Positions 1-64,000 of a stretch of 64,000 nt of DNA are shown piece after piece; positions within the stretch are counted from its first letter, which is position 1; every line of letters begins with the position of its first letter. The DNA is from Botryllus schlosseri (lineage: Eukaryota). Under the pieces are notes generated by a model. That model was not told where the DNA came from. It saw nothing but the letters and a program-made list of their open reading frames with translations, and did no database searches. The translations under genes and the position numbers were made by a program. The stretch is from the NCBI GenBank assembly GCA_051294905.1, contig CM119371.1, forward strand, positions 1,986,001-2,050,000, in the 5' to 3' direction.

Positions 1-2068
1 GCAAAAAATCATACTTCGCTCGTCACTTTCATAACTGCAGAAACAATAAAGCCCAAACTTTGAAAACTATTAGAAACCTAATCAACCCTTCCAGCTCCCA
101 TGCCACCATCCCGCCTATTATAATTGATGACATCGGCAATTCTGTTAGCAATCCAAATAACGTAGGTAATGCATCAAATAAATACTTCACCTCTATTGGG
201 CCAAAACTTGCATCTGATTGCCCTAATCTCCCCCCAAAGTACTACCAAAGTACACCACGTAGTAGTACTAACAGTATATTCTTGAGTCCCACCAACATCG
301 GAGAGATTAGCATAATAGTCGCCAACATGAGAAATAATAAAGCAGAGGGTCATGGTAGGCTATCTGTGCAAATATTAAAGGCAGTTTTCCCTGCAATTTC
401 TTCAATCTTGGCTCATCTCTACAATCAATCCATGGCTTTAGGAATCTTTCCCGAATTCTTAAAGTAGCCTGAGTAGTTCCTGTACACGAAAAAGGAAACA
501 GAATGTCAATGAATAATTATCGACCAATATCAGTCTTATCTTGCCTAGCAATACTATTTGAAAAGCTTCTACACTCAAGGCTCTCCGAATTTCTTGAAAC
601 CAGATTATGGCCCAATCAATTTGGCTTTCGAACTCATCACAATACTCAACATGCCATTTTAGATTTACTGCTCAAGTACCAATCAACAATTATATCTAAG
701 GAGGTCGGTTGCTCCATATTTCTTGACTTGAAAAAAGCATTTGATACGGTAGATCATTCAATACTTCTGAATAAACTATGGTATAATGGGGTTAGAGGGA
801 CACCGCTAGCCTTGTTCAAGTCATATCTAAATTGCCGCAAACAATTTGTTGGTGACCAATGTACGAAATCTGAGCTAAGCGAAATTACTTGCGGTGTTCC
901 TCAAGGTTCAGCTCTTGGCCCCCTTTTCTTTATCATTTACATAAACGACTTACCAGGTGCATCTAAATTCTCGACTACCTTATTTGCTGATGACACTTGC
1001 CTGTATAAATCCGATAACAATTTGAGTATTCTACAAGACTCAGTCAATATTGAGATGAAAAAAATCTGTCATTGGATGAGCCTCAGCAAATTGAATATCA
1101 ATGCAACAAAAACTCAAGTCCTTCTTATCAATATCAGACCTAAGATCTTGATACCTTCTCCAGTTTTGACCATCGACAAAGATAAACTATCTGCAGTCCC
1201 TAATGTCAAATATTTGGGATTGTGTATTGATAAAGATTTGAGTTGGAAGCCACAACTAGCAGCTCTTGCCAGCAAATTAGCGCAGGCAGTAGGTATTATA
1301 GCTCGCTTGCGACATATTCTCCCTAGATCTGTACCATATATTTTTCACTCTTCCACTCTCAATTCGACTATGGAATCATCTTTTGAGGGTTAGCTTACGA
1401 TACCTACTTGAATCACATCGCAGTTCTCCGAAATAGGGCAATCCGTTTGATAAGTGGCATGGGACGATACGATCGTCTTTCTCCAAGATATAAATCTCTG
1501 GGGATATTGAACTGCACTTATGAAATTGCCAAGACCATGTACCGATATCACCATGGTGAATTCCCTTCTGCTCTTAGCCGCATCTTTACGCCATCTGCTG
1601 GTGTCCACTCTCACGGAACCAGATCCGACACTGCTGGAAATATCTTTATACAGAATTTAGCCGCTAGTGTGTGCCAGAGATCCTTAACTTTTGTTGGTCC
1701 AAGGATTTGGAACTCTTTATCAATAGAGCACAGAGGTTTGTCATTTGCATCATTCTGTCGGAATTTTAAGTCTCAGCTCATTTCCACATATTGACACCTG
1801 AGAGTATAATCTGATATTTATTTTGAACTAGTGTTATAGTTTTTTTTTTTTCTACTACCACTGTTTGCGTTTGCGTTTTGTTGTTTAATCTTTTGTTGAA
1901 GTGTTACTGACCGACAGTTGCATGATATAAATGTTCTAACGTTACGCCTTGACTACAGCTGACTTGAAGATTACACATCTTGATGTGGTCATATCGCTGT
2001 GGTTGTCTTTTTTACATATTTGTGTGAACAACCATCGTAGGAATAAAGAATCTGTCTGTCTGTCTGTC
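1..2068 (+). mobile_element. Non-LTR retrotransposon (L2/Crack/CR1-group LINE), 3' part; runs off the window's left edge
   Basis: Broken RT ORFs 60..467, 503..1393 and 1408..1794, then a 3' UTR, AATAAA at 2042-2047 and a (TCTG)n tail at 2051-2068. Confidence 0.9.
60..1794 (+). pseudogene. LINE ORF2 reverse transcriptase, disrupted by a stop and frameshifts
   Basis: Motifs NYRPISVL, QFGFR, FLDLKKAFDTVDH, GVPQGSALGP, FADDT and KYLG, split across three ORFs. Confidence 0.92.
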
Positions 2069-2165
2069 CACGTCTGGACACCTGTAAGCAGGTGCGCATA
2101 CTAACGTAGTAAAACGCATAACAGATTTCACGCAAAAGTCGATATTGCTTTGTGATGATTTTGAT
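2066..2165. repeat. ~100-bp direct repeat; second copy at 6884..6983, degenerate third copy near 7045..7110
   Basis: gtccacgtct(g/t)acacctgtaagcaggtgcgcatact...gatattgctttgtgatgattttgat is present at both positions with few mismatches. Confidence 0.85.
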
Positions 2166-3623
2166 GTTGTTATAGGCGCTACGTATGTTCACGAAGACTG
2201 CGATATCGCACGGATAAATGCATCATCACTAATTAATTACTGAAATGCGACTTGATAATAATAATCCCTAGAATAATATAAAATGCGATTTTGAGTGCAG
2301 ACAGATCGCGGTTTCGATTTCCGAGGTCTCCACATTTTAAGCCTTATTATCACCTCGCAGTACAACCGCTACCTGTATAATGTTTGCATGTCGAATATAA
2401 GGGTATTTAACTCAGCACTAAAATGCCAACGGACTAGCCGCAGGGGCCCGGTTCTTGTCGCTATAATTAAACGAACACCTTCGCCGCAGGTACGCGATCC
2501 CCGACGTTATAATGATAGGGACAAATTAGCCGCATGAAACCGAGTCTAATGAATATAACTAGGGATGGTGTGAACCTCTGAAAGGTTCATGTTCGTGTGA
2601 ACGCGAACCTTTTTGAAAGGTTCTGTGTGAACACGAACGTGAACCTCATGACGTCACGTGACGTCATATTGCTAATTCCAACCATATCCTTCAATGAAAT
2701 GATAGCCTACAATATTGTACAGATTGTACACGATAGCTAGCCACGTTTCGGGTGACATAATGTCTCAATGCGGAATTATCCTATACTGACGCTTTAAACG
2801 TCGCCAAATGTATCAACTGGGGAAATCAAATGATATAATAATCTCGTAAAATCAATATCTTACGCCGCTTTGCCAATAATTTCGATGAGAACTTACCAGG
2901 CAATATAATGACAGGAAAGGAAGTAGTTCATTTTTGTCCTTGATGTATTTTGCCGCATATACACCGAATCATGACATAAATACACACTATCTGCGCATAT
3001 GCCCACCATGAGTACATGATGTGCATATGCTGTCAGGCAAGGAAGATGCAGATATAGCCTTGTAGCAGTGTTGAGATGACTCGAGTCACGACTTTACTTA
3101 AGTCAAACTCTAATCAACTTTTCATATGAGACCGGAAAATGTATTCGACATCATATATTGATATTGAGCAGAGTGTGAAACGGGTATCTATGCTTGCTAC
3201 TGATATTAACCGATTAACAAGTCATTTAGTCAATCGCACCAATTTGGTTTTAATGATACAGTAAACATGAAGTGGAGATTGACCCCGTAAGCCTGCTAGT
3301 TTTTTTACATCAGAAAACGATATCAATCTCAGTGATTGGTTGAATAAGCATCATTCTCTGACCACATAGCTTATTTCGCTCGTGATGTTTTGTGATTGCG
3401 GGTCATGCTCGCAGCATAGAGTCATTAAATATTTACAAACGGAAAGCTGGATCTTTCGAGCAAACTTTTGCAACGAAGCAAGAAAAACTTTTCAGATTGT
3501 CACAGTGCATGCTCGTTTAGTGTCGATTTTTTTTATGCTGCCAGCGCCATGAATGGATTGGTCCGCCGTTAACATGCAATAAATTTAAACCAGCAATGTT
3601 ATAATGAAGGTAAAATTGTAACA

Positions 3624-6511
3624 CAAGGGTCGGCAACCTACGGCCCGCGGGCCGGATCCGGCCCGCCAAGCGAAATCGACCGGCCCGCGACATCATCATT
3701 AGATACTATAGGAATGCGGCCCGCCGTTTCTTATTGTGCTGCCAACTTCCGTTTTAGTACTGTGTAGAAAAATTGTAGCATTGTGACAATATAGGTACGG
3801 TGTACTATAGTCTAATCTCTATTGTTACGGCATAAAAGTGGTGCGTAACCTGTCTAGGCTCTCTAGCAGCATGTCGACACTCGGCATGTCCTACCTACAG
3901 TGTAGTACGAGATTGTCTGTAAGTGTGAACTAGCTGCCAAGAACAGTGCTCCTCAACCGGATGTATTGTACACCCAATGGTGTACCATCTTTTTAAAAGG
4001 GTTTAACACTTTGATGGGGTGTACTAGATACCGCATCCGAATTACATTAGGACTAGCTATCACAGTAAATACGCAGGTTTATGCTTCAGAACAGGTCTAT
4101 AATGGATGTACTATGTTTATCCCAAGTGTACGCAGCTTGTAAATTACATTTTATCTGGCATGTCATTAATGGTTCTTTTCAGAGTAGCTGTTTTTCGTAT
4201 ATTCGTGATGTTTTTCGACTGCGATGGTCATTTAATAAGGGCCAAGATTCTCTATTTTGGTTGTGTAGCAGCCTACTTCTAGGCTTTTTATGGACACCGC
4301 TAGCGCGGATCGGATGGCGAGGAGAAGTCTATAAAAAGCTACAAACCCAGTGAAGGTATTTTGTAGTTCACATCGGGCGTCGTCCTGTTGTTGCATGTGT
4401 GGATGATACCGCCTCGTTATCTCCCCACTTTTCCTTTTCTGGTATATCAGGGTTGCGATAACATGTGCTTGCATTGCGACTTCTTGCACACGAGCATTAT
4501 CCTAAACTTTTTTTTTTAATTTAGGAATTTAGTATGTTAGCGAAACGGCGAAAGGTTGATGATGAGTGCAGAAGTTTTAATGAAGAATGGACGGTTAAGT
4601 ACTTTTCCATATTACACTTTGGTAAACCAACGTGCTTAATTTGCAACGAAGCCGTTGCTGTAAAGAAGGAATTTAATATTAAGCGTCATTATGAGACGAA
4701 GCATTCGAAGTTTTCGGAGTACAGAGGCCAATCGAGAAAAGACAAAATTAACCGTCTTAAGCTCTGCTTACAAAATCAGTGTAGTATATTTCAAAAGCAA
4801 AACACTGGGTCTGAACAAAACACCCAGGCAAGCTATGCGGTCGCTAAAGTAATTGCAAAACACATGAAACCTTTCACTGATGGTGATTACGTAAAAGAGT
4901 GTGTGATGGGCCTTGTTGAAGTCCTATGTCCAGAGAAAACAAAATTATTCGCCGATGTTAGCCTTTCTGCAAGAACTATCACCCGACGGATCGAAGAAAT
5001 GTCACAGGATGTAAAAACTAGCCAACAAGATTGTGTGAAAGAATTTCAATATTTTTCAATTGCTATTGATGAGAGCACTGATACAACGGACACAGCTCAG
5101 CTTGCGGTGTTCGTTCGTGGAGTCAGCGCAAATTTCGATATTTTTGAAGATTTCGTAGAGTTAGTTCCTATGAAGGGCACTACAACAGGAGCAGATATTC
5201 TGAAGGCACTGTTGCAGTGCATACATAGTATGAACCTCGATCTGTCGAAATTGGTGTCGGTAACAACCGACGGAGCTCCTGCAATGATTGGAAAAATTAA
5301 AGGTGCCGTTGCTCTGCTTCAAAAACACTTGGAAGGTCTCGGACGCAATGAGAAAATCTTAAAGTTACACTGTTTAATTCACCAGGAGGCATTGTGCGCC
5401 AAGACAACAAACCTGAAGAGTGTTATGGACACAGTGGTGAAAGCTGTAAACATGATTTTGTCGCACAAACTGAGTCACCGACAGTTTCGACAGATATTAC
5501 TAGAAGCAGAAAATCGATATGGCGATCTCCTGTATTTCTGCGATGTTCGCTGGCTAAGTCGAGGAGCTATGCTTGCAAGAGTGTATGAGTTGAGGGATGA
5601 AATAGCAACTTTCCTTGAACAGAAAAACATTGACGCCTCAGAATTTCGTGATCCGGAATGGTTGTCTAAGCTTGCTTTTTTAGTGGATTTAACGTCACAT
5701 CTGAACAAATTGAATTTACAACTTCAGGGAAAGAAACAACTGATACATGAGATGTGGAGGCACATACTCGCATTCGAAACAAAACTGCGACTCTGGGAAT
5801 GCCAATTGGAGAAACAAAATTATGCTCACTTTCCAACACTGGAAGAAAGTAAACCGACTTGCAACGCTGCCTTTGTCACTATGATAGGAAATTTAATTAC
5901 TGAATTTTCCTCACGCTTTTCCAACATTCGTTCGCTGGAAAGTAAATTCAGGCTGTTCAGTACTCCGTTTGACGTGGACGTCAATACCGTCCCGACAAAA
6001 TTTCAAATGGACCTTATTGAAATGCAATGCAGTGACGAATTGAAGAAAATATTTCAAACAAAGGGAATCTCGCTACTTGACTTTTACAAAAAGTACCTCC
6101 TTGAAAGTGGTCTTTATCAAAGCTTGACGAACCATGCAAAAGAAATGGCATCGATGTTTGGTAGTACGTACACATGTGAACAATTGTTTTCAACAATGAA
6201 ATTCACGAAAAGCAAACTAAGATCCCGCATAACCGACGCCCATTTGGAGAATGTTCTTGTTATTGCTTCATCTGACTTGGTACCGGATATTGAAAAACTT
6301 TCAAAAAGAAAGCAGCATCAAGTTTCACATTGATGCTGTGTTGTTCAATTGTGAATACATTTGCTCTTTTTGTCATTGGTATGATTGAGTTCGCAGCATG
6401 GTAGCGTAAGATACTGAAGTGGGTAGGAATAATAGTATGAAAAGTCCGGCCCGCCGACGAGTTGTACACTCGAAATTTGGCCCGCGACTAGCAAAAGGTT
6501 GCCGACCCCTG
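3624..6511 (+). mobile_element. Full-length autonomous hAT transposon, Buster/Charlie group (SPIN-like)
   Basis: TIRs caagggtcggcaacct / aggttgccgacccctg (1 mismatch); perfect TSD ttgtaaca at 3616-3623 and 6512-6519; ggcccgc subterminal motifs; intact transposase ORF. Confidence 0.95.
4534..6333 (+). CDS. hAT transposase, 599 aa (SPIN/Buster, GTF2IRD2-like)
   Basis: BED-like finger CLIC...HYETKH, catalytic DEST, TTDGAPAM, CLIH, RWLSRG and STYTCEQLFS; no stops; polypyrimidine+AG acceptor just upstream. Confidence 0.95.
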   Translation: MLAKRRKVDDECRSFNEEWTVKYFSILHFGKPTCLICNEAVAVKKEFNIKRHYETKHSKFSEYRGQSRKDKINRLKLCLQNQCSIFQKQNTGSEQNTQASYAVAKVIAKHMKPFTDGDYVKECVMGLVEVLCPEKTKLFADVSLSARTITRRIEEMSQDVKTSQQDCVKEFQYFSIAIDESTDTTDTAQLAVFVRGVSANFDIFEDFVELVPMKGTTTGADILKALLQCIHSMNLDLSKLVSVTTDGAPAMIGKIKGAVALLQKHLEGLGRNEKILKLHCLIHQEALCAKTTNLKSVMDTVVKAVNMILSHKLSHRQFRQILLEAENRYGDLLYFCDVRWLSRGAMLARVYELRDEIATFLEQKNIDASEFRDPEWLSKLAFLVDLTSHLNKLNLQLQGKKQLIHEMWRHILAFETKLRLWECQLEKQNYAHFPTLEESKPTCNAAFVTMIGNLITEFSSRFSNIRSLESKFRLFSTPFDVDVNTVPTKFQMDLIEMQCSDELKKIFQTKGISLLDFYKKYLLESGLYQSLTNHAKEMASMFGSTYTCEQLFSTMKFTKSKLRSRITDAHLENVLVIASSDLVPDIEKLSKRKQHQVSH

Positions 6512-7169
6512 TTGTAACATATCAAAAAGGTTCATAGTGCAGAACCTACCAAGGTTCTGTTGTGAACGCGAACCTCTAAATATCCGAGGGTCACACACAG
6601 AACGCGAACGTGAACCTCACGTTCACACCATCCCTAAATATAACGACAGAGAACAAGTTAGTCGAAAAATAAAACTAATCGTGACCGATGCAAGATGGCG
6701 TGAAACAGCGCTTTCGCTCGATTCTTGTAGTGACCACATTTCATGTCATGTCATTTCAGTCTATTTCATGTCACTAGAATAAGGGTGATTAAACCGACAG
6801 TGAAACGCCACCGGCGTCTTATAACGTAATAATGTAAGCTGCGTCGGGTGCTGCTATAATGTTAGAAGCGAATATAGTAGAAAGTCCACGTCTGTACACC
6901 TGTAAGCAGGTGCGCATACTACCGTAGTAAAATGCATAACAGAATTCACGCAAGAGTCGATATTGCTTTGTGATGATTTTGATATTGCTCAATACTGATT
7001 GGGAAGATAGGACTCCTAATTTCCTAACTAACTACATAATCCCTAGTAACGTAGTCAGACGCATAACGGAATTTACGCAAAATCGGTATTGCTCTGCGAT
7101 AATTTTGACCACTATGTTTCGATAATAACTTGCTTCCGAGTAATAAATAACATTCATTATACGTTAGAT

Positions 7170-8335
7170 CAGGGGTGGGCAAACTTTTCAGCTCGCGGGC
7201 CGCATTCAACATCTGAATCCATTCGCGGGCCGCATTATATAGAATTGGGATTATAAACCAAAATGCAATATTGGCATTTGATTATAGTGAGGACATGGAG
7301 ATAACATATATGCTTATTCAAAACAAACCTTGATGCTTTGATGATATCGTACACGCGTCACAAACAGTGGCGATATTTCATAGGCTGGTCGAGACCTCAA
7401 TGACCAATTTGTCAAAACTATAGAGATGAAAGTCGGTTATCCCGATTCTTAGAATAGGATTGAAATTTAAATCTGTGAGCAGCGATCTGTACATAGATTT
7501 ACTAATTCCCATTTGGATTCAGTTCCAGGACACACAATGCTGACAGCATCATAACCATGTTAGCTTCAAACATGATTCTACTAATTGTAGATAGAATATA
7601 AATACCATACAGTGCACGAATCTACATATGACAATATGACATGCGCGAATTGTTTTTTTACAAGCACGCCACTAAAATAAAAAAAAGAGTGGCCAATCTG
7701 AAATCGCACTCGTGATCCGAATTATGTCAATCTCGTTTTGGATTTATGGGATGTTTAGCAGTTGAAACCTTTTATACTGCGAGGGCCTTGAGATGCTGGT
7801 CGTGCCAGAAATTAAACATAAAAAATATAGGAAGTAGGCCTATTTACCTTAGAACAGTGGTTCTCAAACTTTTTAAGACACGACCATCTTATGATGGTGA
7901 AAGATTTCGCGCTCTCTTATCATCAGATCACAAAATGAAACCAGGATGGTAGCAAACCTAACGGATAGTTTGATGGCATGGAAGGTTACGACTGTAGATG
8001 AGAGACTTTTAGATATGAAATTCAGACCAAATACAGAGCAATAACTAGGAATTGGGCGGAAATCGCGCAGAGCAAAATTTTTTTTTTAAGTTGAGCTCAT
8101 GAGCTTCGTTTCCCCCTTCAGGTAATTTCACGCGCCCCCCTGTTTGAGAACCACTGCCTTAGAATTATCATGGTGAAATATACTATGAAAAAGTTTAATC
8201 AAGTCCCTGCATTAATTCGATATTTAGTACGCATTTGATCAATATTTTTAATAAGTTTCTTTAGGCTCTCGCGGGCCGCACAGAACGGTGTTGCGGGCCG
8301 CATGCGGCCCGCGGGCCGTAGTTTGCCCACCCCTG
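7170..8335. mobile_element. hAT (Charlie/Buster-type) MITE
   Basis: TIRs caggggtgggcaaact / agtttgcccacccctg; TSD cgttagat at 7162-7169 and 8336-8343. Confidence 0.92.
7855..8156. mobile_element. hAT MITE nested in 7170..8335
   Basis: TIRs cagtggttctcaaac / gtttgagaaccactg; TSD ccttagaa on both sides. Confidence 0.92.
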
Positions 8336-8827
8336 CGTTAGATGATACTTTTCCTTGATATTCTATTATGTGTATTTAGGGCTAATGCAACATCACTATG
8401 TTGGCGACAGGCCTGACTTGAACACACTAATTTTGCGAATTAAACTTATCTCCCAACACGGACACTCAATGAAGAGCACCCTGGAGACCCACATAAATGC
8501 TCCACAATTCTTGACATATTTATTACTGAGCATATAATAAGCTGACAAAACCTATACTTGAGTACTCCGAAATGTACAAGTACTTTTACCTTTACACGAC
8601 GTTTTTGTAAAATGAATACTAATTTTGAATAAAAATAAAAATTATGTACTCAAGTAGGTTTTTGTCTACACACACCAACTACTCAAGTGTTTATGACACA
8701 GGAATGATTCATTAAGTATAGCGCAAGCTGGCCGAACCTATACTTGAGTACTCCAAAATGAACAAGTACTTCGCTATGTACTCCCTCCACGTAAAAAGTG
8801 ACTAGGTTTTAGACTACTTTATCGATT

Positions 8828-10620
8828 TTCGATGTTGCGCAAATACCGCAAACTTTGCTTTCTTTCAGAGCTGGCAACTAAATGCAAGACAGACTTTTCG
8901 CAAAAGTCTCTATTCTGAAAATTTTATCACGTTAATACTTTAAAAACTTATACTTGAGCCCTACAAAATGTACATGTACTTTACCTTTACACGACGTTTT
9001 TTGTAAAATGAATACTAATTTTATTGAAAAAATAAAAGATAAAAAAAGAGCGAAAAATTACATTTTATACCGGAACGCAACAAGACAAATCGTATGAATT
9101 TGTAATCTACTTATTCATGACACAATATTAATTCTACTTGTATACTTTTTAATATTTTGTAACAATTTTATTAGTACTTAACTAAAATTCGGAATATAAA
9201 CCTATCGAAAAATTTGGTAACAAATTTCACATAGGCTATGCATACAAACGAGGAAAGGTACATCAACGCGTGTTAACTAATTGTATTATGTAGCTTGTAA
9301 TTCATGCAAGTTTCGAAACTTCTACACTGAGTCTTCTAAAGTAGATAGAATCGAAAAAACTAATCGAAAATATTTACGAAGTTTGAAAGCGATATATTTG
9401 GGTTTTTAAAAATTATTCATACCCATGATTCGAAATACTTTTACCTAACTTATGTTTTCGAAATAAGATAACCGTGAAGTGTACAAATTTCGATGTTGCG
9501 CAAATACCACAAACTTTGCTTGCTTTCAGAGCCAGCAACTAAATGCAAGACAGACTTTACGCAAAAGTTGCTATTCTGAAAATTTTGTCAAGGTAATAGT
9601 TTAAAAACTTATACTTGAGCACTACGAAATGTACAAGTACTTTATCTTTACACGACGTTTTTTGTAAAATGAATACTAATTTTATTGAAAAAATAAAAGA
9701 TAAGAAAAGAGCGAAAAATTACATTTTATACCGGAACGCAACAAGACAAATCGTATGAATTTGTAATCTACTTATTCATGACACAATATTAATTCTACTT
9801 GTATACTTTTTAATATTTTGTAACAATTTTAGTAGTACTTAACTAAAATTCGGAATATAAACCTATCGAGAAATTTGGTAACAAATTTCACATAGGTTAT
9901 GCATACAAACGAGGAAAGGTACATCAACGCGTGTTAACTAATTGTATTATGTAGCTTGTAATTCATGCAAGTTTCGAAACTTCTACACTGAGTCTTCTAA
10001 AGTAGATAGAATCGAAAAAACTAATCGAAAATATTTACGAAGTTTGAAAGCGATATATTTGGGTTTTTAAAAATTATTCATACCCATGATTCGAAATACT
10101 TTTACCTAACTTATGTTTTCGAAATAAGATAACGGTGAAGTGTACAAATTTCGATGTTGCGCAAATACCACAAACTTTGCTTGCTTTCAGAGCCAGCAAC
10201 TAAATGCAAGACAGACTTTACGCAAAAGTTTCTATTCTGAAAATTTTGTCAAGGTAATAGTTTAAAAACTTATACTTGAGCACTACGAAATGTACAAGTA
10301 CTTTATCTTTACTCGACGTTTTTTGTAAAATGAATACTAATTTTATTGAAAAAATAAAAAATATAAAAGAGCGAAAAATTTCATTTTGTCCCGGAACGCA
10401 ACAAGAAAAATCGTATGAATTTGTAAACTACTTATTCATGACATAACAATAATTCTACTTGTACACTTTTTCACATTTTATAACACTTTAAGTAGTACTT
10501 AACAGTTTCAGTTTTAAATAAAATACGGAATATAAACTAATCGAAAAATTCGGTAACCCATTTCGCGTAGGCTATGCATACAAATGAGGAAAGTTACATC
10601 AACGCGTGTTAACTAGTTGT
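8828..10620. repeat. ~661-bp AT-rich tandem repeat, ~2.7 copies; partial units at 8543-8790
   Basis: tttcgatgttgcgcaaatacc recurs at ~8828, 9488 and 10149; the first two units are near-identical and the third is more diverged. Confidence 0.92.
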
Positions 10621-13600
10621 ATCGAGTTATCGAATGATTTTTTCCTTACATCAAAACAACTAGAATGCGTAACTACAATAAAAACGTTTCTAAATAAGCT
10701 CCAGGGCATTGTGATTATGCAGCATACCAAATTTCATCACACATTTCATGATGGAACCACTTTAAAACTAACGCAGTTCTATAGCAACATTTGCCTAAAT
10801 CTGTTTTCGGTAGCGTGTACATATACATAGTCGATCGTGACTTGATTATTAAATTATGACATTATTAGACCAGGGTTGTGTTGAAGGTTATTACGATACA
10901 AACAAACTTTTCAGAAACATTGTTATAAACATATCGATTTGTAAAACTATATTAACATGTCTGAAATGTTTTGATTGGGAAGATTAAGTCGTGTTCGTAA
11001 AAACCACGCAGCGTATTGTCGATATCAGGAAATATTTTATAAACGTAATTGTCTCCAGTAACCAAGACTAAAGATGAAACAACAATTTCCTTTGTTGAAC
11101 AATAACCGGTACAATACTTTATCATCGTAATCTGCGGTGAGAATTGACACACTTTCGCACATTACCCGGTGTCAAGATATCACACTAGGTGAATTGATAT
11201 ACCGCCGCTTGATTAATATCTAATCCGTTCGCACCATTTCACATACTTTGATCATTACAAAAGTAAATTTAAATATGTTTGCTATATGCATTCAATTCAG
11301 TTAGAAATGTCTGGTGCACAACAATCGTGATATCAAGGAAGTAGTTGCTACACTGTCATTCACTTAACGTGTTTTGCATTGTTGTTCATTTGTAGTATTG
11401 ATTGAAATTGTTTTTGAACCGCCAAATAATAATTCCCGACATGAAACCAAGTCGCTGAAAGTCGTTACCATCACAACGAAACAATTTGTATAATGTCTGC
11501 CGAATGTATCCTAGAGTTAGGTGTACTAGAATTATTTGTCTAACACATACACCGACAATACAATCGAAAATTTTAGCGTTGTCATTCACTAAAGTAAATG
11601 TCATCACAATACTCTACCACTAAAAGACGTTACTTACATGTGATTGAATCCCTAACAATTACCTCACTATTCCAAAGAAATTTTACTCACTCGATGGATA
11701 TGAAACAGCGTCGCTTAATCGGTCTATATCGTTTTTTCTAAAGGTAAATCATATCCATCCAATAGAAAACAATTTTCACTAGCTTGGTAATGAAACCGAA
11801 GTCTTCATTCAATATTTTGTTTGTGTCAAATACTTTGCAATAAACACACTGGAGTGGTTGAGCTTTACATCATCAGGTTGTAATCTGTAAATCAAGCTTA
11901 CATCCGATTTGTAACTGTATTGTTTACCTAACCGAGTTGTATGCACAGTTTGATATTTTTGTCATTTAGTGATTGTTGAACATACCACTTCGAAATACTG
12001 CGTTGATCATAATTTCCATCATCATGATAAGCGAAGTACATTTCTTTTGAATTCATAACCATCGGTTTTTCTATGACATGATAAATTATTGACAAGTTCT
12101 GGTTAGAAGATTGGCTGCATATCACGAAAAATAATATACCACTCATATTGAGATACTGTTACTCCATTCATCGGTATTTTTTCCGTTTTCGATTTTCAAA
12201 CGAGTAAAATTTATTACTTGAGTTTCTCCGCCTAATCTAAATGTAAACTCGCCCGTCTTTCAACAACAAACAATGTTAAAAAAGTATGCAATCAAACACA
12301 ACAAGTTTTACTGTAGGACACTAATTCTTATCCCACATCCCACAACCCATTTCTTACCGAAGACATATGAAATATATTCATGTTACACGAAAATATTCGC
12401 TATTCCCATGCTACAAACCCGTACAATGATTGGTGGTGCTTTCAAAATGTTTTGATACCTCAAGAACTTTATTGTCTCAATGGATGTTCATGTATCTTAA
12501 TAATCAAATAGTTCAACACAGAACTAGTACGAACAGAAACACCAGAGTTGTTTACACAAAAGTTTATATGTGTACACTATGTGAATACCGTGTGTAAATC
12601 CAGCACAATTGTGGTATCCACCCGAGTTTAGTAAACACAATTTATGACACCGAGTCGCGTCATCTTTCATAAGACAACAAACCAAGGCTTCAGGATATGT
12701 CCATGTCATAGCAATAAATCAGCTACTCCAACAACATAGTGCATATGTTTTCTAGTTACGATGCTTACATCTTACACACAAATCAATCTACTTTGCTAAC
12801 GAAAAGTGGTGAGTCATCATATGGTTGTCCTCACAACAATACAACTAAACATACTATCATACAAAATGTTCGTTATAGTTTGCACACCAATGATACATCG
12901 TACAAGTAACAAGTCTCGAGAATCCAGTTATTCAAAAAACGTGAAAGTATTTCTACGCCAAGTCGTTATGTTGACGAAAGCGTATATTGTAATATCATGA
13001 TCGATTTGCATTCGTTGGTCACAAACTGTCACTACTCTAAATAATTCTTTTTCACTCAAACACAAAAGTATACTTGTCACCATTCGTTTCATCAAGCGCG
13101 AGTTCAAGAAACTTACTTACTGCGACATGAATTGCTAATTTTATGTTGTGTAAATAGGTAATAATTAATTTTAGTAACACTATATCAACATCATCTAGTT
13201 GTGCGAATAGATTTACATGTGGTCTTGTGGTTTTAATCGAAGTACACAGCACGGTCTAATGTAGAGTCATCTCTATTGTACAGCAACTCGGTCATCGGAA
13301 TGTATGCATTAAAATTTAAACAACGATCTTGTTTCGTCACGCGAAAAATATGTTCACTATCGCGATACTCTACACAAGATGTGCAAATCCTTTTCACACT
13401 CGTAATAGTATACCAACGACTACCGGCGACAACGTTTACCAACGACACTAAACATACGATACCTACTCAAGTAAAATTTCCATTTTCACCTGGAGGTCAG
13501 TCGTTACCCGAGTAAAAATACCATTTTTCTTTGGAGATCTGGCGTTTACCCAGTGTAAAAATACATTTTCTCTTGGTTATCTAGCTTTTCCTAGAATAAC

Positions 13601-14446
13601 AAAACCATTTTCATTATAAAATCTGACAAACACACCTGACAATTGGGTATTTGTTGTATTGACGATAGTTTGAAATAGATTACAACGAACAGTGACGGAA
13701 ATATACACAGACCCCCGGTTTCAGAGTATACCCCCATCAGTCGTATCACATCAATATCATCGGTGAACCACATACAATATACTCTTGTACACAGAAATGT
13801 GTGTTTTGGAAATTGGACAATAGTTTTCGACATGTCCACGATGTCCAGGTTCGCGCTTTAGGTTTTCCAGAGTCAAAGTGTCTGAATAAAACACCGCCTC
13901 GACTTGGGTAAATGTTTGGCGCACAGATAACAGCGGTCGGAAATCGAGGAATTTATGTTTCCGTCGGGTTAACAACACCGGGTTAATTGTGTTTACTATG
14001 TTGTGTCGCTCTTTATTGACCGACACATACAGCCCCATGCAGTTTGTAATCGGAAACCCCGAGAAAGTGTTAACCGGATCCGGATATCAACTCTGAATCG
14101 ATAAACCACACGCCACAACCTGTGTCTCTATGAAAATAACAAGACATCACGCAAATAAAGTATACTTCGTGATTATTTACCCACACATCGTGATTTAGCT
14201 GAATATGTAGTTTAGAAATTCTGTTTATTAATGTGTATCAAAATCATCGTCTTCTTTGTACGGCGTTACTGTGTGTCTCATCCTCGTGGATTCGTGTTAA
14301 ATTGGACTGAAGCTTGATTTACACGGGACCGATCCTGCGACAACGGATTATGTGTGTCCAGCTACTTACCGAGGCTATACATAAAAGTGAAGCCGATTTC
14401 CCTGATCCTGCCATCAATCCGTAATATCTGACCACTGCATAGGGAC
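10070..14446. repeat. Left arm (~4.4 kb) of a large inverted repeat
   Basis: The ORF track mirrors exactly (coordinate sum 36197) with 22159..26127; 14031..14446 is the reverse complement of 16099..16529. Confidence 0.97.
13463..13590. repeat. Three degenerate ~41-bp tandem units (mirrored at ~22607..22734)
   Basis: tactcaagtaaaatttccatttt / tacccgagtaaaaataccatttt / tacccagtgtaaaaatacatttt, each followed by a tggagatc-like motif. Confidence 0.65.
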
Positions 14447-14501
14447 TGAAAGACACAAACAACATTTCTTTATTTTTTTCACACAATTTAATGATCACAT
14501 T

Positions 14502-15185
14502 TTACATCATTACACTGACATGGCTAGCTACATGTCTTGCGAGTCCATTTTTTCGCCTAAATCTTTTCGCACAAATATGGCATTCGTAGACTCTGATGTC
14601 AGCGTGAATATCCAAATGCGACTTTAATTGGGTCTTTAGATGAAAATCTTTTCCACAGATCGGACATTTGTGGTCTTTCTCATCTTTATGGATACCCATG
14701 TGTCGTCTGAGCGAGCCTTCTCGACCGAACTCTTTCCCGCAAATTTCGCACTTATGAAGCCTGGCGTTGACATGTGCATTCATGTGATCCTTTAAACGAT
14801 GGGATTGAGTAAATGCTTTTCCACACACCCAACATTTGTGTTTTTTAATGACAAAGTGAGTAGCCACGTGGTTGGTGAGGTCTATTTGTCGCGTGAATAC
14901 CTTACCGCAAATTTGGCACTCGTGGTTTTTATCGGTAGAGTGAAAAGCTTCGTGGGTTTTTAGATTATCTTTCCGGATAAATCTTTTTCCACAAATTTGA
15001 CACTCATAGTTTTTAGCACCGAGGTGGCCGCGTTTGTGTCTCATAAAACTACTTCTCCGGATAAAACTTTCGCCACAAATACAGCAGTGATGATTCTTTA
15101 CACCTGCGTGTGCATCCATGTGGACATTCAAATTATGCTTCGAAGCCAATTCTTTTCCACAGATCAAGCATGTAAACGGATTCAT
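14502..15185 (-). CDS. C2H2 zinc-finger protein, 8 tandem fingers (227 aa from the ATG at 15185; may have upstream exons)
   Basis: Eight CxxC-x12-HxxxH units with no stops; a tttttag acceptor just upstream of the ATG; AATAAA on the minus strand at 14469-14474. Confidence 0.92.
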   Translation of the reverse strand: MNPFTCLICGKELASKHNLNVHMDAHAGVKNHHCCICGESFIRRSSFMRHKRGHLGAKNYECQICGKRFIRKDNLKTHEAFHSTDKNHECQICGKVFTRQIDLTNHVATHFVIKKHKCWVCGKAFTQSHRLKDHMNAHVNARLHKCEICGKEFGREGSLRRHMGIHKDEKDHKCPICGKDFHLKTQLKSHLDIHADIRVYECHICAKRFRRKNGLARHVASHVSVMM

Positions 15186-16529
15186 GGTTAACTTGCACAC
15201 TAAAAATAGTTCCTGAATACGACAAAAATGTTAAGCAACTCAGAACTGATGAATAATCGCGAAGTAATCTTATAACATTTCGGTTATATCATTACGATTC
15301 TTAATTTATTGATTTGAACCGGTGAGTCTTGGATTCGAGCGCGCCCCGCGGGGTCAATTGCACCCCACCGAGTGGTTCCGAGGGTCGCACGAAAGACTGC
15401 TTGAATTTTAAATACCAAACCCTCTTTTAGTGTTGATACGTGAACTAAAACCATACGATGTATAAGCCAGACCGGGAATTCGTTTACTACCAAAGCTTCG
15501 TCATCAACATATTCCACGATTACACAGTCTATACATACCTCACATGTCTAATCCGGATTAAAACTAAAGTCAATATATCAAGTTTATCGTTAGAATTAAA
15601 GCCACAACATGTCACCGAACTTTATTTGGTACAATTTTCACATTATACATTATGCGATCTGTGGTTCAAATTGTTACGCGATGTCTTCGAAATCTATAAT
15701 TCATAAAACAAGTTAACCAATTCTCATGCTTTTTTCTATGAATATACCACCACCCATAAAAGGGTATAAAAAACAAGAAAACCGATAGTCGGAATTCAGG
15801 AAGACACCGTAATTGCATCCACTGATCAAATTAACTACACCGGATATTCTAAAATTTCTGTCTCAATCCGTAAATATATTTCCGCTCCGCATTTGGTCCG
15901 TGAAGAGAAATTATTGCTGTTGTATAGTAACTATTGTGTACTTACACCCTGAACCGATTCTTAAACTGACACAATGCGTCCGAGTTCTTGAATTCTATAG
16001 ACCTAGTTTTCGAAAAAAATAAGTTCCTCTCGTACATTTTACCGGGAAATGCCCCACTGATTCGTTGGACACACACATGATCCATTGTCGCGGCATCCGT
16101 CCCTATGCAGTGGTCAGATATTGACGTACAGCAGATTACGGATTGATGGCAGGATCAGGGAAATCGGCTTCACTTTTATGTATAGCCTCGGTAAGTAGCT
16201 GGACACACATAATCCGTTGTCGCAGGATCGGTCCCGTGTAAATCAAGCTTCAGTCCAATTTAACACGAATCCACGAGGATGAGACACACAGTAACGCCGT
16301 ACAAAGAAGACGATGATTTTGATACACATTAATAAACAGAATTTCTAAACTACATATTCAGCTAAATCACGATGTGTGGGTAAATAATCACGAAGTATAC
16401 TTGATTTGCGTGATGTCTTGTTATTTTCATAGAGACACAGGTTGTGGCGTGTGGTTTATCGATTCAGAGTTGATATCCGGATCCGGTTAACACTTTCTCG
16501 AGGTTTCCGATTTCAAACTGCATGGGGCT

Positions 16530-18137
16530 TAGGGTTGTCCATAATTTGGAAAATCTCAAAATTTATGCGTATCCATGTCTCATTCTATAGATTATAGTTA
16601 AAAAACGTCAATGAACCTGCAATAAGCTCACGGGAAAGTCGTTAACATTTGTCTAAATGCGTTTGAAAGTAGCTGCCGTAGAGTGGGCGTGTTTGCGACC
16701 ATAGAACGGCAAGCAGACTAGTAATCACGAAATCACGGCGTTTGATTAGCTAATCTGCTACGCTTCAATGATCACGACATTGGTGGCTTGTTGATCAGCT
16801 GGTAAAGGAATCGGCTAACGGCGGTGATTCTGTAAGCGCATTGTAGGTTGGTCCGCCAGTCATTATTTAGGATTAATTCAGAACATGTTGAGTAACGAAA
16901 CACATGATGAACAAAGAACAGCTGCTTCACAATATCTTTAAATACATGACATGATGGCGTATTGTGAATGTAACCGTTGTAGCCTGTATGCCTTGATTTC
17001 ATTGATGGAAAGCACAAAAACAAGCGGAAAAATATTGCAAAGGCGCTTATGCAAGTGGCAAACGAATTTCTAGTTTCAGAGGAGATGTATCATCATTGAA
17101 TACAAATATAAAGCTTGACATTGACACTACTTTGTCTGATCTTATTAGGCTGTTGTCGTGGTGAAGTCTTGAATGCTGTAAGGGCTGGATTAATCTGTCA
17201 TTTATGCTTGGCACTTGTCAGATTATTGCAGCATAATGAATCATACCCGCAAGTGCTGTCAAAGTCTTCAATGATGCCGCGAAAAGAGGTCTAAAGATGA
17301 GCACAGACTATGCTGGTAGGACCAGCAAAAAGACAGTTTGCTTGCATTGCTTAGCATGTCCTTAATGAATCTAAGATCATTACCGGCTGCATGACGACTA
17401 ATGCTTGAATCAAACCAGACATGGACATAAAAATGATGTATTGAAGCGGTGTGGTAGTTACACTCTTCTTCAGAAATCCAATGTAAGCTACCTGGTCGGC
17501 CCACATATCTTCTGAGCATACAGGATTGTGTCCAGAATCCATATCACATGGTATGCTGCACCAGTTTGGCGATGTCTAATGTACCTTACCTGCACCCAGA
17601 AAAACAGGACCACTTGGTGTAATCTCAAGCATATCAGATATGTAGGCTATTTCTGGTATCCATACATACTTCTATAAGTTCACAACCATTCGCTGTTTCA
17701 CCTCTGTCATGCCTGCAATGGGTTATTGTTGCACTAAAGCTATCGGTACTTAGTTTTAACACTAAAACATTCAATGACCAGATGTCTCAGTTTATTATTA
17801 AATCACCAACATACAATGCGCTTACAGAATCATTGCCGTTAGCGAACTTCTTGAACTAGTATAAGCACATAATCAGCAAGCCGCTGTGGTCGTGACCATT
17901 CAAGCATAGCTGATTAACCAATGAAGAGACATGATTTCGTGATTACTAGTCTTCTCGCCGTTCTATGGTCGCTAACACGCCCACTCTAAGGCAGCTACTT
18001 TCAAACTCATTTAGACAAATGTTAACGACTTTCTTATGAGCTTATTGCAGGTTCATTGATGTTTTTTATCAATAATCTACAGAATGAGACATGGATACGC
18101 ATCTTTGTTGAGATTTTCCAAATTATGGACAACCCTA
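16530..18137. mobile_element. Internally deleted hATm-type element A
   Basis: ~200-bp imperfect TIRs starting tagggttgtccataatttggaaaatctc; transposase fragments RHAAGNDLRFIKDML and NDAAKRGLKMSTDYA. Confidence 0.85.
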
Positions 18138-18713
18138 GTATGTACATGCAAGTTCCCTAGTCCCACTTATTACTCGTTTCGCGCAGTGTGCTTACAATAT
18201 TATGAATTAATTAATTAGCTAGAGCAACAGTATATATATTATTTATCGCCTATATTTAAATTCGCTCATTTCATTTCAGATCAAACTGCCGACATTGCAT
18301 ACGCAATTTACGCTCGGAAAATTTCACATTTCTATCACAACTATCGCGCTATGCACTTCACCTGATGATGCAGGTGAGTTAGGCTACATTTCCGTATAGA
18401 TTTGCATTATGCCGATTTTACAAGTCCATAAGCTGCTGCTTTTAGATATGTGATTTTAATAGCTAGTGCACTGATGCTTTTCCGATAGTGAATAAAATCT
18501 ATAGCTAAACCTATGTCTATGCTATAATTTATCTCCCATTTTAAAACGCTATGCCACCGTGGCTTGAAGCTATATCTTAACATTTCAGATCAGCGACAAG
18601 CACTTCCATCTAGCACTAATACCTTGCTTGTTGCGGTTTTATAACTATAAATCTCATTTCCACTAAAATTTCAACGAACTGCGCTCGCATAAAGAAATTA
18701 AGTTCATGAAGGG

Positions 18714-21700
18714 TAGGGTTGTTCAAAATTTGGAAAATGTTTGGAATTCTGCGTGTCCATCGCTTATTCTGTAGATTATTGTTAAAAAACAATAATGGGC
18801 TTGAAAGAAGCTCGCAGGAAAGCCGGTAATATTTGTCTAAATGTGTTTGAAAGTAGCCGTCGGCGAGTGGGCGGGGAATCGATGAAGTGGGCGGGCAAAG
18901 AGAAGCCATTAATCCTGATTGGTTGAAGCCGGTAATAATAAGCTAATGATTGGCTGAAAGACCGACTTTGTGAACACTGCTGGTAACGATTTTTGCGTGC
19001 TGTTGTGCAGTCGTTTCTGTTGGTGGCATTACAGATATGATATATTGCCTTTCTTAATGTTGTCATCAAGAGTCCATAGTACAACATCGCAACCGCCTAA
19101 GTTAATATCTACCTGCAGAAAGTGCTATGTATTGCACAGATGCTCTCGCTAGTTGAGATACGAATAAACTAGATGCATGTATCTTGCTACCTTCAACCTT
19201 TCCAAAAGATACTGACAGTGAGTGAAACTCAAAAATTTACCACCAGGAGTCAACAACTCGGTAGTACTTGTTATGACTGGTCGACGTCTCACCCATAAAC
19301 GAACACATATTACACTTTATATTCACATTTGAATGAAGGCGAAAAGCACTATTTACAAAATACATTAAAAAAGTACGTTGCAGATCAGTGTTGCATTGTC
19401 AGGCACAAGTTGCAGATTACAGGCTTTTGATTAGAGTTGACTTCCTGCTGTCTCCAACTGTCTTCCTATGCTGTTCTACAGCTTGAAGCAGACTGTCTCT
19501 TTGTCGTTCATTGTCAGTCAAGATTGCAGCACAGTCTGTGCTTAGCTTTACACCTCGTTCTGCGGCATCATTAACGACTTTGACAGAACTGATGTAGGAG
19601 CTCATTCTGGTGTAGGAATCTGATAAGTGCCAAACATCAACCGGTTGAGCTAGCCACGCCCCAGAGCATTCAAAAACATCAAATATGTACCAATGTGGCC
19701 CAATAAAATCAGACAAAGTAGTGTCCTTGTTGATGTGTACAGTTGCATTCAACGAGGGCGGGCCTCTCCTGAAACTTGAAGTTCGCTCTACCTGCAGGAG
19801 CGTCTTTGCCATATTTTCCCGGGTTTCATTGCTTTCACTCGGCGAAAACAAGGCATATACAGCGGTTTCCTCCACGATATACCAGTCATGCTTTAAAAGC
19901 TTTTGTGAAGCAGCTTTGGAAACTTGTTCATCATGTTCCTTGTAACTCAACATGTCCTGGATGAATCTCAAGTCGTTACCGGCTGCATCACGACCGATTC
20001 TGGAAGCAACCCAGGCAGGGATATAAAAGAGAACTAAAAATAAATTGAAGCGATGCAGCAGTTCCACTTCTTCAGATTTGTAATGTAACTGATCAGCCCA
20101 CATGAACATCTTCTGAGCATACAGAATTGTGCCCATCCACCTTGCATGGTGTGTTGCACCAGGTTTGTGATGATTTATATCTCCATCTGCACCGAGAAGA
20201 GCAAGAGCATTAGTCACACATTGTTTGTAGTCATCCCGTGTGAAGAAATCTTTTCTGGCGAGTAGTAGCTTGAAGTTCTCAACTGTCATTGCTGCTCGTT
20301 CTTTAAAGCATATAGGAATAGTAAGAGTCTTGAATTGCTGTTTTCTGTCAAGACTGCTCCAGCTCTTCTTAAGGTGGGCAAACCATGTGTTCTCTGGTCC
20401 GGTTGTTGCTTTTCCAAATAAACATTTCCAGACGTCTTTGACTACTAGCTCATACACATGGTGCGGACACGCATGGTAAAAAACCTACTTTTCTAGAAGG
20501 TCCTCAAGGATCTTCGCTGCACCCTTCTTCCAGCCGCTGTTGCTTGCTGTGGTGTCAAAAACCAAAGCTGTTACAGCATCTTGTATATCCCACTTTTTAA
20601 TTATGTCGAAAGTAGTTTCAGCTTGTGTCTGACCTGCCGCATTTTGTATCTTCTGAATTCCAAGTAGTTTTCCTTCCGAGTATTGAGGTTGACAAGATAG
20701 AACAATTGACAAAGCTTCATATCGATTTCCTAATCTATCCTCTGTGAGCTTTCCATCCCAATGAATGGCAACATGCTGTGGTCTATTTTCGGCAAATTTT
20801 TCCAAAATGCCCTGAGCTATTTCCAGGCGATTTGTTTCCCCTGGCTCTCTTCGTTGAAGATCTTGACAGGGAGAACATGGCTATATCTCCTCCACAAGCC
20901 TTAAAAATGCTCCCATCAGCATCATTGCATCGTTGTCAGTTACTTGCAATCGATCCAGAGCTTGGGACACATGCGTATTTTTCATTATATTTTTAGGTGC
21001 CATCAGTTTAATGGATTGGGTCGAGGTGCCAAGTCCAACATCAGCATCATAGTCAGAACTTGAACTCAAACTGTCACCCTCTTTTGAAGATGACGATGAT
21101 GCTAAAACAACATAGTCACAACTTGAGTCGTGTGAAACGTTTTCAACAGTTTGATCTGCAATGGCTGCTGTTTTCTTTTTGAGGTCTTTAGCCAGAATTT
21201 TGTCTCTTCCCAACATTATTGACTGGCGAGATTGCCGTTGATCTTCATAAAATGCAATGTCTTCAAGCTTTCTTTCATGTGATAGATAAATGTCATTTTT
21301 TATTGTTGTTATGGCATCTCTACTTCCAATATCCCACAGCTTGTCCAAATCATCAGTGAATTTTCTCCTCTTACCCTTGGGATCACTTTCCTGTTTCGGA
21401 TTCTTCTTCAGATCACGCCATCTTTCGTGCAGGTTTTGAAGTGATCGCACCACATGTGATTTCTGCATTGTCGCAATTCTCGCCATTTTCCACACTGTCA
21501 TTACATCATCCACCACCACAGTACATAGTTCATGAGTAGGGGTTGACTGAGGACAATGCTCTTTCAGATGCAGCAAGTAACTCATTACTTCTCGTATAGT
21601 AGGTAATCTCGAGCCACAGATGTAATCGCAAGTATATCCGACCAAGTACTGCTCAGATCTTGTTCTTCGCTGCGGCATGTGTGCACTGTGCAATCTTTCG

Positions 21701-22158
21701 CCGTTTTGCCTCTGCCATGACTGCACTATTGTTGCTCCAAAGCATAAACTACTGCTATCGACTCTGAAGCATTCAAAGAACACGTGTTACCGTACTACTA
21801 ATGACTCATCAACCCACAACGCGCTTGTACAGAACCACAACCGCTACTAACAGACTCTACTTCAGCAAAACAGACTTTCAATTTAGTAAAGCGAAGCTCC
21901 CGAATCCCAGTCAGCTGTTGCAGTAATCAGTGAAGCTTAGCCGATTACCCAATCAAGAACCGTGGTTTTGTGATTGCCCGCCTCTGCTGTCGGTTGCCCG
22001 CCCACTCTTCAACAACGACTTTCAAACGCATTTAGACAAATGTTAGCGGCTTTCCTGGGAGCTTCTTTCAAGCCCATTATTGTTTTTTAACAATAATCTA
22101 CAGAATAAGCGATGGACACGCAGAATTCCAAACATTTTCCAAATTTTGAACAACCCTA
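18714..22158 (-). mobile_element. Full-length hATm-type element B
   Basis: ~140-bp TIRs starting tagggttgttcaaaatttggaaaatg around a near-complete transposase gene. Confidence 0.88.
19417..21678 (-). pseudogene. hATm-type transposase (~750 codons) with frameshift(s) near 20800-20900 and an in-frame TAG at 20485-20487
   Basis: Motifs HWDGK, FDTTASNSG, ACPHH, HHARWM and VVNDAAERGVKL across ORFs 20881..21783, 20485..20805 and 19417..20457. Confidence 0.85.
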
Positions 22159-22166
22159 ATGGGGCT

Positions 22167-22610
22167 GTATGTGTTTGTCAATAAAGAGCGACACAACATA
22201 GTAAACACAAGTAACCCGGTGTTGTTAACCCGATGGAAACGTAAATTCCTCGATTTCCGACCGCTATTATCTGTGCGCCAAACATTTACCCAAGTCGAGG
22301 CGGTGTTTTATTCAGAAACTTTGACTCTGGAAAACCTAAAGCGCGAACCTGGACATCGTGGACATGTCGAAAACTATTGTCTAATTTCTAAAATACACAT
22401 TTCGGTGTACAAGAGTATATTGCATGTGGTTAACCGATGATATTGATGTGATACGACTGATGGGGGTATACTCTGAAACCGGTGGTCTGTGTATATTTCC
22501 GTCACTGTTCGTTGTAATCTATTTCAAACTATCGTCAATACAACAAATACCCAATTGTCAGGTGTGTTTGTCAGATTTTATAATGAAAATGGTTTTGTTA
22601 TTCTAGGAAA
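22167..22610 (+). pseudogene. Polinton A32-like packaging ATPase remnant (5' part near 16430..16529; mirror copy ~13590..14110 on minus)
   Basis: Walker B-like (F/L)TDDI near 22430, TVRCNL (RxN) at 22504 and FYNENGFVIL at 22576, in shifting frames. Confidence 0.5.
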
Positions 22611-22734
22611 AGCTAGATAACCAAGAGAAAATGTATTTTTACACTGGGTAAACGCCAGATCTCCAAAGAAAAATGGTATTTTTACTCGGGTAACGACTGA
22701 CCTCCAGGTGAAAATGGAAATTTTACTTGAGTAG

Positions 22735-23870
22735 GTATCGTATGTTTAGTGTCGTTGGTAAACGTTGTCGCCGGTAGTCGTTGGTATACTATTACGAGTG
22801 TGAAAAGGATTTGCACATCTTGTGTAGAGTATCGCGATAGTGAACATATTTTTCGCGTGACGAAACAAGATCGTTGTTTAAATTTTAATGCATACATTCC
22901 GATGACCGAGTTGCTGTACAATAGAGATGACTCTGCATTAGACCGTGCTGTGTACTTCGATTAAAACCACAAGACCACATGTAAATCTATTCGCACAACT
23001 AGATGATGTTGATATAGTGTTACTAAAATTAATTATTACCTATTTACACAACATAAAATTAGCAATTCATGTCGCAGTAAGTAAGTTTCTTGAACTCGCG
23101 CTTGATGAAACGAATGGTGACAAGTATACTTTTGTGTTTGAGTGAAAAAGAATTATTTAGAGTAGTGACAGTTTGTGACCAACGAATGCAAATCGATCAT
23201 GATATTACAATATACGCTTTCGTCAACATAACGACTTGGCGTAGAAATACTTTCACGTTTTTTGAATAACTGGATTCTCGAGACTTGTTACTTGTACGAT
23301 GTATCATTGGTGTGCAAACTATAACGAACATTTTGTATGATAGTATGTTTAGTTGTATTGTTGTGAGGACAACCATATGTTGACTCACCACTTTTCGTTA
23401 GCAAAGTAGATTGATTTGTGTGTAAGATGTAAGCATCGTAACTAGAAAACATATGCACTATGTTGTTGGAGTAGCTGATTTATTGCTATGACATGGACAT
23501 ATCCTGAAGCCTTGGTTTGTTGTCTTATGAAAGATGACGCGACTCGGTGTCATAAATTGTGTTTACTAAACTCGGGTGGATACCACAATTGTGCTGGATT
23601 TACACACGGTATTCACATAGTGTACACATATAAACTTTTGTGTAAACAACTCTGGTGTTTCTGTTCGTACTAGTTCTGTGTTGAACTATTTGATTATTAA
23701 GATACATGAACATCCATTGAGACAATAAAGTTCTTGAGGTATCAAAACATTTTGAAAGCACCACCAATCATTGTACGGGTTTGTAGCATGGGAATAGCGA
23801 ATATTTTCGTGTAACATGAATATATTTCATATGTCTTCGGTAAGAAATGGGTTGTGGGATGTGGGATAAG
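22735..23870 (-). pseudogene. Protein-primed family B DNA polymerase remnant, C-terminal part (mirror copy ~12330..13462 on plus)
   Basis: In the left-arm copy, SLFP (12397), LIPQELY, CTLC (12571), WYPPEF (12612) and FIRQQTKASGY (12666) occur in the expected order of SLYP...LCxxC...GTWxxxEL...FLKxKQExSGxP. Confidence 0.55.
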
Positions 23871-23936
23871 AATTAGTGTCCTACAGTAAAACTTGTTGTG
23901 TTTGATTGCATACTTTTTTAACATTGTTTGTTGTTG

Positions 23937-24928
23937 AAAGACGGGCGAGTTTACATTTAGATTAGGCGGAGAAACTCAAGTAATAAATTTTACTCGTTTG
24001 AAAATCGAAAACGGAAAAAATACCGATGAATGGAGTAACAGTATCTCAATATGAGTGGTATATTATTTTTCGTGATATGCAGCCAATCTTCTAACCAGAA
24101 CTTGTCAATAATTTATCATGTCATAGAAAAACCGATGGTTATGAATTCAAAAGAAATGTACTTCGCTTATCATGATGATGGAAATTATGATCAACGCAGT
24201 ATTTCGAAGTGGTATGTTCAACAATCACTAAATGACAAAAATATCAAACTGTGCATACAACTCGGTTAGGTAAACAATACAGTTACAAATCGGATGTAAG
24301 CTTGATTTACAGATTACAACCTGATGATGTAAAGCTCAACCACTCCAGTGTGTTTATTGCAAAGTATTTGACACAAACAAAATATTGAATGAAGACTTCG
24401 GTTTCATTACCAAGCTAGTGAAAATTGTTTTCTATTGGATGGATATGATTTACCTTTAGAAAAAACGATATAGACCGATTAAGCGACGCTGTTTCATATC
24501 CATCGAGTGAGTAAAATTTCTTTGGAATAGTGAGGTAATTGTTAGGGATTCAATCACATGTAAGTAACGTCTTTTAGTGGTAGAGTATTGTGATGACATT
24601 TACTTTAGTGAATGACAACGCTAAAATTTTCGATTGTATTGTCGGTGTATGTGTTAGACAAATAATTCTAGTACACCTAACTCTAGGATACATTCGGCAG
24701 ACATTATACAAATTGTTTCGTTGTGATGGTAACGACTTTCAGCGACTTGGTTTCATGTCGGGAATTATTATTTGGCGGTTCAAAAACAATTTCAATCAAT
24801 ACTACAAATGAACAACAATGCAAAACACGTTAAGTGAATGACAGTGTAGCAACTACTTCCTTGATATCACGATTGTTGTGCACCAGACATTTCTAACTGA
24901 ATTGAATGCATATAGCAAACATATTTAA
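23937..24928 (+). pseudogene. Polinton major capsid protein remnant (mirror ~11269..12260; third copy from 26282 split by a hAT)
   Basis: GEFTFRLGGETQVINF at 23944, NMSGILFF, and C-terminal DITIVVHQTFLTELNA at 24863 resemble Polinton MCP termini; many deletions. Confidence 0.45.
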
Positions 24929-27412
24929 ATTTACTTTTGTAATGATCAAAGTATGTGAAATGGTGCGAACGGATTAGATATTAATCAAGCGGCGGTATAT
25001 CAATTCACCTAGTGTGATATCTTGACACCGGGTAATGTGCGAAAGTGTGTCAATTCTCACCGCAGATTACGATGATAAAGTATTGTACCGGTTATTGTTC
25101 AACAAAGGAAATTGTTGTTTCATCTTTAGTCTTGGTTACTGGAGACAATTACGTTTATAAAATATTTCCTGATATCGACAATACGCTGCGTGGTTTTTAC
25201 GAACACGACTTAATCTTCCCAATCAAAACATTTCAGACATGTTAATATAGTTTTACAAATCGATATGTTTATAACAATGTTTCTGAAAAGTTTGTTTGTA
25301 TCGTAATAACCTTCAACACAACCCTGGTCTAATAATGTCATAATTTAATAATCAAGTCACGATCGACTATGTATATGTACACGCTACCGAAAACAGATTT
25401 AGGCAAATGTTGCTATAGAACTGCGTTAGTTTTAAAGTGGTTCCATCATGAAATGTGTGATGAAATTTGGTATGCTGCATAATCACAATGCCCTGGAGCT
25501 TATTTAGAAACGTTTTTATTGTAGTTACGCATTCTAGTTGTTTTGATGTAAGGAAAAAATCATTCGATAACTCGATACAGCTAGTTAACACGCGTTGATG
25601 TAACTTTCCTCATTTGTATGCATAGCCTACGCGAAATGGGTTACCGAATTTTTCGATTAGTTTATATTCCGTATTTTATTTAAAACTGAAACTGTTAAGT
25701 ACTACTTAAAGTGTTATAAAATGTGAAAAAGAGTACAAGTAGAATTATTGTTATGTCATGAATAAGTAGTTTACAAATTCATACGATTTTTCTTGTTGCG
25801 TTCCGGGACAAAATGAAATTTTTCGCTCTTTTATATTTTTTATTTTTTCAATAAAATTAGTTTTCATTTTACAAAAAACGTCGAGTAAAGATAAAGTACT
25901 TGTACATTTCGTAGTGCTCAAGTATAAGTTTTTAAACTATTACCTTGACAAAATTTTCAGAATAGAAACTTTTGCGTAAAGTCTGTCTTGCATTTAGTTG
26001 CTGGCTCTGAAAGCAAGCAAAGTTTGTGGTATTTGCGCAACATCGAAATTTGTACACTTCACGGTTATCTTATTTCGAAAACATAAGTTAGGTAAAAGTA
26101 TTTCGAATCATGGGTATGAATAATTTTGTAGCATGGGAATAGCGAATATTTTCGTGTAACATGAATATATTTCATATGTCTTCGGTAAGAAATGGGTTGT
26201 GGGATGTGGGATAAGAATTAGTGTCCTACAGTAAAACTTGTTGTGTTTGATTGCATACTTTTTTAACATTGTTTGTTGTTGAAAGACGGGCGAGTTTACA
26301 TTTAGATTAGGCGGAGAAACTCAAGTAATAAATTTTACTCGTTTGAAAATCGAAAACGGAAAAAATACCGATGAATGGAGTAACAGTATCTCAATATGAG
26401 TGGTATATTATTTTTCGTGATATGCAGCCAATCTTCTAACCAGAACTTGTCAATAATTTATCATGTCATAGAAAAACCGATGGTTATGAATTCAAAAGAA
26501 ATGTACTTCGCTTATCATGATGATGGAAATTATGATCAACGCAGTATTTCGAAGTGGTATGTTCAACAATCACTAAATGACAAAAATATCAAACTGTGCA
26601 TACAACTCGGTTAGGTAAACAATACAGTTACAAATCGGATGTAAGCTTGATTTACAGATTACAACCTGATGATGTAAAGCTCAACCACTCCAGTGTGTTT
26701 ATTGCAAAGTATTTGACACAAACAAAATATTGAATGAAGACTTCGGTTTCATTACCAAGCTAGTGAAAATTGTTTTCTATTGGATGGATATGATTTACCT
26801 TTAGAAAAAACGATATAGACCGATTAAGCGACGCTGTTTCATATCCATCGAGTGAGTAAAATTTCTTTGGAATAGTGAGGTAATTGTTAGGGATTCAATC
26901 ACATGTAAGTAACGTCTTTTAGTGGTAGAGTATTGTGATGACATTTACTTTAGTGAATGACAACGCTAAAATTTTCGATTGTATTGTCGGTGTATGTGTT
27001 AGACAAATAATTTTAGTACATCTAACTCAGTGGTTCTCAACCTTTTTTACCCGCGGACTCATCTCAAGCTCGCCAGTATACCCGCGGACTCAAGCTATAT
27101 ATTACTGATTTTTTTTTATCCAAGGGAGTGTAATACGGTATCAACAAAAAATGAGCTAAAATTGAGTCAAGGAAGCTTTCTTAAATCTGTCTTTCCACAT
27201 CTGTCGGCTTTGCAATTCAAGCAACTATTCAGTAAATGCAGACCACATCTCGATTTCCACTTATATTAGACAACTATAGATTGTTTCTGTGATTAGCACA
27301 TGTCCCTACGATTTGTAATTTCCCAAATAGTCTGTAAGTGAACAAGTCGCCATAATCAATCACCAGCACTCAGCGTATATCGCACCGGAAACCTGTGCAA
27401 TGTGCATACGTG

Positions 27413-27883
27413 CAGGACCGTAACAGCACTTCGTCAGCCCCCCCTCAATAACAAAACGTTGGTCTTGGGCCACACAGGCCTTAAACCTAACTTCTGGTGG
27501 GCTTCACCCCCAGACCCCCCTTCCGATACGTTTTTACCGCTACTTCTCAGCGAAATTTTTGTACCGTTCGTTCAGTCGTTTTGTTTCGAATAAACCGTGC
27601 GAGGCGTGAAAATATCCCATAATCATGATTGAATCGGTCGACATGATCGGGGATTGCATCTAGTTGTAAATTTTTTATGCTATCTCTGCTCATGCATTCA
27701 GATTTATCGGTCGAGCTGAGCGAGACGTTTCGGAACATGATATAATGATATAATTTTTCTAAAAAGTTGCATAAATTTTCAAAAAACACTCTATAATTTA
27801 TGTTAATTCACGAATAATTTTGGCCCCCCTTCGAGGTCCCCCCCTCAATTATGGGGGTTTGGTGTACGGCAGTTACGGTCCCG
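27413..27883. mobile_element. hAT-type MITE nested in 27028..29153
   Basis: TIRs caggaccgtaac / gttacggtcccg; TSD catacgtg on both sides. Confidence 0.85.
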
Positions 27884-28916
27884 CATACGTGTGTAGTGTA
27901 TAAAGAGCTGTCCCAGGGGTTTATACCTGGTATATTCTGTATGTGAATTGTTAATAGTGAACACGCGGCAATAAATTCCGAGTCCGGTCGTACTAAATTC
28001 AAGTGAATCCGACCAAAATTGTAGAGTTTATGACCGTGATAAAATTGCTTATGACAATTTTAGCAATAGGCTATACCTCGAACATAAATGTAGGGCATTT
28101 TGAAAAATTCCAGTTGGCGATAATTGGGGTTTTATACCTGGCGTGATTGGTATCAAACCAGGATGATGCGACAGATGTGCAAAGCATACCCGTTTTGCCT
28201 GTGATACTTGCAACCAACTGGTTTGCCCAAGACACAGAAAATATCAGGAGAACCAATAATGCTTGGAATGCTGATCAATTTGTAGTGGTGCTGTTTCGTT
28301 GTTCTTGCGTTTGAAATATACGTGGCCAAACATCGCTTGTTGAGGTATCTCTAATATTGCTTCCAAAACTACATTCACTGCAGTATAATTTATTAACTTG
28401 CAGGAATTTCGTATGCCCCTTATCAGCAAGAGGTAACGGCACAATAAGAAGCATATAGAAAGAGATTTAAACAAAATCCAAATTGGCGAAATATGACGTA
28501 ACAATGCAATGATAAAAAGGAACGGTAGCTGGCCAAAGTCAGCTGTACCGGTACTTCGGTAGTCATAATAAAGGGATAATAGAGAATCAAATTATACGAT
28601 ACTCAGAAGACGTTACACAGACAATTAGGGGAATATATTAATGGAATATTGAAAGATTGTATACAAACTCTTTATCCTTTTTATGGTGCCGTTAATTCTT
28701 GATAAGGGAAACCCGAAAAGTCGCCGAGGTAATAAATTCTACTGCAATGAATGTAGTTCTGAAAGCACTATTGAAGTTGAGTGCCGCCAGTCACATATTT
28801 GAGGTATCTATGCATTTTCTATGACAGCTATTAAGGTTACTAACATTTCAAAATGGGTATTTTGTAAATCACTCAGCCTAATTCTCAACTCGGAATTGGA
28901 CGAAACCGGACCAGTA

Positions 28917-28998
28917 CGGGGCTCATTCACTTTCGGACCAAAAAGCTATTTTCTCCGTAAGGCTGCAATGACTTTGGTCCGAAAGTGAACGAGCCCCG
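28917..28998. mobile_element. 82-bp hairpin MITE with TA TSD
   Basis: cggggctcattcactttcggaccaaa ... tttggtccgaaagtgaacgagccccg, flanked by ta/ta. Confidence 0.8.
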
Positions 28999-29419
28999 TA
29001 GGTCTGTCAATTACATGTTCCGAAATCGTATCGGAAGTGGAAGAAAAAGTGTGCCGAGCCGATTAAGTTACTGAAAATTCCTGTGTTCGCGGACTCACCA
29101 AGGACCTTCCGCGGACTCAAATGAGTCCGCGGACTCGGGGTTGGGAAACACTGATCTAACTATAGGATACATTTGGCAAACATCGTACAAATTGTTTCGT
29201 TGTGATGGTAACGACTTTCAGCGGCTTGGTTTCATGTCGGAATTATTATTTGGGGGTTCAAAAACAATTTCAATCAATACTACAAATGAACAACAATGCA
29301 AAACACGTTAAGTGAATGACAGTGTAGCAACTACTTCCTTGATATCACGATTGTTGTGCACCAGACATTTCTAACTGAATTGAATGCATCTAGCAAACAT
29401 ATTTCAATTTACTTTTGTA

Positions 29420-29935
29420 ATGATCAAAGTATGTGAAATGGTGCGAACGGATTAAGTATTAATCAAGCGGCGGTATGTCAATTCACCTAGTGTGATATCT
29501 TGACACCGGGTAATGTGCGAAAGTGTTTCAATTCTCACCGCAGATTACGATGATAAAGTATTGTACCGGTTATTGTTCAACAAAGGAAATTGTTGTTTCA
29601 TCTTTAGTCTTGGTTACTGGAGGCAATTACATTTGTAAAATATTTCCTGATATCCACAATACGCTGCGTGGTTTTTACGAACACGGTTTAATCTTCCCAA
29701 TCAAAACATTTCAGACATGTTAATCTAGTTTCACAAATCGATATGTTAATAACAATGTTTCTGAAAAGTTTGTTGGTATCGTAATAACCTTCAACACAAC
29801 CCGGTCTAATAATGTCATAATTTAATAATCAAGTCGTGATCGACTATTACAAAATCTCATATGTCAAAATCAATGTGTCAATTCATATGTTTACATCGTG
29901 AGAATTTTCAATATAACGCATGCGTTCGATTGTAA
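29420..29935 (+). pseudogene. Polinton minor capsid (penton) remnant; truncated copies ~24942..25370 and mirror
   Basis: TGYCSTKEI, NTLRGF, IFPIKTFQ (29691), then HVNLVS..YVNNN..PG resemble the penton pattern GxY..LLGF..IxPIxxIxIHCNLV..SYVN..PG. Confidence 0.5.
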
Positions 29936-29937
29936 GA

Positions 29938-30200
29938 AATGAATTCTCAACTACGTTGGTCAGACATTCAAATCCGGTATACTCAAATGTAATATGTTAA
30001 TCTCAAACCACACACCGAGTAGTATTTACTTTGGTTTATAAAATATACCGAGTAGTAATTACTTTATCTTACAGAATAGTAACGACTTTTACAGTTGAAC
30101 AAATAAAAAGATGATTTGGCGGTATATGACTACAACCGAACTTGCTATGGATTTTGGATTGTGGTGATTACTCGCGTAGTCTTGTCTACTTTTCATAAGG
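29938..30200 (+). pseudogene. Adenain-like cysteine protease remnant
   Basis: YDYNRTCY (30125) followed by DCGDY (30157) resembles the YN..Q..CGxYC catalytic-Cys motif; positioned after the penton remnant. Confidence 0.35.
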
Positions 30201-30269
30201 ATACTTTTTGCTTTGGTAGGGTAAGTTACAAACGGATTGACTTGAAAAGGCTTTTTTTTTTGTTTTAAT

Positions 30270-30730
30270 CTTTTGTGTATGGGAAGATGTTAAAATGTTG
30301 AGACGTAATACTATTTCCGTTCACTCGATTGCAACAAAAAATAACCTGATAGTTTGTTCAAGGTTTCGACAAATAGATTGAAATATTCCGCTTTAACTCA
30401 TCGCGTCACAAGTCGATCGCGGTATGTACAAGTGGTTGTCAAGTTAGAAATATTTACAACAGGTGCTATTTCATTGATTGATTCTATTGTGTGTAGTAAC
30501 ACATTAAAATATCGAGATAGTATTTACTGAAACTCTATTTGATAAACGGAAAACTCAGTCGTGAATAGAGTTGTAAGTTTGTGACTGGATCAAAGTTGGT
30601 AGTCATGTTTGTCAATCCTATTTCAATTCACATTATACCAAAGTCAAAATATTTCGTTTTTGATTATCTCGGTTACCTGTAGTACATCTGACGAACGGAT
30701 TTAAAGTTGGCGAATTACCAAAATGATTGA
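30270..30730 (+). pseudogene. Polinton retroviral-like (rve) integrase remnant
   Basis: SQVDRG..MYKWL (30406), NTLK, QSYFNSH and FKVGE (30700) follow the order VDxGxEF..WL..RTLK..YNN.H..KFKVGD. Confidence 0.55.
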
Positions 30731-31249
30731 ATATTATCGGGTTAGATATAGTTGGTATTGATTCTATAAGTGTTAAAACAGCGGCGTGTAATGTGTGAAT
30801 GATCCGGAAACGGAGTTGAAAGTTGGTCAATTCAAGGTCGCCGTCGTTGTGGTTCTATTATTCGTTACCCTTGTCAGTGATCGTGTGATTTTACAATTAT
30901 TTCACATCTATTTGAGTATGCGGTAACCGCACAAAGGATTAGGGTTAGGACGGAAATAAGTGACAATTTGTTGCTGTTCAAGTTACCGACACTGGGGGTT
31001 CTGTTAGTCGTTACTTATTAAATCTTACCAGCGAAATCAAGTTCTGTGACAAACTGATTACTAAAATTTCACCGCGTGAGCGATCGGTATGGTTATGACA
31101 CCAAGTCGTGAAAGATGACTATGTCTGAGGTGTTATCTTGTGGGTGATCGTAGGATTTTACAAATATTTCACACCTTTTTGAATTGTATGTGAACGCGGC
31201 TATTGTTGGTATTTGAATCGCCGTCTGCGCCGGCTCTGTGACAAACTAA

Positions 31250-31886
31250 ATACCTGAAAGTACGACTTGCCGCCGCAGCCATAAGAAACCTCACGAGAGA
31301 TACCTATTCCCGAAAGTACGAATTACGACCGCGCCCATAAGACGCAATAGCCGCATGCCGCCCCGCCATAAGACATAAGAGCCGCTTGCGGCCCCCGTCG
31401 TAAGAAATAAGCGCCACTCGCCACCCGAGGTTTCGTGTTAGCATCAATAGCCGCTCGCCACCCCGCCATAAGACGCAATAGCCGCATGCGACCGCACCCA
31501 TAAGAACACATGGCGAGTCACCACAGATCCCGTAAGAATACATGGCACATCACCAACGACGCCTATACCTGAAAGGGTGCCGTCACCAGAGATACCATAA
31601 GAAACAATGGCACATCACCAGAGATCACGTAAGAATACATAACAGGCACATCACCGACGCAGCCTATATCTGAAAGTACGACTCACCAACACGAGTTTTC
31701 ACGGCAGGTCATGAGCGAGCCCTATACCTGAAAGGGTGGGGTCACCAGAGATCCCATAAGAAACAATGGCAAGTCACTAGCGATAGGGGGGTCTAAAAAG
31801 GCGCATCACCACCACGAGTTTCCAGGCGCATCACCACCCCGCCCATAAGAACCCAATACGATGTGCCACCGATCGTATATACTACT
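31250..31886. repeat. Putative Polinton terminal region with short subterminal repeats
   Basis: Repeated ccgccataaga, cctatacctgaaag and gcacatcacca motifs, ending TATATACTACT (reverse complement AGTAGTATATA). Confidence 0.65.
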
Positions 31887-32788
31887 GGTGTAGTACTAGG
31901 ATTAAGTTAGTCTATATGGGTATACTGGGGAGTTCCAGATCCACATCACAATGGACTCGCCATCACAATCAATATTACAGTGGAACGGGAAACATTCAAA
32001 TGAACTCACCTTTACGGCGTGATGTACTTTGATCAAGCACCACTTCGAGTTTAGCTTGGTCTTTCATTGTAAAGTGCACATCGCCACCGGTTCCTTGAAT
32101 GAATGCGTCTAGAGTGGATTTTCATTATTATTATGAGACAGAAAATACCAAATATGGCAAAATATGGTAATTATTTAGCGCTCTGCAGGCATGCTACTTC
32201 TAAAAGCAGAAAAGTTAGCTTTTTTGAGATGTCGTAAAACATATAGACATTGCTGATGACAAAATATGCGGATGAACTGATGATGAATATGGTAGGCCTA
32301 ATCATAGCTGTGATCGCCATCGCATTGAAATGATGGTGTTAAAATCGTGATTATATATAAAATACACACGGTTTTGCATACTATATTCAAATCTCTCCCT
32401 GTCAAGTATGAGCAAACCCATCCATTTTTACGCCATGCCGTAACAGACCTCTCAGTCCCAAGCAGCAAAGCTTTGGTCCCAGTTTTACAGCAAATGTTAG
32501 GACTGACCAGGGCTTCAGTCCCAACCAACAAAACCTGGACAATTTACCACTAAGTTATCAATTCGGGAGTAATATTCCTGCAGAACAGCGGTTCTGATCC
32601 ATGGCTCCAGCAACCCTGCGTGTCGATTTGAATTCAAACGGTTAGGAAACAATTGGGGAGGCGATATGAGGGGCGCTGGGCGCGAGACGCGGTATCAGGG
32701 GCATTGAAGAAAAATGGGGTCGCAGTTGTTGGTGTATTTCTAATGGAGACATATGAATTATGATTATATATAATTATATAGTATAAGG

Positions 32789-32856
32789 CAGGAGTATCAA
32801 ACTCAAATTGCGTCGCGGGCCGGATTCAAACCTTCAAATCGCTCGCGGGCCGCACC
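32789..32856. mobile_element. Solo hAT (Charlie-type) end
   Basis: caggagtatcaaactc followed by gcgggcc motifs; partner TIR and TSD not found. Confidence 0.5.
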
Positions 32857-33269
32857 AGTCAACTAAATCGTAAATCATGCCCTATCTTTTCACTTGAATA
32901 CATTGATTAATACGGTAGCCTAATGTCTAAATCATAATTGGGTGGGTATGTCTGGATAACATTCTTTTGATTCGCTTTAAATAAACTCATCAGAAAGAAT
33001 TCGTGCTGCAAATCATGAGCACATTGCTGCACATTGTCTTGAAATCAGGTAGGCCTAACACATCAAAAATACTTCCAAGGCTTTGACGTAAGCAAATATA
33101 TGTGAGTAATCAATCCATCTGAAAGTAATAGCTTTTTAGAAGAACAACAACACATTGATTGATTGGCCTTTGCACCTAACAGGTGTAGCCTGTGTAGGCC
33201 TGCATTGTACAATGCCAGCAGCAAGAAGGCTAGCTGCAAGAATCTAGCGGAGCCTGGTGTAGATAGTGG

Positions 33270-33550
33270 CCAAAGCCTGCGAGTCCCGCGACGTGATAGT
33301 TCAGGCCTGCGAGGATATCTTGCCAACGAGGCCTATTACAGATGCGATTGCTCAGGGCAACGATTATATCGTGCGCACCAAACTGATTAGGTCAGCGATC
33401 ATCTTGCGCACATGGCCTATTGTACATGCGATTGACAAGGCCAAGGATTAAATCGTGCTCACCAGGCCGGTTGGAGATGAAACTGATTAGGCCAGCGATT
33501 ATATCTTGTGCATGTGGCCTGTTGTACATATGAGATTGTTCAGGCCTGTC
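33270..33550. repeat. Degenerate tandem repeat (~85-100-bp units, ggcc-rich)
   Basis: aaactgattagg(t/c)cagcgat occurs twice and ggcct(a/g)tt...gattg three times. Confidence 0.6.
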
Positions 33551-33605
33551 CTTGACGCGATAGGCTGAATTAGCGAGGATTGCCACGCGCTTGCAGCAAT
33601 CAATG

Positions 33606-33922
33606 ACATAATTTTGTTCACGTACAAACGGCAAACCAACTCAGCAGAGAATTGTGTGCTGTTGTGCAGCGCAGATGACTCTCGCTAATTGGCAACAAGC
33701 TTCTCGCGACTGGTAGCGGGTAACACTGACAATACAAAATACTGGCCATGATGGCTGAATGTCATGTGCCATTGAAAACAAACATGAACAAAGGCGTGAT
33801 TTCAAGCTTCATCTCGGCAGAGATATTTTCAAGGCTTGTTGTACCCATGCATGATGAGCACCCCCCTATTTTAGGACGAAAAAATATGTAAAATTTTGCG
33901 CATTGCACATAGAAAATTACGG
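33606..33922. mobile_element. Partial Tc1/mariner (pogo/Tigger-like) MITE, right end
   Basis: Similar to 36560..36818 + 41798..41878; ends gaaaattacgg|ta. Confidence 0.6.
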
Positions 33923-34452
33923 TATCTCATGTTTATAATAATAATCAAATGAATAGATAGCCAATGATTCAGGATTTCCTTACCGGTATCTTTGGTTGAT
34001 GATGATGAAGGAACATCACTGATATCAGGATCTTCATATTGACGCCTTTCCGCCATGATAACTATCACATGATATTAAATAACTACCGCATCATACAATA
34101 CTGAAAATCCAACAAAATTAATTATGTTAAATCGTAAGCTCCATATGCATGACACATGGAGACTCAAAAATAAGATTGGACTGTTCAAATCAGCAACTGC
34201 AAACGGTCACAAATTCACAAGTCCCATCATCCATGTGAAGTTCGATTACCATTTAGTAACAAATCACTTCAATCAACCCCGCAAGAAGCAGTCAATTTGT
34301 ATTATGTTCATGTCATTTACCAGGAGTCCAACTCCAATCAAACGAGACGTAGGCCTAACAGTCAACAACTAAGCTTCTAGTTCAGGAATAGGCCTACCGT
34401 AATTTTCTAAGTATAGTATGTCCCCATGTTTAAGATGCACCCTTAAAATGGC

Positions 34453-34456
<4 letters not shown>

Positions 34457-34487
<31 letters not shown>

Positions 34488-36495
34488 TTGATTTGTCCAA
34501 CCGTAAAGAAAACATCATTGGCACATGCAACAACAATAAATGAACTTACGGTATAGGACAGGGTGTGACCGATATGACTCTGGGTAGGGTCAACTAGTCT
34601 GATCGCACCTTGCATTAACAAATACAGATATTGTGTTATAAATTTGGATGCATTGGTTGGGATCAATCAATTAAGCTCAGCATAAAAATAAAATACTAAA
34701 GAAACTACAAATTTGGTGGGAGGCAAGCGGATCATTGGTATTGGGAGATGAGGTGACTGGATAATTCCATTTTGAAGGAGTGGTATGGGAGGTCCCGTAT
34801 TGAAGTGGGTATAGCATTCCATATGACAGGACCGGCATTAGTCGATCGATTTCTTTGAGAGGCTACTGGTGGGTCGATGAAAATAGATGTTGCCTTGGGA
34901 AGAAAATCTGGTATTGTGTGAGTGAACAGTTTGAGCAAGGACGAAGAAATCATTAAACACAGGAGGCAATTCATTTGAAAAATATTGATGCATAAATTTA
35001 GCTACTTCAAATGTAAAAATATCGTCAAATTTTAGAATATTGTATTTGCGGTAGTACTGGGATGATCTTGTTCGATGGGGCAAGTCAGCCATCAAACGCA
35101 TGGCTCGGTTTTGCAGGGTACGAATTTTAGAACAATGTGAAGTACAAGCATTCCCCATACAATTATGCCATACTGTACATACGAGTAAAAAAGCGAAAAG
35201 TAAATTGTCCTAAGCACAGATCTAGGAACTATGTGCTTGAGTTTTGTCATTACACCTACACATCTAGAAAGCTGTGTTATGGTATGAGCAATATGCGGTT
35301 TCCATGACAATTTAGAGTCAATGATGATTCCAAGATATTTTGCTGAGTCACACAGTGAGATACAGTTATTATTTAGATTCACAGTAAGGTTATCAGACGC
35401 AGTATTAAAGAGCATCATCACAGTTATATCGGTATTTAAACTTAATTTGTTAGCAGCAAGCCATTGAGAGACTTTTGTAAGTTCTCTCTGCACAGAACTT
35501 TGTAGGTTGCTTATAGTATCGGATGAAAGAAAAAGATGGGTATCATCGGCAAACAGTGTAGTATAAAAGGAGGAACGGTTAATAATATCATTGATGTAGA
35601 TCAAAAATAGGGTCGGTCCTAAAACTGAGCCCTGAGGCACTCCACACTCTACATCCATTTGTACCGATTTTGACAGACCCAATTTCACAAACTGCTTACG
35701 GTTTACAAGGTAGTTCGTGAGCAGGGACTTGGCAATCCCTCTAATTCCATAATGCTCTAGTTTTCGTATCAGTATCTCGTGGTTCACAGTATCAAAGGCT
35801 TTCCGAAGATCAATAAAGATACTACAGCCAACATTTTTATCTTTAATAATTTTGTAGTAATTTGTCACAATTGATAGGGTGGCATGGTTATTGTTATGAC
35901 ACGATCTAAAGCCAAATTGAGATGGAGTGAATACCGATTGCAATTCAAAAAATTTCTTGTGCCTATAATCTAGCAATTTCTCATATAGAGTGGAAAGGTT
36001 TGACAGAATATAGATATGGGACGGTAATTAGACATTGAATTTTTGCAGCCTTTTTATGAACTGGAATAACCCTGGCAGTTTTTAGAGCACTAGGAAAAAT
36101 ACCCAAGTTCATGGAGCCATTGAACAACGTACAAATTGTATCTCCTATAATATTAAATACTAGTTTTATGAAGTAGATTGTTATTGAGTCAGGTCCTACT
36201 GCTTTTATGTCCTTCTTTCCAGATAATATCGTTGCTACCTCTCCTACGTCGGTCGGCTCCATAAAGATGGAGTTCATGGAGCGAGGCTTCATGAATGATA
36301 GGATATCATGCGGGCTTTGAGGTATAGAAGATGCTAGCTCTGGACCAATCTGGCAAAAGTGATGGTTGAACTTTTCTGCTACAACATCAGGATCTTTGAT
36401 GACCGTATTGCCACATGCTATTTCAATGTTCTGCGATTGTGTTTCGTTTTTGTTATTGGAAGCGTTCACAATTTCACGAATGGTTCTGGGCAAAA
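34457..36495 (-). mobile_element. 5'-truncated L2/Crack/CR1-group LINE with frameshifted RT
   Basis: ORFs 35981..36520, 35092..35976 (DLRKAFDTV, GVPQGSVLGP, FADDT), 34838..35158 and 34732..34974; AATAAA plus (TC)n tail at 34457-34489. Confidence 0.92.
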
Positions 36496-37691
36496 GCCTG
36501 TACCCATGTATAGCACGCACCCTGCATTCACACTATAGTTTTGTTTCAGTAAAGGTGTCATTTTGTTTTGCACGCGCGTGCAGCAAGCAATTACCTCATT
36601 TCGATCGCATGCTAAAGGCAACTCAACCGGCGGTCGCGTGCTGTGCAGTGTGCACACGGCTCCCGTTACATGGCAACACGCTTCTAGCAAATTGGCAGCG
36701 CGTTACACTGATATTACGAATTACCGGGCATGATGGCCGAAAGTGATGTGCGATTGGAAAAAACATGAAGGTGTGATTTCAAGTTTTTCATCGAAGGAGA
36801 TTATTTTCAATGCTTGTTCCCAGCAAACACGAGATATATTCAGGACATGTTCGGATATCTTTTTGCTATCCTAATTATCTCAAAATTGTGTTTATGCATA
36901 TCTTGTGCGGAAACGTATCTTGAATACATCTTTTTCTTATCCAACAACTTTCGTCAAAATGCCGAAAATTTATTTGTGAGGAATCAAATTCGATTATTGT
37001 TTCATTTTACGGTATAATTTGTCTACTATCAATTTTATTGATGTCTTACTCTTATGGGGTGATATGTCACCGTAATTATTGCCACTATCGAATCATAGCA
37101 ATTTACATCGTTGTAAATTGCTATGATCGAATGTTTTTCCTTTTGTCACACGCCGCTTTCGCGTGATTTTGCAGATATTTTGATTCTTGGCCATCCCAAA
37201 TTTTGGAATCCGAATCCATTACGGCTCCAGGCGGCAATTTGAAAGTCTTATGAATTTCCAATTCTGGGTAATCCGAAAAACTGCTGCCAAAATAATGCTA
37301 TACTATTTGAAAGTTCAATAGAAAAATCCTGCTACAATCCGACTGCCAAAGCAAATTCAGAATCCGGATCCACTCCGGCTACGCTGAAAACCATCTAGCC
37401 GTCTAGCCGTCGGAGCCGAGTGACTCAATGGCTTGAGGCACTTTCTCCCATGCGAACACCCGTTTCGGCGCGCAGGTTTCAAATCGTCAGACAAAAGACA
37501 GAAGCGCTCTGATAGTGGCGGCTTTCAGTGCAGATATCGTTGTCGTTTTGGTTTTAGTTGCGTTCAGGGAAATCGCAGTTAATTGAGGCTAATCCAAGCA
37601 TATTTCTATAGAATAATACCGAAAACTGCACTGTATAGGCTATGCTTCTTATATAATCATAGTTAAGGACTTGACTTGAGGTAATACGATA

Positions 37692-38147
37692 CACTACAAA
37701 AAAAAATTAGACAAATTTGGTCTCAAATTTAAGAAATGAGGAGGATTTGGTCTCATTTTCAACAATTTCAGTCTCACTGATGGTCTCATTTTACCACCCA
37801 CTCACCATAAATGCTATTTTCGACTCGGGCAACCATATATATATTGATCTGAATAGTGCATGTGAGTAGTAAGTGGCATGTACCTTGATAACTATATCTA
37901 GTGAATATCTAGTAAACTCCTTAGTACAGTATCATCCCGACACTGCAAATTCTGGTCTCTCTCATGCTTCCCCTTCGCTCAGACCCTAACATTGAAATGG
38001 ATGCCCCCAAACCACCCCTACTATTTTCGATCAGTTCCGGTATTACTTTTAAGACAGAAAGTACTTGGTAAGACTAATTTGTCTTTAAGACTTTTTCTGC
38101 TAAAAAATCGATTTGAGACCAAACTTGTCTAATTTTTTTTTGTAGTG
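37692..38147. mobile_element. CACTA MITE
   Basis: TIRs cactacaaaaaaaaattagacaa / ttgtctaattttttttttgtagtg; ta flanks; ggtctca subterminal repeats. Confidence 0.85.
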
Positions 38148-39399
38148 TATAACTTTTGAACTAGTCTAGTCTTTCTGGTAATATGGTGACCATATCATAA
38201 CTGGGCGGCTATGTCTGAATTTAATTCTTTGATTCATATCAAACCAACTAATAAACTATAGAACTTGTGCGGCTAATCATGAGCACATTTTCTGGATATC
38301 AACTTACTCCAACCTTACTTTAAGGATTTGCTGTAAATGAATATAGGTGGGTATTAGTCGATCAATAAATCGAGCAATCATTTGCTGTTGTGCTTTTTGT
38401 TGAACAAGAACAATCGGTTGCTGTTGCTGTAATACATAAAAGCTGGAAAACCGATGTAGAAGTGATCTCATTGATTCAGACTAGCTTATATCTTATGAAT
38501 TGTGAATTGTGTGAAATTGTTTGTATCTATAATAGTATTGCATGTCTGGTGGTTGCGTAAGAATGCAAATAGCACGGTAACGCTAAGAATAAAAAGCAAC
38601 CATAATATGATAATCGCAATCGGTCTCTGTATAAAAGATACAGATGAAATGCTCATACAGTAAGTTATAAACTCAGAATTAGCGTACTGTTTTCCAAGTG
38701 GGCCTACCTTTGTCATCTACATTATCCATCTGTTTTAGATGTATTGAAGGTAGCTTTTAGTGATATAATAAACGCTGCGGAGAGTAGTGGCTTGCTCACG
38801 TCTTTGTCATTGTCTGGACTGAAAATGAAGCGCAGCGGCCAAAACGAAAACGTCAGCTGAACAAACAATTTTTGAATAATTCGGCGTCAACTGATGGTCA
38901 AGGACTCAAGGTATACCCTTTTATTCCGTGAAATATGGTACATATATGTAAAACGTTTATAATTTGTAGATGATGTTTTTCCTGCACTGCAAGGAAGAAA
39001 CGTAATCCAAGTATTCAGATACAAGACATGCCAATTTCAAGAATGCGGTCATCTTATGATTCTGGCAATGAAAGTGTGGCAAGCAGGAGTGATATCAATG
39101 ATGCTCGCAATGCAAGTTTGCCATCATTTAGCGAAAAGAGTGTTCAAGAATGGCATGATCTATGATCCCAACATTAAATGTAACGGCCAGAGATCTAAGT
39201 CCTGCAGTAAGTTCCTAGCACTTTGATGCGTTCTCGAATTTGAGAATAAAGTCTCTCTGTTTTTCAGATGCTCCTTCATTTAAAATCATCGTTGAACTAC
39301 AAAATTTTGACCATCAACAATGTGGCCTGTCATAAAGTAATGGTAAGTATATCACATATGATGGTCAATCTAACTTTCTTGTAATCAAATCCTTTTTAG

Positions 39400-41477
39400 C
39401 TTGTGCATCAAAGACATAAAGTTGCAGAAAAACCAGATGATGGATTTCCTCAGACATCATATCGACAATGACTCTAAAAGACCTCAATCGAGTGCCCCAA
39501 TTTTGCTGGAAGATATAATTGAAGATCCCTGTGAAACCTTGTCCCAGCTGGAACACCTTTGAACAACGGCAAAGTCTGCGCTGGTATGTTTTTGTTTCTC
39601 ATTCGAACAAAGCGATTGACAGTCTGAATCAGGGGTGTCCGCTGACACCAAGGAATCATTTTCAGACACAGCAGGGGTTATTTTCGAAATTAGTTCTATT
39701 ACCGTATCAAAAATTGAATTGCCAATGTGATTTATTGCGAAATCGAAAAGTCAACCAAGCCTTTGATTAGCGTGACCATGAAATTTATGGTGTGGATGGT
39801 TTTATCTAGAATGCCCATAAATGTTATTGTTAATTCTGGTGCAAACCATTAATGCAAGGCAGTACCATCTGTATTGTGTACCACTAATATAATGTTTTAC
39901 AGGTAGCCGCTCTAATGGGAATCCGGGGTGTACAATTGCCGGAAATATGATGACCAGCATAGCTGTAAAGAAAGTATGAAAATCCTAGTCTTAAGGGTCA
40001 AAACAACAAGAGTGAAACTTGAAAAGACTATTAGACGTAAGTTATCAACGGTTATTGACGGAAATTAAACGTAATCAACGTAAAAAAAAGTTGAGCCCTA
40101 GCCTCGATTTTTCAACATTTTAATCGTTTGACGTCATATTTGGTAATAAGAATACTGATGTCGTGATGTGCTAAGTTACCTACTTCAGTACTCTAGTTGC
40201 TAATGAGTTTTAGCAGACAATATTCAGCTGCAATTGAATATATTATTGCAATATGCAATGTGCATTATGCATATTGCAATATGAATATTGCAATATGAAT
40301 ATATTATTCAATAGTATATTGGAATTCTATACCTCCAACAGTCTCTTATATCAATGAAACTTGTTCGTTGTCTGATGTATAATATACCATGACTGGACAG
40401 TGGACATCTTCATCTAGTTATATCTCTTTTTAGGAGCATGCAGATCGGCTCATCCTGACCTCGAGATCCCAGATAAAAGAACTAAAGATCAGGTTGCAAG
40501 ATCTCTAACTGTTGCTGCATCTTGCAAGGTAATTTTGTTGTTAAGTTAAGCATGTGTGGTGTGACAGTTGTGTCTTTGATGGTATTATTGAACTGTAAGT
40601 GAATTGTTGTTACCGCTCATCTTCAGAACATTGTATATCAGTGGTCCCCAAACTTAACGAGAAAATTTACGAGACAGACCTTTACAATTTCCCTCCGCGG
40701 GTCGCATTTGTCTCGCACGGGGAGATTAAAATTTAATTTGAATAACTCTACTTTGTGTTGATTTACAAAATAATTTTAAGCAACTTCGATTTTGGTTTAG
40801 ACAATAACCTGTCTAAAGATTTTTATACTCGAGGAATTAAAATCTCTGAAAATTTCTGGATCGTGTGAATTTCTGGAAGGTACTATGCAGTCATAAAAAT
40901 TGTCTCGCTGACCACAGTTTGGGAACCACTGCATATATTTGCTGTGTCGTGCATGGAAGGAGCGATCAATATCACATCAGCCTCTCACAGGCAACTATTA
41001 CCATATTAATATTAAAATAATAATGTGGAGAACAATCTTCACCCCGTGCCCAAACTATAGGTTTTGAAATCCGTTTCCAGCAGCAGTCACTTCATGACGC
41101 CAATAGCATGAAAATGACAGGCATTATTGAACAGGTTCTGGTGTCTCATCTTGACAGCGTAACTGCGTTGATTATATCTTCAGTGTAAAAGTAAAGGTCA
41201 TGTCGCTTTTGAAAGAGGACTTCAAGTCTTTTGGTGAATGTGACTTAGACCACCATCCCACTTTACTCACAACCAAGACCACCATCCCACTTTACTCACA
41301 ACCAAACACAGAACAACTTTTATTCTACAGTGATAATAATCAATTGTACTAATCTACTCGTTTATGTTATAGGGTGGCGATAAAGAAGATAACAGGAACA
41401 AGGCTGTCATCACAGAGTCTGACAATTCTGACAACGATTTCGAACTTATGCTTGGGCAGCAATATTTGCTGAAGTGA
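39400..41477 (+). pseudogene. Decayed spliced accessory gene of the EnSpm-type element (DUF4806-like, by inference)
   Basis: AG/GT-bounded exon-like blocks at 39400-39583, 40434-40528 (ACRSAHPDLEIPDKRTKDQVARSLTVAASCK) and 41373-41477 (GGDKED...stop). Confidence 0.4.
40639..40931. mobile_element. hAT MITE present in both EnSpm copies (second at 45680..45962)
   Basis: TIRs cagtggtccccaaact / agtttgggaaccactg; TSD not clean. Confidence 0.7.
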
Positions 41478-42266
41478 TTGCGCAGTTCTGTGCTGATTTA
41501 ATACACGAACAAAGCCATGCATGATTTGTAAAATTATCAGTCAGTCTTCCTTGATAAGGGCAGTGCAGGATGTGGCAGGTCCAGGTACCTAACTAGGGTC
41601 AGGGGTCACCTAGGGTCAGGGGTCATCTGGGGTGAAGCAAGATATCATGACAATGTCATACAGGTATCTTTGAAGATATCCTATATATGTGCAAATGTGT
41701 CGACAGATTTATATAAACAATACATATGACTAGATATATTTTGAAGTAGTTGAGACATATACACAATATATATGCAATATATTCTGTGTTTGCTGGGTTG
41801 TACCCATGTATAATACGCACCCCCTACTTTAGGACAAAAAATCGGTTAATTTTGCGCATTATACATTGAAAATTACAGTTCCAGTAGAATTTTATAATCC
41901 CTGGCTTAACATTTTTAGAACTAATAAAATACTGTAACGGTACTTCTAAACCTATTATTCTCGAAGCAACTACACTATCATAGTACAGTTTCACACCTGA
42001 AACTGTTTTAGCGGGTACGATCCATGACTGACAACCTGTCATTCTTCTCATGACTCCAAACACCACTTGTGTCATTAATGTCAAGCCATGCAGTTTAATT
42101 AAATCTTTAAATAGTTCGACCATTCCAAAGTGTAACTTAGTTACCAGCCTGTCTGACGTTGATCAATTTAATTGAATATACAAGGTTCTCGTTCAAACGA
42201 ATCCGATAAAATCATAAAGCGCCGTTTGAGTAACGAATTCCAAGAGACTCTTTGGGGTACAGAACT

Positions 42267-42380
42267 TTAATATACATTTTAATTATATATTCATAGTGAA
42301 CATATATTAAAACCCGAAGCTTTTCGAGCTGACACTTTTCAAGGGCAATCGTCAGCAAATGGAGATTTTCAAAACATGCA
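42267..42380 (-). mobile_element. Solo Penelope terminal (pLTR) fragment
   Basis: Its reverse complement closely matches 51594..51708, the 3' end of the Penelope element. Confidence 0.8.
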
Positions 42381-42627
42381 CCGATCGTTTACCGCACCTT
42401 CCATACGATAAACGTAGCTTTTTTTCTCACACCTAACCCGAGGATGTGTGAAAACACAACGATAACGTACCTTTGTCAAAAAGGATGGCACCTTGGCACG
42501 TAACAGTATCTTATGGTCGATTAGCTTTTTTCATAAAAATATGAAATCCACATAATTACATACCGCTGGAGTCGTTGAGGGGTGTAAAGTTGGTATCGTT
42601 GTGGGGTAAGATTTTATTCATCCTCAA

Positions 42628-42860
42628 ATGACTACGTTCTTGCTGTGTTAAACCTGATTGCGCTAACAACACATGCACAGCCCGCAAATAGGTCGCTGCA
42701 CGCAGAGCTATTGTGCCTTGTATGGAGGTGATCACGATTCGGTCTTTCCGAATACCTACTCGAAAGCGGTGGGGAGACTTGGCGTGGTCACTTATACCCG
42801 ATACTTTTGTTAAAGGCAAACGCTGGGGATCAGACGGGCGAACCCCGTTTTCGATTGTGG
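42628..42860 (+). pseudogene. Possible THAP-domain remnant of a DNA transposon
   Basis: CCVKPDCANN at 42641, then FRIPTRKRW and FVKGK; in-frame stop at 42689. Confidence 0.35.
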
Positions 42861-44825
42861 TATGTGTGCGTGGAAAAATACAGTACAATTACTAGTATTA
42901 TATCACACCTCAAAATACGTTCGTGTCTAAACTTGCCGCATGGGTCAATCGAGGCGACTCACAGAAATATTCCTAGTTTATCCTTGAGGGCTGTATTACT
43001 GGTTAGCTGTATATTTATGGATGATTGACAACCGCTAGCTGTCGCTATTGTATCATTTACATATGTGTTATACAAGGGGGCGGGCAACTCCTTCAGTCGG
43101 CGGGGCCGGATATAAGAAAATTAAGTACTTGGGGCCCCCGAATTGCTGAATCGATACATTACTCACCCGTTGATCCCCATATATGAGGGATAAATCGTAT
43201 TTAACCAATATATTTTAAAGACCGCAATGTCACTGCAAAGCCATATCTCGCCGATAATAACGAAGAAAATGTGGATTTGAGAACAGCCTTGTTATACAGG
43301 CACCGCCGTGTCTCCTCTCTAATCAATGAACACACCGTGCAACCCATAAATAAGATTCACAAATTACCGGATCGCTTCGAAACTACATTTTGACTCGATA
43401 GTTTTATGGGGGCCTACTCTTTATAATTAGGATGGAAAGCGATTTCACGACATTTCTTTTAAAGCTACTTTTACTTGAGTACTTCAAAGCTATATTCTGC
43501 TTTAGTCGAGTAGCGGACGATGACGATTTCACACGCATTCCAAAGTAGCCTACATCTTGTGAGAATGATGTACCACCACCCCGGCTATTCTCGGTACGAC
43601 ATGGGATCATTTGGCTGTACTAAGGTGGGCCCGACATGGTCGATTGCGCTCGATCTTTTTTCACGGGAGTTTGGGGCGATTTTACTATTCACATGGTTAC
43701 ACAGGCCCCGTATCCACGTAATAGCCTGCACAATATCATCATAGCGTCATTTTTCCGATTTGGCTACATACCCGACTTTCGTAATCTAGGCCCACATTTT
43801 GCGTTACTCGTGGTGTTTTTTGGATATGTTAAGCTAACAAGGAGGACAAATTGACTGAAAGAGAGTACATTTGGGCGAATTGGGTGACATATCTGGGAAA
43901 TGGAGGACATATGCTCCCCTAAATGAGGCCGCATGGTAACCCTATTTAAATAGGAGGGTCGATAGGGACATCAAATATATCGCACTGTGTTGCTGTCAAC
44001 CCGAAAACGCGAGTTTTGTCAAGTCGCAGATTGATGACTGACAGCGATTGTGTCACGCTCGATTGATCATAGCTGATTTACGTACATTGTTGACCGGTAA
44101 AGTTATTGTCATCGTTGTGTGATTTATACCAATATACTCCTTGAGGTGCCAAATCTGATCGCACTAATAACACCTGTGCAGACGAATCAAACAGAATTCC
44201 GCCAAAGGGGCGATACCAAGTCTCCTTGTACGTAAATTATTATACAACGACACCTATATTACAGCAGAACAATCTCGTCTGGACGGGGGAGGTCACGAAA
44301 CATCTCCGGACCCGGCGCAGATTTCATCAGTTTTCAGCGAAGCCAGTCTGGATGCGGCCAAATGGCCTTGAAAGTCGGATTTATGCTGTATTTTGCCCTC
44401 ACCACATGTGAAAATAACAGGACTTTACGTGCTAGCCGGATTTTTTGGACTTGGCAACCCGAGTATGATCTGTCACAATTCATTCCCATTATTGCACCAC
44501 CGAGCGCGTTTCAGCCAAATAAGGCCAGTCCACCCCCGATGAAGCAAGCTACCCCGATTCGTCACTTGAATCTGACATCGTACTCGCAGTTACCGAGCGG
44601 GAAATGCGAGGCTCGAAGGTGTGACGCAGCAATTTTCTGATGGTAACACTTCGCCGATTCAATATATTTGCAGTATGATGCTGCAAATATGCTCGGGCGG
44701 TGTTGGCATAACATGTGTTGAGGATATGTTACGGCACACGTGAGTACAACTCATTGTCTGCAGCGAAATTTGTCGACTTCGAGCGACAGTGCGTGGCTGC
44801 CGAAGCAATAGTTCCTTAGTATGAT

Positions 44826-47800
44826 CCCAGCAAACACAGAATATATTGCAGATATATTTTGTATATGACTCAACTACTTCAAAATATATCTAGTCATATG
44901 TATTGTTTATATAAATCTGTCGACACATTTGCACATATATAGGACATCTTCAAAGATACCTGTATGACATTGTCATGATATCTTGCTTGACCCTAGATGA
45001 ACCCTGACCCTAGGTGACCCCTGACCCTGGTTGGGTACCTGGACCTGCCACATCCTGCACTGCCCTTATCAATGAAGACTGACTGATGATTTTACAAATC
45101 ATGCATGGCTTTGTTCGTGTATTAAATCAGCACAGAACTTCGCAATCACTTCAGCAAATATTGCTGCCTAAGCATAAGTTCGAAATCGTTGTCGGAATTG
45201 TCAGACTCTGTGATGACAGCCTTGCTCCTGTTATCTTCTTTATCGCCACCCTATAACATAAATGAGTAAATTACTACAATTGATTATTATCACTGTAGAA
45301 CAGAAGTCGTTATGTGTTTGGTTGTGGGTAAAATGGGATGGTGATCTGAGTTACATTAACCAAAAGACCTCAAGCCCTCTTTCAAAAGCGACATGACCTT
45401 TACTTTTACACTGAAGATATAATTAACGCAGTTACGCTTTCAAGATGATAAACCAGAACCTGTTCAAGTTCAATAATGCCTGTCATTATAGAGAAGATTT
45501 TCATGCTATTGGCGTCATGAAGACGTGCTGCTGGGAACGGATTTCAAAACCTATCGTTTCGGCACGGGATGAAGATTGTTCTTTACATTATCATTTTATT
45601 ATTAATATGGTAATAGTTGCCTGTGAGAGGCTGATGTGATAATGATCGCTCATTCCATGTACGGCATAGTAAATATATGCAGTGGTTCGCAAACTGGGGT
45701 CTGTGAGACAATTTTTATGACTGCAAAGTACCTTCCAAAAATTCACACGATCCAGAAATTTTCGAATATTTTAATTCCCAGAGTATAAGATTTTTTAGAC
45801 AGGTTATTGTCTGAACCAAAATCGAAGTTGCTTAAAATTATTTTGTAAATCAACATGATGTAGAGTTATTCAAATTAAATTTTATTCTCCCCGTGCGAGA
45901 CAAATGCGACCCGCGGAGGGAAATTGTCACGTAAATTTTCTCGTAAAGTTTGGGGACCACTGATATACAATGTTCTGAAGATGAGCGGCAAGAACAATTC
46001 ACTTACAGTCCACTCATATCATAAAAGACACAACTGTCACACCACACAATCATCAAACTTAATAACAAAATTACCTTGCAAGATCCAGCAACAGTTAGAG
46101 ATCTTGCAACCTGATCTTTAGTTCTTTTATCTGGGATCTCGAGGTCAGGATGAGCCGATCTGCATGCTTCTAAAAAGAGATATAATTAGATGAAGATATC
46201 CACTGTCCAGTCACAGTCATGGCATACTATACATCAGCCATCAGACAACGAACAAAACTCGTCAACAACTAGAGTACTAAAGTAGATAACTTTGCACATC
46301 AGTGACGACATATGACGTCAAACGATTAAAATGTTGAAAAATCGAGGCTTTGGCTCAACTTTTTTTACGTTGATTACGTTCAATTTCCGTCAATAACCGT
46401 TGATAACTTACGTCAAATAGTCTTTTCAAGTGTCACTCTTGCTTTTTTGACCCTTAAGACTAGGATTTCCATACTTTCTTTACAGCTATGCTGGTCATCA
46501 TATTTTCGACAGTTTCCGGCAATTGTACACCCCGGAATCCCATTAAAGCGGCTACCTGTAACAACATTATATTAGTGGTACACAATACAGATGGTACTGC
46601 CTTGCATTAATGGTTTGCACCAGAATTAACAATGACATTTATGGGCATTCTAGATAAAACCATTTATGGGCATTCTAGATAAAACCATCTACATCATAAA
46701 TTTCATGGTCACGCTCATCAAAGGCTTGGTTGACTTTGCGATTTCGCAATAAATCACATTGGCAATTTTGGATAATAGAACTAATTTCGATAAGGACCCC
46801 TGCTGTGTCTGAAAATGATTCCTTGGTTTCGGCGGACACCCCTGATTCAGACTGTCAATCGCTTTGTTCGAATGAGAAACAAAAACATACCAGTTCAGAC
46901 TTTGCCGTTGTTCAAAGGTGTTCCAGCTGTGACAAGGTTTCACAGGGATCTTCAATTATATCTTTCAGCAAAATTGGGGCACTCGATTGAGGTCTTTTGG
47001 AGTAATTGTCGATATGATGTCTGAGGAAATCCATCATCTGGTTTTTCTGCAACTTTATGTCTTTGATGCACAAGCTAAAAAGGATTCGATTGCAAGGAAG
47101 TTGGATTGATCTTCCTATGTGATAAACTTACCATTACTTTATGACAGGCCGCGTTGTTGATGGTCAAAATTTTGTAGTTCAGCGATGATTTCAAATGAAG
47201 GAGCATCTGAAAAACAGCGAGACTTTATTCTCAAATTCGAGAACGCATCAAAGTGCTAGGAACTTACTGCAGGACTTAGATCTCTGGCCGTTACATTCAA
47301 TGATGGGATTATGCCATTCTTGAACACTCTTTTCGCTAATGATGGCAAACTTGCATTGCGAGCATCATTGATATCACTCCTGCTTGCCAGAATCATAAGA
47401 TGACCGCATTCTTGAAATTGGCATGTCTTGTATCTGAATACTTGGATTACGTTTCTTCCTTGCAGGAAAACATCATCTACAAATTATAAACGTTTTACAT
47501 ATATATATACCATATTGCACAGAATAAAAGGGTATACCTTGACCATCAGTTGACGCCGAACTATTCAAAAATTGTTTGTTCCGCTGACGTTTTCGTTTTG
47601 GCCGCTGCGCTTCATTTTCAGTCCAGACTATGACAAAGACGTGGGCAAGCCACTACTCTCCGCAACTTTTATTATATCACTAAAAGCTACGCTCCGTACA
47701 TCTAAAACAGATGGATAATGTAGATGGCAAGGTAGGCCCACTTGGAAAACAGTACGCTAATTCTGAGTTTATAACTTACTGGATGAGCATTTCATCTGTA

Positions 47801-48977
47801 TCTTTTATACAGAGACCAATTGCGATTATCATATTATGGTTGCTTTTTGTTCTTGGCCTTACCGTGCTATTTGCATTCTTACGCAACCACCAGCCATGCA
47901 ATTCTATTATAGATACAAACAATTTCGCACAATTCACAATTCATAAGATATAAGCTAGGAATCAATGAGATCACTTCTACATCGGTTTTCCAGCTTTTAT
48001 GTATTACAGCAACAGCAACCGGTTGTTCTTGTTCAACAAAAAGCACAACAGCAAATGATTGCTCGATTTATTGATCGACTAATACCCACCTATATTCATT
48101 TACAGCAAATCCTTCACTATGATTATATAAGAAGCATATATAAATTACCTTGCACAGTGAAGTTTTCGGTATTCTTATATAGAAATATGCTTGGATTAGC
48201 CTCGATTAACTGCGATTTCCCTAAACGCTACTAAAACCAAAACGACGACGATATCTGCACTGCAAGCCGCCATTATCAGAGCGCTTCTGTCTTTTGTCTG
48301 GCGGTTTGAAACCTGCGCGCCGAAACGGGTGTTCGCGTGGGGAGAAAGTGCCTCAAGCCATTGAGTCACTCGGCTACGACGGCTAGACGGCTACACTACG
48401 GAGTACGGATGAGCAGCCGGATGATTTTCAGCGTAGCCGGAGTAGATCCGGATTCTGAATTTGCTTTGATAGTCGGATTGTAGCAGGATTTTTCTATTGA
48501 ACTATCAAATAGTATAGCATTATTTTGGCAGCAGTTTTTCGGGTTACCCAGAATTCATAAGATTTTCAAATTGCCGCCTGGATTCGGATTCCAAAATTTG
48601 GGATGGCCAAGAATCAAAATATCTACAAAATCACGTGAAAGCGGCGTGTGACAAAAGGAAAAACATTCGATCATAGCAATTTACAACGATGTAAATTGCT
48701 ATGATTCGATAGTGGCAATTATGGTGACATATCACCCCATAAGAGTAAGACATCAATAAAATTGATAGTATAGATAAATTATACCATAAAAGGAAACAAT
48801 AATCGAATTTGATTCCTCACAAATGTATTTTCGGCATTTTGACGAAATTTGTTGGATAAGAAAAAGATGTACTCAAGATACGTTTCCGGACAAGATATGC
48901 ACAAACACAATTTTGAGATAATTAGGATAACAAAAAGATATCCGAACATGTCCGAAATATATCTCGTGTTTGCTGGG
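44826..48977 (-). mobile_element. Non-autonomous CMC/EnSpm-type element, copy 2 (inverted relative to copy 1)
   Basis: Same TIRs; 2-bp TSD AT inside a ~150-bp tandem duplication (44670..44825 and 48978..49095); mirrored ORFs such as 38486 vs 47711. Confidence 0.8.
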
Positions 48978-49454
48978 ATATTGTAAATATGCGTGGAGGT
49001 GTTGGCATAACAAGTGTTGAGGATATGTTACGGTACACGCGGACACAAGTGACTGTCTGCAGCGAAATTATTCGCCCTCGAACGACAAGTGCGTGGTGAG
49101 CTCGTGATCGATATACCGATTACTAGGTATGTAATGCCGACAGTTAACACGTTGATGCGCGTAAAATTGAGAATCAGCTATTTGTTTAATTACTTATTAT
49201 ATATTCATAATGCTACTTTATATAAGTCAATCCGTGTCGGGGCGCCTAATACAAATTTCTACTATATTTAATCTGATTCTCGGTATGACTCGAAATGACA
49301 CACATATTTATAATCATAACAGATCATTTCTCCTCACTATTTAAGTCAACAAAAAAGCAAAAGGCGGACAAGTACGACAGTATGAGACAGACCACAAGCA
49401 TCACTTTACACACCCGAACGTATGGACACCTAAAACACGCACCAGAATCTAGCG

Positions 49455-49831
49455 GATCAGGAGAAAACTATACTGACGTCACGACCGGCAATTATTCCTA
49501 TGACCCCCCGTACACGAAATTGAATCAACCGCGGAACGACGAGTCAACCAGTTTGACGGGTTATTGCTCCCAAGCCACGAAATTGGACCACGAGACGACG
49601 GGTCAGGGCAGGCAACTATTATCAACCCCCGTCCAGGATCTCATGGATCGGAAGAAAACTATACTGACGTCACGACCGGCAATTATTCCTATGACCCCCC
49701 CGTACACGAAATTGAATCAAACGCGGATCGACAAGTCATCCAGGAGATTTGACAGGCAATTATTCCCAAGACTCGTCCTTGGATTGACCACGGACCGATA
49801 GGTCAGGACAGGTAGCTATTATCAAGCCCCA
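49455..49831. repeat. ~191-bp tandem duplication
   Basis: gaaaactatactgacgtcacgaccggcaattattcctatgaccccccgtacacgaaattgaatcaa occurs twice. Confidence 0.85.
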
Positions 49832-50091
49832 TTAAAAAAATACTAAATATACAAGTCTCGTGTACCAGAGGTCAGGCGAGGTAGAATCAGGAGTGGAAAA
49901 GTACAAGTAGAAGTACTCAAGTCTCATGTCTGAGTACAAAGGTCAATCGAGATTCTTTGTTCGTTTTCTCTCTAGCGTCAATCCCCCTTTTTTTAATTGC
50001 CGCACAGTCAGAAGGGAATTCCCCTCGAGTATTGCTGCAAAACTGAGAATGAGCTAATTCTTTCAATACTTATTATATTGATAATCTTTGT

Positions 50092-51516
50092 TTGTTTATT
50101 ATAAATCGCGAATGGGCACATTCCGCACATTTACCTAACTACTCGCATTGCGTCGCTGATTCGTTTACATTCGCGCACGAGATGAAAACAACCGACCTTC
50201 CAAACTCGAATATGTTTCTCGGTTCATATGATATCGTTAGTATCTTCACGAACGTGCCGCTGAAGGAGACCATTGATATCTGTGCGGACGCGCTATATGA
50301 TGGTGGTGATTTAGCACCACCTTCCTTCTCGCGTAAAGTGTTCGTTGAACTTCTTAATACGGCTACTTGCTCTGTTGAGTTTAGTTTTAACGATACCATC
50401 TACATGCAAACCGACAGTGTAGCTATGGGTAGCCCTCTTGGCCCGATTTTAGCCAATATATATGTGGGATTCCATGAAAACAGACTTTTCGCGGCAGATG
50501 AAACCAAGCCTCCATTCATGTACCGTCGCTATGTCAACGACACTTTCGTTATCTGTCAAAATGAGACGGAGTTCGATGACTTTTTTGATAACTTGAATTC
50601 TCTACACCCGTCTTTAAAATTCACATATGAAAAAGAGCGTGCTAACTCGTTACCATTCTTAGACGTTCTAGTGGAAAAACGGGATATTAGCTTTGTCACT
50701 TCGATTTACCGGAAGCCAACGTTTACAGGGCATTATATACGCTGGAATTCTTTCAGCCCGAATCGCCGTAAACTAAATTTGATTGGCACGTTGGTGAACA
50801 GAGCCTTGATGATTCGTTCGGAGGAAAAATTAAACGCGGAGCTAGAATATATCCGCAAAATTCGAATCGATAACGGGTACCCCGAACACATCATCAAGAG
50901 TTTTGTTGACAGAAAACTCAGGAATTTCAATCCCAACAAATCACAAAACACGAACACACGGTCTGAGGAAAATGTATATATACATTTACCGTGACTGGGC
51001 ACCATCTCTTCCCGGTTTGAAAAGCAATTGATTTCTGCTGTAAATCGTTATTACGGTGACGTAAAAACTAATGTGTTTACCACCAAACAATTGCTTCCTG
51101 CAACGCGCAAAGATGTTCTTCCTGCTTGTCAACAAAGCAATATAGTCTATGATTTCCAGTGCCACTGTGATTGTCGGTACCTGGGAAGAACAACTCAGCG
51201 CTTGCAGGAACGCATCAAACAACATGTTCCGAGCGTTATTAGATCAAACACACTAGACTCTCGCGAAGACGCAGCCGAAACTGATCTGCGATTACTAGAA
51301 CGTAATCATGCCATGGCCATGAACTCTGCCATCGGCAAGCATTTGGCTGAGAATGTAACTTGCGCTAAAAACTATTGCGATGAAAGATTTTCTATATTAG
51401 GCAGAGGCCGCACTAATTTCCATCTGTTTGCACTGGAATCGACTTATATTAAAATCCACCGACCGCGCTTGTGTCAGCAGAAGGAATTTTTAGTGAATCT
51501 GAAAATTGGCCACTAG
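50092..51516 (+). pseudogene. Penelope RT + GIY-YIG endonuclease, inactivated
   Basis: SYDIVSIFTNVP, AMGSPLGP, RYVND (catalytic DD to ND), LPFLDV and IYRKPT; an in-frame TGA at 50992; then NIVY..CHC..YLGRT. Confidence 0.92.
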
Positions 51517-51708
51517 CCGCGCTCGCGCTTTGCCTGTATTTCATGTTGTTTGTTCCTATGACGTCATAATTGGTTGTAGGCAATGTAGCTAGATGCATGT
51601 TTTTGAAATTCTTCATTTGCTGACGATTGCCCTTGAAAAGTTTCAGCTCTAAAAGCTTAGGGTTTTAATATATTTTCACTATGAATATATTATTAAAATG
51701 TATATTAA
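50110..51708 (+). mobile_element. 5'-truncated Penelope-like retroelement
   Basis: RT followed by GIY-YIG endonuclease and a terminal segment shared with 42267..42380. Confidence 0.9.
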
Positions 51709-51723
51709 CGAATTTCACTATGC

Positions 51724-53291
51724 CAGTGGTTCCCAACCTCTTTCATCTCGTGCCTCCCTTGGCCGAAATTTGAGCCAAAATTCCCCCCTTAGGAGAAATC
51801 TGCCCGATGATTAAAAAAGGTCATTTTGACCGCGCAATCACCTGTTGACCGAGGAATAAGACGGGAGGTACATAGTGTTTGTTGCTAGCAGGGCTGTAAC
51901 AAAACTTTGTAGACCTCCAAAAACAAATGGTCTTGGTCCCAATCAAACTAATTCTGGAAGGATTGACTCAACAGACCCCCATACTTCCATTTGTGTTTTC
52001 GGCTTATCATGCACCAATCGCTAATATAACTGCTGTGAAAAATCAGTAGGGCCTATGCATAAATTTACTGGTCTCGCGATTTTTTTTCTCAAGTTTGCTT
52101 ATGCATTTGGCCAACAATATTGGTATTTTCATATATAGCAGGATAGCATTTTCTGATGACTCGACTTGACTCGAGTCATTTTCTCAAAATAGGGAAACGA
52201 CTCGACTCGACTAGAGACAATCTATGTGTATTGACTCGACTTGGAGGCATTGTACATGACTCGAACCAAGCCATATGACTCGTGACTAGACGGCCAAGAC
52301 CGACATTTCATTGTAATTTCGAAGAACAGTAAAGTGGCCTTCCTATTGGAATTTCGTCTATTGGTCCTGGTACTTGAAAATGCGACAATAAACTGCTCAA
52401 AGTGAGGAAAATTAGTATATTATAAATCAAAATCGTTCATTATCACCAAACAGAGTTATAAAAAGTGAGTTAAACAAGACTTCAACTGGAAACTGAGCAG
52501 TCAACACAATGAATTGGACTCGGACTCGAGTCATAATACCATAACTCGGACTCGACCCTATGCTCGGTGACTTGGACCGTCGGACTTGACTCAATGGTAA
52601 ATTGAAAATGACTCGACTTGACTCGAGTCAAAACTATGAAAGTGAAATTGACTTGTGACTCGGAGCCTCTCGTGACTTGGTTACAGCCCTGATAAATACC
52701 CTGATATATAACATACACGTGATCAGATTTCCTGCTTGAGCTCATTGAAATTTAGGACACTCATTCGGTTTCGGCAACATTGCACCAAGTTTAACATGGA
52801 TTTTTTCGATCGAGTAGCTGTTCACTAAAATTAAAGCAAGGCTAGCGATCTCTTTGACTTGAATCAATGACGTTGGAATATTTTTTCACTTTATGAAAAT
52901 GTTGACATGAAAATATAAGATAAATACTTTCGTTAGAGGCCTTGTTGTGATAGATTCGGCACGACATTTGCTCGCTTAGAATATATTTGATTGAGAGGCG
53001 GTCGCTGGCATACAAAATTGTCTTGCGAACTGCAGCACATCTGAACTAGTTTTTAAAAAAAAACAAGGGGGAACTTGTGTGGGAGAAAGAGATTTCAAAT
53101 AGCATTTGAACAAGCTTTCAGCAAAAAAAAACAGCTGTAAGGAGCATACGTTCTGATATAACTGGTTGCCAACATGACAGTTCGGACATGAACAATTTGG
53201 GAAATCCGTTACAATTCTAAAGTGGAATTCCTCCCTAAAAATTGCAAAATTCCCCCCAAGGGGGGAATTCCTCCCCGGTTGGGAACTACTG
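51724..53291. mobile_element. Non-autonomous hAT element containing gactcga-repeat DNA
   Basis: TIRs cagtggttcccaacc / ggttgggaactactg; TSD cactatgc on both sides. Confidence 0.9.
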
Positions 53292-53730
53292 CACTATGCA
53301 ATGATGCGTAATAATTACATGAGTGTCAAGCAGACGATTACAAAGGAGACATTAGGCATCCAATCTGATCAGTAATTGTTGCTTACTTGGAATGGGGGTG
53401 TCAGTTAATATTGAGTAGTTCACATCGCGGTAATTGTTTGCTGATTGTAACAGTGATGTGGGCTACATTGCTGCAATTCTTGAATAACGGTTACAACACC
53501 TTATTGGAAGAACGTCACTTTTCAAAATTGCAGGCATATACAGCATCACCATGAAATTCGCCACTCCAATTAAAACTGGAATGGAATAAAATGGAACTTG
53601 TATGGTCAATAGAATTTAATTCAAAGAAATATAAAGTGCGTTAGCTTGTCTAATTGACAGAGCACAGAGAACACGGTGACCCATTCTTCAAGAATCCATG
53701 ATCTAGCGGTTGGCCTACCTGTGTGTGGGT

Positions 53731-55520
53731 TAGGCTTGTTCAGAATTGATCGACTTTCCAAAAGTCCAGGTTTTCAGTCCGATTCCCATGCCTTATACCT
53801 TAAAAACATATTCTGGCTACTTTTTTTGTAACTCGTCCCCTGCATCCGTGTGCACATTGAGCTGGAAGAGTAGCAGCTGAAAATAGGGGATTCCCCTAAA
53901 ATCTGAGTGTCACGATTTTACTTAGCCTAGTTTAAGTGACATATAACATGGATTTATGCAGCTGTTGCGGTTTGGAGTGCTACAAAACCCCACTATATAA
54001 GGCATTGCTAGTTCAGGATATCATTTCCATGTCCCCCACTGCCTTAGAACTGCTCAAAACTACCTAAAACTGATAGTTATTTTGTTGGATCACATATCCT
54101 ACACCCCTCAAACCTACCCGGAACTGTTCATCAATTTCCTGGATCCCCATGTGCAGGAATACAACTGTAAATGTAACATCCACTCACAGACACATTATAA
54201 ACATCACAGGAAACGAACAAATAAGGCAAAGAAAGAGATCAACTCGGCAAAATATTACATAAATCAGGTGGATGAAATGCTGGTTGCTTTCGAGAAATCT
54301 GCATATCTGTTCTGGTGATCTTCCACAGCTTGTAAGAGGCTCGCTCGCTGTTTTTTGTCATCCGTTTTGAACGCAGCATAGTCGATATTCAATTCTACCA
54401 TATACTCTGCTGCATCATTAACTACTTCAACAGTATTCACAAATTCTTGAGTAGTCACGAAATCCGGATCAGTATGCCATTCTGAAACTGGAAGACTCAA
54501 CCAATCATGTTCCACATGTATAGCATCAAATAGAAACCACGATTCTGGCCCAATCAAATCGACCATACTGATTGACTCAGAGACAAAGTCAGAGATCAGA
54601 CTGAGAGGCATACCTCTGCGAATTTTTTTAGGGATTGGCATTTTCAGCAATTTAGCAGCCATCGCATCCTTCAGTTTGTCAGGAATCTTTGGATTAGCCG
54701 AGAACATGTTAAATACCACCATTTCCCCAGTTAGATACCAATGATGTTTTCGCAATTTCTTGTATGCCACATTAGCAACAGTGAGATCGCATAATGAAAC
54801 GTTTTTCATGTCATGAAGGAATTTGAGATCATTCCAAGGTGCGTCACATGCAATACCAGTTTTCAACCGACCTGGAACATAAAACAAAGCAATGAATGTA
54901 TTGATCCGTTCCAACATTTCAATGAACTCTTCAGAATAGTCCATTTGCTCACTCCACATGAACATTTTTTGACAGTACAGGACTTGACTCGTCCATCTAG
55001 CGCTATGAGTAGCACCAGGCTTGCAAAAACGATGATCAACATTTGTCATCCAAAATCGCCAAGGTTGCACATTCTCTGTAGTCATCTCTTATCAAGACTT
55101 CTTTCTGCTTTCCATCATTGGGTTTCATCAGTGGAATTATTTCTTGCTTTGCTTCATCAGCTTTCATCGCCAACCAGCTGCCTTCAATAAACTTCGGCGT
55201 TTTATAGCTTCTTGATTTATCGATATGTTTCCACTTCTTCTTGAAGGTATTAAAATCCTGTTTTCAGGGCCTATGGCTGTCGATCCAAACAAACACTTCC
55301 AAACCTCTCGGATGACCAGTTCATAAATATGATGGCGACAGGCATTGTAGAAAACTTTTCTGTTAATCAATTCTTCAAGTAACGGGACCGCACCTTAGTT
55401 TTTACCAGTGTTTGAGGATGTTGTGTCAAACACAAGAGCTCTAACAGATTTTGTCAAATTCCAAAGTTCCTGCAGTTCAAATGATCCATCAGCCTGTGCT
55501 TTTCCTGTAGCACTTTCCGA
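53731..55520 (-). pseudogene. Truncated, decayed hATm-type transposase with probable TIR remnant at 53731
   Basis: FDTTSSNTG, ACRHHIYELV, PGATHSARW and VVNDAAE motifs paralogous to element B; taggcttgttcagaatt at 53731. Confidence 0.8.
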
Positions 55521-57453
55521 CAAAAAACAGGAAGCGAGGATATATGCTATCGTTTGCACAAGTACAACGCTCGACATCTATTATTTGCTCACCCCTTAGT
55601 AAAAACTGCCAAAACACGTCGATTTGTTCATGCGTCAACTGTAATCCTGCACCAGTATTGGTCGCGTTGGACTGGAGCCGAGCCTCGGCGCCGGTTACTT
55701 GGTAGTCTAACGCAGAATCAGTAGGCTACTGTGTGGTGAGTTAGAGACCTTATGCTTCACATAGAGCTTGCAGAGACGACATACAAATGTAACAAGGTAT
55801 ATATGCGGAAAAATAACATCTTTTTTCGCGTGAGCATACCACGTGCTTAGTTCACTACTGAAACTTCTTTTGCAGAGGCTTACAACTTTATTACAAGAAG
55901 CTTCACATTATAACGAGTCAAAACCTAGGGCTTCCTTCGTCCACCATAGGCATTCATTATTAAACATCATGTGAATACTTTTTGTCTCACATTACATATG
56001 AAACAGATTAGTTGTATGCACGTTATTGTAGCACTTACCAAGATTTTATGGGTTAACATTAGTGAATGACACTACGAATGTTGGGCCACGCAAACAGCTC
56101 AGTAAACAAAATATATTTTAACGCAAGTCATCCAACTATGCCGTTTGTTTATTTTTGTAGATAACAGGGAAGCACACCGGCCGACAATATGACAGGAAGG
56201 CGGATATTTACCTCGGATGTAGTAACTTTGCAGATCGTGCTATTGCCTTTATAGTGCCTCGAATATATTAGACATCCATACCAATTGATCCATCAAATTT
56301 AAAGTCCCTACCAATTATTTTATGTGATCACGAATCATCAATCATACATTGGAAATATGCGGTAAATTATATCAATACAATAATTCTAGTCACTATTTCT
56401 CAGTTACGATTTAGACCACAACCAAATTCTGGTTGGATGCTGGTTTATATTCAAAATAGTACCATTGTTAGTGATGAGTAAAATCTAATAACGATTCGAA
56501 ATCGACTATATGACCGCTCTGACTCGAATCGTCTAGAACAGTGCTCTTCAACCTTTTTCGACGTGGTACACCCTTTTAACGTTTGCTCAAAACTCGTACA
56601 CCCCTGTTCATTAGGGGTCTTCAAAAATGACTTTTTTCCTCAAATCGTACTGGCTACTTGATAAAATTGTTAGGTTACCTAACTTAAGCCTACACACCAA
56701 ATTTGGTTCAATTCCAACCAGTAGCCGCATGGCTACGGGAGAAGAAAGTTTCTATTTATTATATAAAAATAAATAACGAAAAATGTGAAATTTTTCTGTT
56801 GTCTATAAAAATGATGTTCTTCAAATTTGATTCTATTCCAACCAGTAGAAGCGGAGTTATTGCCGTCAAAAAAAAATTGGATTTGAATAAAATAGTATTT
56901 GGTCACAGAGTTTATTCGCAGCCAGTTAGGCCGCCCGTCACGCAAATTGGAATTTATTTCGTGTCAGCCCCAAAACAGCATGACATTACAAACGATAATC
57001 AACCTAAATTTAACAGTATTGGGGAGAAAGTAAGTAAAGCTACTGCTGGAGAAGCGGTAATTCAGATCAGCGATGATAGCAGGCGCACCAGCCTACTGCG
57101 TATCAGGCCTGCTTCACACCACACACAGTCGATAGTAGCACATGGGCTGGAAGAGATGTCAGTAACCTCAGATCGTGTGCCGCTATACACAGTCTATTGT
57201 CGCTAATTGGCATCACTAATAACAAAATACTAAATTGCAAATGTATGGCGAAAGATAGGATATAAAATCGGCATTTTAAAACAAAAGTGTTTGTTGTTTC
57301 AACATGGAAGCTGTTTCGACCCTGGCTGGCTACGTCACTTCATTCATGTGCATTGCGGTATTTATTAACGCCGGGTAGGAAGTACCGATTCAAGAAGTCT
57401 GAGCTATCGCGGCGGTTTCCTCAAAAATCACTTAAAGACAAATGACTAAAGCT

Positions 57454-58647
57454 CAGACCTGGGCAAAGTGCGGCCCGCGGGAAAAATGCGGCCCGCGAAG
57501 CCATCCTGTGCGGCCCGCGAAAGGTTGCTTGGAATTCTTAACATGCAACCTGCTTTTTTAATGATGATGCGTGGACTATAATTTGGGCTGTATCAACTAA
57601 ACAGACAATTCGTTTGCTTTGAAGCCTGTTCATTGATATGTCACGACTACGCTTCCTACATTCCTTTCATGCGTACTCCAGATTCAAAATAAAGGCATTG
57701 TGGCTAAGTATGAGCAACAATTAAATCCATAAGAAATCACTCTTTCCATAGTTTAGGTCAAACCTTCTTAGTTGCGATTGTCACATTACGCATTATACGG
57801 TACGAGTTTCAAATCGTAACGTGAGGCGTTTCCAAATCGGTAGTTGGTAAAACCAGTCAATCAGTGCTCGCGACTGCTATATGACTCATCATCATCATCA
57901 TACCTAATATCTATCACCCATAAAGGATGAAAGTTCATGTCAAAAAGAGGAAATCGAAAGCTGAAATTCATAGAGGGTTTAGCGCACTAATATTTGTATA
58001 CTGGAGTTAGGGGTAGACCCGTCATTTTAGTTTTTGCTAATCATGTCGGTGGAAGTAAGGGTTTGAATTATGACAAAAACACAAATCTCTCGGTCAAGAG
58101 ATGGTGAACTTCAGGAAAACTGCAAACTTCGCTCAACATCAAGGCTATTCGAGCTGCACACTACTCGGAATACAGCGACCAAAGCGACCAAGCTTTGTAC
58201 TATCCCATATACATTTCAGTGCAGTGGCTCTCGAACTGGGGGCCGCGAAAGCATCTGAAGGGAGGCGCGAAGCCGAAGTTAAATGTATTTTTTTTCGCGC
58301 CCCGCGCGATTTACTCCAAGCTCATAGTATAGTTATTGCTCTGTGTATTGTCCAAATTTGATATTATAGAATTCCCTCATCAACAACTATAACCTTCCAT
58401 GGCATTAAACCATCCGTTGGATTGGGCGTGAACATTTTCACTATCATGAAGCGGGGCGTTCGTAAAATAAGTTCGAGAACAACTGTTTTAGTGTCTTAAT
58501 AGAAGAACGTCGATAGGGGTTTAAAAAGAGTTAAAAACGTATCATATTTAACATTGTTTCGAATCCTGACGGCAGATAGCTATTTCATTAATTAACCGCC
58601 ACGGTTTCAACCGTGTTATTATTATATATAATAATTGCCCACCCCTG
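57454..58647. mobile_element. hAT MITE nested in 56539..59029
   Basis: cagacctgggcaa / ttgcccacccctg; flanks ctaaagct and ctacagct (7/8). Confidence 0.7.
58222..58485. mobile_element. hAT MITE, third nesting level
   Basis: cagtggctctcgaact / agttcgagaacaactg; flanks tttcagtg and ttttagtg (7/8). Confidence 0.75.
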
Positions 58648-58781
58648 CTACAGCTGAACACATGTTTGTTAACTGCATACTTTCCAACACCAAACGGAAC
58701 CATTGGTCTATTGCCGACGGCTAAATGAATAGGAGAAATATTTGCTTATGACATCACAATCAAGCGGTGTACAGTATTACC

Positions 58782-58820
58782 CAGGGATATCTAGAAGTCT
58801 AGGAGTTCTAGATATCCCTG
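58782..58820. mobile_element. 39-bp minimal TIR element with 9-bp TSD
   Basis: Perfect 15-bp TIR cagggatatctagaa, 9-bp spacer, and agtattacc on both sides. Confidence 0.8.
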
Positions 58821-59067
58821 AGTATTACCTTTGAGATAACATCGTACCATATTGCTCATTAACCTGTGCGTCACCCTGTACTGACCCATAAACCTGCCAT
58901 TGTGATAGCTAGCCATCGGCTCATTGTAATCGGATCTGGTACACCCCTGTACACCCCATCCGAGTGGTACACCCTTTGCAAATTCTGGTACACCCTAGGG
59001 TGTACGACCACCCCGGTTGAAGAGCACTGGTCTAGAATTCATCGAACAACAAAAATATGGTTGTAAG

Positions 59068-59248
59068 CAATGTTTCCTCTATTTTTGACGAGTCTGTGCA
59101 CACTCACCCACTCACTGCGCAGACACTGGGCAGCAGTGCGAAACGACTAAAAAAAGGTCATCACTTTGGATCTTTTGTGCGCATCTTAAATCTACTATGC
59201 GCAGAGCACCGCGTATTTGCGCACGTGCGCAGCTTAGAGGGAACATGG
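59068..59248. mobile_element. Short hAT-type MITE
   Basis: caatgtttcctcta / tagagggaacatgg; flanks gttgtaag and gttgtaac. Confidence 0.7.
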
Positions 59249-62200
59249 GTTGTAACCAAAGCGTCGGTTTTGATTGACTTCTGTCAATAACGATAGCAAT
59301 ACATATTCTACTAGTACTAGAGCTGGACTGTGTCCTCTACTAGAAACAACGTGATGATTCTAAAATTTCTTAGAATTCAATAATCGCTCTTACATCCCCA
59401 AGCAAGAAGCAATTTAGGATACACGTTATGATTTCGGTACACTAGATATCTTTATTCTCTCGAATGCAATCTACTCTGTGTTCCTTAATTCGATTGACAG
59501 CTGACTCCCCAGTAATTCAGGTGAACAGAGAATTTTGAAAAGCTGAAAATTCGAATACGCTGCAATTGAATTCTGAGTAGGCCTATGCCTACCATATAGT
59601 TTTCATTCGTCCGATAATATTTGTACCAAACATGCTAATAAACTAACTAAAGATTTAACGAGACGCCCCACGAGGTGTATTGAAATATGAAAAAAAGTTG
59701 GACCGTAGCAATTATTTCAGTTATAAATATTTCGGGAATGCTTCTGTCTACGGATTCCATCGCGTCGGCTCAGAACTGCATTCCAAAATATCTATGTAAT
59801 ACAAGATTTCTGTCCTTTTCTGTCGCCATCTTCATTTATAGTTCAATCCACTCTTTATCCAGGTCTAGGCAAGTTGGAAGCCAAATAAATATCAGCAATA
59901 CATTTTATATATCCTCAAATAGAAGTCAGTCGATAAAACATAGGCTTGCGCTAGTCACTGGGTTATATAGTTTGGTTTGTTTGTTTCCGATGATTTCGAA
60001 AGATTGCCTAGAAGTGGGCGCAGAGAATGTTCAATGAATCGGAATGCGTAATATGCAACAGCGAAGGAAAACCTGCGACTACCATCTGCCAACGGTCCAC
60101 TTTATGTGAATATTGAACCAAGCAATATCTGGTTGTGGGGGCTCTAGGCACAAGGAAGAATGCATTGAAAAAATCAAACCACATTCCACCAACCACTTCT
60201 TTTTCGCCATCTTCCTTGCAGGTCAGAATGCTCACCTGATTAGGTGTGGATTCATCTATTTTATTGTGGATGAAGAATGACAAAGCTGCAATAGTCACGA
60301 AAACGAACGTGTCTGTTTACTACTGGAAAGTAATAACAAGCCATCCGATGTCTTGTACTACCGCTGGTACCGCATATAACTGTTCATCCAGTCATTAAAT
60401 AGGCTATATAATGTGATATCGCGGGATGCATGTTACAACGGAATTTACTGATATCTATCACCGGTCGTTTTGCACACACAATGAGCAAGACACTGCTCAG
60501 CAGAACGAAATAAAAGCATGGGTCGACTGAATCAAGAATTACATACCAAGCTCCGTATTATCGAATTCGGTACGACCAGCCATCCGTAGCATTATCAAAT
60601 AATCTTTATATACGTCTTTCGTGGCAATTACCGTCAGTCACCATCCCTTGGTCCTAACATACTGATAAAAAGTATCCATGATTACCTACGCTGTGAATAT
60701 TTGATAATGAAACGAGGTCACTCAACATGATTCATTTCGTGCGCGAGTCATCGAGGATGCCTATCGCTGGCTAGTTTCGTAAATTCTGCATGGCAAAAGA
60801 CAAGCGCAAAGACTGAAATTGTTGAACAGCAAGAATTTCTTGACATTTCAAGTATAATTTTTCAATAGCGCGGCTGCAATCATAGTCCGTGGAATATGCA
60901 TGATATTTGTTTAAATTAGCCTGCGAGTTTTGGATTCCCCACTAATTATTTCAGAATGCGCCAAAATCAAGCGGTCTAAATTGAAAATCCGCGTTAAATT
61001 TCTTGCAATACAGCGATTCAAGTACCTATATTTCGTTGCAACAACTATAGGCGCGACAAGATTTTAGATAGTAACTTTTTGTATATCCATCGGAAATAGA
61101 TATCTTCAATGACTGTATTATAATTTCTCTTTACTAACATCGCATGTGATTCAATATACGTGGCAGCAAGTTATGTCTGAATAAACATTGGCGCATGCAT
61201 ACATAGCTTTCAGTCAATGATATATATGTTGGAGCGAGTCAACGTGCGATATAATTTGTTTGTTTCTGTTGATTTTGCAACACTGCGTGGATACGGGCGG
61301 ATTGGCTTTGTTAAAAATGTACCATTGGACAAATTCAAACACTACAGTGTTGACTTCACGGCGATTCATAATATCGTAACATATACATCGGTGAAGTCGA
61401 TGCTACGATTACATAATGATACGTTTTCTAACTACAGTAATTGATTGCTTAACTGTTTGTGCTGGCGGGGCAGTTGCCTTTATAAATCCAAAAATGTTTT
61501 AAATATTTGAAAAAATGACTCGCGGACTTTAATGGGTAAACGCTCACTAACAATCAAACGAAACATCATATGGGTAAAAGTTTATCTGTTAATCGTATAA
61601 GATAGTTTGCATTATTCCAAATGGTCTTTGCGTTGACGCACATTTCCGATCCCCGCATAGAGCATGTTTACACGACCCAGACAACGGAATCCAAGCAATA
61701 TCCCCAGTAAATGCAATATCGCTCTGTATGTCGTGGACGAAGAGAAATGTAATTAATAGAGGTAGTTTGCCTGCATAAGTAGCACAATTAGGGATTTGAG
61801 GATATGTCTGTAAATCAGTGGTTGTTAACATGGGTTCCTTCGAACACTGGGGTTCAACAAGACCGTATTCTGAAATATTAACACTTAGCCCGACTTATGA
61901 TTTATCAGCAAAATATAATTGTAAAGATATCCGAACCCAAACCTGTGTGGGGCTCACGTGATGATAAATAACGATCAGTGTGTTTGACGGTGGATCTAAT
62001 GATGTCATCTGCGTGTAACACACATAAAAATATCTTCTTCCTGGGGCTGTTTTTTCAAGGGAATCATTCCACACGACACTGGTTTAATTGCGTGCATCCG
62101 ATTTTTACTATCCTAATGCAGAATAGCACCCGCGAACTCGTTATACCTAACCTACATTTCGTAAGCTTCGAAATCTTAAATACGGATTTCAGGGTGCGTT

Positions 62201-63125
62201 ACTTGATTAGAGGGACAGTGCATACATGGATCATCAGGAAAATTAAGCTACTACTCCCAGATTATAGCTGCTAATACTTTTCCGAACTGAACTAGCATTA
62301 AAATTATGGCCATTAAGATATTTATCCAAGTTATATGGGCCGTTTATGAAAATGGTTTCATACCCGTGGTTGTCAAACTCTGTCAATGCAGCAATCGCTT
62401 GCGCAATCATAATGTAACAAAGATAGTTGTCAGAACAATACAATTGAGCCTATCCTCCGTCACTTTCATATAGTTTGTCAGCCGCACTGTTTCTTACTGT
62501 AAATAAATATGATAGCCGACTATAGTCTTGAATTATCTTCTGATTGATGATACGCCTTCATTCGTTACTGTACTTGCTGAATGCTGATACATATTGCTAC
62601 AATGGAAAGTCTCAACACGAGGTACGCTCTGCAAAGTTAGTTTTTTTGCGCAATCAGCGGTATCGCAATATGATAGTCAAGTGGTTCATCGGTCGCCTTT
62701 TCTATAGCAAGCTGACCAATATTTATTTGCAATCTAGCAAACATTCCGTTATCTAAAAAACTATAGGAGAGCAATCGGCGTTCTGCTCATATGACGTGCG
62801 ATATGATACATAACGTAGGCATCATCACCGAAATATACAACGCTTTGCGATTTCTCTTCATTTAATATTTCTTGAAATCTAATCAATGAATCGGCAATTC
62901 AAAATGTTGATCAATATTTACATGTAACTGTATTACCAATTGCAGCTACGACTATATGAGCACGTGGTCGCTAGCTATTACCCACATAGACATCGTGATG
63001 TAAAATCTAACGTGTACTACAAATAGCCGACGGTGGATCATGTAATGGGTAAATTATGTACGTCAGCGGAGAAGCATCGGAGAAGGTGTTGCCATGGATT
63101 ACATTAGGTTTAGGGGCATATATGC

Positions 63126-63160
63126 CAGTGTTTCTCAAACTTTTTCCGGCCGCGTACCTT
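63126..63160. mobile_element. Solo hAT TIR
   Basis: cagtgtttctcaaactttttcc; partner not seen in the window. Confidence 0.45.
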
Positions 63161-64000
63161 CTGAATGCCAAATGACCTCTTAGTCAAATGTACCAGTAAT
63201 ATTAGTAATTGGCGTTCCTAATAGATCATAACACCAGTGAATAGTTAGAAAAGCGGATTAAATTTGCTAGATACAACTGTTTCCTCCGGACCTTGCGGGC
63301 ACAGTTTTTCGAGCTTTTACCGCTTTGCTACCTTCGGCAGCTTACAACTATTTCGAAACGAGAACGCCAAATAATCTGTTCTTGCCAATTGCGTCTTTCT
63401 TTGATTTTCTGGCCTCTCCCCCGATGACTGTCTATTCTCGCTTGCCTTTGGCACTCAATCGATTTTCGTGATTTTCTGCTGCTCGGACTCGCTGTTGAGT
63501 TCTCTGCTACGTCGCACTTGTACCACAATCTTGCTCTTTTTGGTTTCGTATCATTTATCAACGCTGGCTGTCGTACTGACTCCAATTGAAACGGAAGTAC
63601 AGTCGCATCTGAGGAATATGTAGATCGAATGTTTTTCCCATTCTGGAACCCAGAGTTTTGTAACTTCCTGTCTTTTCCCGTGAGCGGCTGAATATTCCGA
63701 TGACTTTAGTTCAAAACTTGGCGGTTTGCGTTTGATTTAATATCCTTTCATTCGACGAGTCAATTTCCTGTACATAGCTTCCGTTTTGTGAGAAATTTCG
63801 CATCACGCTGTCCTTTGAATTCCGAAAACTTCCCTAAAAGGTAGGAATCGGTTGATTTGAGCGGGAAAAATAGCCCTCGTATCACAGTAACTTGATATAT
63901 TTTCTAAAATATTGGGCTAGTCACAATGATCGAAGGACTCGCATTACCTCTACCAATTTGAGTCAACTAGAGAAATTATTCGTCTCCTTACCAATAGGGC

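Follow-up and report, generated by a model that had tools for sequence, protein, structure and literature searches.

Recent rewriting of one arm of an old repeat palindrome in Botryllus schlosseri, probably by long-tract break repair

The locus and its parts

The analysed window is a stretch of 64,000 nucleotides of the Botryllus schlosseri genome (assembly GCA_051294905.1, contig CM119371.1, positions 1,986,001 to 2,050,000 of the forward strand), and all coordinates given below are positions within it. Comparison of the window with itself by BLAST revealed two outer arms in inverted orientation (10070-14038 and 22159-26127), which align without gaps over 3,969 bp with 20 substitutions (99.5% identity), as well as a pair of inner arms (14031-14449 and 16096-16529) flanking a loop that encodes zinc fingers (Table 1). 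The segments of the left arm were named E, D, C, B, A and I from the outside inwards, with primes designating their right-arm counterparts. An initial annotation had placed the limits of the palindrome at 10070 and 26127. The arms it described are real, but the structure runs on past 26127, where a third copy of segment C and the original outer right arm (D'') are found. The old right arm continues into segment G, 2 kb of different, repeat-like DNA, for which no similarity to positions 1-16529 of the window was detected at an E value of 0.5.

Table 1. Features of the palindromic locus (positions within the window)
Feature	Positions	Strand	Remarks
661-bp tandem array (two complete units, one incomplete)	8827-10622		left arm and flank; E is its inner portion; units 1 and 2 differ at 20/661 positions
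Segment E, left	10070-10823		donor of the overshoot; continues leftward as the tandem array
Segments D, C, B, left (donor)	10824-13713		2 differences from the right arm in 2,890 bp
Segment A, left	13714-14038		unconverted old arm, 4.4% diverged; ends on the one copy of the target site used by the insertion
Inner arm I, left	14031-14449		outer 78 bp are repeat-family sequence with 2 differences; core at 14109-14446
Loop, low-copy DNA, 1,646 bp	14450-16095		
242-aa open frame, 8 C2H2 zinc fingers	14502-15230	-	PF00096, E 4e-42
Inner arm I, right	16096-16529		apparently continuous with the loop
Composite insertion, 5,629 bp	16530-22158		8-bp TSD
Segment A', right	22159-22483		unconverted old right arm
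Young tract B'C'D'E'	22484-26127		left-arm copy, differing from its donor at 6 of 3,644 positions
Microhomology TTT, 3 bp	26125-26127		end of E' joined to the start of the third C copy
C'', third copy of C	26125-27028		identical to C over 888 bp, then 2 differences in the final 16 bp beside the TE
2.1-kb insertion	27029-29155		CAG..CTG imperfect inverted ends, 8-bp TSD
D'', original outer right arm	29156-29850		25 substitutions and 2 indels in 692 bp relative to D and D'
Segment G	29851-31886		continuation of the old right arm; 31-32-bp subterminal repeats; ends in ACTACT; no left mirror copy

Two insertions of transposable elements (TEs) lie on the right side. The 5.6-kb one is a composite of two elements with terminal inverted repeats (TIRs), at 16530-18137 and 18714-22158, separated by a 576-bp spacer, and a single 8-bp target site duplication (TSD; ATGGGGCT) encloses the whole of 16530-22158. 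The element at 18714-22158 contains a minus-strand transposase-like frame interrupted by two stops. Both elements have the termini TAGGGTT..AACCCTA, which match the hATm motif TAGGGTG..CACCCTA (PMC6004678) at 6 of 7 positions, and the 8 bp duplicated by the composite insertion correspond to the 8- or 9-bp TSD expected of hATm. No Pfam hAT match was obtained with the three transposase-like frame pieces of the 5.6-kb insertion. The 2.1-kb insertion (27029-29155), flanked by another 8-bp TSD (ATCTAACT), is one that we take to be hAT-like.

Divergence between the arms

The substitutions separating the outer arms are unevenly distributed. Segment A (13714-14030) differs from its counterpart at 14 of 317 positions (4.4%; 95.6% identity), B (12418-13713) at 2 of 1296, C (11514-12417) at 0 of 904, D (10824-11513) at 0 of 690 and E (10070-10823) at 4 of 754; in other words, 14 of the 20 substitutions fall within 13714-14022, with the other six spread over the outer 3,644 bp (0.16%, range 0.06-0.36). 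The inner arms present four substitutions and one 15-bp indel, a single substitution being found in the central 363 bp. Formal alignment thereby bore out what had been seen by eye in the initial annotation, namely about a dozen differences in some 330 bp beside the insertion, a few plus a 15-bp indel in the inner 400 bp and a handful over the distal ~3.6 kb. The clustering is far beyond chance, as none of 100,000 permutations gave 14 differences in a 320-bp window (Fisher p = 8e-12). E is also more diverged than B, C and D combined (4/754 vs 2/2890; p = 0.019, uncorrected).

These data change the meaning of the divergence peak that had been proposed beside the insertion. The excess there is real, but it takes the form of a flat remnant of old divergence with a step edge, the two halves of A contributing seven differences each (KS p = 0.68) before none is found in the next 317 bp, and D'' is equally diverged. 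The data were described somewhat better by a step (log-likelihood -102.1) than by an exponential decay (-105.6). A true gradient of divergence was rejected on the flatness of A, only marginally, as 48 of 1000 decay simulations did equally well. As a control, an inverted pair of TEs located elsewhere in the window (36819-41797 and 44827-48979, 3 kb apart) was compared in the same manner: 220 of 4,049 columns differ and none of 15 bins falls below 2.6%. An inverted arrangement is therefore not sufficient by itself for homogenisation here.

An old arm segment as age reference

D'' (29156-29847) differs from the left arm at 25 of 692 positions (3.6%; 96.1% identity), which is the same divergence as that of A (14/317; Fisher p = 0.61). 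Because D'' equals the level of A while lying 7 kb from the insertion, ~4% can be regarded as the background age of the duplication. With this rate, the probability of the count observed is 2e-47 for B, C and D together (2/2890), 3e-16 for C'' (0/888) and 7e-6 for the inner core (1/363). Since D'' matches the rate of A, and C'' is identical to C over 888 bp, the block B'C'D'E'C'' is young, and the former right arm had the order A'-B-C-TE-D''-G, was ~4% diverged and measured ~5.7 kb. The residual 0.16% (0.06-0.36), set against ~4%, implies that the overwriting is only a few percent as old as the duplication, roughly 4% (range ~1.5-9%).

Direction of copying and the junction

The young tract extends past the old homology, with E' reaching 754 bp beyond the old D''/G boundary, and at its end the 904 bp of segment C are duplicated. 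The left copy E runs on leftward into the 661-bp tandem array and E' halts where 3 bp of microhomology link it to the first bases of C'', which identifies E' as the copy and left to right as the direction of transfer. The same direction is indicated by the TSD of the insertion at 27029, which keeps the old right-arm base, whereas C' carries the left-arm base instead. For D', for E' and for the terminal part of C', rewriting from the left arm is established, and parsimony extends it to B'. A match as short as that of the microhomology may arise by chance.

When polarised by the tandem units, the four differences of E appear as one new on the left and three new on the right. Being new on both arms, they point to elapsed time or to error-prone synthesis. 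Identity between the arms reaches to 16 bp from the 2.1-kb insertion, a unique anchor, with two differences in 300 bp (p = 6e-4). The junction at 26127 was covered by none among the matches listed (15 joints, 24 loose ends and 24 pieces, with 145, 2,455 and 99,989 rows beyond these).

Repeat abundance and shared rare alleles

Out of 24 sequencing runs, four were mapped onto positions 14450-26250: X1, X5 and X6 in the form of contigs, and X23 in that of RNA reads. The summed contig depth, which is not a copy number, was 144,000-410,000 in the arm bins and 165-371 in the loop bins for X1, and 86,000-338,000 compared with 238-1,521 for X5, and in all three contig sets (X1, X5, X6) the arms exceeded the loop in depth by a factor of hundreds. 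The arms, E included, are clearly a very abundant repeat. Among the matches listed (40 of 634 variant rows), 14 right-arm sites had 98-100% of the X1 depth on a letter other than that of the window, and at 13 of these the rare allele of the window is common to both arms. C'' carries the rare allele at all five such sites that it covers, and D'' keeps the family allele at the only one that it covers (25208; 1/1). Arms that were identical at insertion would have inherited rare alleles, and for this reason only site 25208 and the TSD base constitute strict tests of shared derived variation. As 13 sites differ from 98-100% of the family depth, the template was this locus or a very rare subfamily. 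At the sites listed, X1 is devoid of the zinc-finger alleles of the window, and the source haplotype is therefore probably not in X1.

A single Rfam match was obtained over 8000-32000 (E 0.9, attributable to chance), none lying in the arms, and 0 of 59 short frames from the arms, G and the remainder of the loop reached the Pfam cut-off, with two weak sub-threshold hits. A 20-nt arm pattern searched in metagenome contigs returned five loci, all of them matching over just 20-22 bp, as would happen by chance.

The inner arms and the loop

The core of the inner arms (14109-14446) differs by one substitution and a 15-bp deletion, and its left copy breaks off sharply 52 bp beyond the stop codon of the zinc-finger frame. 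On the right, a related repeat unit extends into 16050-16103, and a joint at 16063-16198 was found in X5. The depth of the inner core in X1 (1,427) is far below that of the arms and 54 X1 contigs depart from the window sequence at 16452, which argues that the inner core is not typical family DNA. Since the core seems to pass without a break into the loop on the right but stops abruptly after the stop codon on the left, these 338 bp are probably a second, independent young copy, made from right to left, that lengthened the palindrome into loop DNA. The long frames found nearby, of 602 and 242 aa, are intact. RNA depth on the loop was 0-0.27, a value obtained from 6% of one RNA run and not informative on expression.

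Proposed history of the palindrome

The history that probably best accounts for the locus is one in which the arms drifted apart by ~4% and the right arm between the two TEs was then recently rewritten from the left arm through long-tract break repair ended by microhomology, with the inner core as a second copy. The two arms are inverted copies of the abundant non-coding repeat, probably the halves of one old palindromic element. They diverged by ~4%, and the right arm, which lacks E-F, gained its two TE insertions. A break or gap in the right arm would then have been repaired, in the likeliest scenario, by long-tract synthesis templated on the left arm. One broken end may have invaded near 13713 and copied 3.6 kb outward, beyond the sequence shared by the arms, and the other end, adjoining the insertion at 27029, may have copied ~0.9 kb inward. 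The new strands would have been joined through the 3-bp microhomology instead of being annealed, with duplication of C as the outcome. The apparent peak of divergence would correspond to the piece that neither tract reached.

The same product could also have been generated by a replication fork undergoing three template switches, or in two steps, with B-C converted first and the overshoot arising separately afterwards. The higher divergence of E (4/754 vs 2/2890) is not predicted by a single event. As regards the joining step, C' and C'' shared 0.9 kb of homology, with which clean annealing was possible. No haplotype with the ancestral right arm was encountered. What is found here is a known repair process in a new natural example, located in a repeat palindrome, and not a new kind of element.

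Alternative explanations

The initial annotation had offered, as one of two readings of the pattern, gene conversion that homogenises the arms except next to the heterology, as in Y-chromosome palindromes. Its core proposal, copying from arm to arm, is sustained by the 13 of 14 shared rare alleles and by site 25208; the step edge, the level of D'', the overshoot and the microhomology do not agree with ongoing homogenisation that fades toward the insertion. In its full form, this explanation supposes a steady state of frequent short conversions that fail beside heterologies, with the E'C'' duplication as a separate late accident. In its favour, the residual differences sit beside heterologies: at the 5.6-kb insertion they lie no farther than 29 bp away on the inner side and 317 bp on the outer side, at the loop no farther than 27 bp and at the second TE no farther than 16 bp, and D'' carries them over its whole length. 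At least two tracts are also needed (inner core and B-C), and the rejection of the decay model is marginal. Yet the unconverted margin measures 16 bp beside the second TE and 317 bp beside the 5.6-kb insertion, A is flat (KS p = 0.68) and has kept all of the old divergence, the control pair of inverted copies, separated by 3 kb, shows no homogenisation, and D' and E' owe their existence to one multi-kb copy. A steady state of this kind is thus unlikely. It may be added that residual differences adjoin every heterology, as the model of the initial annotation expects.

Quite unlikely as well is that the distal identity and the junction were both produced during assembly, whether by collapse of the consensus, by mis-polishing, by a chimeric read or by the joining of haplotypes. 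Suspicion of this kind arises from the very high copy number of the arms, from a junction unseen among the matches listed and from a source haplotype that is probably absent from X1. However, the six distal differences are all substitutions in an alignment ungapped over 3,969 bp, those of E being new on both arms; identity runs to 16 bp from the unique anchor (p = 6e-4); and mis-polishing would favour family alleles, whereas the arms share rare ones. It is because of these three features that an artefact is held improbable. Moreover, a 3-bp overlap is unlike an assembler overlap, and the 602-aa and 242-aa frames are intact.

The family to which the arms belong is very abundant, and chimeric copies are known from the Galileo element (PMC3573991), so that the locus could be imagined as a mosaic of separate family copies, either a young palindromic element inside an old one or the product of conversion from third copies. 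This is very unlikely, considering that neither a terminus nor a TSD exists at 10070 or 26127, that the left side continues into the tandem array, and that at 13 listed sites 98-100% of the family depth is on another letter. The related suggestion that the arms are mosaics of two diverged element copies holds only in the sense that the right arm combines its old self with the left arm, and is otherwise not supported. The arms were also considered as the TIRs of a young insertion ending at 10070 and 26127, which was ruled out by the lack of terminus and TSD at these positions. Lastly, purifying selection on B-D and the inner core, acting on regulatory DNA of the zinc-finger gene or on a hairpin RNA, has in its favour the intact eight-finger frame of the loop but can practically be dismissed, being largely refuted by D'', which like A diverged although equally near the gene, with none of the 59 short frames at the Pfam cut-off, no Rfam match in the arms and 99.9% identity over 2.9 kb of non-coding repeat, which is beyond the reach of selection.

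Comparison with known systems

Judged from its sequence, the locus fits long-tract gene conversion with non-canonical termination. Long conversion tracts ending outside homology have been described as always using microhomology or the addition of nucleotides (Hartlerode et al. 2016, PMC5104497), and in C. elegans the joining of failed synthesis-dependent strand annealing (SDSA) intermediates by polymerase theta yields tandem duplications of ~1 kb with microhomology (PMC8654963). The likeness to these two systems (PMC5104497, PMC8654963) comprises the copying of several kb from a homologous donor, an end beyond homology, a short microhomology and a duplication of ~1 kb. They differ in being experiments on reporters or mutants in which the sister chromatid served as donor, whereas the present case is natural and inherited, has the opposite arm as the donor, and its break is deduced from the product.

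A second parallel is offered by Galileo of Drosophila mojavensis, for which extension of the TIRs was proposed to occur via repair that copies one TIR past its end (PMC3573991). Galileo shares with the locus a foldback-like structure with long TIRs, arms that grow by overshoot, tandem repeats within the arms and chimeric copies (PMC3573991). Unlike the locus, whose arms exceed 4 kb and grew outward (probably also inward), Galileo belongs to the P superfamily, has TIRs of up to 1.26 kb and is extended inward (PMC3573991). The locus also differs in retaining an old diverged arm remnant that dates the event.

The palindromes of mammalian Y and X chromosomes share with the locus the inverted arms, a unique spacer bearing a gene and the transfer of alleles from arm to arm, with Y arms being more than 99.9% alike at a steady state of mutation and conversion (PMC8600007). 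Here, in contrast, the arms are 99.5% alike overall, with A at 95.6% and D'' at 96.1%, so that identity does not exceed 99.9% throughout; in addition, they consist of non-coding repeat DNA, and their pattern needs just two or three episodic events. In the literature covered, mainly as titles and abstract openings and with few subscription papers, neither giant palindromic Polinton derivatives nor a scar of this type in a TE palindrome was encountered.

The value of the locus lies in its retaining both the old and the overwritten version of the same arm segment, so that a single sequence reveals in which direction and how far a natural germline repair event proceeded, where it ended and how old it is in relative terms. 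It also advises caution, as a large inverted repeat may have near-identical arms without recent insertion or continuous conversion. Its weight would be greater if the observation generalised across the abundant palindromic family; alone, it illustrates known repair chemistry in one clear case.

Possible affinity to Maverick elements

Segment G is closed by ACTACT at 31881-31886, following its 31-32-bp repeats. This hexamer, which alone is not rare, is of the type described as the end motif of Maverick elements (PMC8097293). A left AGTAGT end matching it was found nowhere in the window and may have been lost by decay, and likewise no left end in the window is accompanied by the right-flank hexamer that would make a 6-bp TSD. 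The G end pattern had no matches in viral contigs. Because of the missing left end and 6-bp TSD, with one matching end motif only, the locus was not filed among the Maverick-ended satellites. It resembles the palindromic members of that group in its very high-copy, non-coding arms, inverted around a loop of 1-2 kb with a small gene, and differs from them in that the loop is low-copy zinc-finger DNA and not family sequence.

On balance, we lean towards regarding the locus as a decayed palindromic Maverick-ended satellite. A more far-reaching proposal, possible but doubtful, is that it represents an aged giant satellite of this palindromic Maverick-ended type with a captured zinc-finger gene, and that such elements re-homogenise their arms by episodic multi-kb break repair from one arm to the other, absorbing loop and flank DNA in the process. 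If this were true, the copies of the element would provide a natural genome-wide assay of the tract length and termination of germline repair. Arm identity would then be no insertion clock, and the process could spawn new palindromic subfamilies carrying host genes.

Composite Insertion and Repeats Surrounding the Palindrome

The insertion within the palindrome is compound, and the ends of its two TIR elements are about 75-80% alike, in an arrangement resembling a composite or macro-transposon. The contig depth of the spacer, a hint of abundance and not a copy number, was high in sequencing runs X1 and X5 (14,000-15,000), meaning either that the spacer is itself repetitive or that the composite as a whole has multiplied in the genome. 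Relatives of the zinc-finger frame in the loop, diverging by 7-9%, were also present in the sequencing runs, for which reason this frame is regarded as a member of a gene family.

Features of the insertion, palindrome loop and other repeats (window positions)
Feature	Position	Details
Composite insertion	16530-22158	Two different TIR elements, 576-bp spacer; single 8-bp TSD round the whole
hAT/SPIN-type transposase frame	4525-6333	602 aa, uninterrupted; Pfam PF18658, PF05699
Transposase fragment	54264-55088	Same type as in the 18714-22158 element
Broken reverse transcriptase frames	473-1794, 34838-36532, 50053-51516	RVT_1 matches
Two TE copies, opposite orientation	36819-41797, 44827-48979	4-5 kb; CCCAGCAAACAC inverted ends, 2-bp flanking duplications
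Repeat-like segment G	29851-31886	31-32-bp tandem repeats, GC-richer; terminal ACTACT
Tandem array	8539-10622	661-bp units and shorter partial units
C2H2 frame	14502-15230	8 fingers, apparently single-exon; within loop

In the hAT/SPIN-type frame, PF18658 exceeded the Pfam cut-off and PF05699 fell just under it. The RVT_1 frames presumably represent non-LTR and Penelope-like classes. The inverted TE copies, separated by 3 kb and diverging by 5.4%, served as the control for arm-to-arm homogenisation in the palindrome.

In the arm flanks, the end of segment G at 31886 is possibly a Maverick-type terminus without a partner. Units 1 and 2 of the tandem array are far more alike in their 3' than in their 5' parts (16 of the 20 differences lie within the first 220 bp), a bias suggesting that unequal exchange may have occurred. 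The 2.1-kb TE contains an 86-bp hairpin (28915-29000) with a weak miRNA-like Rfam match (E 0.9).

Follow-up and report, generated by a model that had tools for sequence, protein, structure and literature searches.

A probable non-autonomous Polinton derivative with palindromic arms and a zinc-finger gene, rearranged in the genome of Botryllus schlosseri

Most descriptions of Polintons (Mavericks) present them as virus-like elements with many genes and short ends, and non-autonomous Polintons have already been catalogued. Snap-back (inverted-repeat) defective genomes are known from adenoviruses and other protein-primed linear replicons, as extrachromosomal by-products of infection. The excerpt of PMC10748475 on Polintons gives a size of 13-25 kb, terminal inverted repeats (TIRs) of 100-1,500 bp, and target site duplications (TSDs) of 5-8 bp. 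Butterfly polintons, as far as the excerpted preprint goes (bioRxiv 10.1101/2025.02.07.637071), have ~2-kb TIRs with hexon and adenain genes and keep the core viral genes; the same excerpt cites Widen 2023 and Jeong 2023 on polintons that carry genes or transposons as cargo. Galileo of Drosophila is placed in the P superfamily in the excerpt of PMC3573991.

The window analyzed in this study is a 64,000-nucleotide stretch of B. schlosseri DNA (contig CM119371.1, positions 1,986,001 to 2,050,000). We assign a probability of roughly 0.72 to the reading that a genome-wide family of non-autonomous Polinton/Maverick derivatives, palindromes that are moved in trans, is represented here by one copy that has been rearranged and immobilised, with a zinc-finger (ZF) gene as selected cargo. 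The features of the locus are as follows.

8336..10826, no strand assigned: fragment X of an unrelated long-inverted-repeat family, carrying 661-bp tandem units (8827-10622)
10827..14425, plus strand: left arm, reduced to the inner 3.6 kb of ~6.3 kb; its terminus and ~2 kb of outer sequence are missing
14426..16134, no strand assigned: loop of the ZF-bearing subfamily, 1,709 bp
14469-14474, minus strand: AATAAA hexamer, a polyadenylation signal predicted by sequence match, 28 bp past the stop codon
14502..15185, minus strand: intact ZF ORF, 227 aa, eight C2H2 fingers and no other domain
15338..15798, no strand assigned: ~460-bp repeat of high copy number, lying upstream of the ZF ORF and shared by the C12 copy
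16135..16529, minus strand: right arm, innermost 395 bp (self-BLAST, 99.2% to 14031-14425)
16530..22158, no strand assigned: composite hAT-like insertion of 5.6 kb, with units of 1.6 kb (16530-18137) and 3.4 kb (18714-22158) and a spacer between them
19417..21786, minus strand: transposase-like frame, 790 codons with two in-frame stops
22167..25370, minus strand: right arm, mirroring 10827-14030 (self-BLAST, 99.5%)
25371..26127, minus strand: inverted copy of the foreign flank 10070-10826, part of fragment X (self-BLAST)
26125..27028, minus strand: direct duplicate of the arm segment 23780-24683, 99.8%
27028..29151, no strand assigned: DNA-transposon insertion of 2.1 kb, TIRs CAGTGGTTCTCAACC.../...GGTTGGGAAACACTG, 8-bp TSD ATCTAACT
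29156..31886, minus strand: right arm, outer part, ending in the sole element terminus of the window, ACTACT at 31881-31886

Self-BLAST of the window aligned the inverted arms 10070-14038 and 26127-22159 at 99.5% identity over 3,969 bp, and the inner pair, 14031-14425 and 16529-16135, at 99.2%. A third, partial arm copy matches in two pieces (26125-27028, 99.8% to 23780-24683; 29156-29847, 96.1% to 24677-25370). Matches of such length are far beyond chance, and the two to three near-identical copies reported in a preliminary description of this DNA are indeed there. That description had also called the locus recently duplicated, which holds for one local event of templated repair; for the most part the repetition consists of ~6-kb inverted arms that are built into the element and are 98.3-100% identical within copies. 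Further, it had treated 10070-31886 as one element. This interval is not a single element with two ends, because a pattern search for Polinton-type termini matched only once in the window, at 31881-31886.

Complete family members, found elsewhere in the genome, are ~12-16 kb long and consist of two non-coding arms of ~6.3-6.6 kb and a loop of 0.3-1.7 kb. Their ends read 5'-AGTAGT...ACTACT-3', as seen in the C6, C4, C14, and C12 copies, and a 6-bp TSD flanks all four complete copies (TTCGTC, CACTTG, GCTGTC, and CTCGTC, the last belonging to the ZF-bearing C12 copy), the count covering elements with both ends in the extracted DNA (the C10 extract began inside the element, and the window copy is without its left end). 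Of 38 non-self high-identity rows for the outer arm, 28 form 14 inverted pairs and 10 stand alone, a lower bound, as 40 of 7,054 candidates were scored. In four extracted elements, all of them palindromic, the arms agree at 99.6-99.98% and the loops measure 332-932 bp.

One could suppose that the palindrome arose when chromosomal DNA around a host ZF gene was duplicated locally in inverted orientation, with no transposition at all, and two details of the window fit this: 757 bp of foreign flank (10070-10826) are mirrored at 25371-26127, and 904 bp are duplicated at 26125-27028 with a microhomology joint. However, the C12 copy has the same ZF-bearing arm-loop-arm unit between AGTAGT/ACTACT ends with a perfect 6-bp TSD, and at least 14 further palindromic arm copies lie on other contigs. 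Local duplication is thus contradicted for the element as a whole, for which we hold it to be extremely improbable, and applies only to the 2.35-kb block 23780-26124.

The relationship of the family to Polintons was analyzed by comparison with one coding copy from the same genome (C1:5923771-5942033; AGTAGT/ACTACT ends, TSD GCCGAG), which has a protein-primed polymerase and an integrase (DNA_pol_B_2, 33 bits with a cut-off of 25.8; rve+chromo, E=2.7e-16). Over 318-319 bp, its terminal region (Polinton positions 39-355) and the C6 copy agree at 88%, and positions 729-975 are 71-73% identical to three family copies; in all, the terminal ~450 bp and a ~250-bp subterminal block are shared, and beyond ~1 kb no credible DNA or tblastx similarity was found between the arms and this Polinton. 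The right arm of the window contains subterminal short repeats at 31276-31840. The two repeat motifs mentioned in the preliminary description are real and belong here, the CCGCCATAAGA-like motif (at most two mismatches) occurring seven times in 31276-31840 and the CCTATACCTGAAAG-like motif four times in 31303-31721.

The surrounding DNA had been described as a dead scaffold of viral genes, riddled with stops and frameshifts. It is true that nothing in it is open, but no decayed frame that could have been shifted was detected either: none of 87 ORFs from the arms and flanks scored above the Pfam threshold, so that no remnant of a viral protein was found among them. The scan covered 87 of the 99 stop-to-stop ORFs of at least 55 aa from 7876-22437 and 26111-32825, the other 12 being the ZF frame and 11 frames that run antisense within the transposase-like gene. 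By the same scan the window element has no gene for polymerase, integrase, capsid, ATPase, or protease, and rve integrases were found only in the separate coding elements. An autonomous Polinton/Maverick was rejected on these grounds, together with the lack of a credible tblastx match to the coding Polinton. Common ends, TSD length, and terminal homology without viral remnants point to a non-autonomous Polinton derivative, as had been proposed, and not to a decayed Polinton body.

Superfamilies other than Polinton also make 6-bp TSDs. The family could therefore be another DNA transposon of this kind, or a Foldback-type element, that gained Polinton ends by recombination; arms making up ~95% of the length and the lack of genes give it a Foldback-like look, and the Polinton match is confined to the outer ~1 kb. 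We find such an origin very unlikely, since the shared parts, ends and TSD length, are what an integrase acts on, and no alternative transposase could be tied to the family (ORFs of at least 150 aa in four elements are terminal-repeat frames and one further frame). Returning to the Polinton derivative, we infer that coding Polintons in the same genome probably supply the integrase that moves the family in trans, because the ends are shared and 73 of the 113 integrase matches among the matches listed are full-length, stop-free, and at least 94% identical. The elements would transpose via this integrase owing to the terminal ~450 bp that they have in common with its source.

In every copy checked, the two arms are 98.3-100% identical. 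Over a 690-bp segment, five within-copy pairs are 100% identical and two fall slightly short (98.9% and 98.3%), whereas identity between copies is 91.4-98.4%. Since arms are near-identical within a copy while copies differ by 2-9%, they appear to be homogenised against each other, and we infer that this process acts in the chromosome or during replication. A single strand could fold as a giant hairpin, because the element is nearly all inverted arms around a short loop.

A more specific proposal, which we consider unlikely, is that an endogenous Polinton virus gave rise to the elements as "snap-back" defective genomes, in which one end was copied back on itself and which then became integrated, with helper-driven movement, hairpin-corrected arms, and a ZF gene retained by element-level selection. 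Such genomes would use the protein-primed replication and the integrase of the helper, every replication cycle would produce a single-stranded hairpin, within which each of the two 6-kb arms would serve to correct the other, and the ZF gene would be retained as a predicted DNA-binding factor for the element's own arms or subterminal repeats. If true, this would account both for arm identities of 99.7-100% within copies that differ by up to 9% and for the growth of loops into arms; the 317 bp of the arms nearest the loop occur in the ZF subfamily alone.

The ZF gene occupies the loop of a minor subfamily with five loci, in which a 1.7-kb loop carries an eight-finger C2H2 gene, predicted to be intronless, with its own AATAAA signal. 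The C12 loop is the sole homologue of the window loop (90-91%), the ZF-less loops of 0.3-1.1 kb being unrelated to it, and the repeat at 15338..15798 has 32 matches among the matches listed (~77-80% identity to query positions 892-1352). Among four ATG-initiated ORFs of at least 100 aa in 9000-33000, the ZF gene (227 aa) is the only clean one apart from transposase, as noted before; the others are a 101-aa ORF that matched nothing and two stretches (290 and 265 aa) into which a single transposase-like frame is broken. The ORF matches zf-C2H2 (Pfam, E=2.5e-42), and a regular expression found eight of eight fingers complete (C-x2-C-x12-H-x3-H). It begins inside finger 1, the open frame running only 15 codons upstream of the ATG, and Pfam found finger families only, with no KRAB/SCAN/BTB-type effector domain in the genomic frame including these codons. 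The predicted polyadenylation hexamer lies 44 bp from the arm/loop boundary (14425), not ~25 bp as first described. We take the predicted product to be a sequence-specific DNA-binding cargo protein, acting for the element or for the host.

Outside the window, the ORF is intact in the complete 16-kb copy on C12, where the protein is 87% identical and open over 243 codons; six of its eight fingers are complete, and zinc ligands are lost in the other two (H78Q, C118Y). The remaining three loci are broken, by four stops on C3, by an insertion that splits the gene on C2, and by 6 inserted and 34 deleted columns at C1:29.08 Mb (80% identical). No close relative was found outside the B. schlosseri genome, the best being 41% identical, and hundreds of host ZF genes are at most 50% identical to the window ZF. 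The gene is thus neither single-copy nor confined to the window, as further loci, among them the TSD-flanked C12 copy, hold it in the same kind of relic. With two intact and three broken copies, though, the relic is not the vehicle of ZF family expansion that had been suggested.

For the window and C12 genes, dN/dS is 0.21 by NG86, and the maximum likelihood omega is 0.30 (kappa 3.4, LRT 19.2, p=1.2e-5). The 684-bp CDS contains no gaps, with about 10 indels expected at the rate of the arms, where the same pair has 23-24 gap openings in 1.65 kb. Hence the earlier suggestion of selection gains support: the ORF shows signs of purifying selection, which would have held it open while the subfamily spread. 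The inferred strength of selection hangs on the neutral yardstick, because non-synonymous divergence (p about 0.063) is only modestly lower than divergence in the non-coding arms (0.088) and third codon positions are unusually fast (37/227).

The same ORF might be a chance passenger, a fragment of a host ZF array trapped in the loop, functionless and decaying, its low omega left from the donor or an early phase. We regard this as possible, if doubtful. Three broken loci out of five, lost ligands in two of the eight C12 fingers, an ORF of fingers only that begins within finger 1 and is without an effector domain, and a nearest outside relative at 41% all agree with it, as do the DNA-contact positions, where a hand count of non-synonymous changes gave no enrichment (5/30, about 4 expected). 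On the other hand, the 10% divergence of the window and C12 genes postdates capture, because both share the element context, and it is within this divergence that omega is 0.30 and indels are absent from the CDS; the window copy, moreover, retains all of its fingers.

Alternatively, the window gene could have been domesticated by the host at a locus fixed by loss of the terminus, for example as a repressor of the Polinton-derived family, the role in which KRAB-ZNF genes of vertebrates act. An immobile copy with all eight fingers, 13 synonymous against 9 non-synonymous polarised changes on its lineage, and gene flanks that are the best-conserved part between the window and C12 (2/76 and 13/346 mismatches, against 8.8% in the arms) are compatible with this, but the gene has no repressor or other effector domain, and the C12 lineage (20 synonymous, 21 non-synonymous) has the same selection signal. 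We judge domestication to be improbable, and prefer selected cargo of the non-autonomous family.

The window copy has lost its left terminus and is fused to another repeat, fragment X, at 10826/10827; in other copies the equivalent of 29848-31886 extends past the position matching 10827. The X family has many ~92% copies elsewhere, as inverted pairs 10-28 kb apart, and the fragment is truncated here on both sides, because these copies run past both 8336 and 10832. Templated repair would also have carried the left arm and 757 bp of foreign flank over to the right side. As the flank was duplicated along with the arm, in-situ templated repair or conversion is indicated and not transposition; a 3-bp microhomology is present at the junction 26125-26127. 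With only one terminus (31886) left, the window copy is immobile, so the proposal that it still amplifies does not apply to it.

Insertion of the hAT-like composite into the right arm would have followed the loss of the left terminus and the fusion to fragment X. Its TIRs start TAGGGTTG, and a single 8-bp TSD, ATGGGGCT, is present at 16522-16529 and 22159-22166; the left arm reads through this site without interruption. Short TIRs of the TAGGG/CAGGG type are the rule in hAT elements, and the insertion 16530-22158 combines them with the 8-bp TSD. Intact relatives of the transposase-like frame, of ~775 aa, exist. The window frames matched no Pfam family, the hAT dimerisation domain included, and a PDB sequence search gave no match; of eight longer relatives (634-818 aa), four were scanned, and none of these had a Pfam family at E<=1.

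These observations indicate that a large, apparently recently active Polinton population coexists with gene-less, nearly pure 6-kb palindrome parasites. The palindromic copies are material for studying how protein-primed replicons keep terminal repeats identical and what Polinton integration minimally requires in cis. If transcribed, their hairpins would yield long double-stranded RNA matching Polinton ends, which could matter for silencing. The ZF gene is a rare cargo of a non-autonomous virus-like element still bearing a signature of selection, and could be an element-encoded DNA-binding factor or an early host domestication. For annotation, the lesson is that inverted repeats of kilobase length and near-identity belong, in this genome, mostly to the structure of elements and not to recent segmental duplications.

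Among known systems, compound hAT transposons (macrotransposons) resemble the 5.6-kb insertion 16530-22158, with its two hAT-like units sharing one 8-bp TSD, and this likeness is limited to the secondary insertion and does not extend to the Polinton-derived element itself. Foldback and Galileo of Drosophila, to judge from the excerpted account, likewise consist for the most part of long inverted arms with internal repeats and have few coding copies or none, whereas the ends, TSD length, and terminal homology found here point to a Polinton integrase. Long TIRs and non-viral cargo are common to the butterfly and cargo-bearing polintons in the material cited; compared with the butterfly elements, the arms here are three times longer and non-coding, and the cargo is the only gene. 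From Polintons as sized in the excerpt, the family differs in that no viral genes were found in it and in TIRs of ~6.3-6.6 kb, ~95% of the element, instead of 0.1-1.5 kb, while AG...CT termini, the 6-bp TSD, and terminal sequence in common with coding copies of the same genome connect the two. Finally, snap-back genomes are extrachromosomal, whereas the elements described here are integrated, TSD-flanked, multi-copy, and known from genomic sequence alone; both nonetheless join a genome end to its own mirror image, carry the replication or integration signal at both ends, and keep their terminal repeats identical.

The long mirrored repeats at 10070-31886 of the window are the inverted arms of a mobile family and for the most part not a local duplication. 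The near-identical copies noted in the preliminary description were recovered in self-comparison of the window as four blocks. Four ATG-initiated ORFs of at least 100 aa were found at 9000-33000, and Rfam detected no families across 8000-33000.

Repeats and frames inside the window
10070-14038 versus 26127-22159: mirrored, 99.5% identity
14031-14425 versus 16529-16135: mirrored, 99.2% identity
26125-27028 versus 23780-24683: repeat, 99.8% identity
29156-29847 versus 24677-25370: repeat, 96.1% identity
14502-15185, minus strand: zinc-finger ORF (ATG-ORF scan and Pfam)
within 9000-33000: 101-aa ORF without a match
19417-21786: transposase-like frame of 790 codons with two in-frame stops, seen as two ORF pieces

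A search of the 495-Mb assembly with the arm yielded many copies at 90-92% identity, mostly as inverted pairs. In other copies the arm continues past the equivalent of window position 10827 into sequence matching 29848-31886, so that a complete arm, given in window coordinates, comprises the reverse complement of 31886..29848 and then 10827..14108 or 14425. The query 29848-33500 gave 38 non-self high-identity matches, 28 of them forming 14 inverted pairs and 10 standing alone, both counts being lower bounds from the best 40 of 7,054 candidates scored. The arms, previously described as recently duplicated, thus belong instead to a genome-wide palindromic family with at least 14 inverted pairs elsewhere. 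Four retrieved pairs are near-pure palindromes, with arms of up to 6.6 kb that are 99.6-99.98% identical to each other and loops of 332-932 bp; their only frames of at least 150 aa are mirrored ones in the terminal repeat regions and a single 150-aa frame. Three of these palindromes and the copy on contig C12, the four copies with both ends in the retrieved DNA, all start with AGTAGT, end with ACTACT, and are flanked by a perfect 6-bp target site duplication (TSD), namely TTCGTC, CACTTG, GCTGTC, and, for the C12 copy, CTCGTC.

The left arm of the window copy is devoid of its outer ~2 kb and terminus, and adjoins at 10826/10827 a fragment of a separate inverted-repeat family (repeat family X). 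The right arm is interrupted at 16529/16530 by a 5.6-kb insertion, and its outer part by an inserted 2.1-kb element that has CAGTG ends and is flanked by the TSD ATCTAACT. A single Polinton-type terminus remains (31870-31886) and the copy cannot move as a unit, so the proposal that it still amplifies fails for this copy. Two subterminal repeat motifs, which the zinc-finger protein might bind as the preliminary description proposes, occur in 7 and 4 copies within 31276-31840. With 98.4% identity to a copy on contig C6 and 96.4% to the inner arms, the outer right-arm piece may have undergone exchange with another family member.

The 5.6-kb insertion (16530-22158) is a two-unit composite with TAGGGTTG inverted ends and one shared 8-bp TSD, ATGGGGCT. 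Its transposase-like protein of ~775-790 aa has intact relatives in public data, from 86% down to 29% identity, of which the eight longer ones are all unnamed; a second copy of the same protein family is located at 54267-55088(-). Pfam and PDB sequence searches with the protein gave no match. Judged from sequence, the ends of this insertion look hAT-like, and the protein is not recognizable as a hAT transposase. Transposon-type frames are also found at 473-1390(+), 4525-6330(+), 35095-36027(-), and 50053-50991(+); by our own reading one of them (602 aa) resembles a transposase of zinc-finger/hAT type, and several others resemble reverse transcriptases.

Other palindromic repeats were observed as well. 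Repeat family X (8336-10832) occurs in inverted pairs 10-28 kb apart, for instance on contigs C5 and C6, and its long arms are packed with tandem repeats of 130 bp and 661 bp; neither its true ends nor a TSD could be located in two retrieved copies. Another large palindrome, the third, spans 12.2 kb (36818-48978), with arms that are 89-95% identical in four blocks around a ~3-kb center. Both its ends start with TCCCAGCAAACACGAG, with no obvious TSD.

The arms of the palindromic family were compared in an identity matrix over 690 bp shared by most copies. Within an element the two arms are 100% identical in five elements, including the window copy, 98.9% in one, and 98.3% in one, whereas different elements are 91.4-98.4% identical. 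Arm-to-arm differences are mostly clustered indel columns and not scattered substitutions. Independent accumulation of changes would leave the arms about as different as the lineages, and one arm must therefore be corrected repeatedly against the other. In the window, the mirrored block carries 757 bp of foreign repeat, copied from 10070-10826 to 25371-26127, and is adjacent to a 904-bp duplication whose join is a 3-base microhomology. The mirrored foreign flank and the duplication are the footprint of a right-arm break repaired from the left arm, and the window copy thus shows that at least one arm-correcting process works in the chromosome. We hypothesize that further correction could take place in replication via a single-stranded hairpin; panhandle repair and the snap-back defective genomes of adenoviruses are analogues of such a process.

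A coding Polinton of 18.3 kb lies on the same contig, 3.9 Mb from the window (C1:5923771-5942033). It has inverted ends of ~440-800 bp (99.5% identical), AGTAGT...ACTACT termini, and the TSD GCCGAG; direct translation of the locus revealed an ORF with an rve integrase core and a chromodomain, and a 1,214-aa frame whose DNA_pol_B_2 match exceeds the Pfam cut-off. Positions 39-355 of this element match the termini of the palindromic copy on C6 at 88% identity, and the subterminal block 729-975 is 71-73% identical to three palindromic copies; past ~1 kb nothing credible was detected by blastn or tblastx. At least 73 copies of one Polinton integrase, among 113 matches listed genome-wide, span the full length without a stop at 94% or more amino acid identity, and two more integrase lineages are present at ~66% and ~54% identity. 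The genome has many coding Polintons that could act as helpers, a large population that looks young. Many inverted pairs spaced ~12-14 kb also carry the terminal region of the coding Polinton, and most enclose no integrase match among the matches listed, which points to additional non-autonomous families of comparable size.

In the Pfam scan, 87 of 99 stop-to-stop ORFs of at least 55 aa were searched, the excluded 12 being the zinc-finger frame and 11 antisense frames within the transposase-like gene, and none reached the cut-off. Sub-threshold hits to DUF6903 (16.6 bits) and TKTI1 (16.7 bits) in arm ORFs were rejected as chance matches. As the ends, TSD, and terminal sequence are shared and the arms show no protein remnant, the palindromic family is best filed as a non-autonomous Polinton derivative, which has in common with the coding elements only the parts an integrase acts on. 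Of the dead Polinton scaffold proposed earlier, the non-autonomous derivative with Polinton ends and 6-bp TSDs stands; decayed viral genes, found in none of the 87 ORFs, do not.

The loop of the window copy contains the zinc-finger gene (14502-15185, minus strand; Pfam C2H2, E=2.5e-42). All four zinc ligands are present in each of the eight fingers, and the protein consists of fingers only. The AATAAA hexamer of the proposed polyA signal is present 28 bp beyond the stop codon, at 44 bp and not ~25 bp from the arm boundary. This loop is missing from most family members, whose loops are unrelated in sequence; the C11 locus has the inner arm only. The expectation that paralogs of the gene are embedded in the same relic was borne out: the gene occurs at five loci, among them the C12 copy with both AGTAGT...ACTACT ends and a 6-bp TSD, and is dead at three of them.

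Loci of the element-borne zinc-finger gene
Window: open ORF
C12, 17.86 Mb: open, complete element
C2, 33.05 Mb: gene split by an insertion, truncated
C3, 30.27 Mb: one arm kept, four stops
C1, 29.08 Mb: 80% identical fragment, 6 inserted and 34 deleted columns

The C12 element is complete (16,156 bp, 6.3-kb arms, both termini, TSD CTCGTC), indicating that the gene travelled along with the element. Zinc-finger paralogs of the host reach no more than 50% identity with the element-borne gene, and beyond this genome the only relatives are generic finger proteins with at most 41% identity (among the proteins of 124-398 aa searched). C2H2 genes have undergone massive expansion on contig C1, where they form clusters near 4-6.5, 10, 18, 26, 32-37, and 41 Mb, and none of them exceeds 50% identity with the gene of the element. 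With ~6-13% sampled of each RNA run carrying the same species label, three reads partly fit the zinc-finger region in one of four runs and none in the other three.

The two open copies are 90.1% identical in nucleotide and 87% in protein sequence, with no gap in 684 bp, where about ten would be expected at the rate of the arms (23-24 gap openings per 1.65 kb). The NG86 dN/dS is 0.21, and a pairwise codon model gave omega 0.30 (kappa 3.4) and rejected omega=1 (2*deltalnL = 19.2, p=1.2e-5), in agreement with the earlier suggestion of selection on this gene. Polarized with the broken copies, the window lineage has 13 synonymous and 9 non-synonymous changes, and the C12 lineage 20 and 21, including a zinc ligand lost in two fingers. 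As caveats to these estimates, third codon positions are oddly fast, differing at 37 of 227 sites (16%), about twice the 8.8% of the arms, and fourfold sites at 8 of 52; the immediate flanks are oddly slow, with 2.6-3.8% difference.

From these comparisons we take the gene to be a cargo that purifying selection probably maintained as the subfamily spread, which would imply that its product was a functional DNA-binding protein during at least some of this period. Were the arms identical at insertion, the 10% divergence of the two open copies would mostly be older than their insertions and would point to selection on the propagating lineage; in situ arm correction weakens this dating. The gene could instead be a decaying passenger by now, a less favored but serious alternative in view of the three dead loci, the fingers-only protein, and the ligand losses in C12; the low omega and the ungapped coding sequence argue against it. 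Domestication of the window copy by the host seems unlikely. An element-linked role of the zinc-finger gene, to which we assign the remaining probability of roughly one half, is the reading we prefer.

In the literature, Polintons are given as 13-25 kb long with terminal inverted repeats (TIRs) of 100-1,500 bp and TSDs of 5-8 bp (PMC10748475), butterfly polintons are described with gene-bearing TIRs of ~2 kb, and earlier work is cited for gene and transposon cargo in polintons (bioRxiv 10.1101/2025.02.07.637071). The literature searched, mostly titles and abstract openings, contained no description of multi-kilobase palindromic, gene-less Polinton derivatives or of zinc-finger cargo in Polintons. 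A non-autonomous element using the integrase of a helper and the capture of cargo are already familiar; what is unusual is the palindromic architecture, the arm homogenization, and a non-autonomous copy with a selected cargo.

Follow-up and report, generated by a model that had tools for sequence, protein, structure and literature searches.

The window, that is, the whole stretch of 64,000 nt that was analysed, comes from Botryllus schlosseri (GCA_051294905.1, contig CM119371.1, positions 1,986,001-2,050,000 of the forward strand). It contains two related, different hAT-type elements, A and B, which were pasted into the genome once, together with the 576 bases between them. The inserted block of A, spacer, and B measures 5,629 bp and interrupts the right arm of a palindrome (Table 1). 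We re-checked all coordinates given in an earlier note on this DNA and found them exact.

Table 1. Features of the inserted block and of the palindrome around it (positions in the window).
Feature	Position	Strand	Remarks
Left palindrome arm	10070..14445	-	collinear with right arm after removal of the insert
Empty target site, single ATGGGGCT in the opposite palindrome arm	14031..14038	-	in left arm
Right palindrome arm, portion left of insert	16100..16529	+	
Left outer copy of the 8-mer ATGGGGCT	16522..16529	+	adjoins left tip of A
Element A, non-autonomous hATm-like, 1,608 bp	16530..18137	.	own inverted ends, tip matches
A left inverted end	16530..16852	+	pairs with 17805-18137, 333 nt, 84% gapped
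A right inverted end	17805..18137	-	
Spacer, 576 bp	18138..18713	.	starts with GTATGTAC, ends with ATGAAGGG
Element B, hATm-like, 3,445 bp	18714..22158	-	minus-strand transposase gene
B left inverted end	18714..18898	+	pairs with 21974-22158, 186 nt, 91% gapped
B transposase reading frame, decayed	19417..21726	-	769 codons + TAA
B right inverted end	21974..22158	-	
Right outer copy of the 8-mer ATGGGGCT	22159..22166	+	adjoins right tip of B
Right palindrome arm, portion right of insert	22167..26127	+	

Each element has an inverted end pair of its own, as the earlier note had claimed. Ungapped alignments matched the two ends of A over 266 nt at 88% and those of B over 169 nt at 93%; the first 30 nt are identical between the ends of A, and the first 100 nt between the ends of B (100/100). 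A degenerate 25-mer of the tips gave four matches in the 64-kb window, at 16530(+), 18137(-), 18714(+), and 22158(-), and no match in any of 100 shuffles. No further copies of A or B were found in the 64-kb window, so it provides no in-window control for the duplication made by a single element. The comparison of A with B showed that the first 9 nt are common to all four tips and that 24/30 and 77-78/100 positions are alike, with long conserved blocks. The two 15-mers that had been given for the left end of A and the right end of B were confirmed, with 2 differences in 15 places. The shared tips and conserved blocks make cross-recognition by one enzyme plausible, and from these sequences we infer that a single transposase probably recognises both A-type and B-type ends. 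The longest reading frame inside A is not above 105 codons, and its interior holds two pieces homologous to the reading frame of B: that at 16871-17315 (70%) is inverted and that at 17355-17612 (71%) direct. Element A is a rearranged, non-autonomous relative of B, 77-78% alike in the terminal 100 nt.

The transposase reading frame of B is broken by two in-frame TAG codons (20881-20883 and 20485-20487). The second of these is AAG in contigs of three other runs, and the same contigs lack one base at 20838 and carry an extra one behind 20904 relative to the window copy, which places the first TAG in a locally shifted stretch of the latter. These results showed that the B copy in the window is defective. 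Because the two TAG codons and the shifted stretch keep it from making its transposase, either another copy acted or the decay came later. A structure model (pLDDT 84.2) was made for P0001, a protein 80% identical to the B frame, and not for the broken window copy. In a Foldseek search with this model, the 10 best rows were all Hermes chains (E 2e-7 to 8.7e-5). VIA-align 2 aligned it to six Hermes entries over 365-382 residues (Z 16.7-18.4, rmsd 4.0-5.4), spanning residues 261-764 of the model and 114-609 of the chains; ISCth4 (Z 11.4), the P element (9.2), and RAG1 (8.1) came next. On the basis of this model, the protein family of B was shown to be hAT-like, with a predicted Hermes-type catalytic fold, in which a large helical insertion splits the RNase H-like core. 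The residues D324 (HWDGK), D391 (FDTT), C420/H423, and E723 (NDAAER) are invariant in 31 homologues and fit the D, D, CxxH, E pattern, which suggests them as a candidate triad plus CxxH.

Sequence searches were less informative about this family. The Pfam hAT dimerisation domain (PF05699) was detected in 0 of 31 family members by hmmscan at E up to 0.1; the structural alignment nonetheless extends to Hermes residue 609. Pfam matched no transposase family in the B frame and its 31 homologues, and the 12 families that were matched by 1-5 members each are unrelated. The PDB sequence search with a single protein gave 0 matches at E up to 1, and with the family profile it gave 5 matches at E up to 10, the best at 0.2 and none a transposase. 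ESM Atlas matches fell in eukaryotic clusters only, arthropods being commonest. A profile search of 1.84 billion representatives returned 24,185 matches at E up to 0.001, and the best 150 of these held no link to named hAT proteins.

The part of the hATm report that sets out the hallmarks of the family lists 8-9-bp duplications, the termini TAGGGTG/CACCCTA, and, for some members, inverted ends that reach hundreds of bases (PMC6004678). The duplication length and the long inverted ends agree here, with an 8-bp duplication at this locus and inverted ends of 186 nt in B and 333 nt in A; the termini of A and B, TAGGGTTG ... CAACCCTA, are the published ones with one extra T. A protein relative in L001 (29% identity, E 2e-69) belongs to an element with the exact published termini and inverted ends of ~440 nt. 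Together with the predicted Hermes-like fold, these features support the hATm label that the elements had been given. A further difference is that the Pfam dimerisation domain is reported for hATm-6 in that part of the source (PMC6004678), whereas it went undetected in the 31 members of the protein family of B.

The 8-mers beside the elements were then compared. A is flanked by ATGGGGCT and GTATGTAC (2/8 alike) and B by ATGAAGGG and ATGGGGCT (4/8 alike), while the block as a whole is flanked by ATGGGGCT on both sides (8/8 alike). A target-site duplication of 8 bp, a trait of the hAT superfamily, is therefore present for the composite only, and A and B alone are without one here; both points had been made from the letters alone and held. 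In the 64-kb window, ATGGGGCT occurs at four sites (16522, 22159, 14031(-), and an unrelated one at 49825) against an expected 1.02, a count reached in 1 of 100 shuffles. An internal duplication pair, which the earlier note had named beforehand as the evidence that would speak against it, was looked for and does not exist, and nested insertion was rejected for this reason.

The opposite palindrome arm was said to preserve the empty site, and this was borne out. The 8-mer is present once in the left arm, and when 16530-22166 (the block and one copy of the 8-mer) was removed, the right arm (16100..26127) aligned to the left arm (14445..10070) in a single alignment of 4,391 nt at 99.1%, with 23 mismatches and 1 gap. 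The removal leaves no extra or missing base, hence nothing remains for a second event at this locus, and the block was shown to be a single clean insertion. Since the arms align as a single piece and the duplication is at the outer ends only, one integration joined the left end of A and the right end of B here. The use of these two ends in one integration with one 8-bp duplication, the main claim of the earlier note, was supported by every in-window test.

The spacer has no second copy within the 64-kb window. Its terminal 8-mers, GTATGTAC and ATGAAGGG, are presumably single copies of the own duplications of A and B, respectively. It holds an exon-like stretch between AG and GTGAGT (18282-18366) and a 12-nt direct repeat (18272-18283 and 18581-18592). 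Several versions of part of the spacer occur in public runs; the DNA between the elements, described earlier as captured, was carried inside one integration, as claimed, but is not established as unique host DNA. When the last 14 nt of the spacer are joined to its first 8 nt, the resulting 22-mer agrees with the empty target in register at 14/22 places; this resemblance was noticed post hoc, and just 53 of 400,000 random 22-mers of the window equalled it. Wider paralogy of spacer and target was rejected (Smith-Waterman score 20, equalled by 240/500 shuffles and 170/500 window pieces). A strong target-site preference behind the flank resemblance was unsupported, as one other B flank, an X6 loose end at 18714, is without the motif.

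Contigs of public runs were placed on the locus. A contig of 174 nt from run X1 matches 18563-18736 at 174/174 letters and runs from the spacer into the B-type tip, 23 nt into B. Run X1 may be the source sample. Among the matches listed (32 contig pieces, besides which there are 26,454 more), none of the four junctions is bridged by 31 letters on each side. On 6.5 kb, 25,621 X1 contigs were placed, thousands of them on A and B, and such numbers indicate that both families are highly repeated. Summed contig depth, which is not a copy number, drops 3- to 4-fold in three runs and >50-fold in X6 from the bin 18270-18486 to the bin 18487-18703, and a low-depth contig begins at 18563. Runs X3, X6, and X16 gave no cover on 16100-16316 (X3 depth 0.52) and none on 22176-22392, from which no inference was drawn. 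An exact scan of metagenome contigs gave 0 matches to the 25-mer of the A-to-spacer junction, and the degenerate A/B tip 25-mer also had 0 matches in metagenome contigs. The B tip and a spacer 22-mer had 0 matches each in viral contigs, and Rfam gave no match on 13500-23000 at E up to 0.1.

We consider macrotransposition the best reading, and a probable one. A and B would have inserted independently 576 bp apart at a donor and then moved as a unit with the intervening DNA. A transposase provided in trans would have brought together A's left end and B's right end and joined these tips to the target ATGGGGCT, cut with an 8-bp stagger, in the right arm of the pre-existing inverted duplication, where gap filling would have produced the single outer duplication. 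Such an en bloc move would leave each element with just one of its two duplication copies, the inner one: GTATGTAC behind A and ATGAAGGG in front of B. The spacer would accordingly have been contiguous at the donor, and the move was probably cut-and-paste. The anatomy is that of a macrotransposon: complete elements lack their own duplication, the outer ends share one, and the empty site shows the block as one insertion. The earlier note had expected an intact donor, with each element still between its two duplications; this expectation needs correcting, as the donor would normally keep just a footprint after cut-and-paste macrotransposition, according to the part of the maize work that treats it (PMC9910405). 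Against macrotransposition are the register match of the joined spacer ends to the target, which its plain form leaves unexplained, the inability of the window B copy to make transposase, the lack of a junction-bridging piece among the 32 contig pieces listed, and the Pfam dimerisation domain, which went undetected in the family.

The register match would fit a composite insertion made by reversed-ends transposition and re-replication, provided that ATGAAGGG and GTATGTAC adjoined each other at the donor and that donor and target were alike. In that case, a right tip of B facing a left tip of A would have been cut with it at the donor, and both would have been inserted ahead of a replication fork in unreplicated DNA; A, B, and outer flanks of a few hundred bases would then have been re-replicated before the forks aborted and the broken ends were joined, so that the spacer would be the right flank of A fused to the left flank of B. 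Maize cases described in part of PMC4270019 have the same outer anatomy, one 8-bp duplication, and an end-joined inner junction, and the depth drop inside the spacer with the low-depth contig start at 18563 would fit two kinds of DNA. However, the depth step could equally be a repeat boundary in contiguous DNA, the register match was spotted after the fact, and the joined spacer and the target have no wider homology. The inner flanks of the maize insertions are kilobases long (8,754 bp of Ac plus flank; a 19,341-bp insertion) in the portion of that report describing them (PMC4270019), against 576 bp in total here, and in the side-by-side version A must have landed directly beside B. We regard this explanation as rather unlikely.

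The repeated nature of both families and the lack of a bridging contig among the matches listed would also suit an assembly artefact, in which the assembler crossed between copies and the right end of A, the spacer, and the left end of B are absent at the locus. But the common 8-mer and the restored empty site mean that the outer junctions must be real, so that the site keeps a left end of A type and a right end of B type in any case. A and B, ~70-80% alike, are too different for collapse; the spacer-to-B junction was assembled in the 174-nt X1 contig; and arms of 4.4 kb with 99% identity are resolved in the window, an indication of long reads. An artefact is thus very improbable. The same low standing, or slightly lower, is given to a series of local events, in which one element came first and the rest followed by nested insertion, ectopic recombination, gene conversion, or break repair. 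Nesting is frequent in repeat-rich DNA, and the flanks of B have 4/8 letters in common. Yet no internal duplication pair is present, and the left tip of A and the right tip of B abut the 8-mers directly; had either element come first, its other tip should adjoin the 8-mer too. Four changes in 8 bp are not credible between arms differing by 0.9%, and a conversion tract would need a crossover in the first 9 nt of the tip. Macrotransposition thus remains the reading that we prefer.

Bacterial composite transposons, in which two IS copies mobilise the DNA between them via their outer ends, are an analogy only: their enzymes and hosts are different, and the same IS is usually present twice. Closer relatives in behaviour are the Ac/Ds macrotransposons of maize, reportedly treated by Huang and Dooner in 2008 and by Wang et al. 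in 2022. As described in part of PMC9910405, these have in common with the present block that they are hAT elements, that two neighbouring elements function through their outer ends as a single transposon, and that one 8-bp duplication surrounds the block and the inner DNA carried along. In the same portion of that source, both elements are copies or fragments of a single family, the distance between them often amounts to kilobases or tens of kilobases, and the proof was genetic, with known donors and footprints, whereas the present case is read from the inserted site alone and involves different subfamilies (77-78% alike in the terminal 100 nt) in an animal host (PMC9910405). In the Tam3L macrotransposon of the maize White Cap locus, the inner elements lack a duplication of their own, and a single one of 8 bp is shared by the outer ends, as given in part of the report (10.1101/082677). 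The logic is common to both cases: non-contiguous flanks of an intact element, a matching 8-mer at the far end of a second element, and an empty reference. Tam3L, however, carried genes over 1.9 Mb from an identified donor locus, against 576 bp here, where the empty site is a paralogous palindrome arm (10.1101/082677, same part). The maize composite insertions of the eLife 2014 report likewise enclose non-transposon DNA between two outer transposon ends and have a single 8-bp duplication, but their inner DNA consists of two re-replicated outer flanks, repair-joined and usually kilobases long, in the part of the report on their structure (PMC4270019).

For animals, macrotransposition of P elements has been proposed for AgaP2-P12MITE of Anopheles gambiae (part of PMC1562414). 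A limited search of the open-access literature found this proposal among the matches listed, and others may be in print. Both cases involve an animal and two ends from different subfamilies, and in both an en bloc move of neighbouring copies is the proposed explanation. The Anopheles case belongs to the P superfamily and was put forward to explain how, after deletion, a short MITE arose, with no empty-site control in the portion of the report that presents it, whereas both complete elements and the spacer are still present here (PMC1562414).

The locus is a new example of a known mechanism that is rarely caught. For a natural example to be clear, both elements must be complete, the outer duplication must be single, and there must be an empty site; this window has all three. 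The locus also documents the joint use of ends from two subfamilies that are just 77-78% alike. If the composite insertion, doubtful as it is, were true, the block would give natural evidence that transposition-induced re-replication, described to date in maize, also occurs with an hATm element in an animal genome. An element that is complete yet has no duplication of its own is a signature by which a genome could be searched systematically. Nearby pairs of cut-and-paste elements can move or duplicate whatever adjoins them, and in maize such pairs built new loci and altered gene dosage. Since both families are very abundant in the genome, such events should recur, and they would then be a steady source of small segmental transfers.

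The region reads exactly as the earlier note had described it. A 25-mer of the element ends (two degenerate positions) matched the 64-kb window at four places, the tips of elements A and B, and no match was found in any of 100 shuffled sequences. As the note had proposed, each element has inverted ends of its own, extending over 333 nt at 84% in A and 186 nt at 91% in B. Over the first 100 nt, the left and right ends of B are identical and those of A agree at 92 positions; compared with each other, the ends of A and B agree at 24/30 and 77-78/100 positions, with several long conserved blocks. The 8-mers on the two sides of A (ATGGGGCT and GTATGTAC) are alike at 2/8 positions and those of B (ATGAAGGG and ATGGGGCT) at 4/8, whereas the outer pair (ATGGGGCT on both sides) is alike at 8/8, confirming that a duplication surrounds the outer ends only and neither element alone. 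ATGGGGCT occurs four times in the window (expected 1.02), three of these being the two flanks of the block formed by A, the spacer and B, and 14031-14038 on the opposite strand.

A large inverted duplication contains the block within its right arm. After removal of 16530-22166, the right arm (16100..26127) and the left arm (14445..10070) formed one unbroken alignment of 4,391 nt at 99.1%, with 23 mismatches and 1 gap. A three-way alignment bore out the empty site claimed for the opposite arm. Since the arms are collinear without the block and the left arm carries the 8-mer once, a single event, later than the arm duplication, inserted the block and duplicated 8 bp; the insertion site shows no other change. 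A lone insertion of A or of B is rejected, because the tip at the other end of that element would then adjoin the 8-mer and in neither element does it do so, and the four differences between the flanks of B within 8 bp are not later mutation, because the arms differ by 0.9%. The flanking 8-mers and the arm alignment leave no alternative to one integration that used the left tip of A and the right tip of B, as had been claimed. At 16520, a loose end in two of the coded public sequencing runs, X3 and X16, represents a copy of the target region that is empty and has diverged, and the public runs also show some arm segments to be repetitive.

Features of the region (window positions, except for the element in L001)
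Feature	Position	Strand	Size	Remarks
Element A	16530-18137		1,608 bp	tips 16530(+) and 18137(-)
Spacer	18138-18713		576 bp	distance from A to B
Element B	18714-22158		3,445 bp	tips 18714(+) and 22158(-)
B transposase frame	21726..19420	minus	769 codons	broken by two in-frame TAG codons
Exon-like stretch in spacer	18282-18366			between AG and GTGAGT
Direct repeat in spacer	18272-18283; 18581-18592		12 nt	exact
Palindrome arms	10070-14445; 16100-26127		~4.4 kb each	99.1%
Palindrome centre	14446-16099		1.65 kb	
Open frame in centre	14502-15230	minus	242 codons	≥6 zinc fingers of the C2H2 type (zf-C2H2, E 2.5e-42)
Tandem repeat	8827-10448		661-bp unit	three copies, 95% and 76% to first copy
Partial inverted copies of 661-bp unit	25694-26127			far end of right arm
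Arm-segment duplicates	23780-24079 = 26125-26424; 24761-25060 and 29239-29538; 11514-12417 and 26125-27028			direct and inverted, 98-100%
Second large inverted structure	36818-41797; 44826-48978		blocks of 144-540 nt	13 collinear blocks, 91-99% complementarity
hATm-type element in L001	5057-8583			TAGGGTG...CACCCTA, inverted ends ~440 nt at 97%; transposase frame in three pieces

The arm-segment duplicates lie beyond the right arm, and the palindrome has therefore been partly re-duplicated. The 661-bp tandem unit was missed by TRF because the longest TRF period is 500.

Element A contains no long reading frame. Its interior holds two pieces ~70% identical to the gene of B, one inverted and one direct, and both of its ends resemble the right end of B over 246-255 nt, compared with 160 nt for the left end of B. 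A belongs to a sister subfamily of B and is both rearranged and non-autonomous. In contigs from three other public runs, the second TAG of the B frame reads AAG, and the same contigs lack one base at 20838 and gain one behind 20904, bracketing the first TAG. The copy of B in the window is therefore decayed, and the common family sequence appears to be open at those places. X3, X6 and X16 are runs assigned to three other coded organisms, and their contigs are ~99% identical to B (for example, 200/200 and 526/527 letters); seawater and marine metagenome runs also contain part of the stretch. Traces of a single abundant marine animal, near relatives or interspecies transfer may underlie these matches.

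A Pfam search of the B frame matched no family, and a search of the PDB by sequence, with the single protein and with a profile, found no relative. Among 8,000 scored candidates, 69 homologues were found at E up to 0.001, the best being 80% identical; a small number carry names, all of them uncharacterised proteins, from a crab, an aphid and a bee. No transposase family of Pfam was matched by any of 31 aligned family members. An AlphaFold model was made of the 80%-identical homologue rather than of B's broken copy (pLDDT 84.2, pTM 0.66). With this model, the Hermes transposase filled all 10 best rows of the Foldseek results. In a separate structural alignment, Hermes reached Z 16.7-18.4 over model residues 261-764, well ahead of ISCth4 (11.4), the P element (9.2) and RAG1 (8.1). 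The predicted structure thus settles the superfamily of B's transposase as hAT. The invariant residues of the family alignment fit the D, D, CxxH, E pattern, a match by pattern rather than a residue-by-residue mapping onto Hermes.

The hATm family is defined by 8-9-bp duplications and the termini TAGGGTG/CACCCTA, with inverted ends of 417-575 bp in some members described in PMC6004678. The termini of A and B are TAGGGTTG/CAACCCTA, and a 29%-identical relative in L001, a viral-collection contig, sits between the exact published hATm termini with inverted ends of ~440 nt. A and B therefore likely belong to hATm, as the note had labelled them, with the caveat that no Pfam dimerisation domain, such as hATm-6 is reported to have, was detectable here. 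A (TA)n run forms the left flank of the L001 element, whose flanks show no visible 8-bp duplication that matches.

The spacer has no other copy within the 64-kb window, matched nothing in Rfam and contains no convincing reading frame. Both copies of its 12-nt repeat, for which the chance expectation in 576 nt is estimated at ~0.01, resemble a splice acceptor with the first four exon bases. The public-run search listed 24 runs, of which 20 contained some of the stretch (0.69 at best), and contigs were compared from four. At position 18494, 11 different X1 contigs among those listed have T where the window has A, and one X1 contig has 32 other letters in place of 18335-18434 with the GT donor kept, so that more than one version of the spacer exists, at least of its left and middle part. 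It is matched by contigs of X3 and X16 as well. A 174-nt X1 contig identical to 18563-18736 is of low depth, although depth in these runs does not equal copy number; the second 12-nt copy lies where this contig starts (18563). Given the variant contigs, we conclude that the "captured DNA" of the earlier note derives, at least in part, from another repeat. No junction-bridging contig was found by the 31-letter rule among the contig pieces listed for the four runs, and the A and B tip, spacer and A-to-spacer junction sequences gave 0 matches in two metagenome scans and two viral-collection DNA-pattern scans.

An integration that used the left tip of A and the right tip of B could have come about by either of two known hAT processes. 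By macrotransposition, the neighbours A and B would move through their outer ends, together with the DNA between them; its excision leaves a donor footprint (PMC9910405), and the maize Tam3L macrotransposon was established from the same signature (10.1101/082677). In composite insertion, as PMC4270019 describes it, two neighbouring elements insert through the ends that face each other, ahead of the fork, and the elements with their outer flanks are re-replicated and joined, so that the spacer here would consist of re-replicated outer flanks. Comparing 18700-18713 plus 18138-18145 with the empty target (16516-16529 plus 22167-22174) in the same register, we found 14/22 matches, a level reached by 53 of 400,000 random 22-mers of the window. 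Such a match would follow if both inner 8-mers had adjoined at the donor, and composite insertion therefore keeps some weight, although we consider it unlikely: the match is a post hoc observation, the spacer ends and the target share no wider homology, and in the maize cases of that source the inner flanks measure kilobases, against 576 bp in total here. Macrotransposition needs no fine-tuning and, given also these flank lengths, is the favoured and probable reading; the register match is unexplained under its plain form.

An assembly artefact is very improbable, as it would still leave the mixed A and B ends at the site, and a series of stepwise local events, for which no internal duplication pair is present, is marginally less probable again.

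The mechanism itself is already established, and the cargo is small. The locus exemplifies alternative transposition by hAT elements in nature; the nearest animal precedent we found is the Anopheles P-element MITE proposal, which likewise involves the ends of two subfamilies (PMC1562414). What is unusual here is the animal host, the little-studied hAT family and the pairing of ends from two subfamilies.
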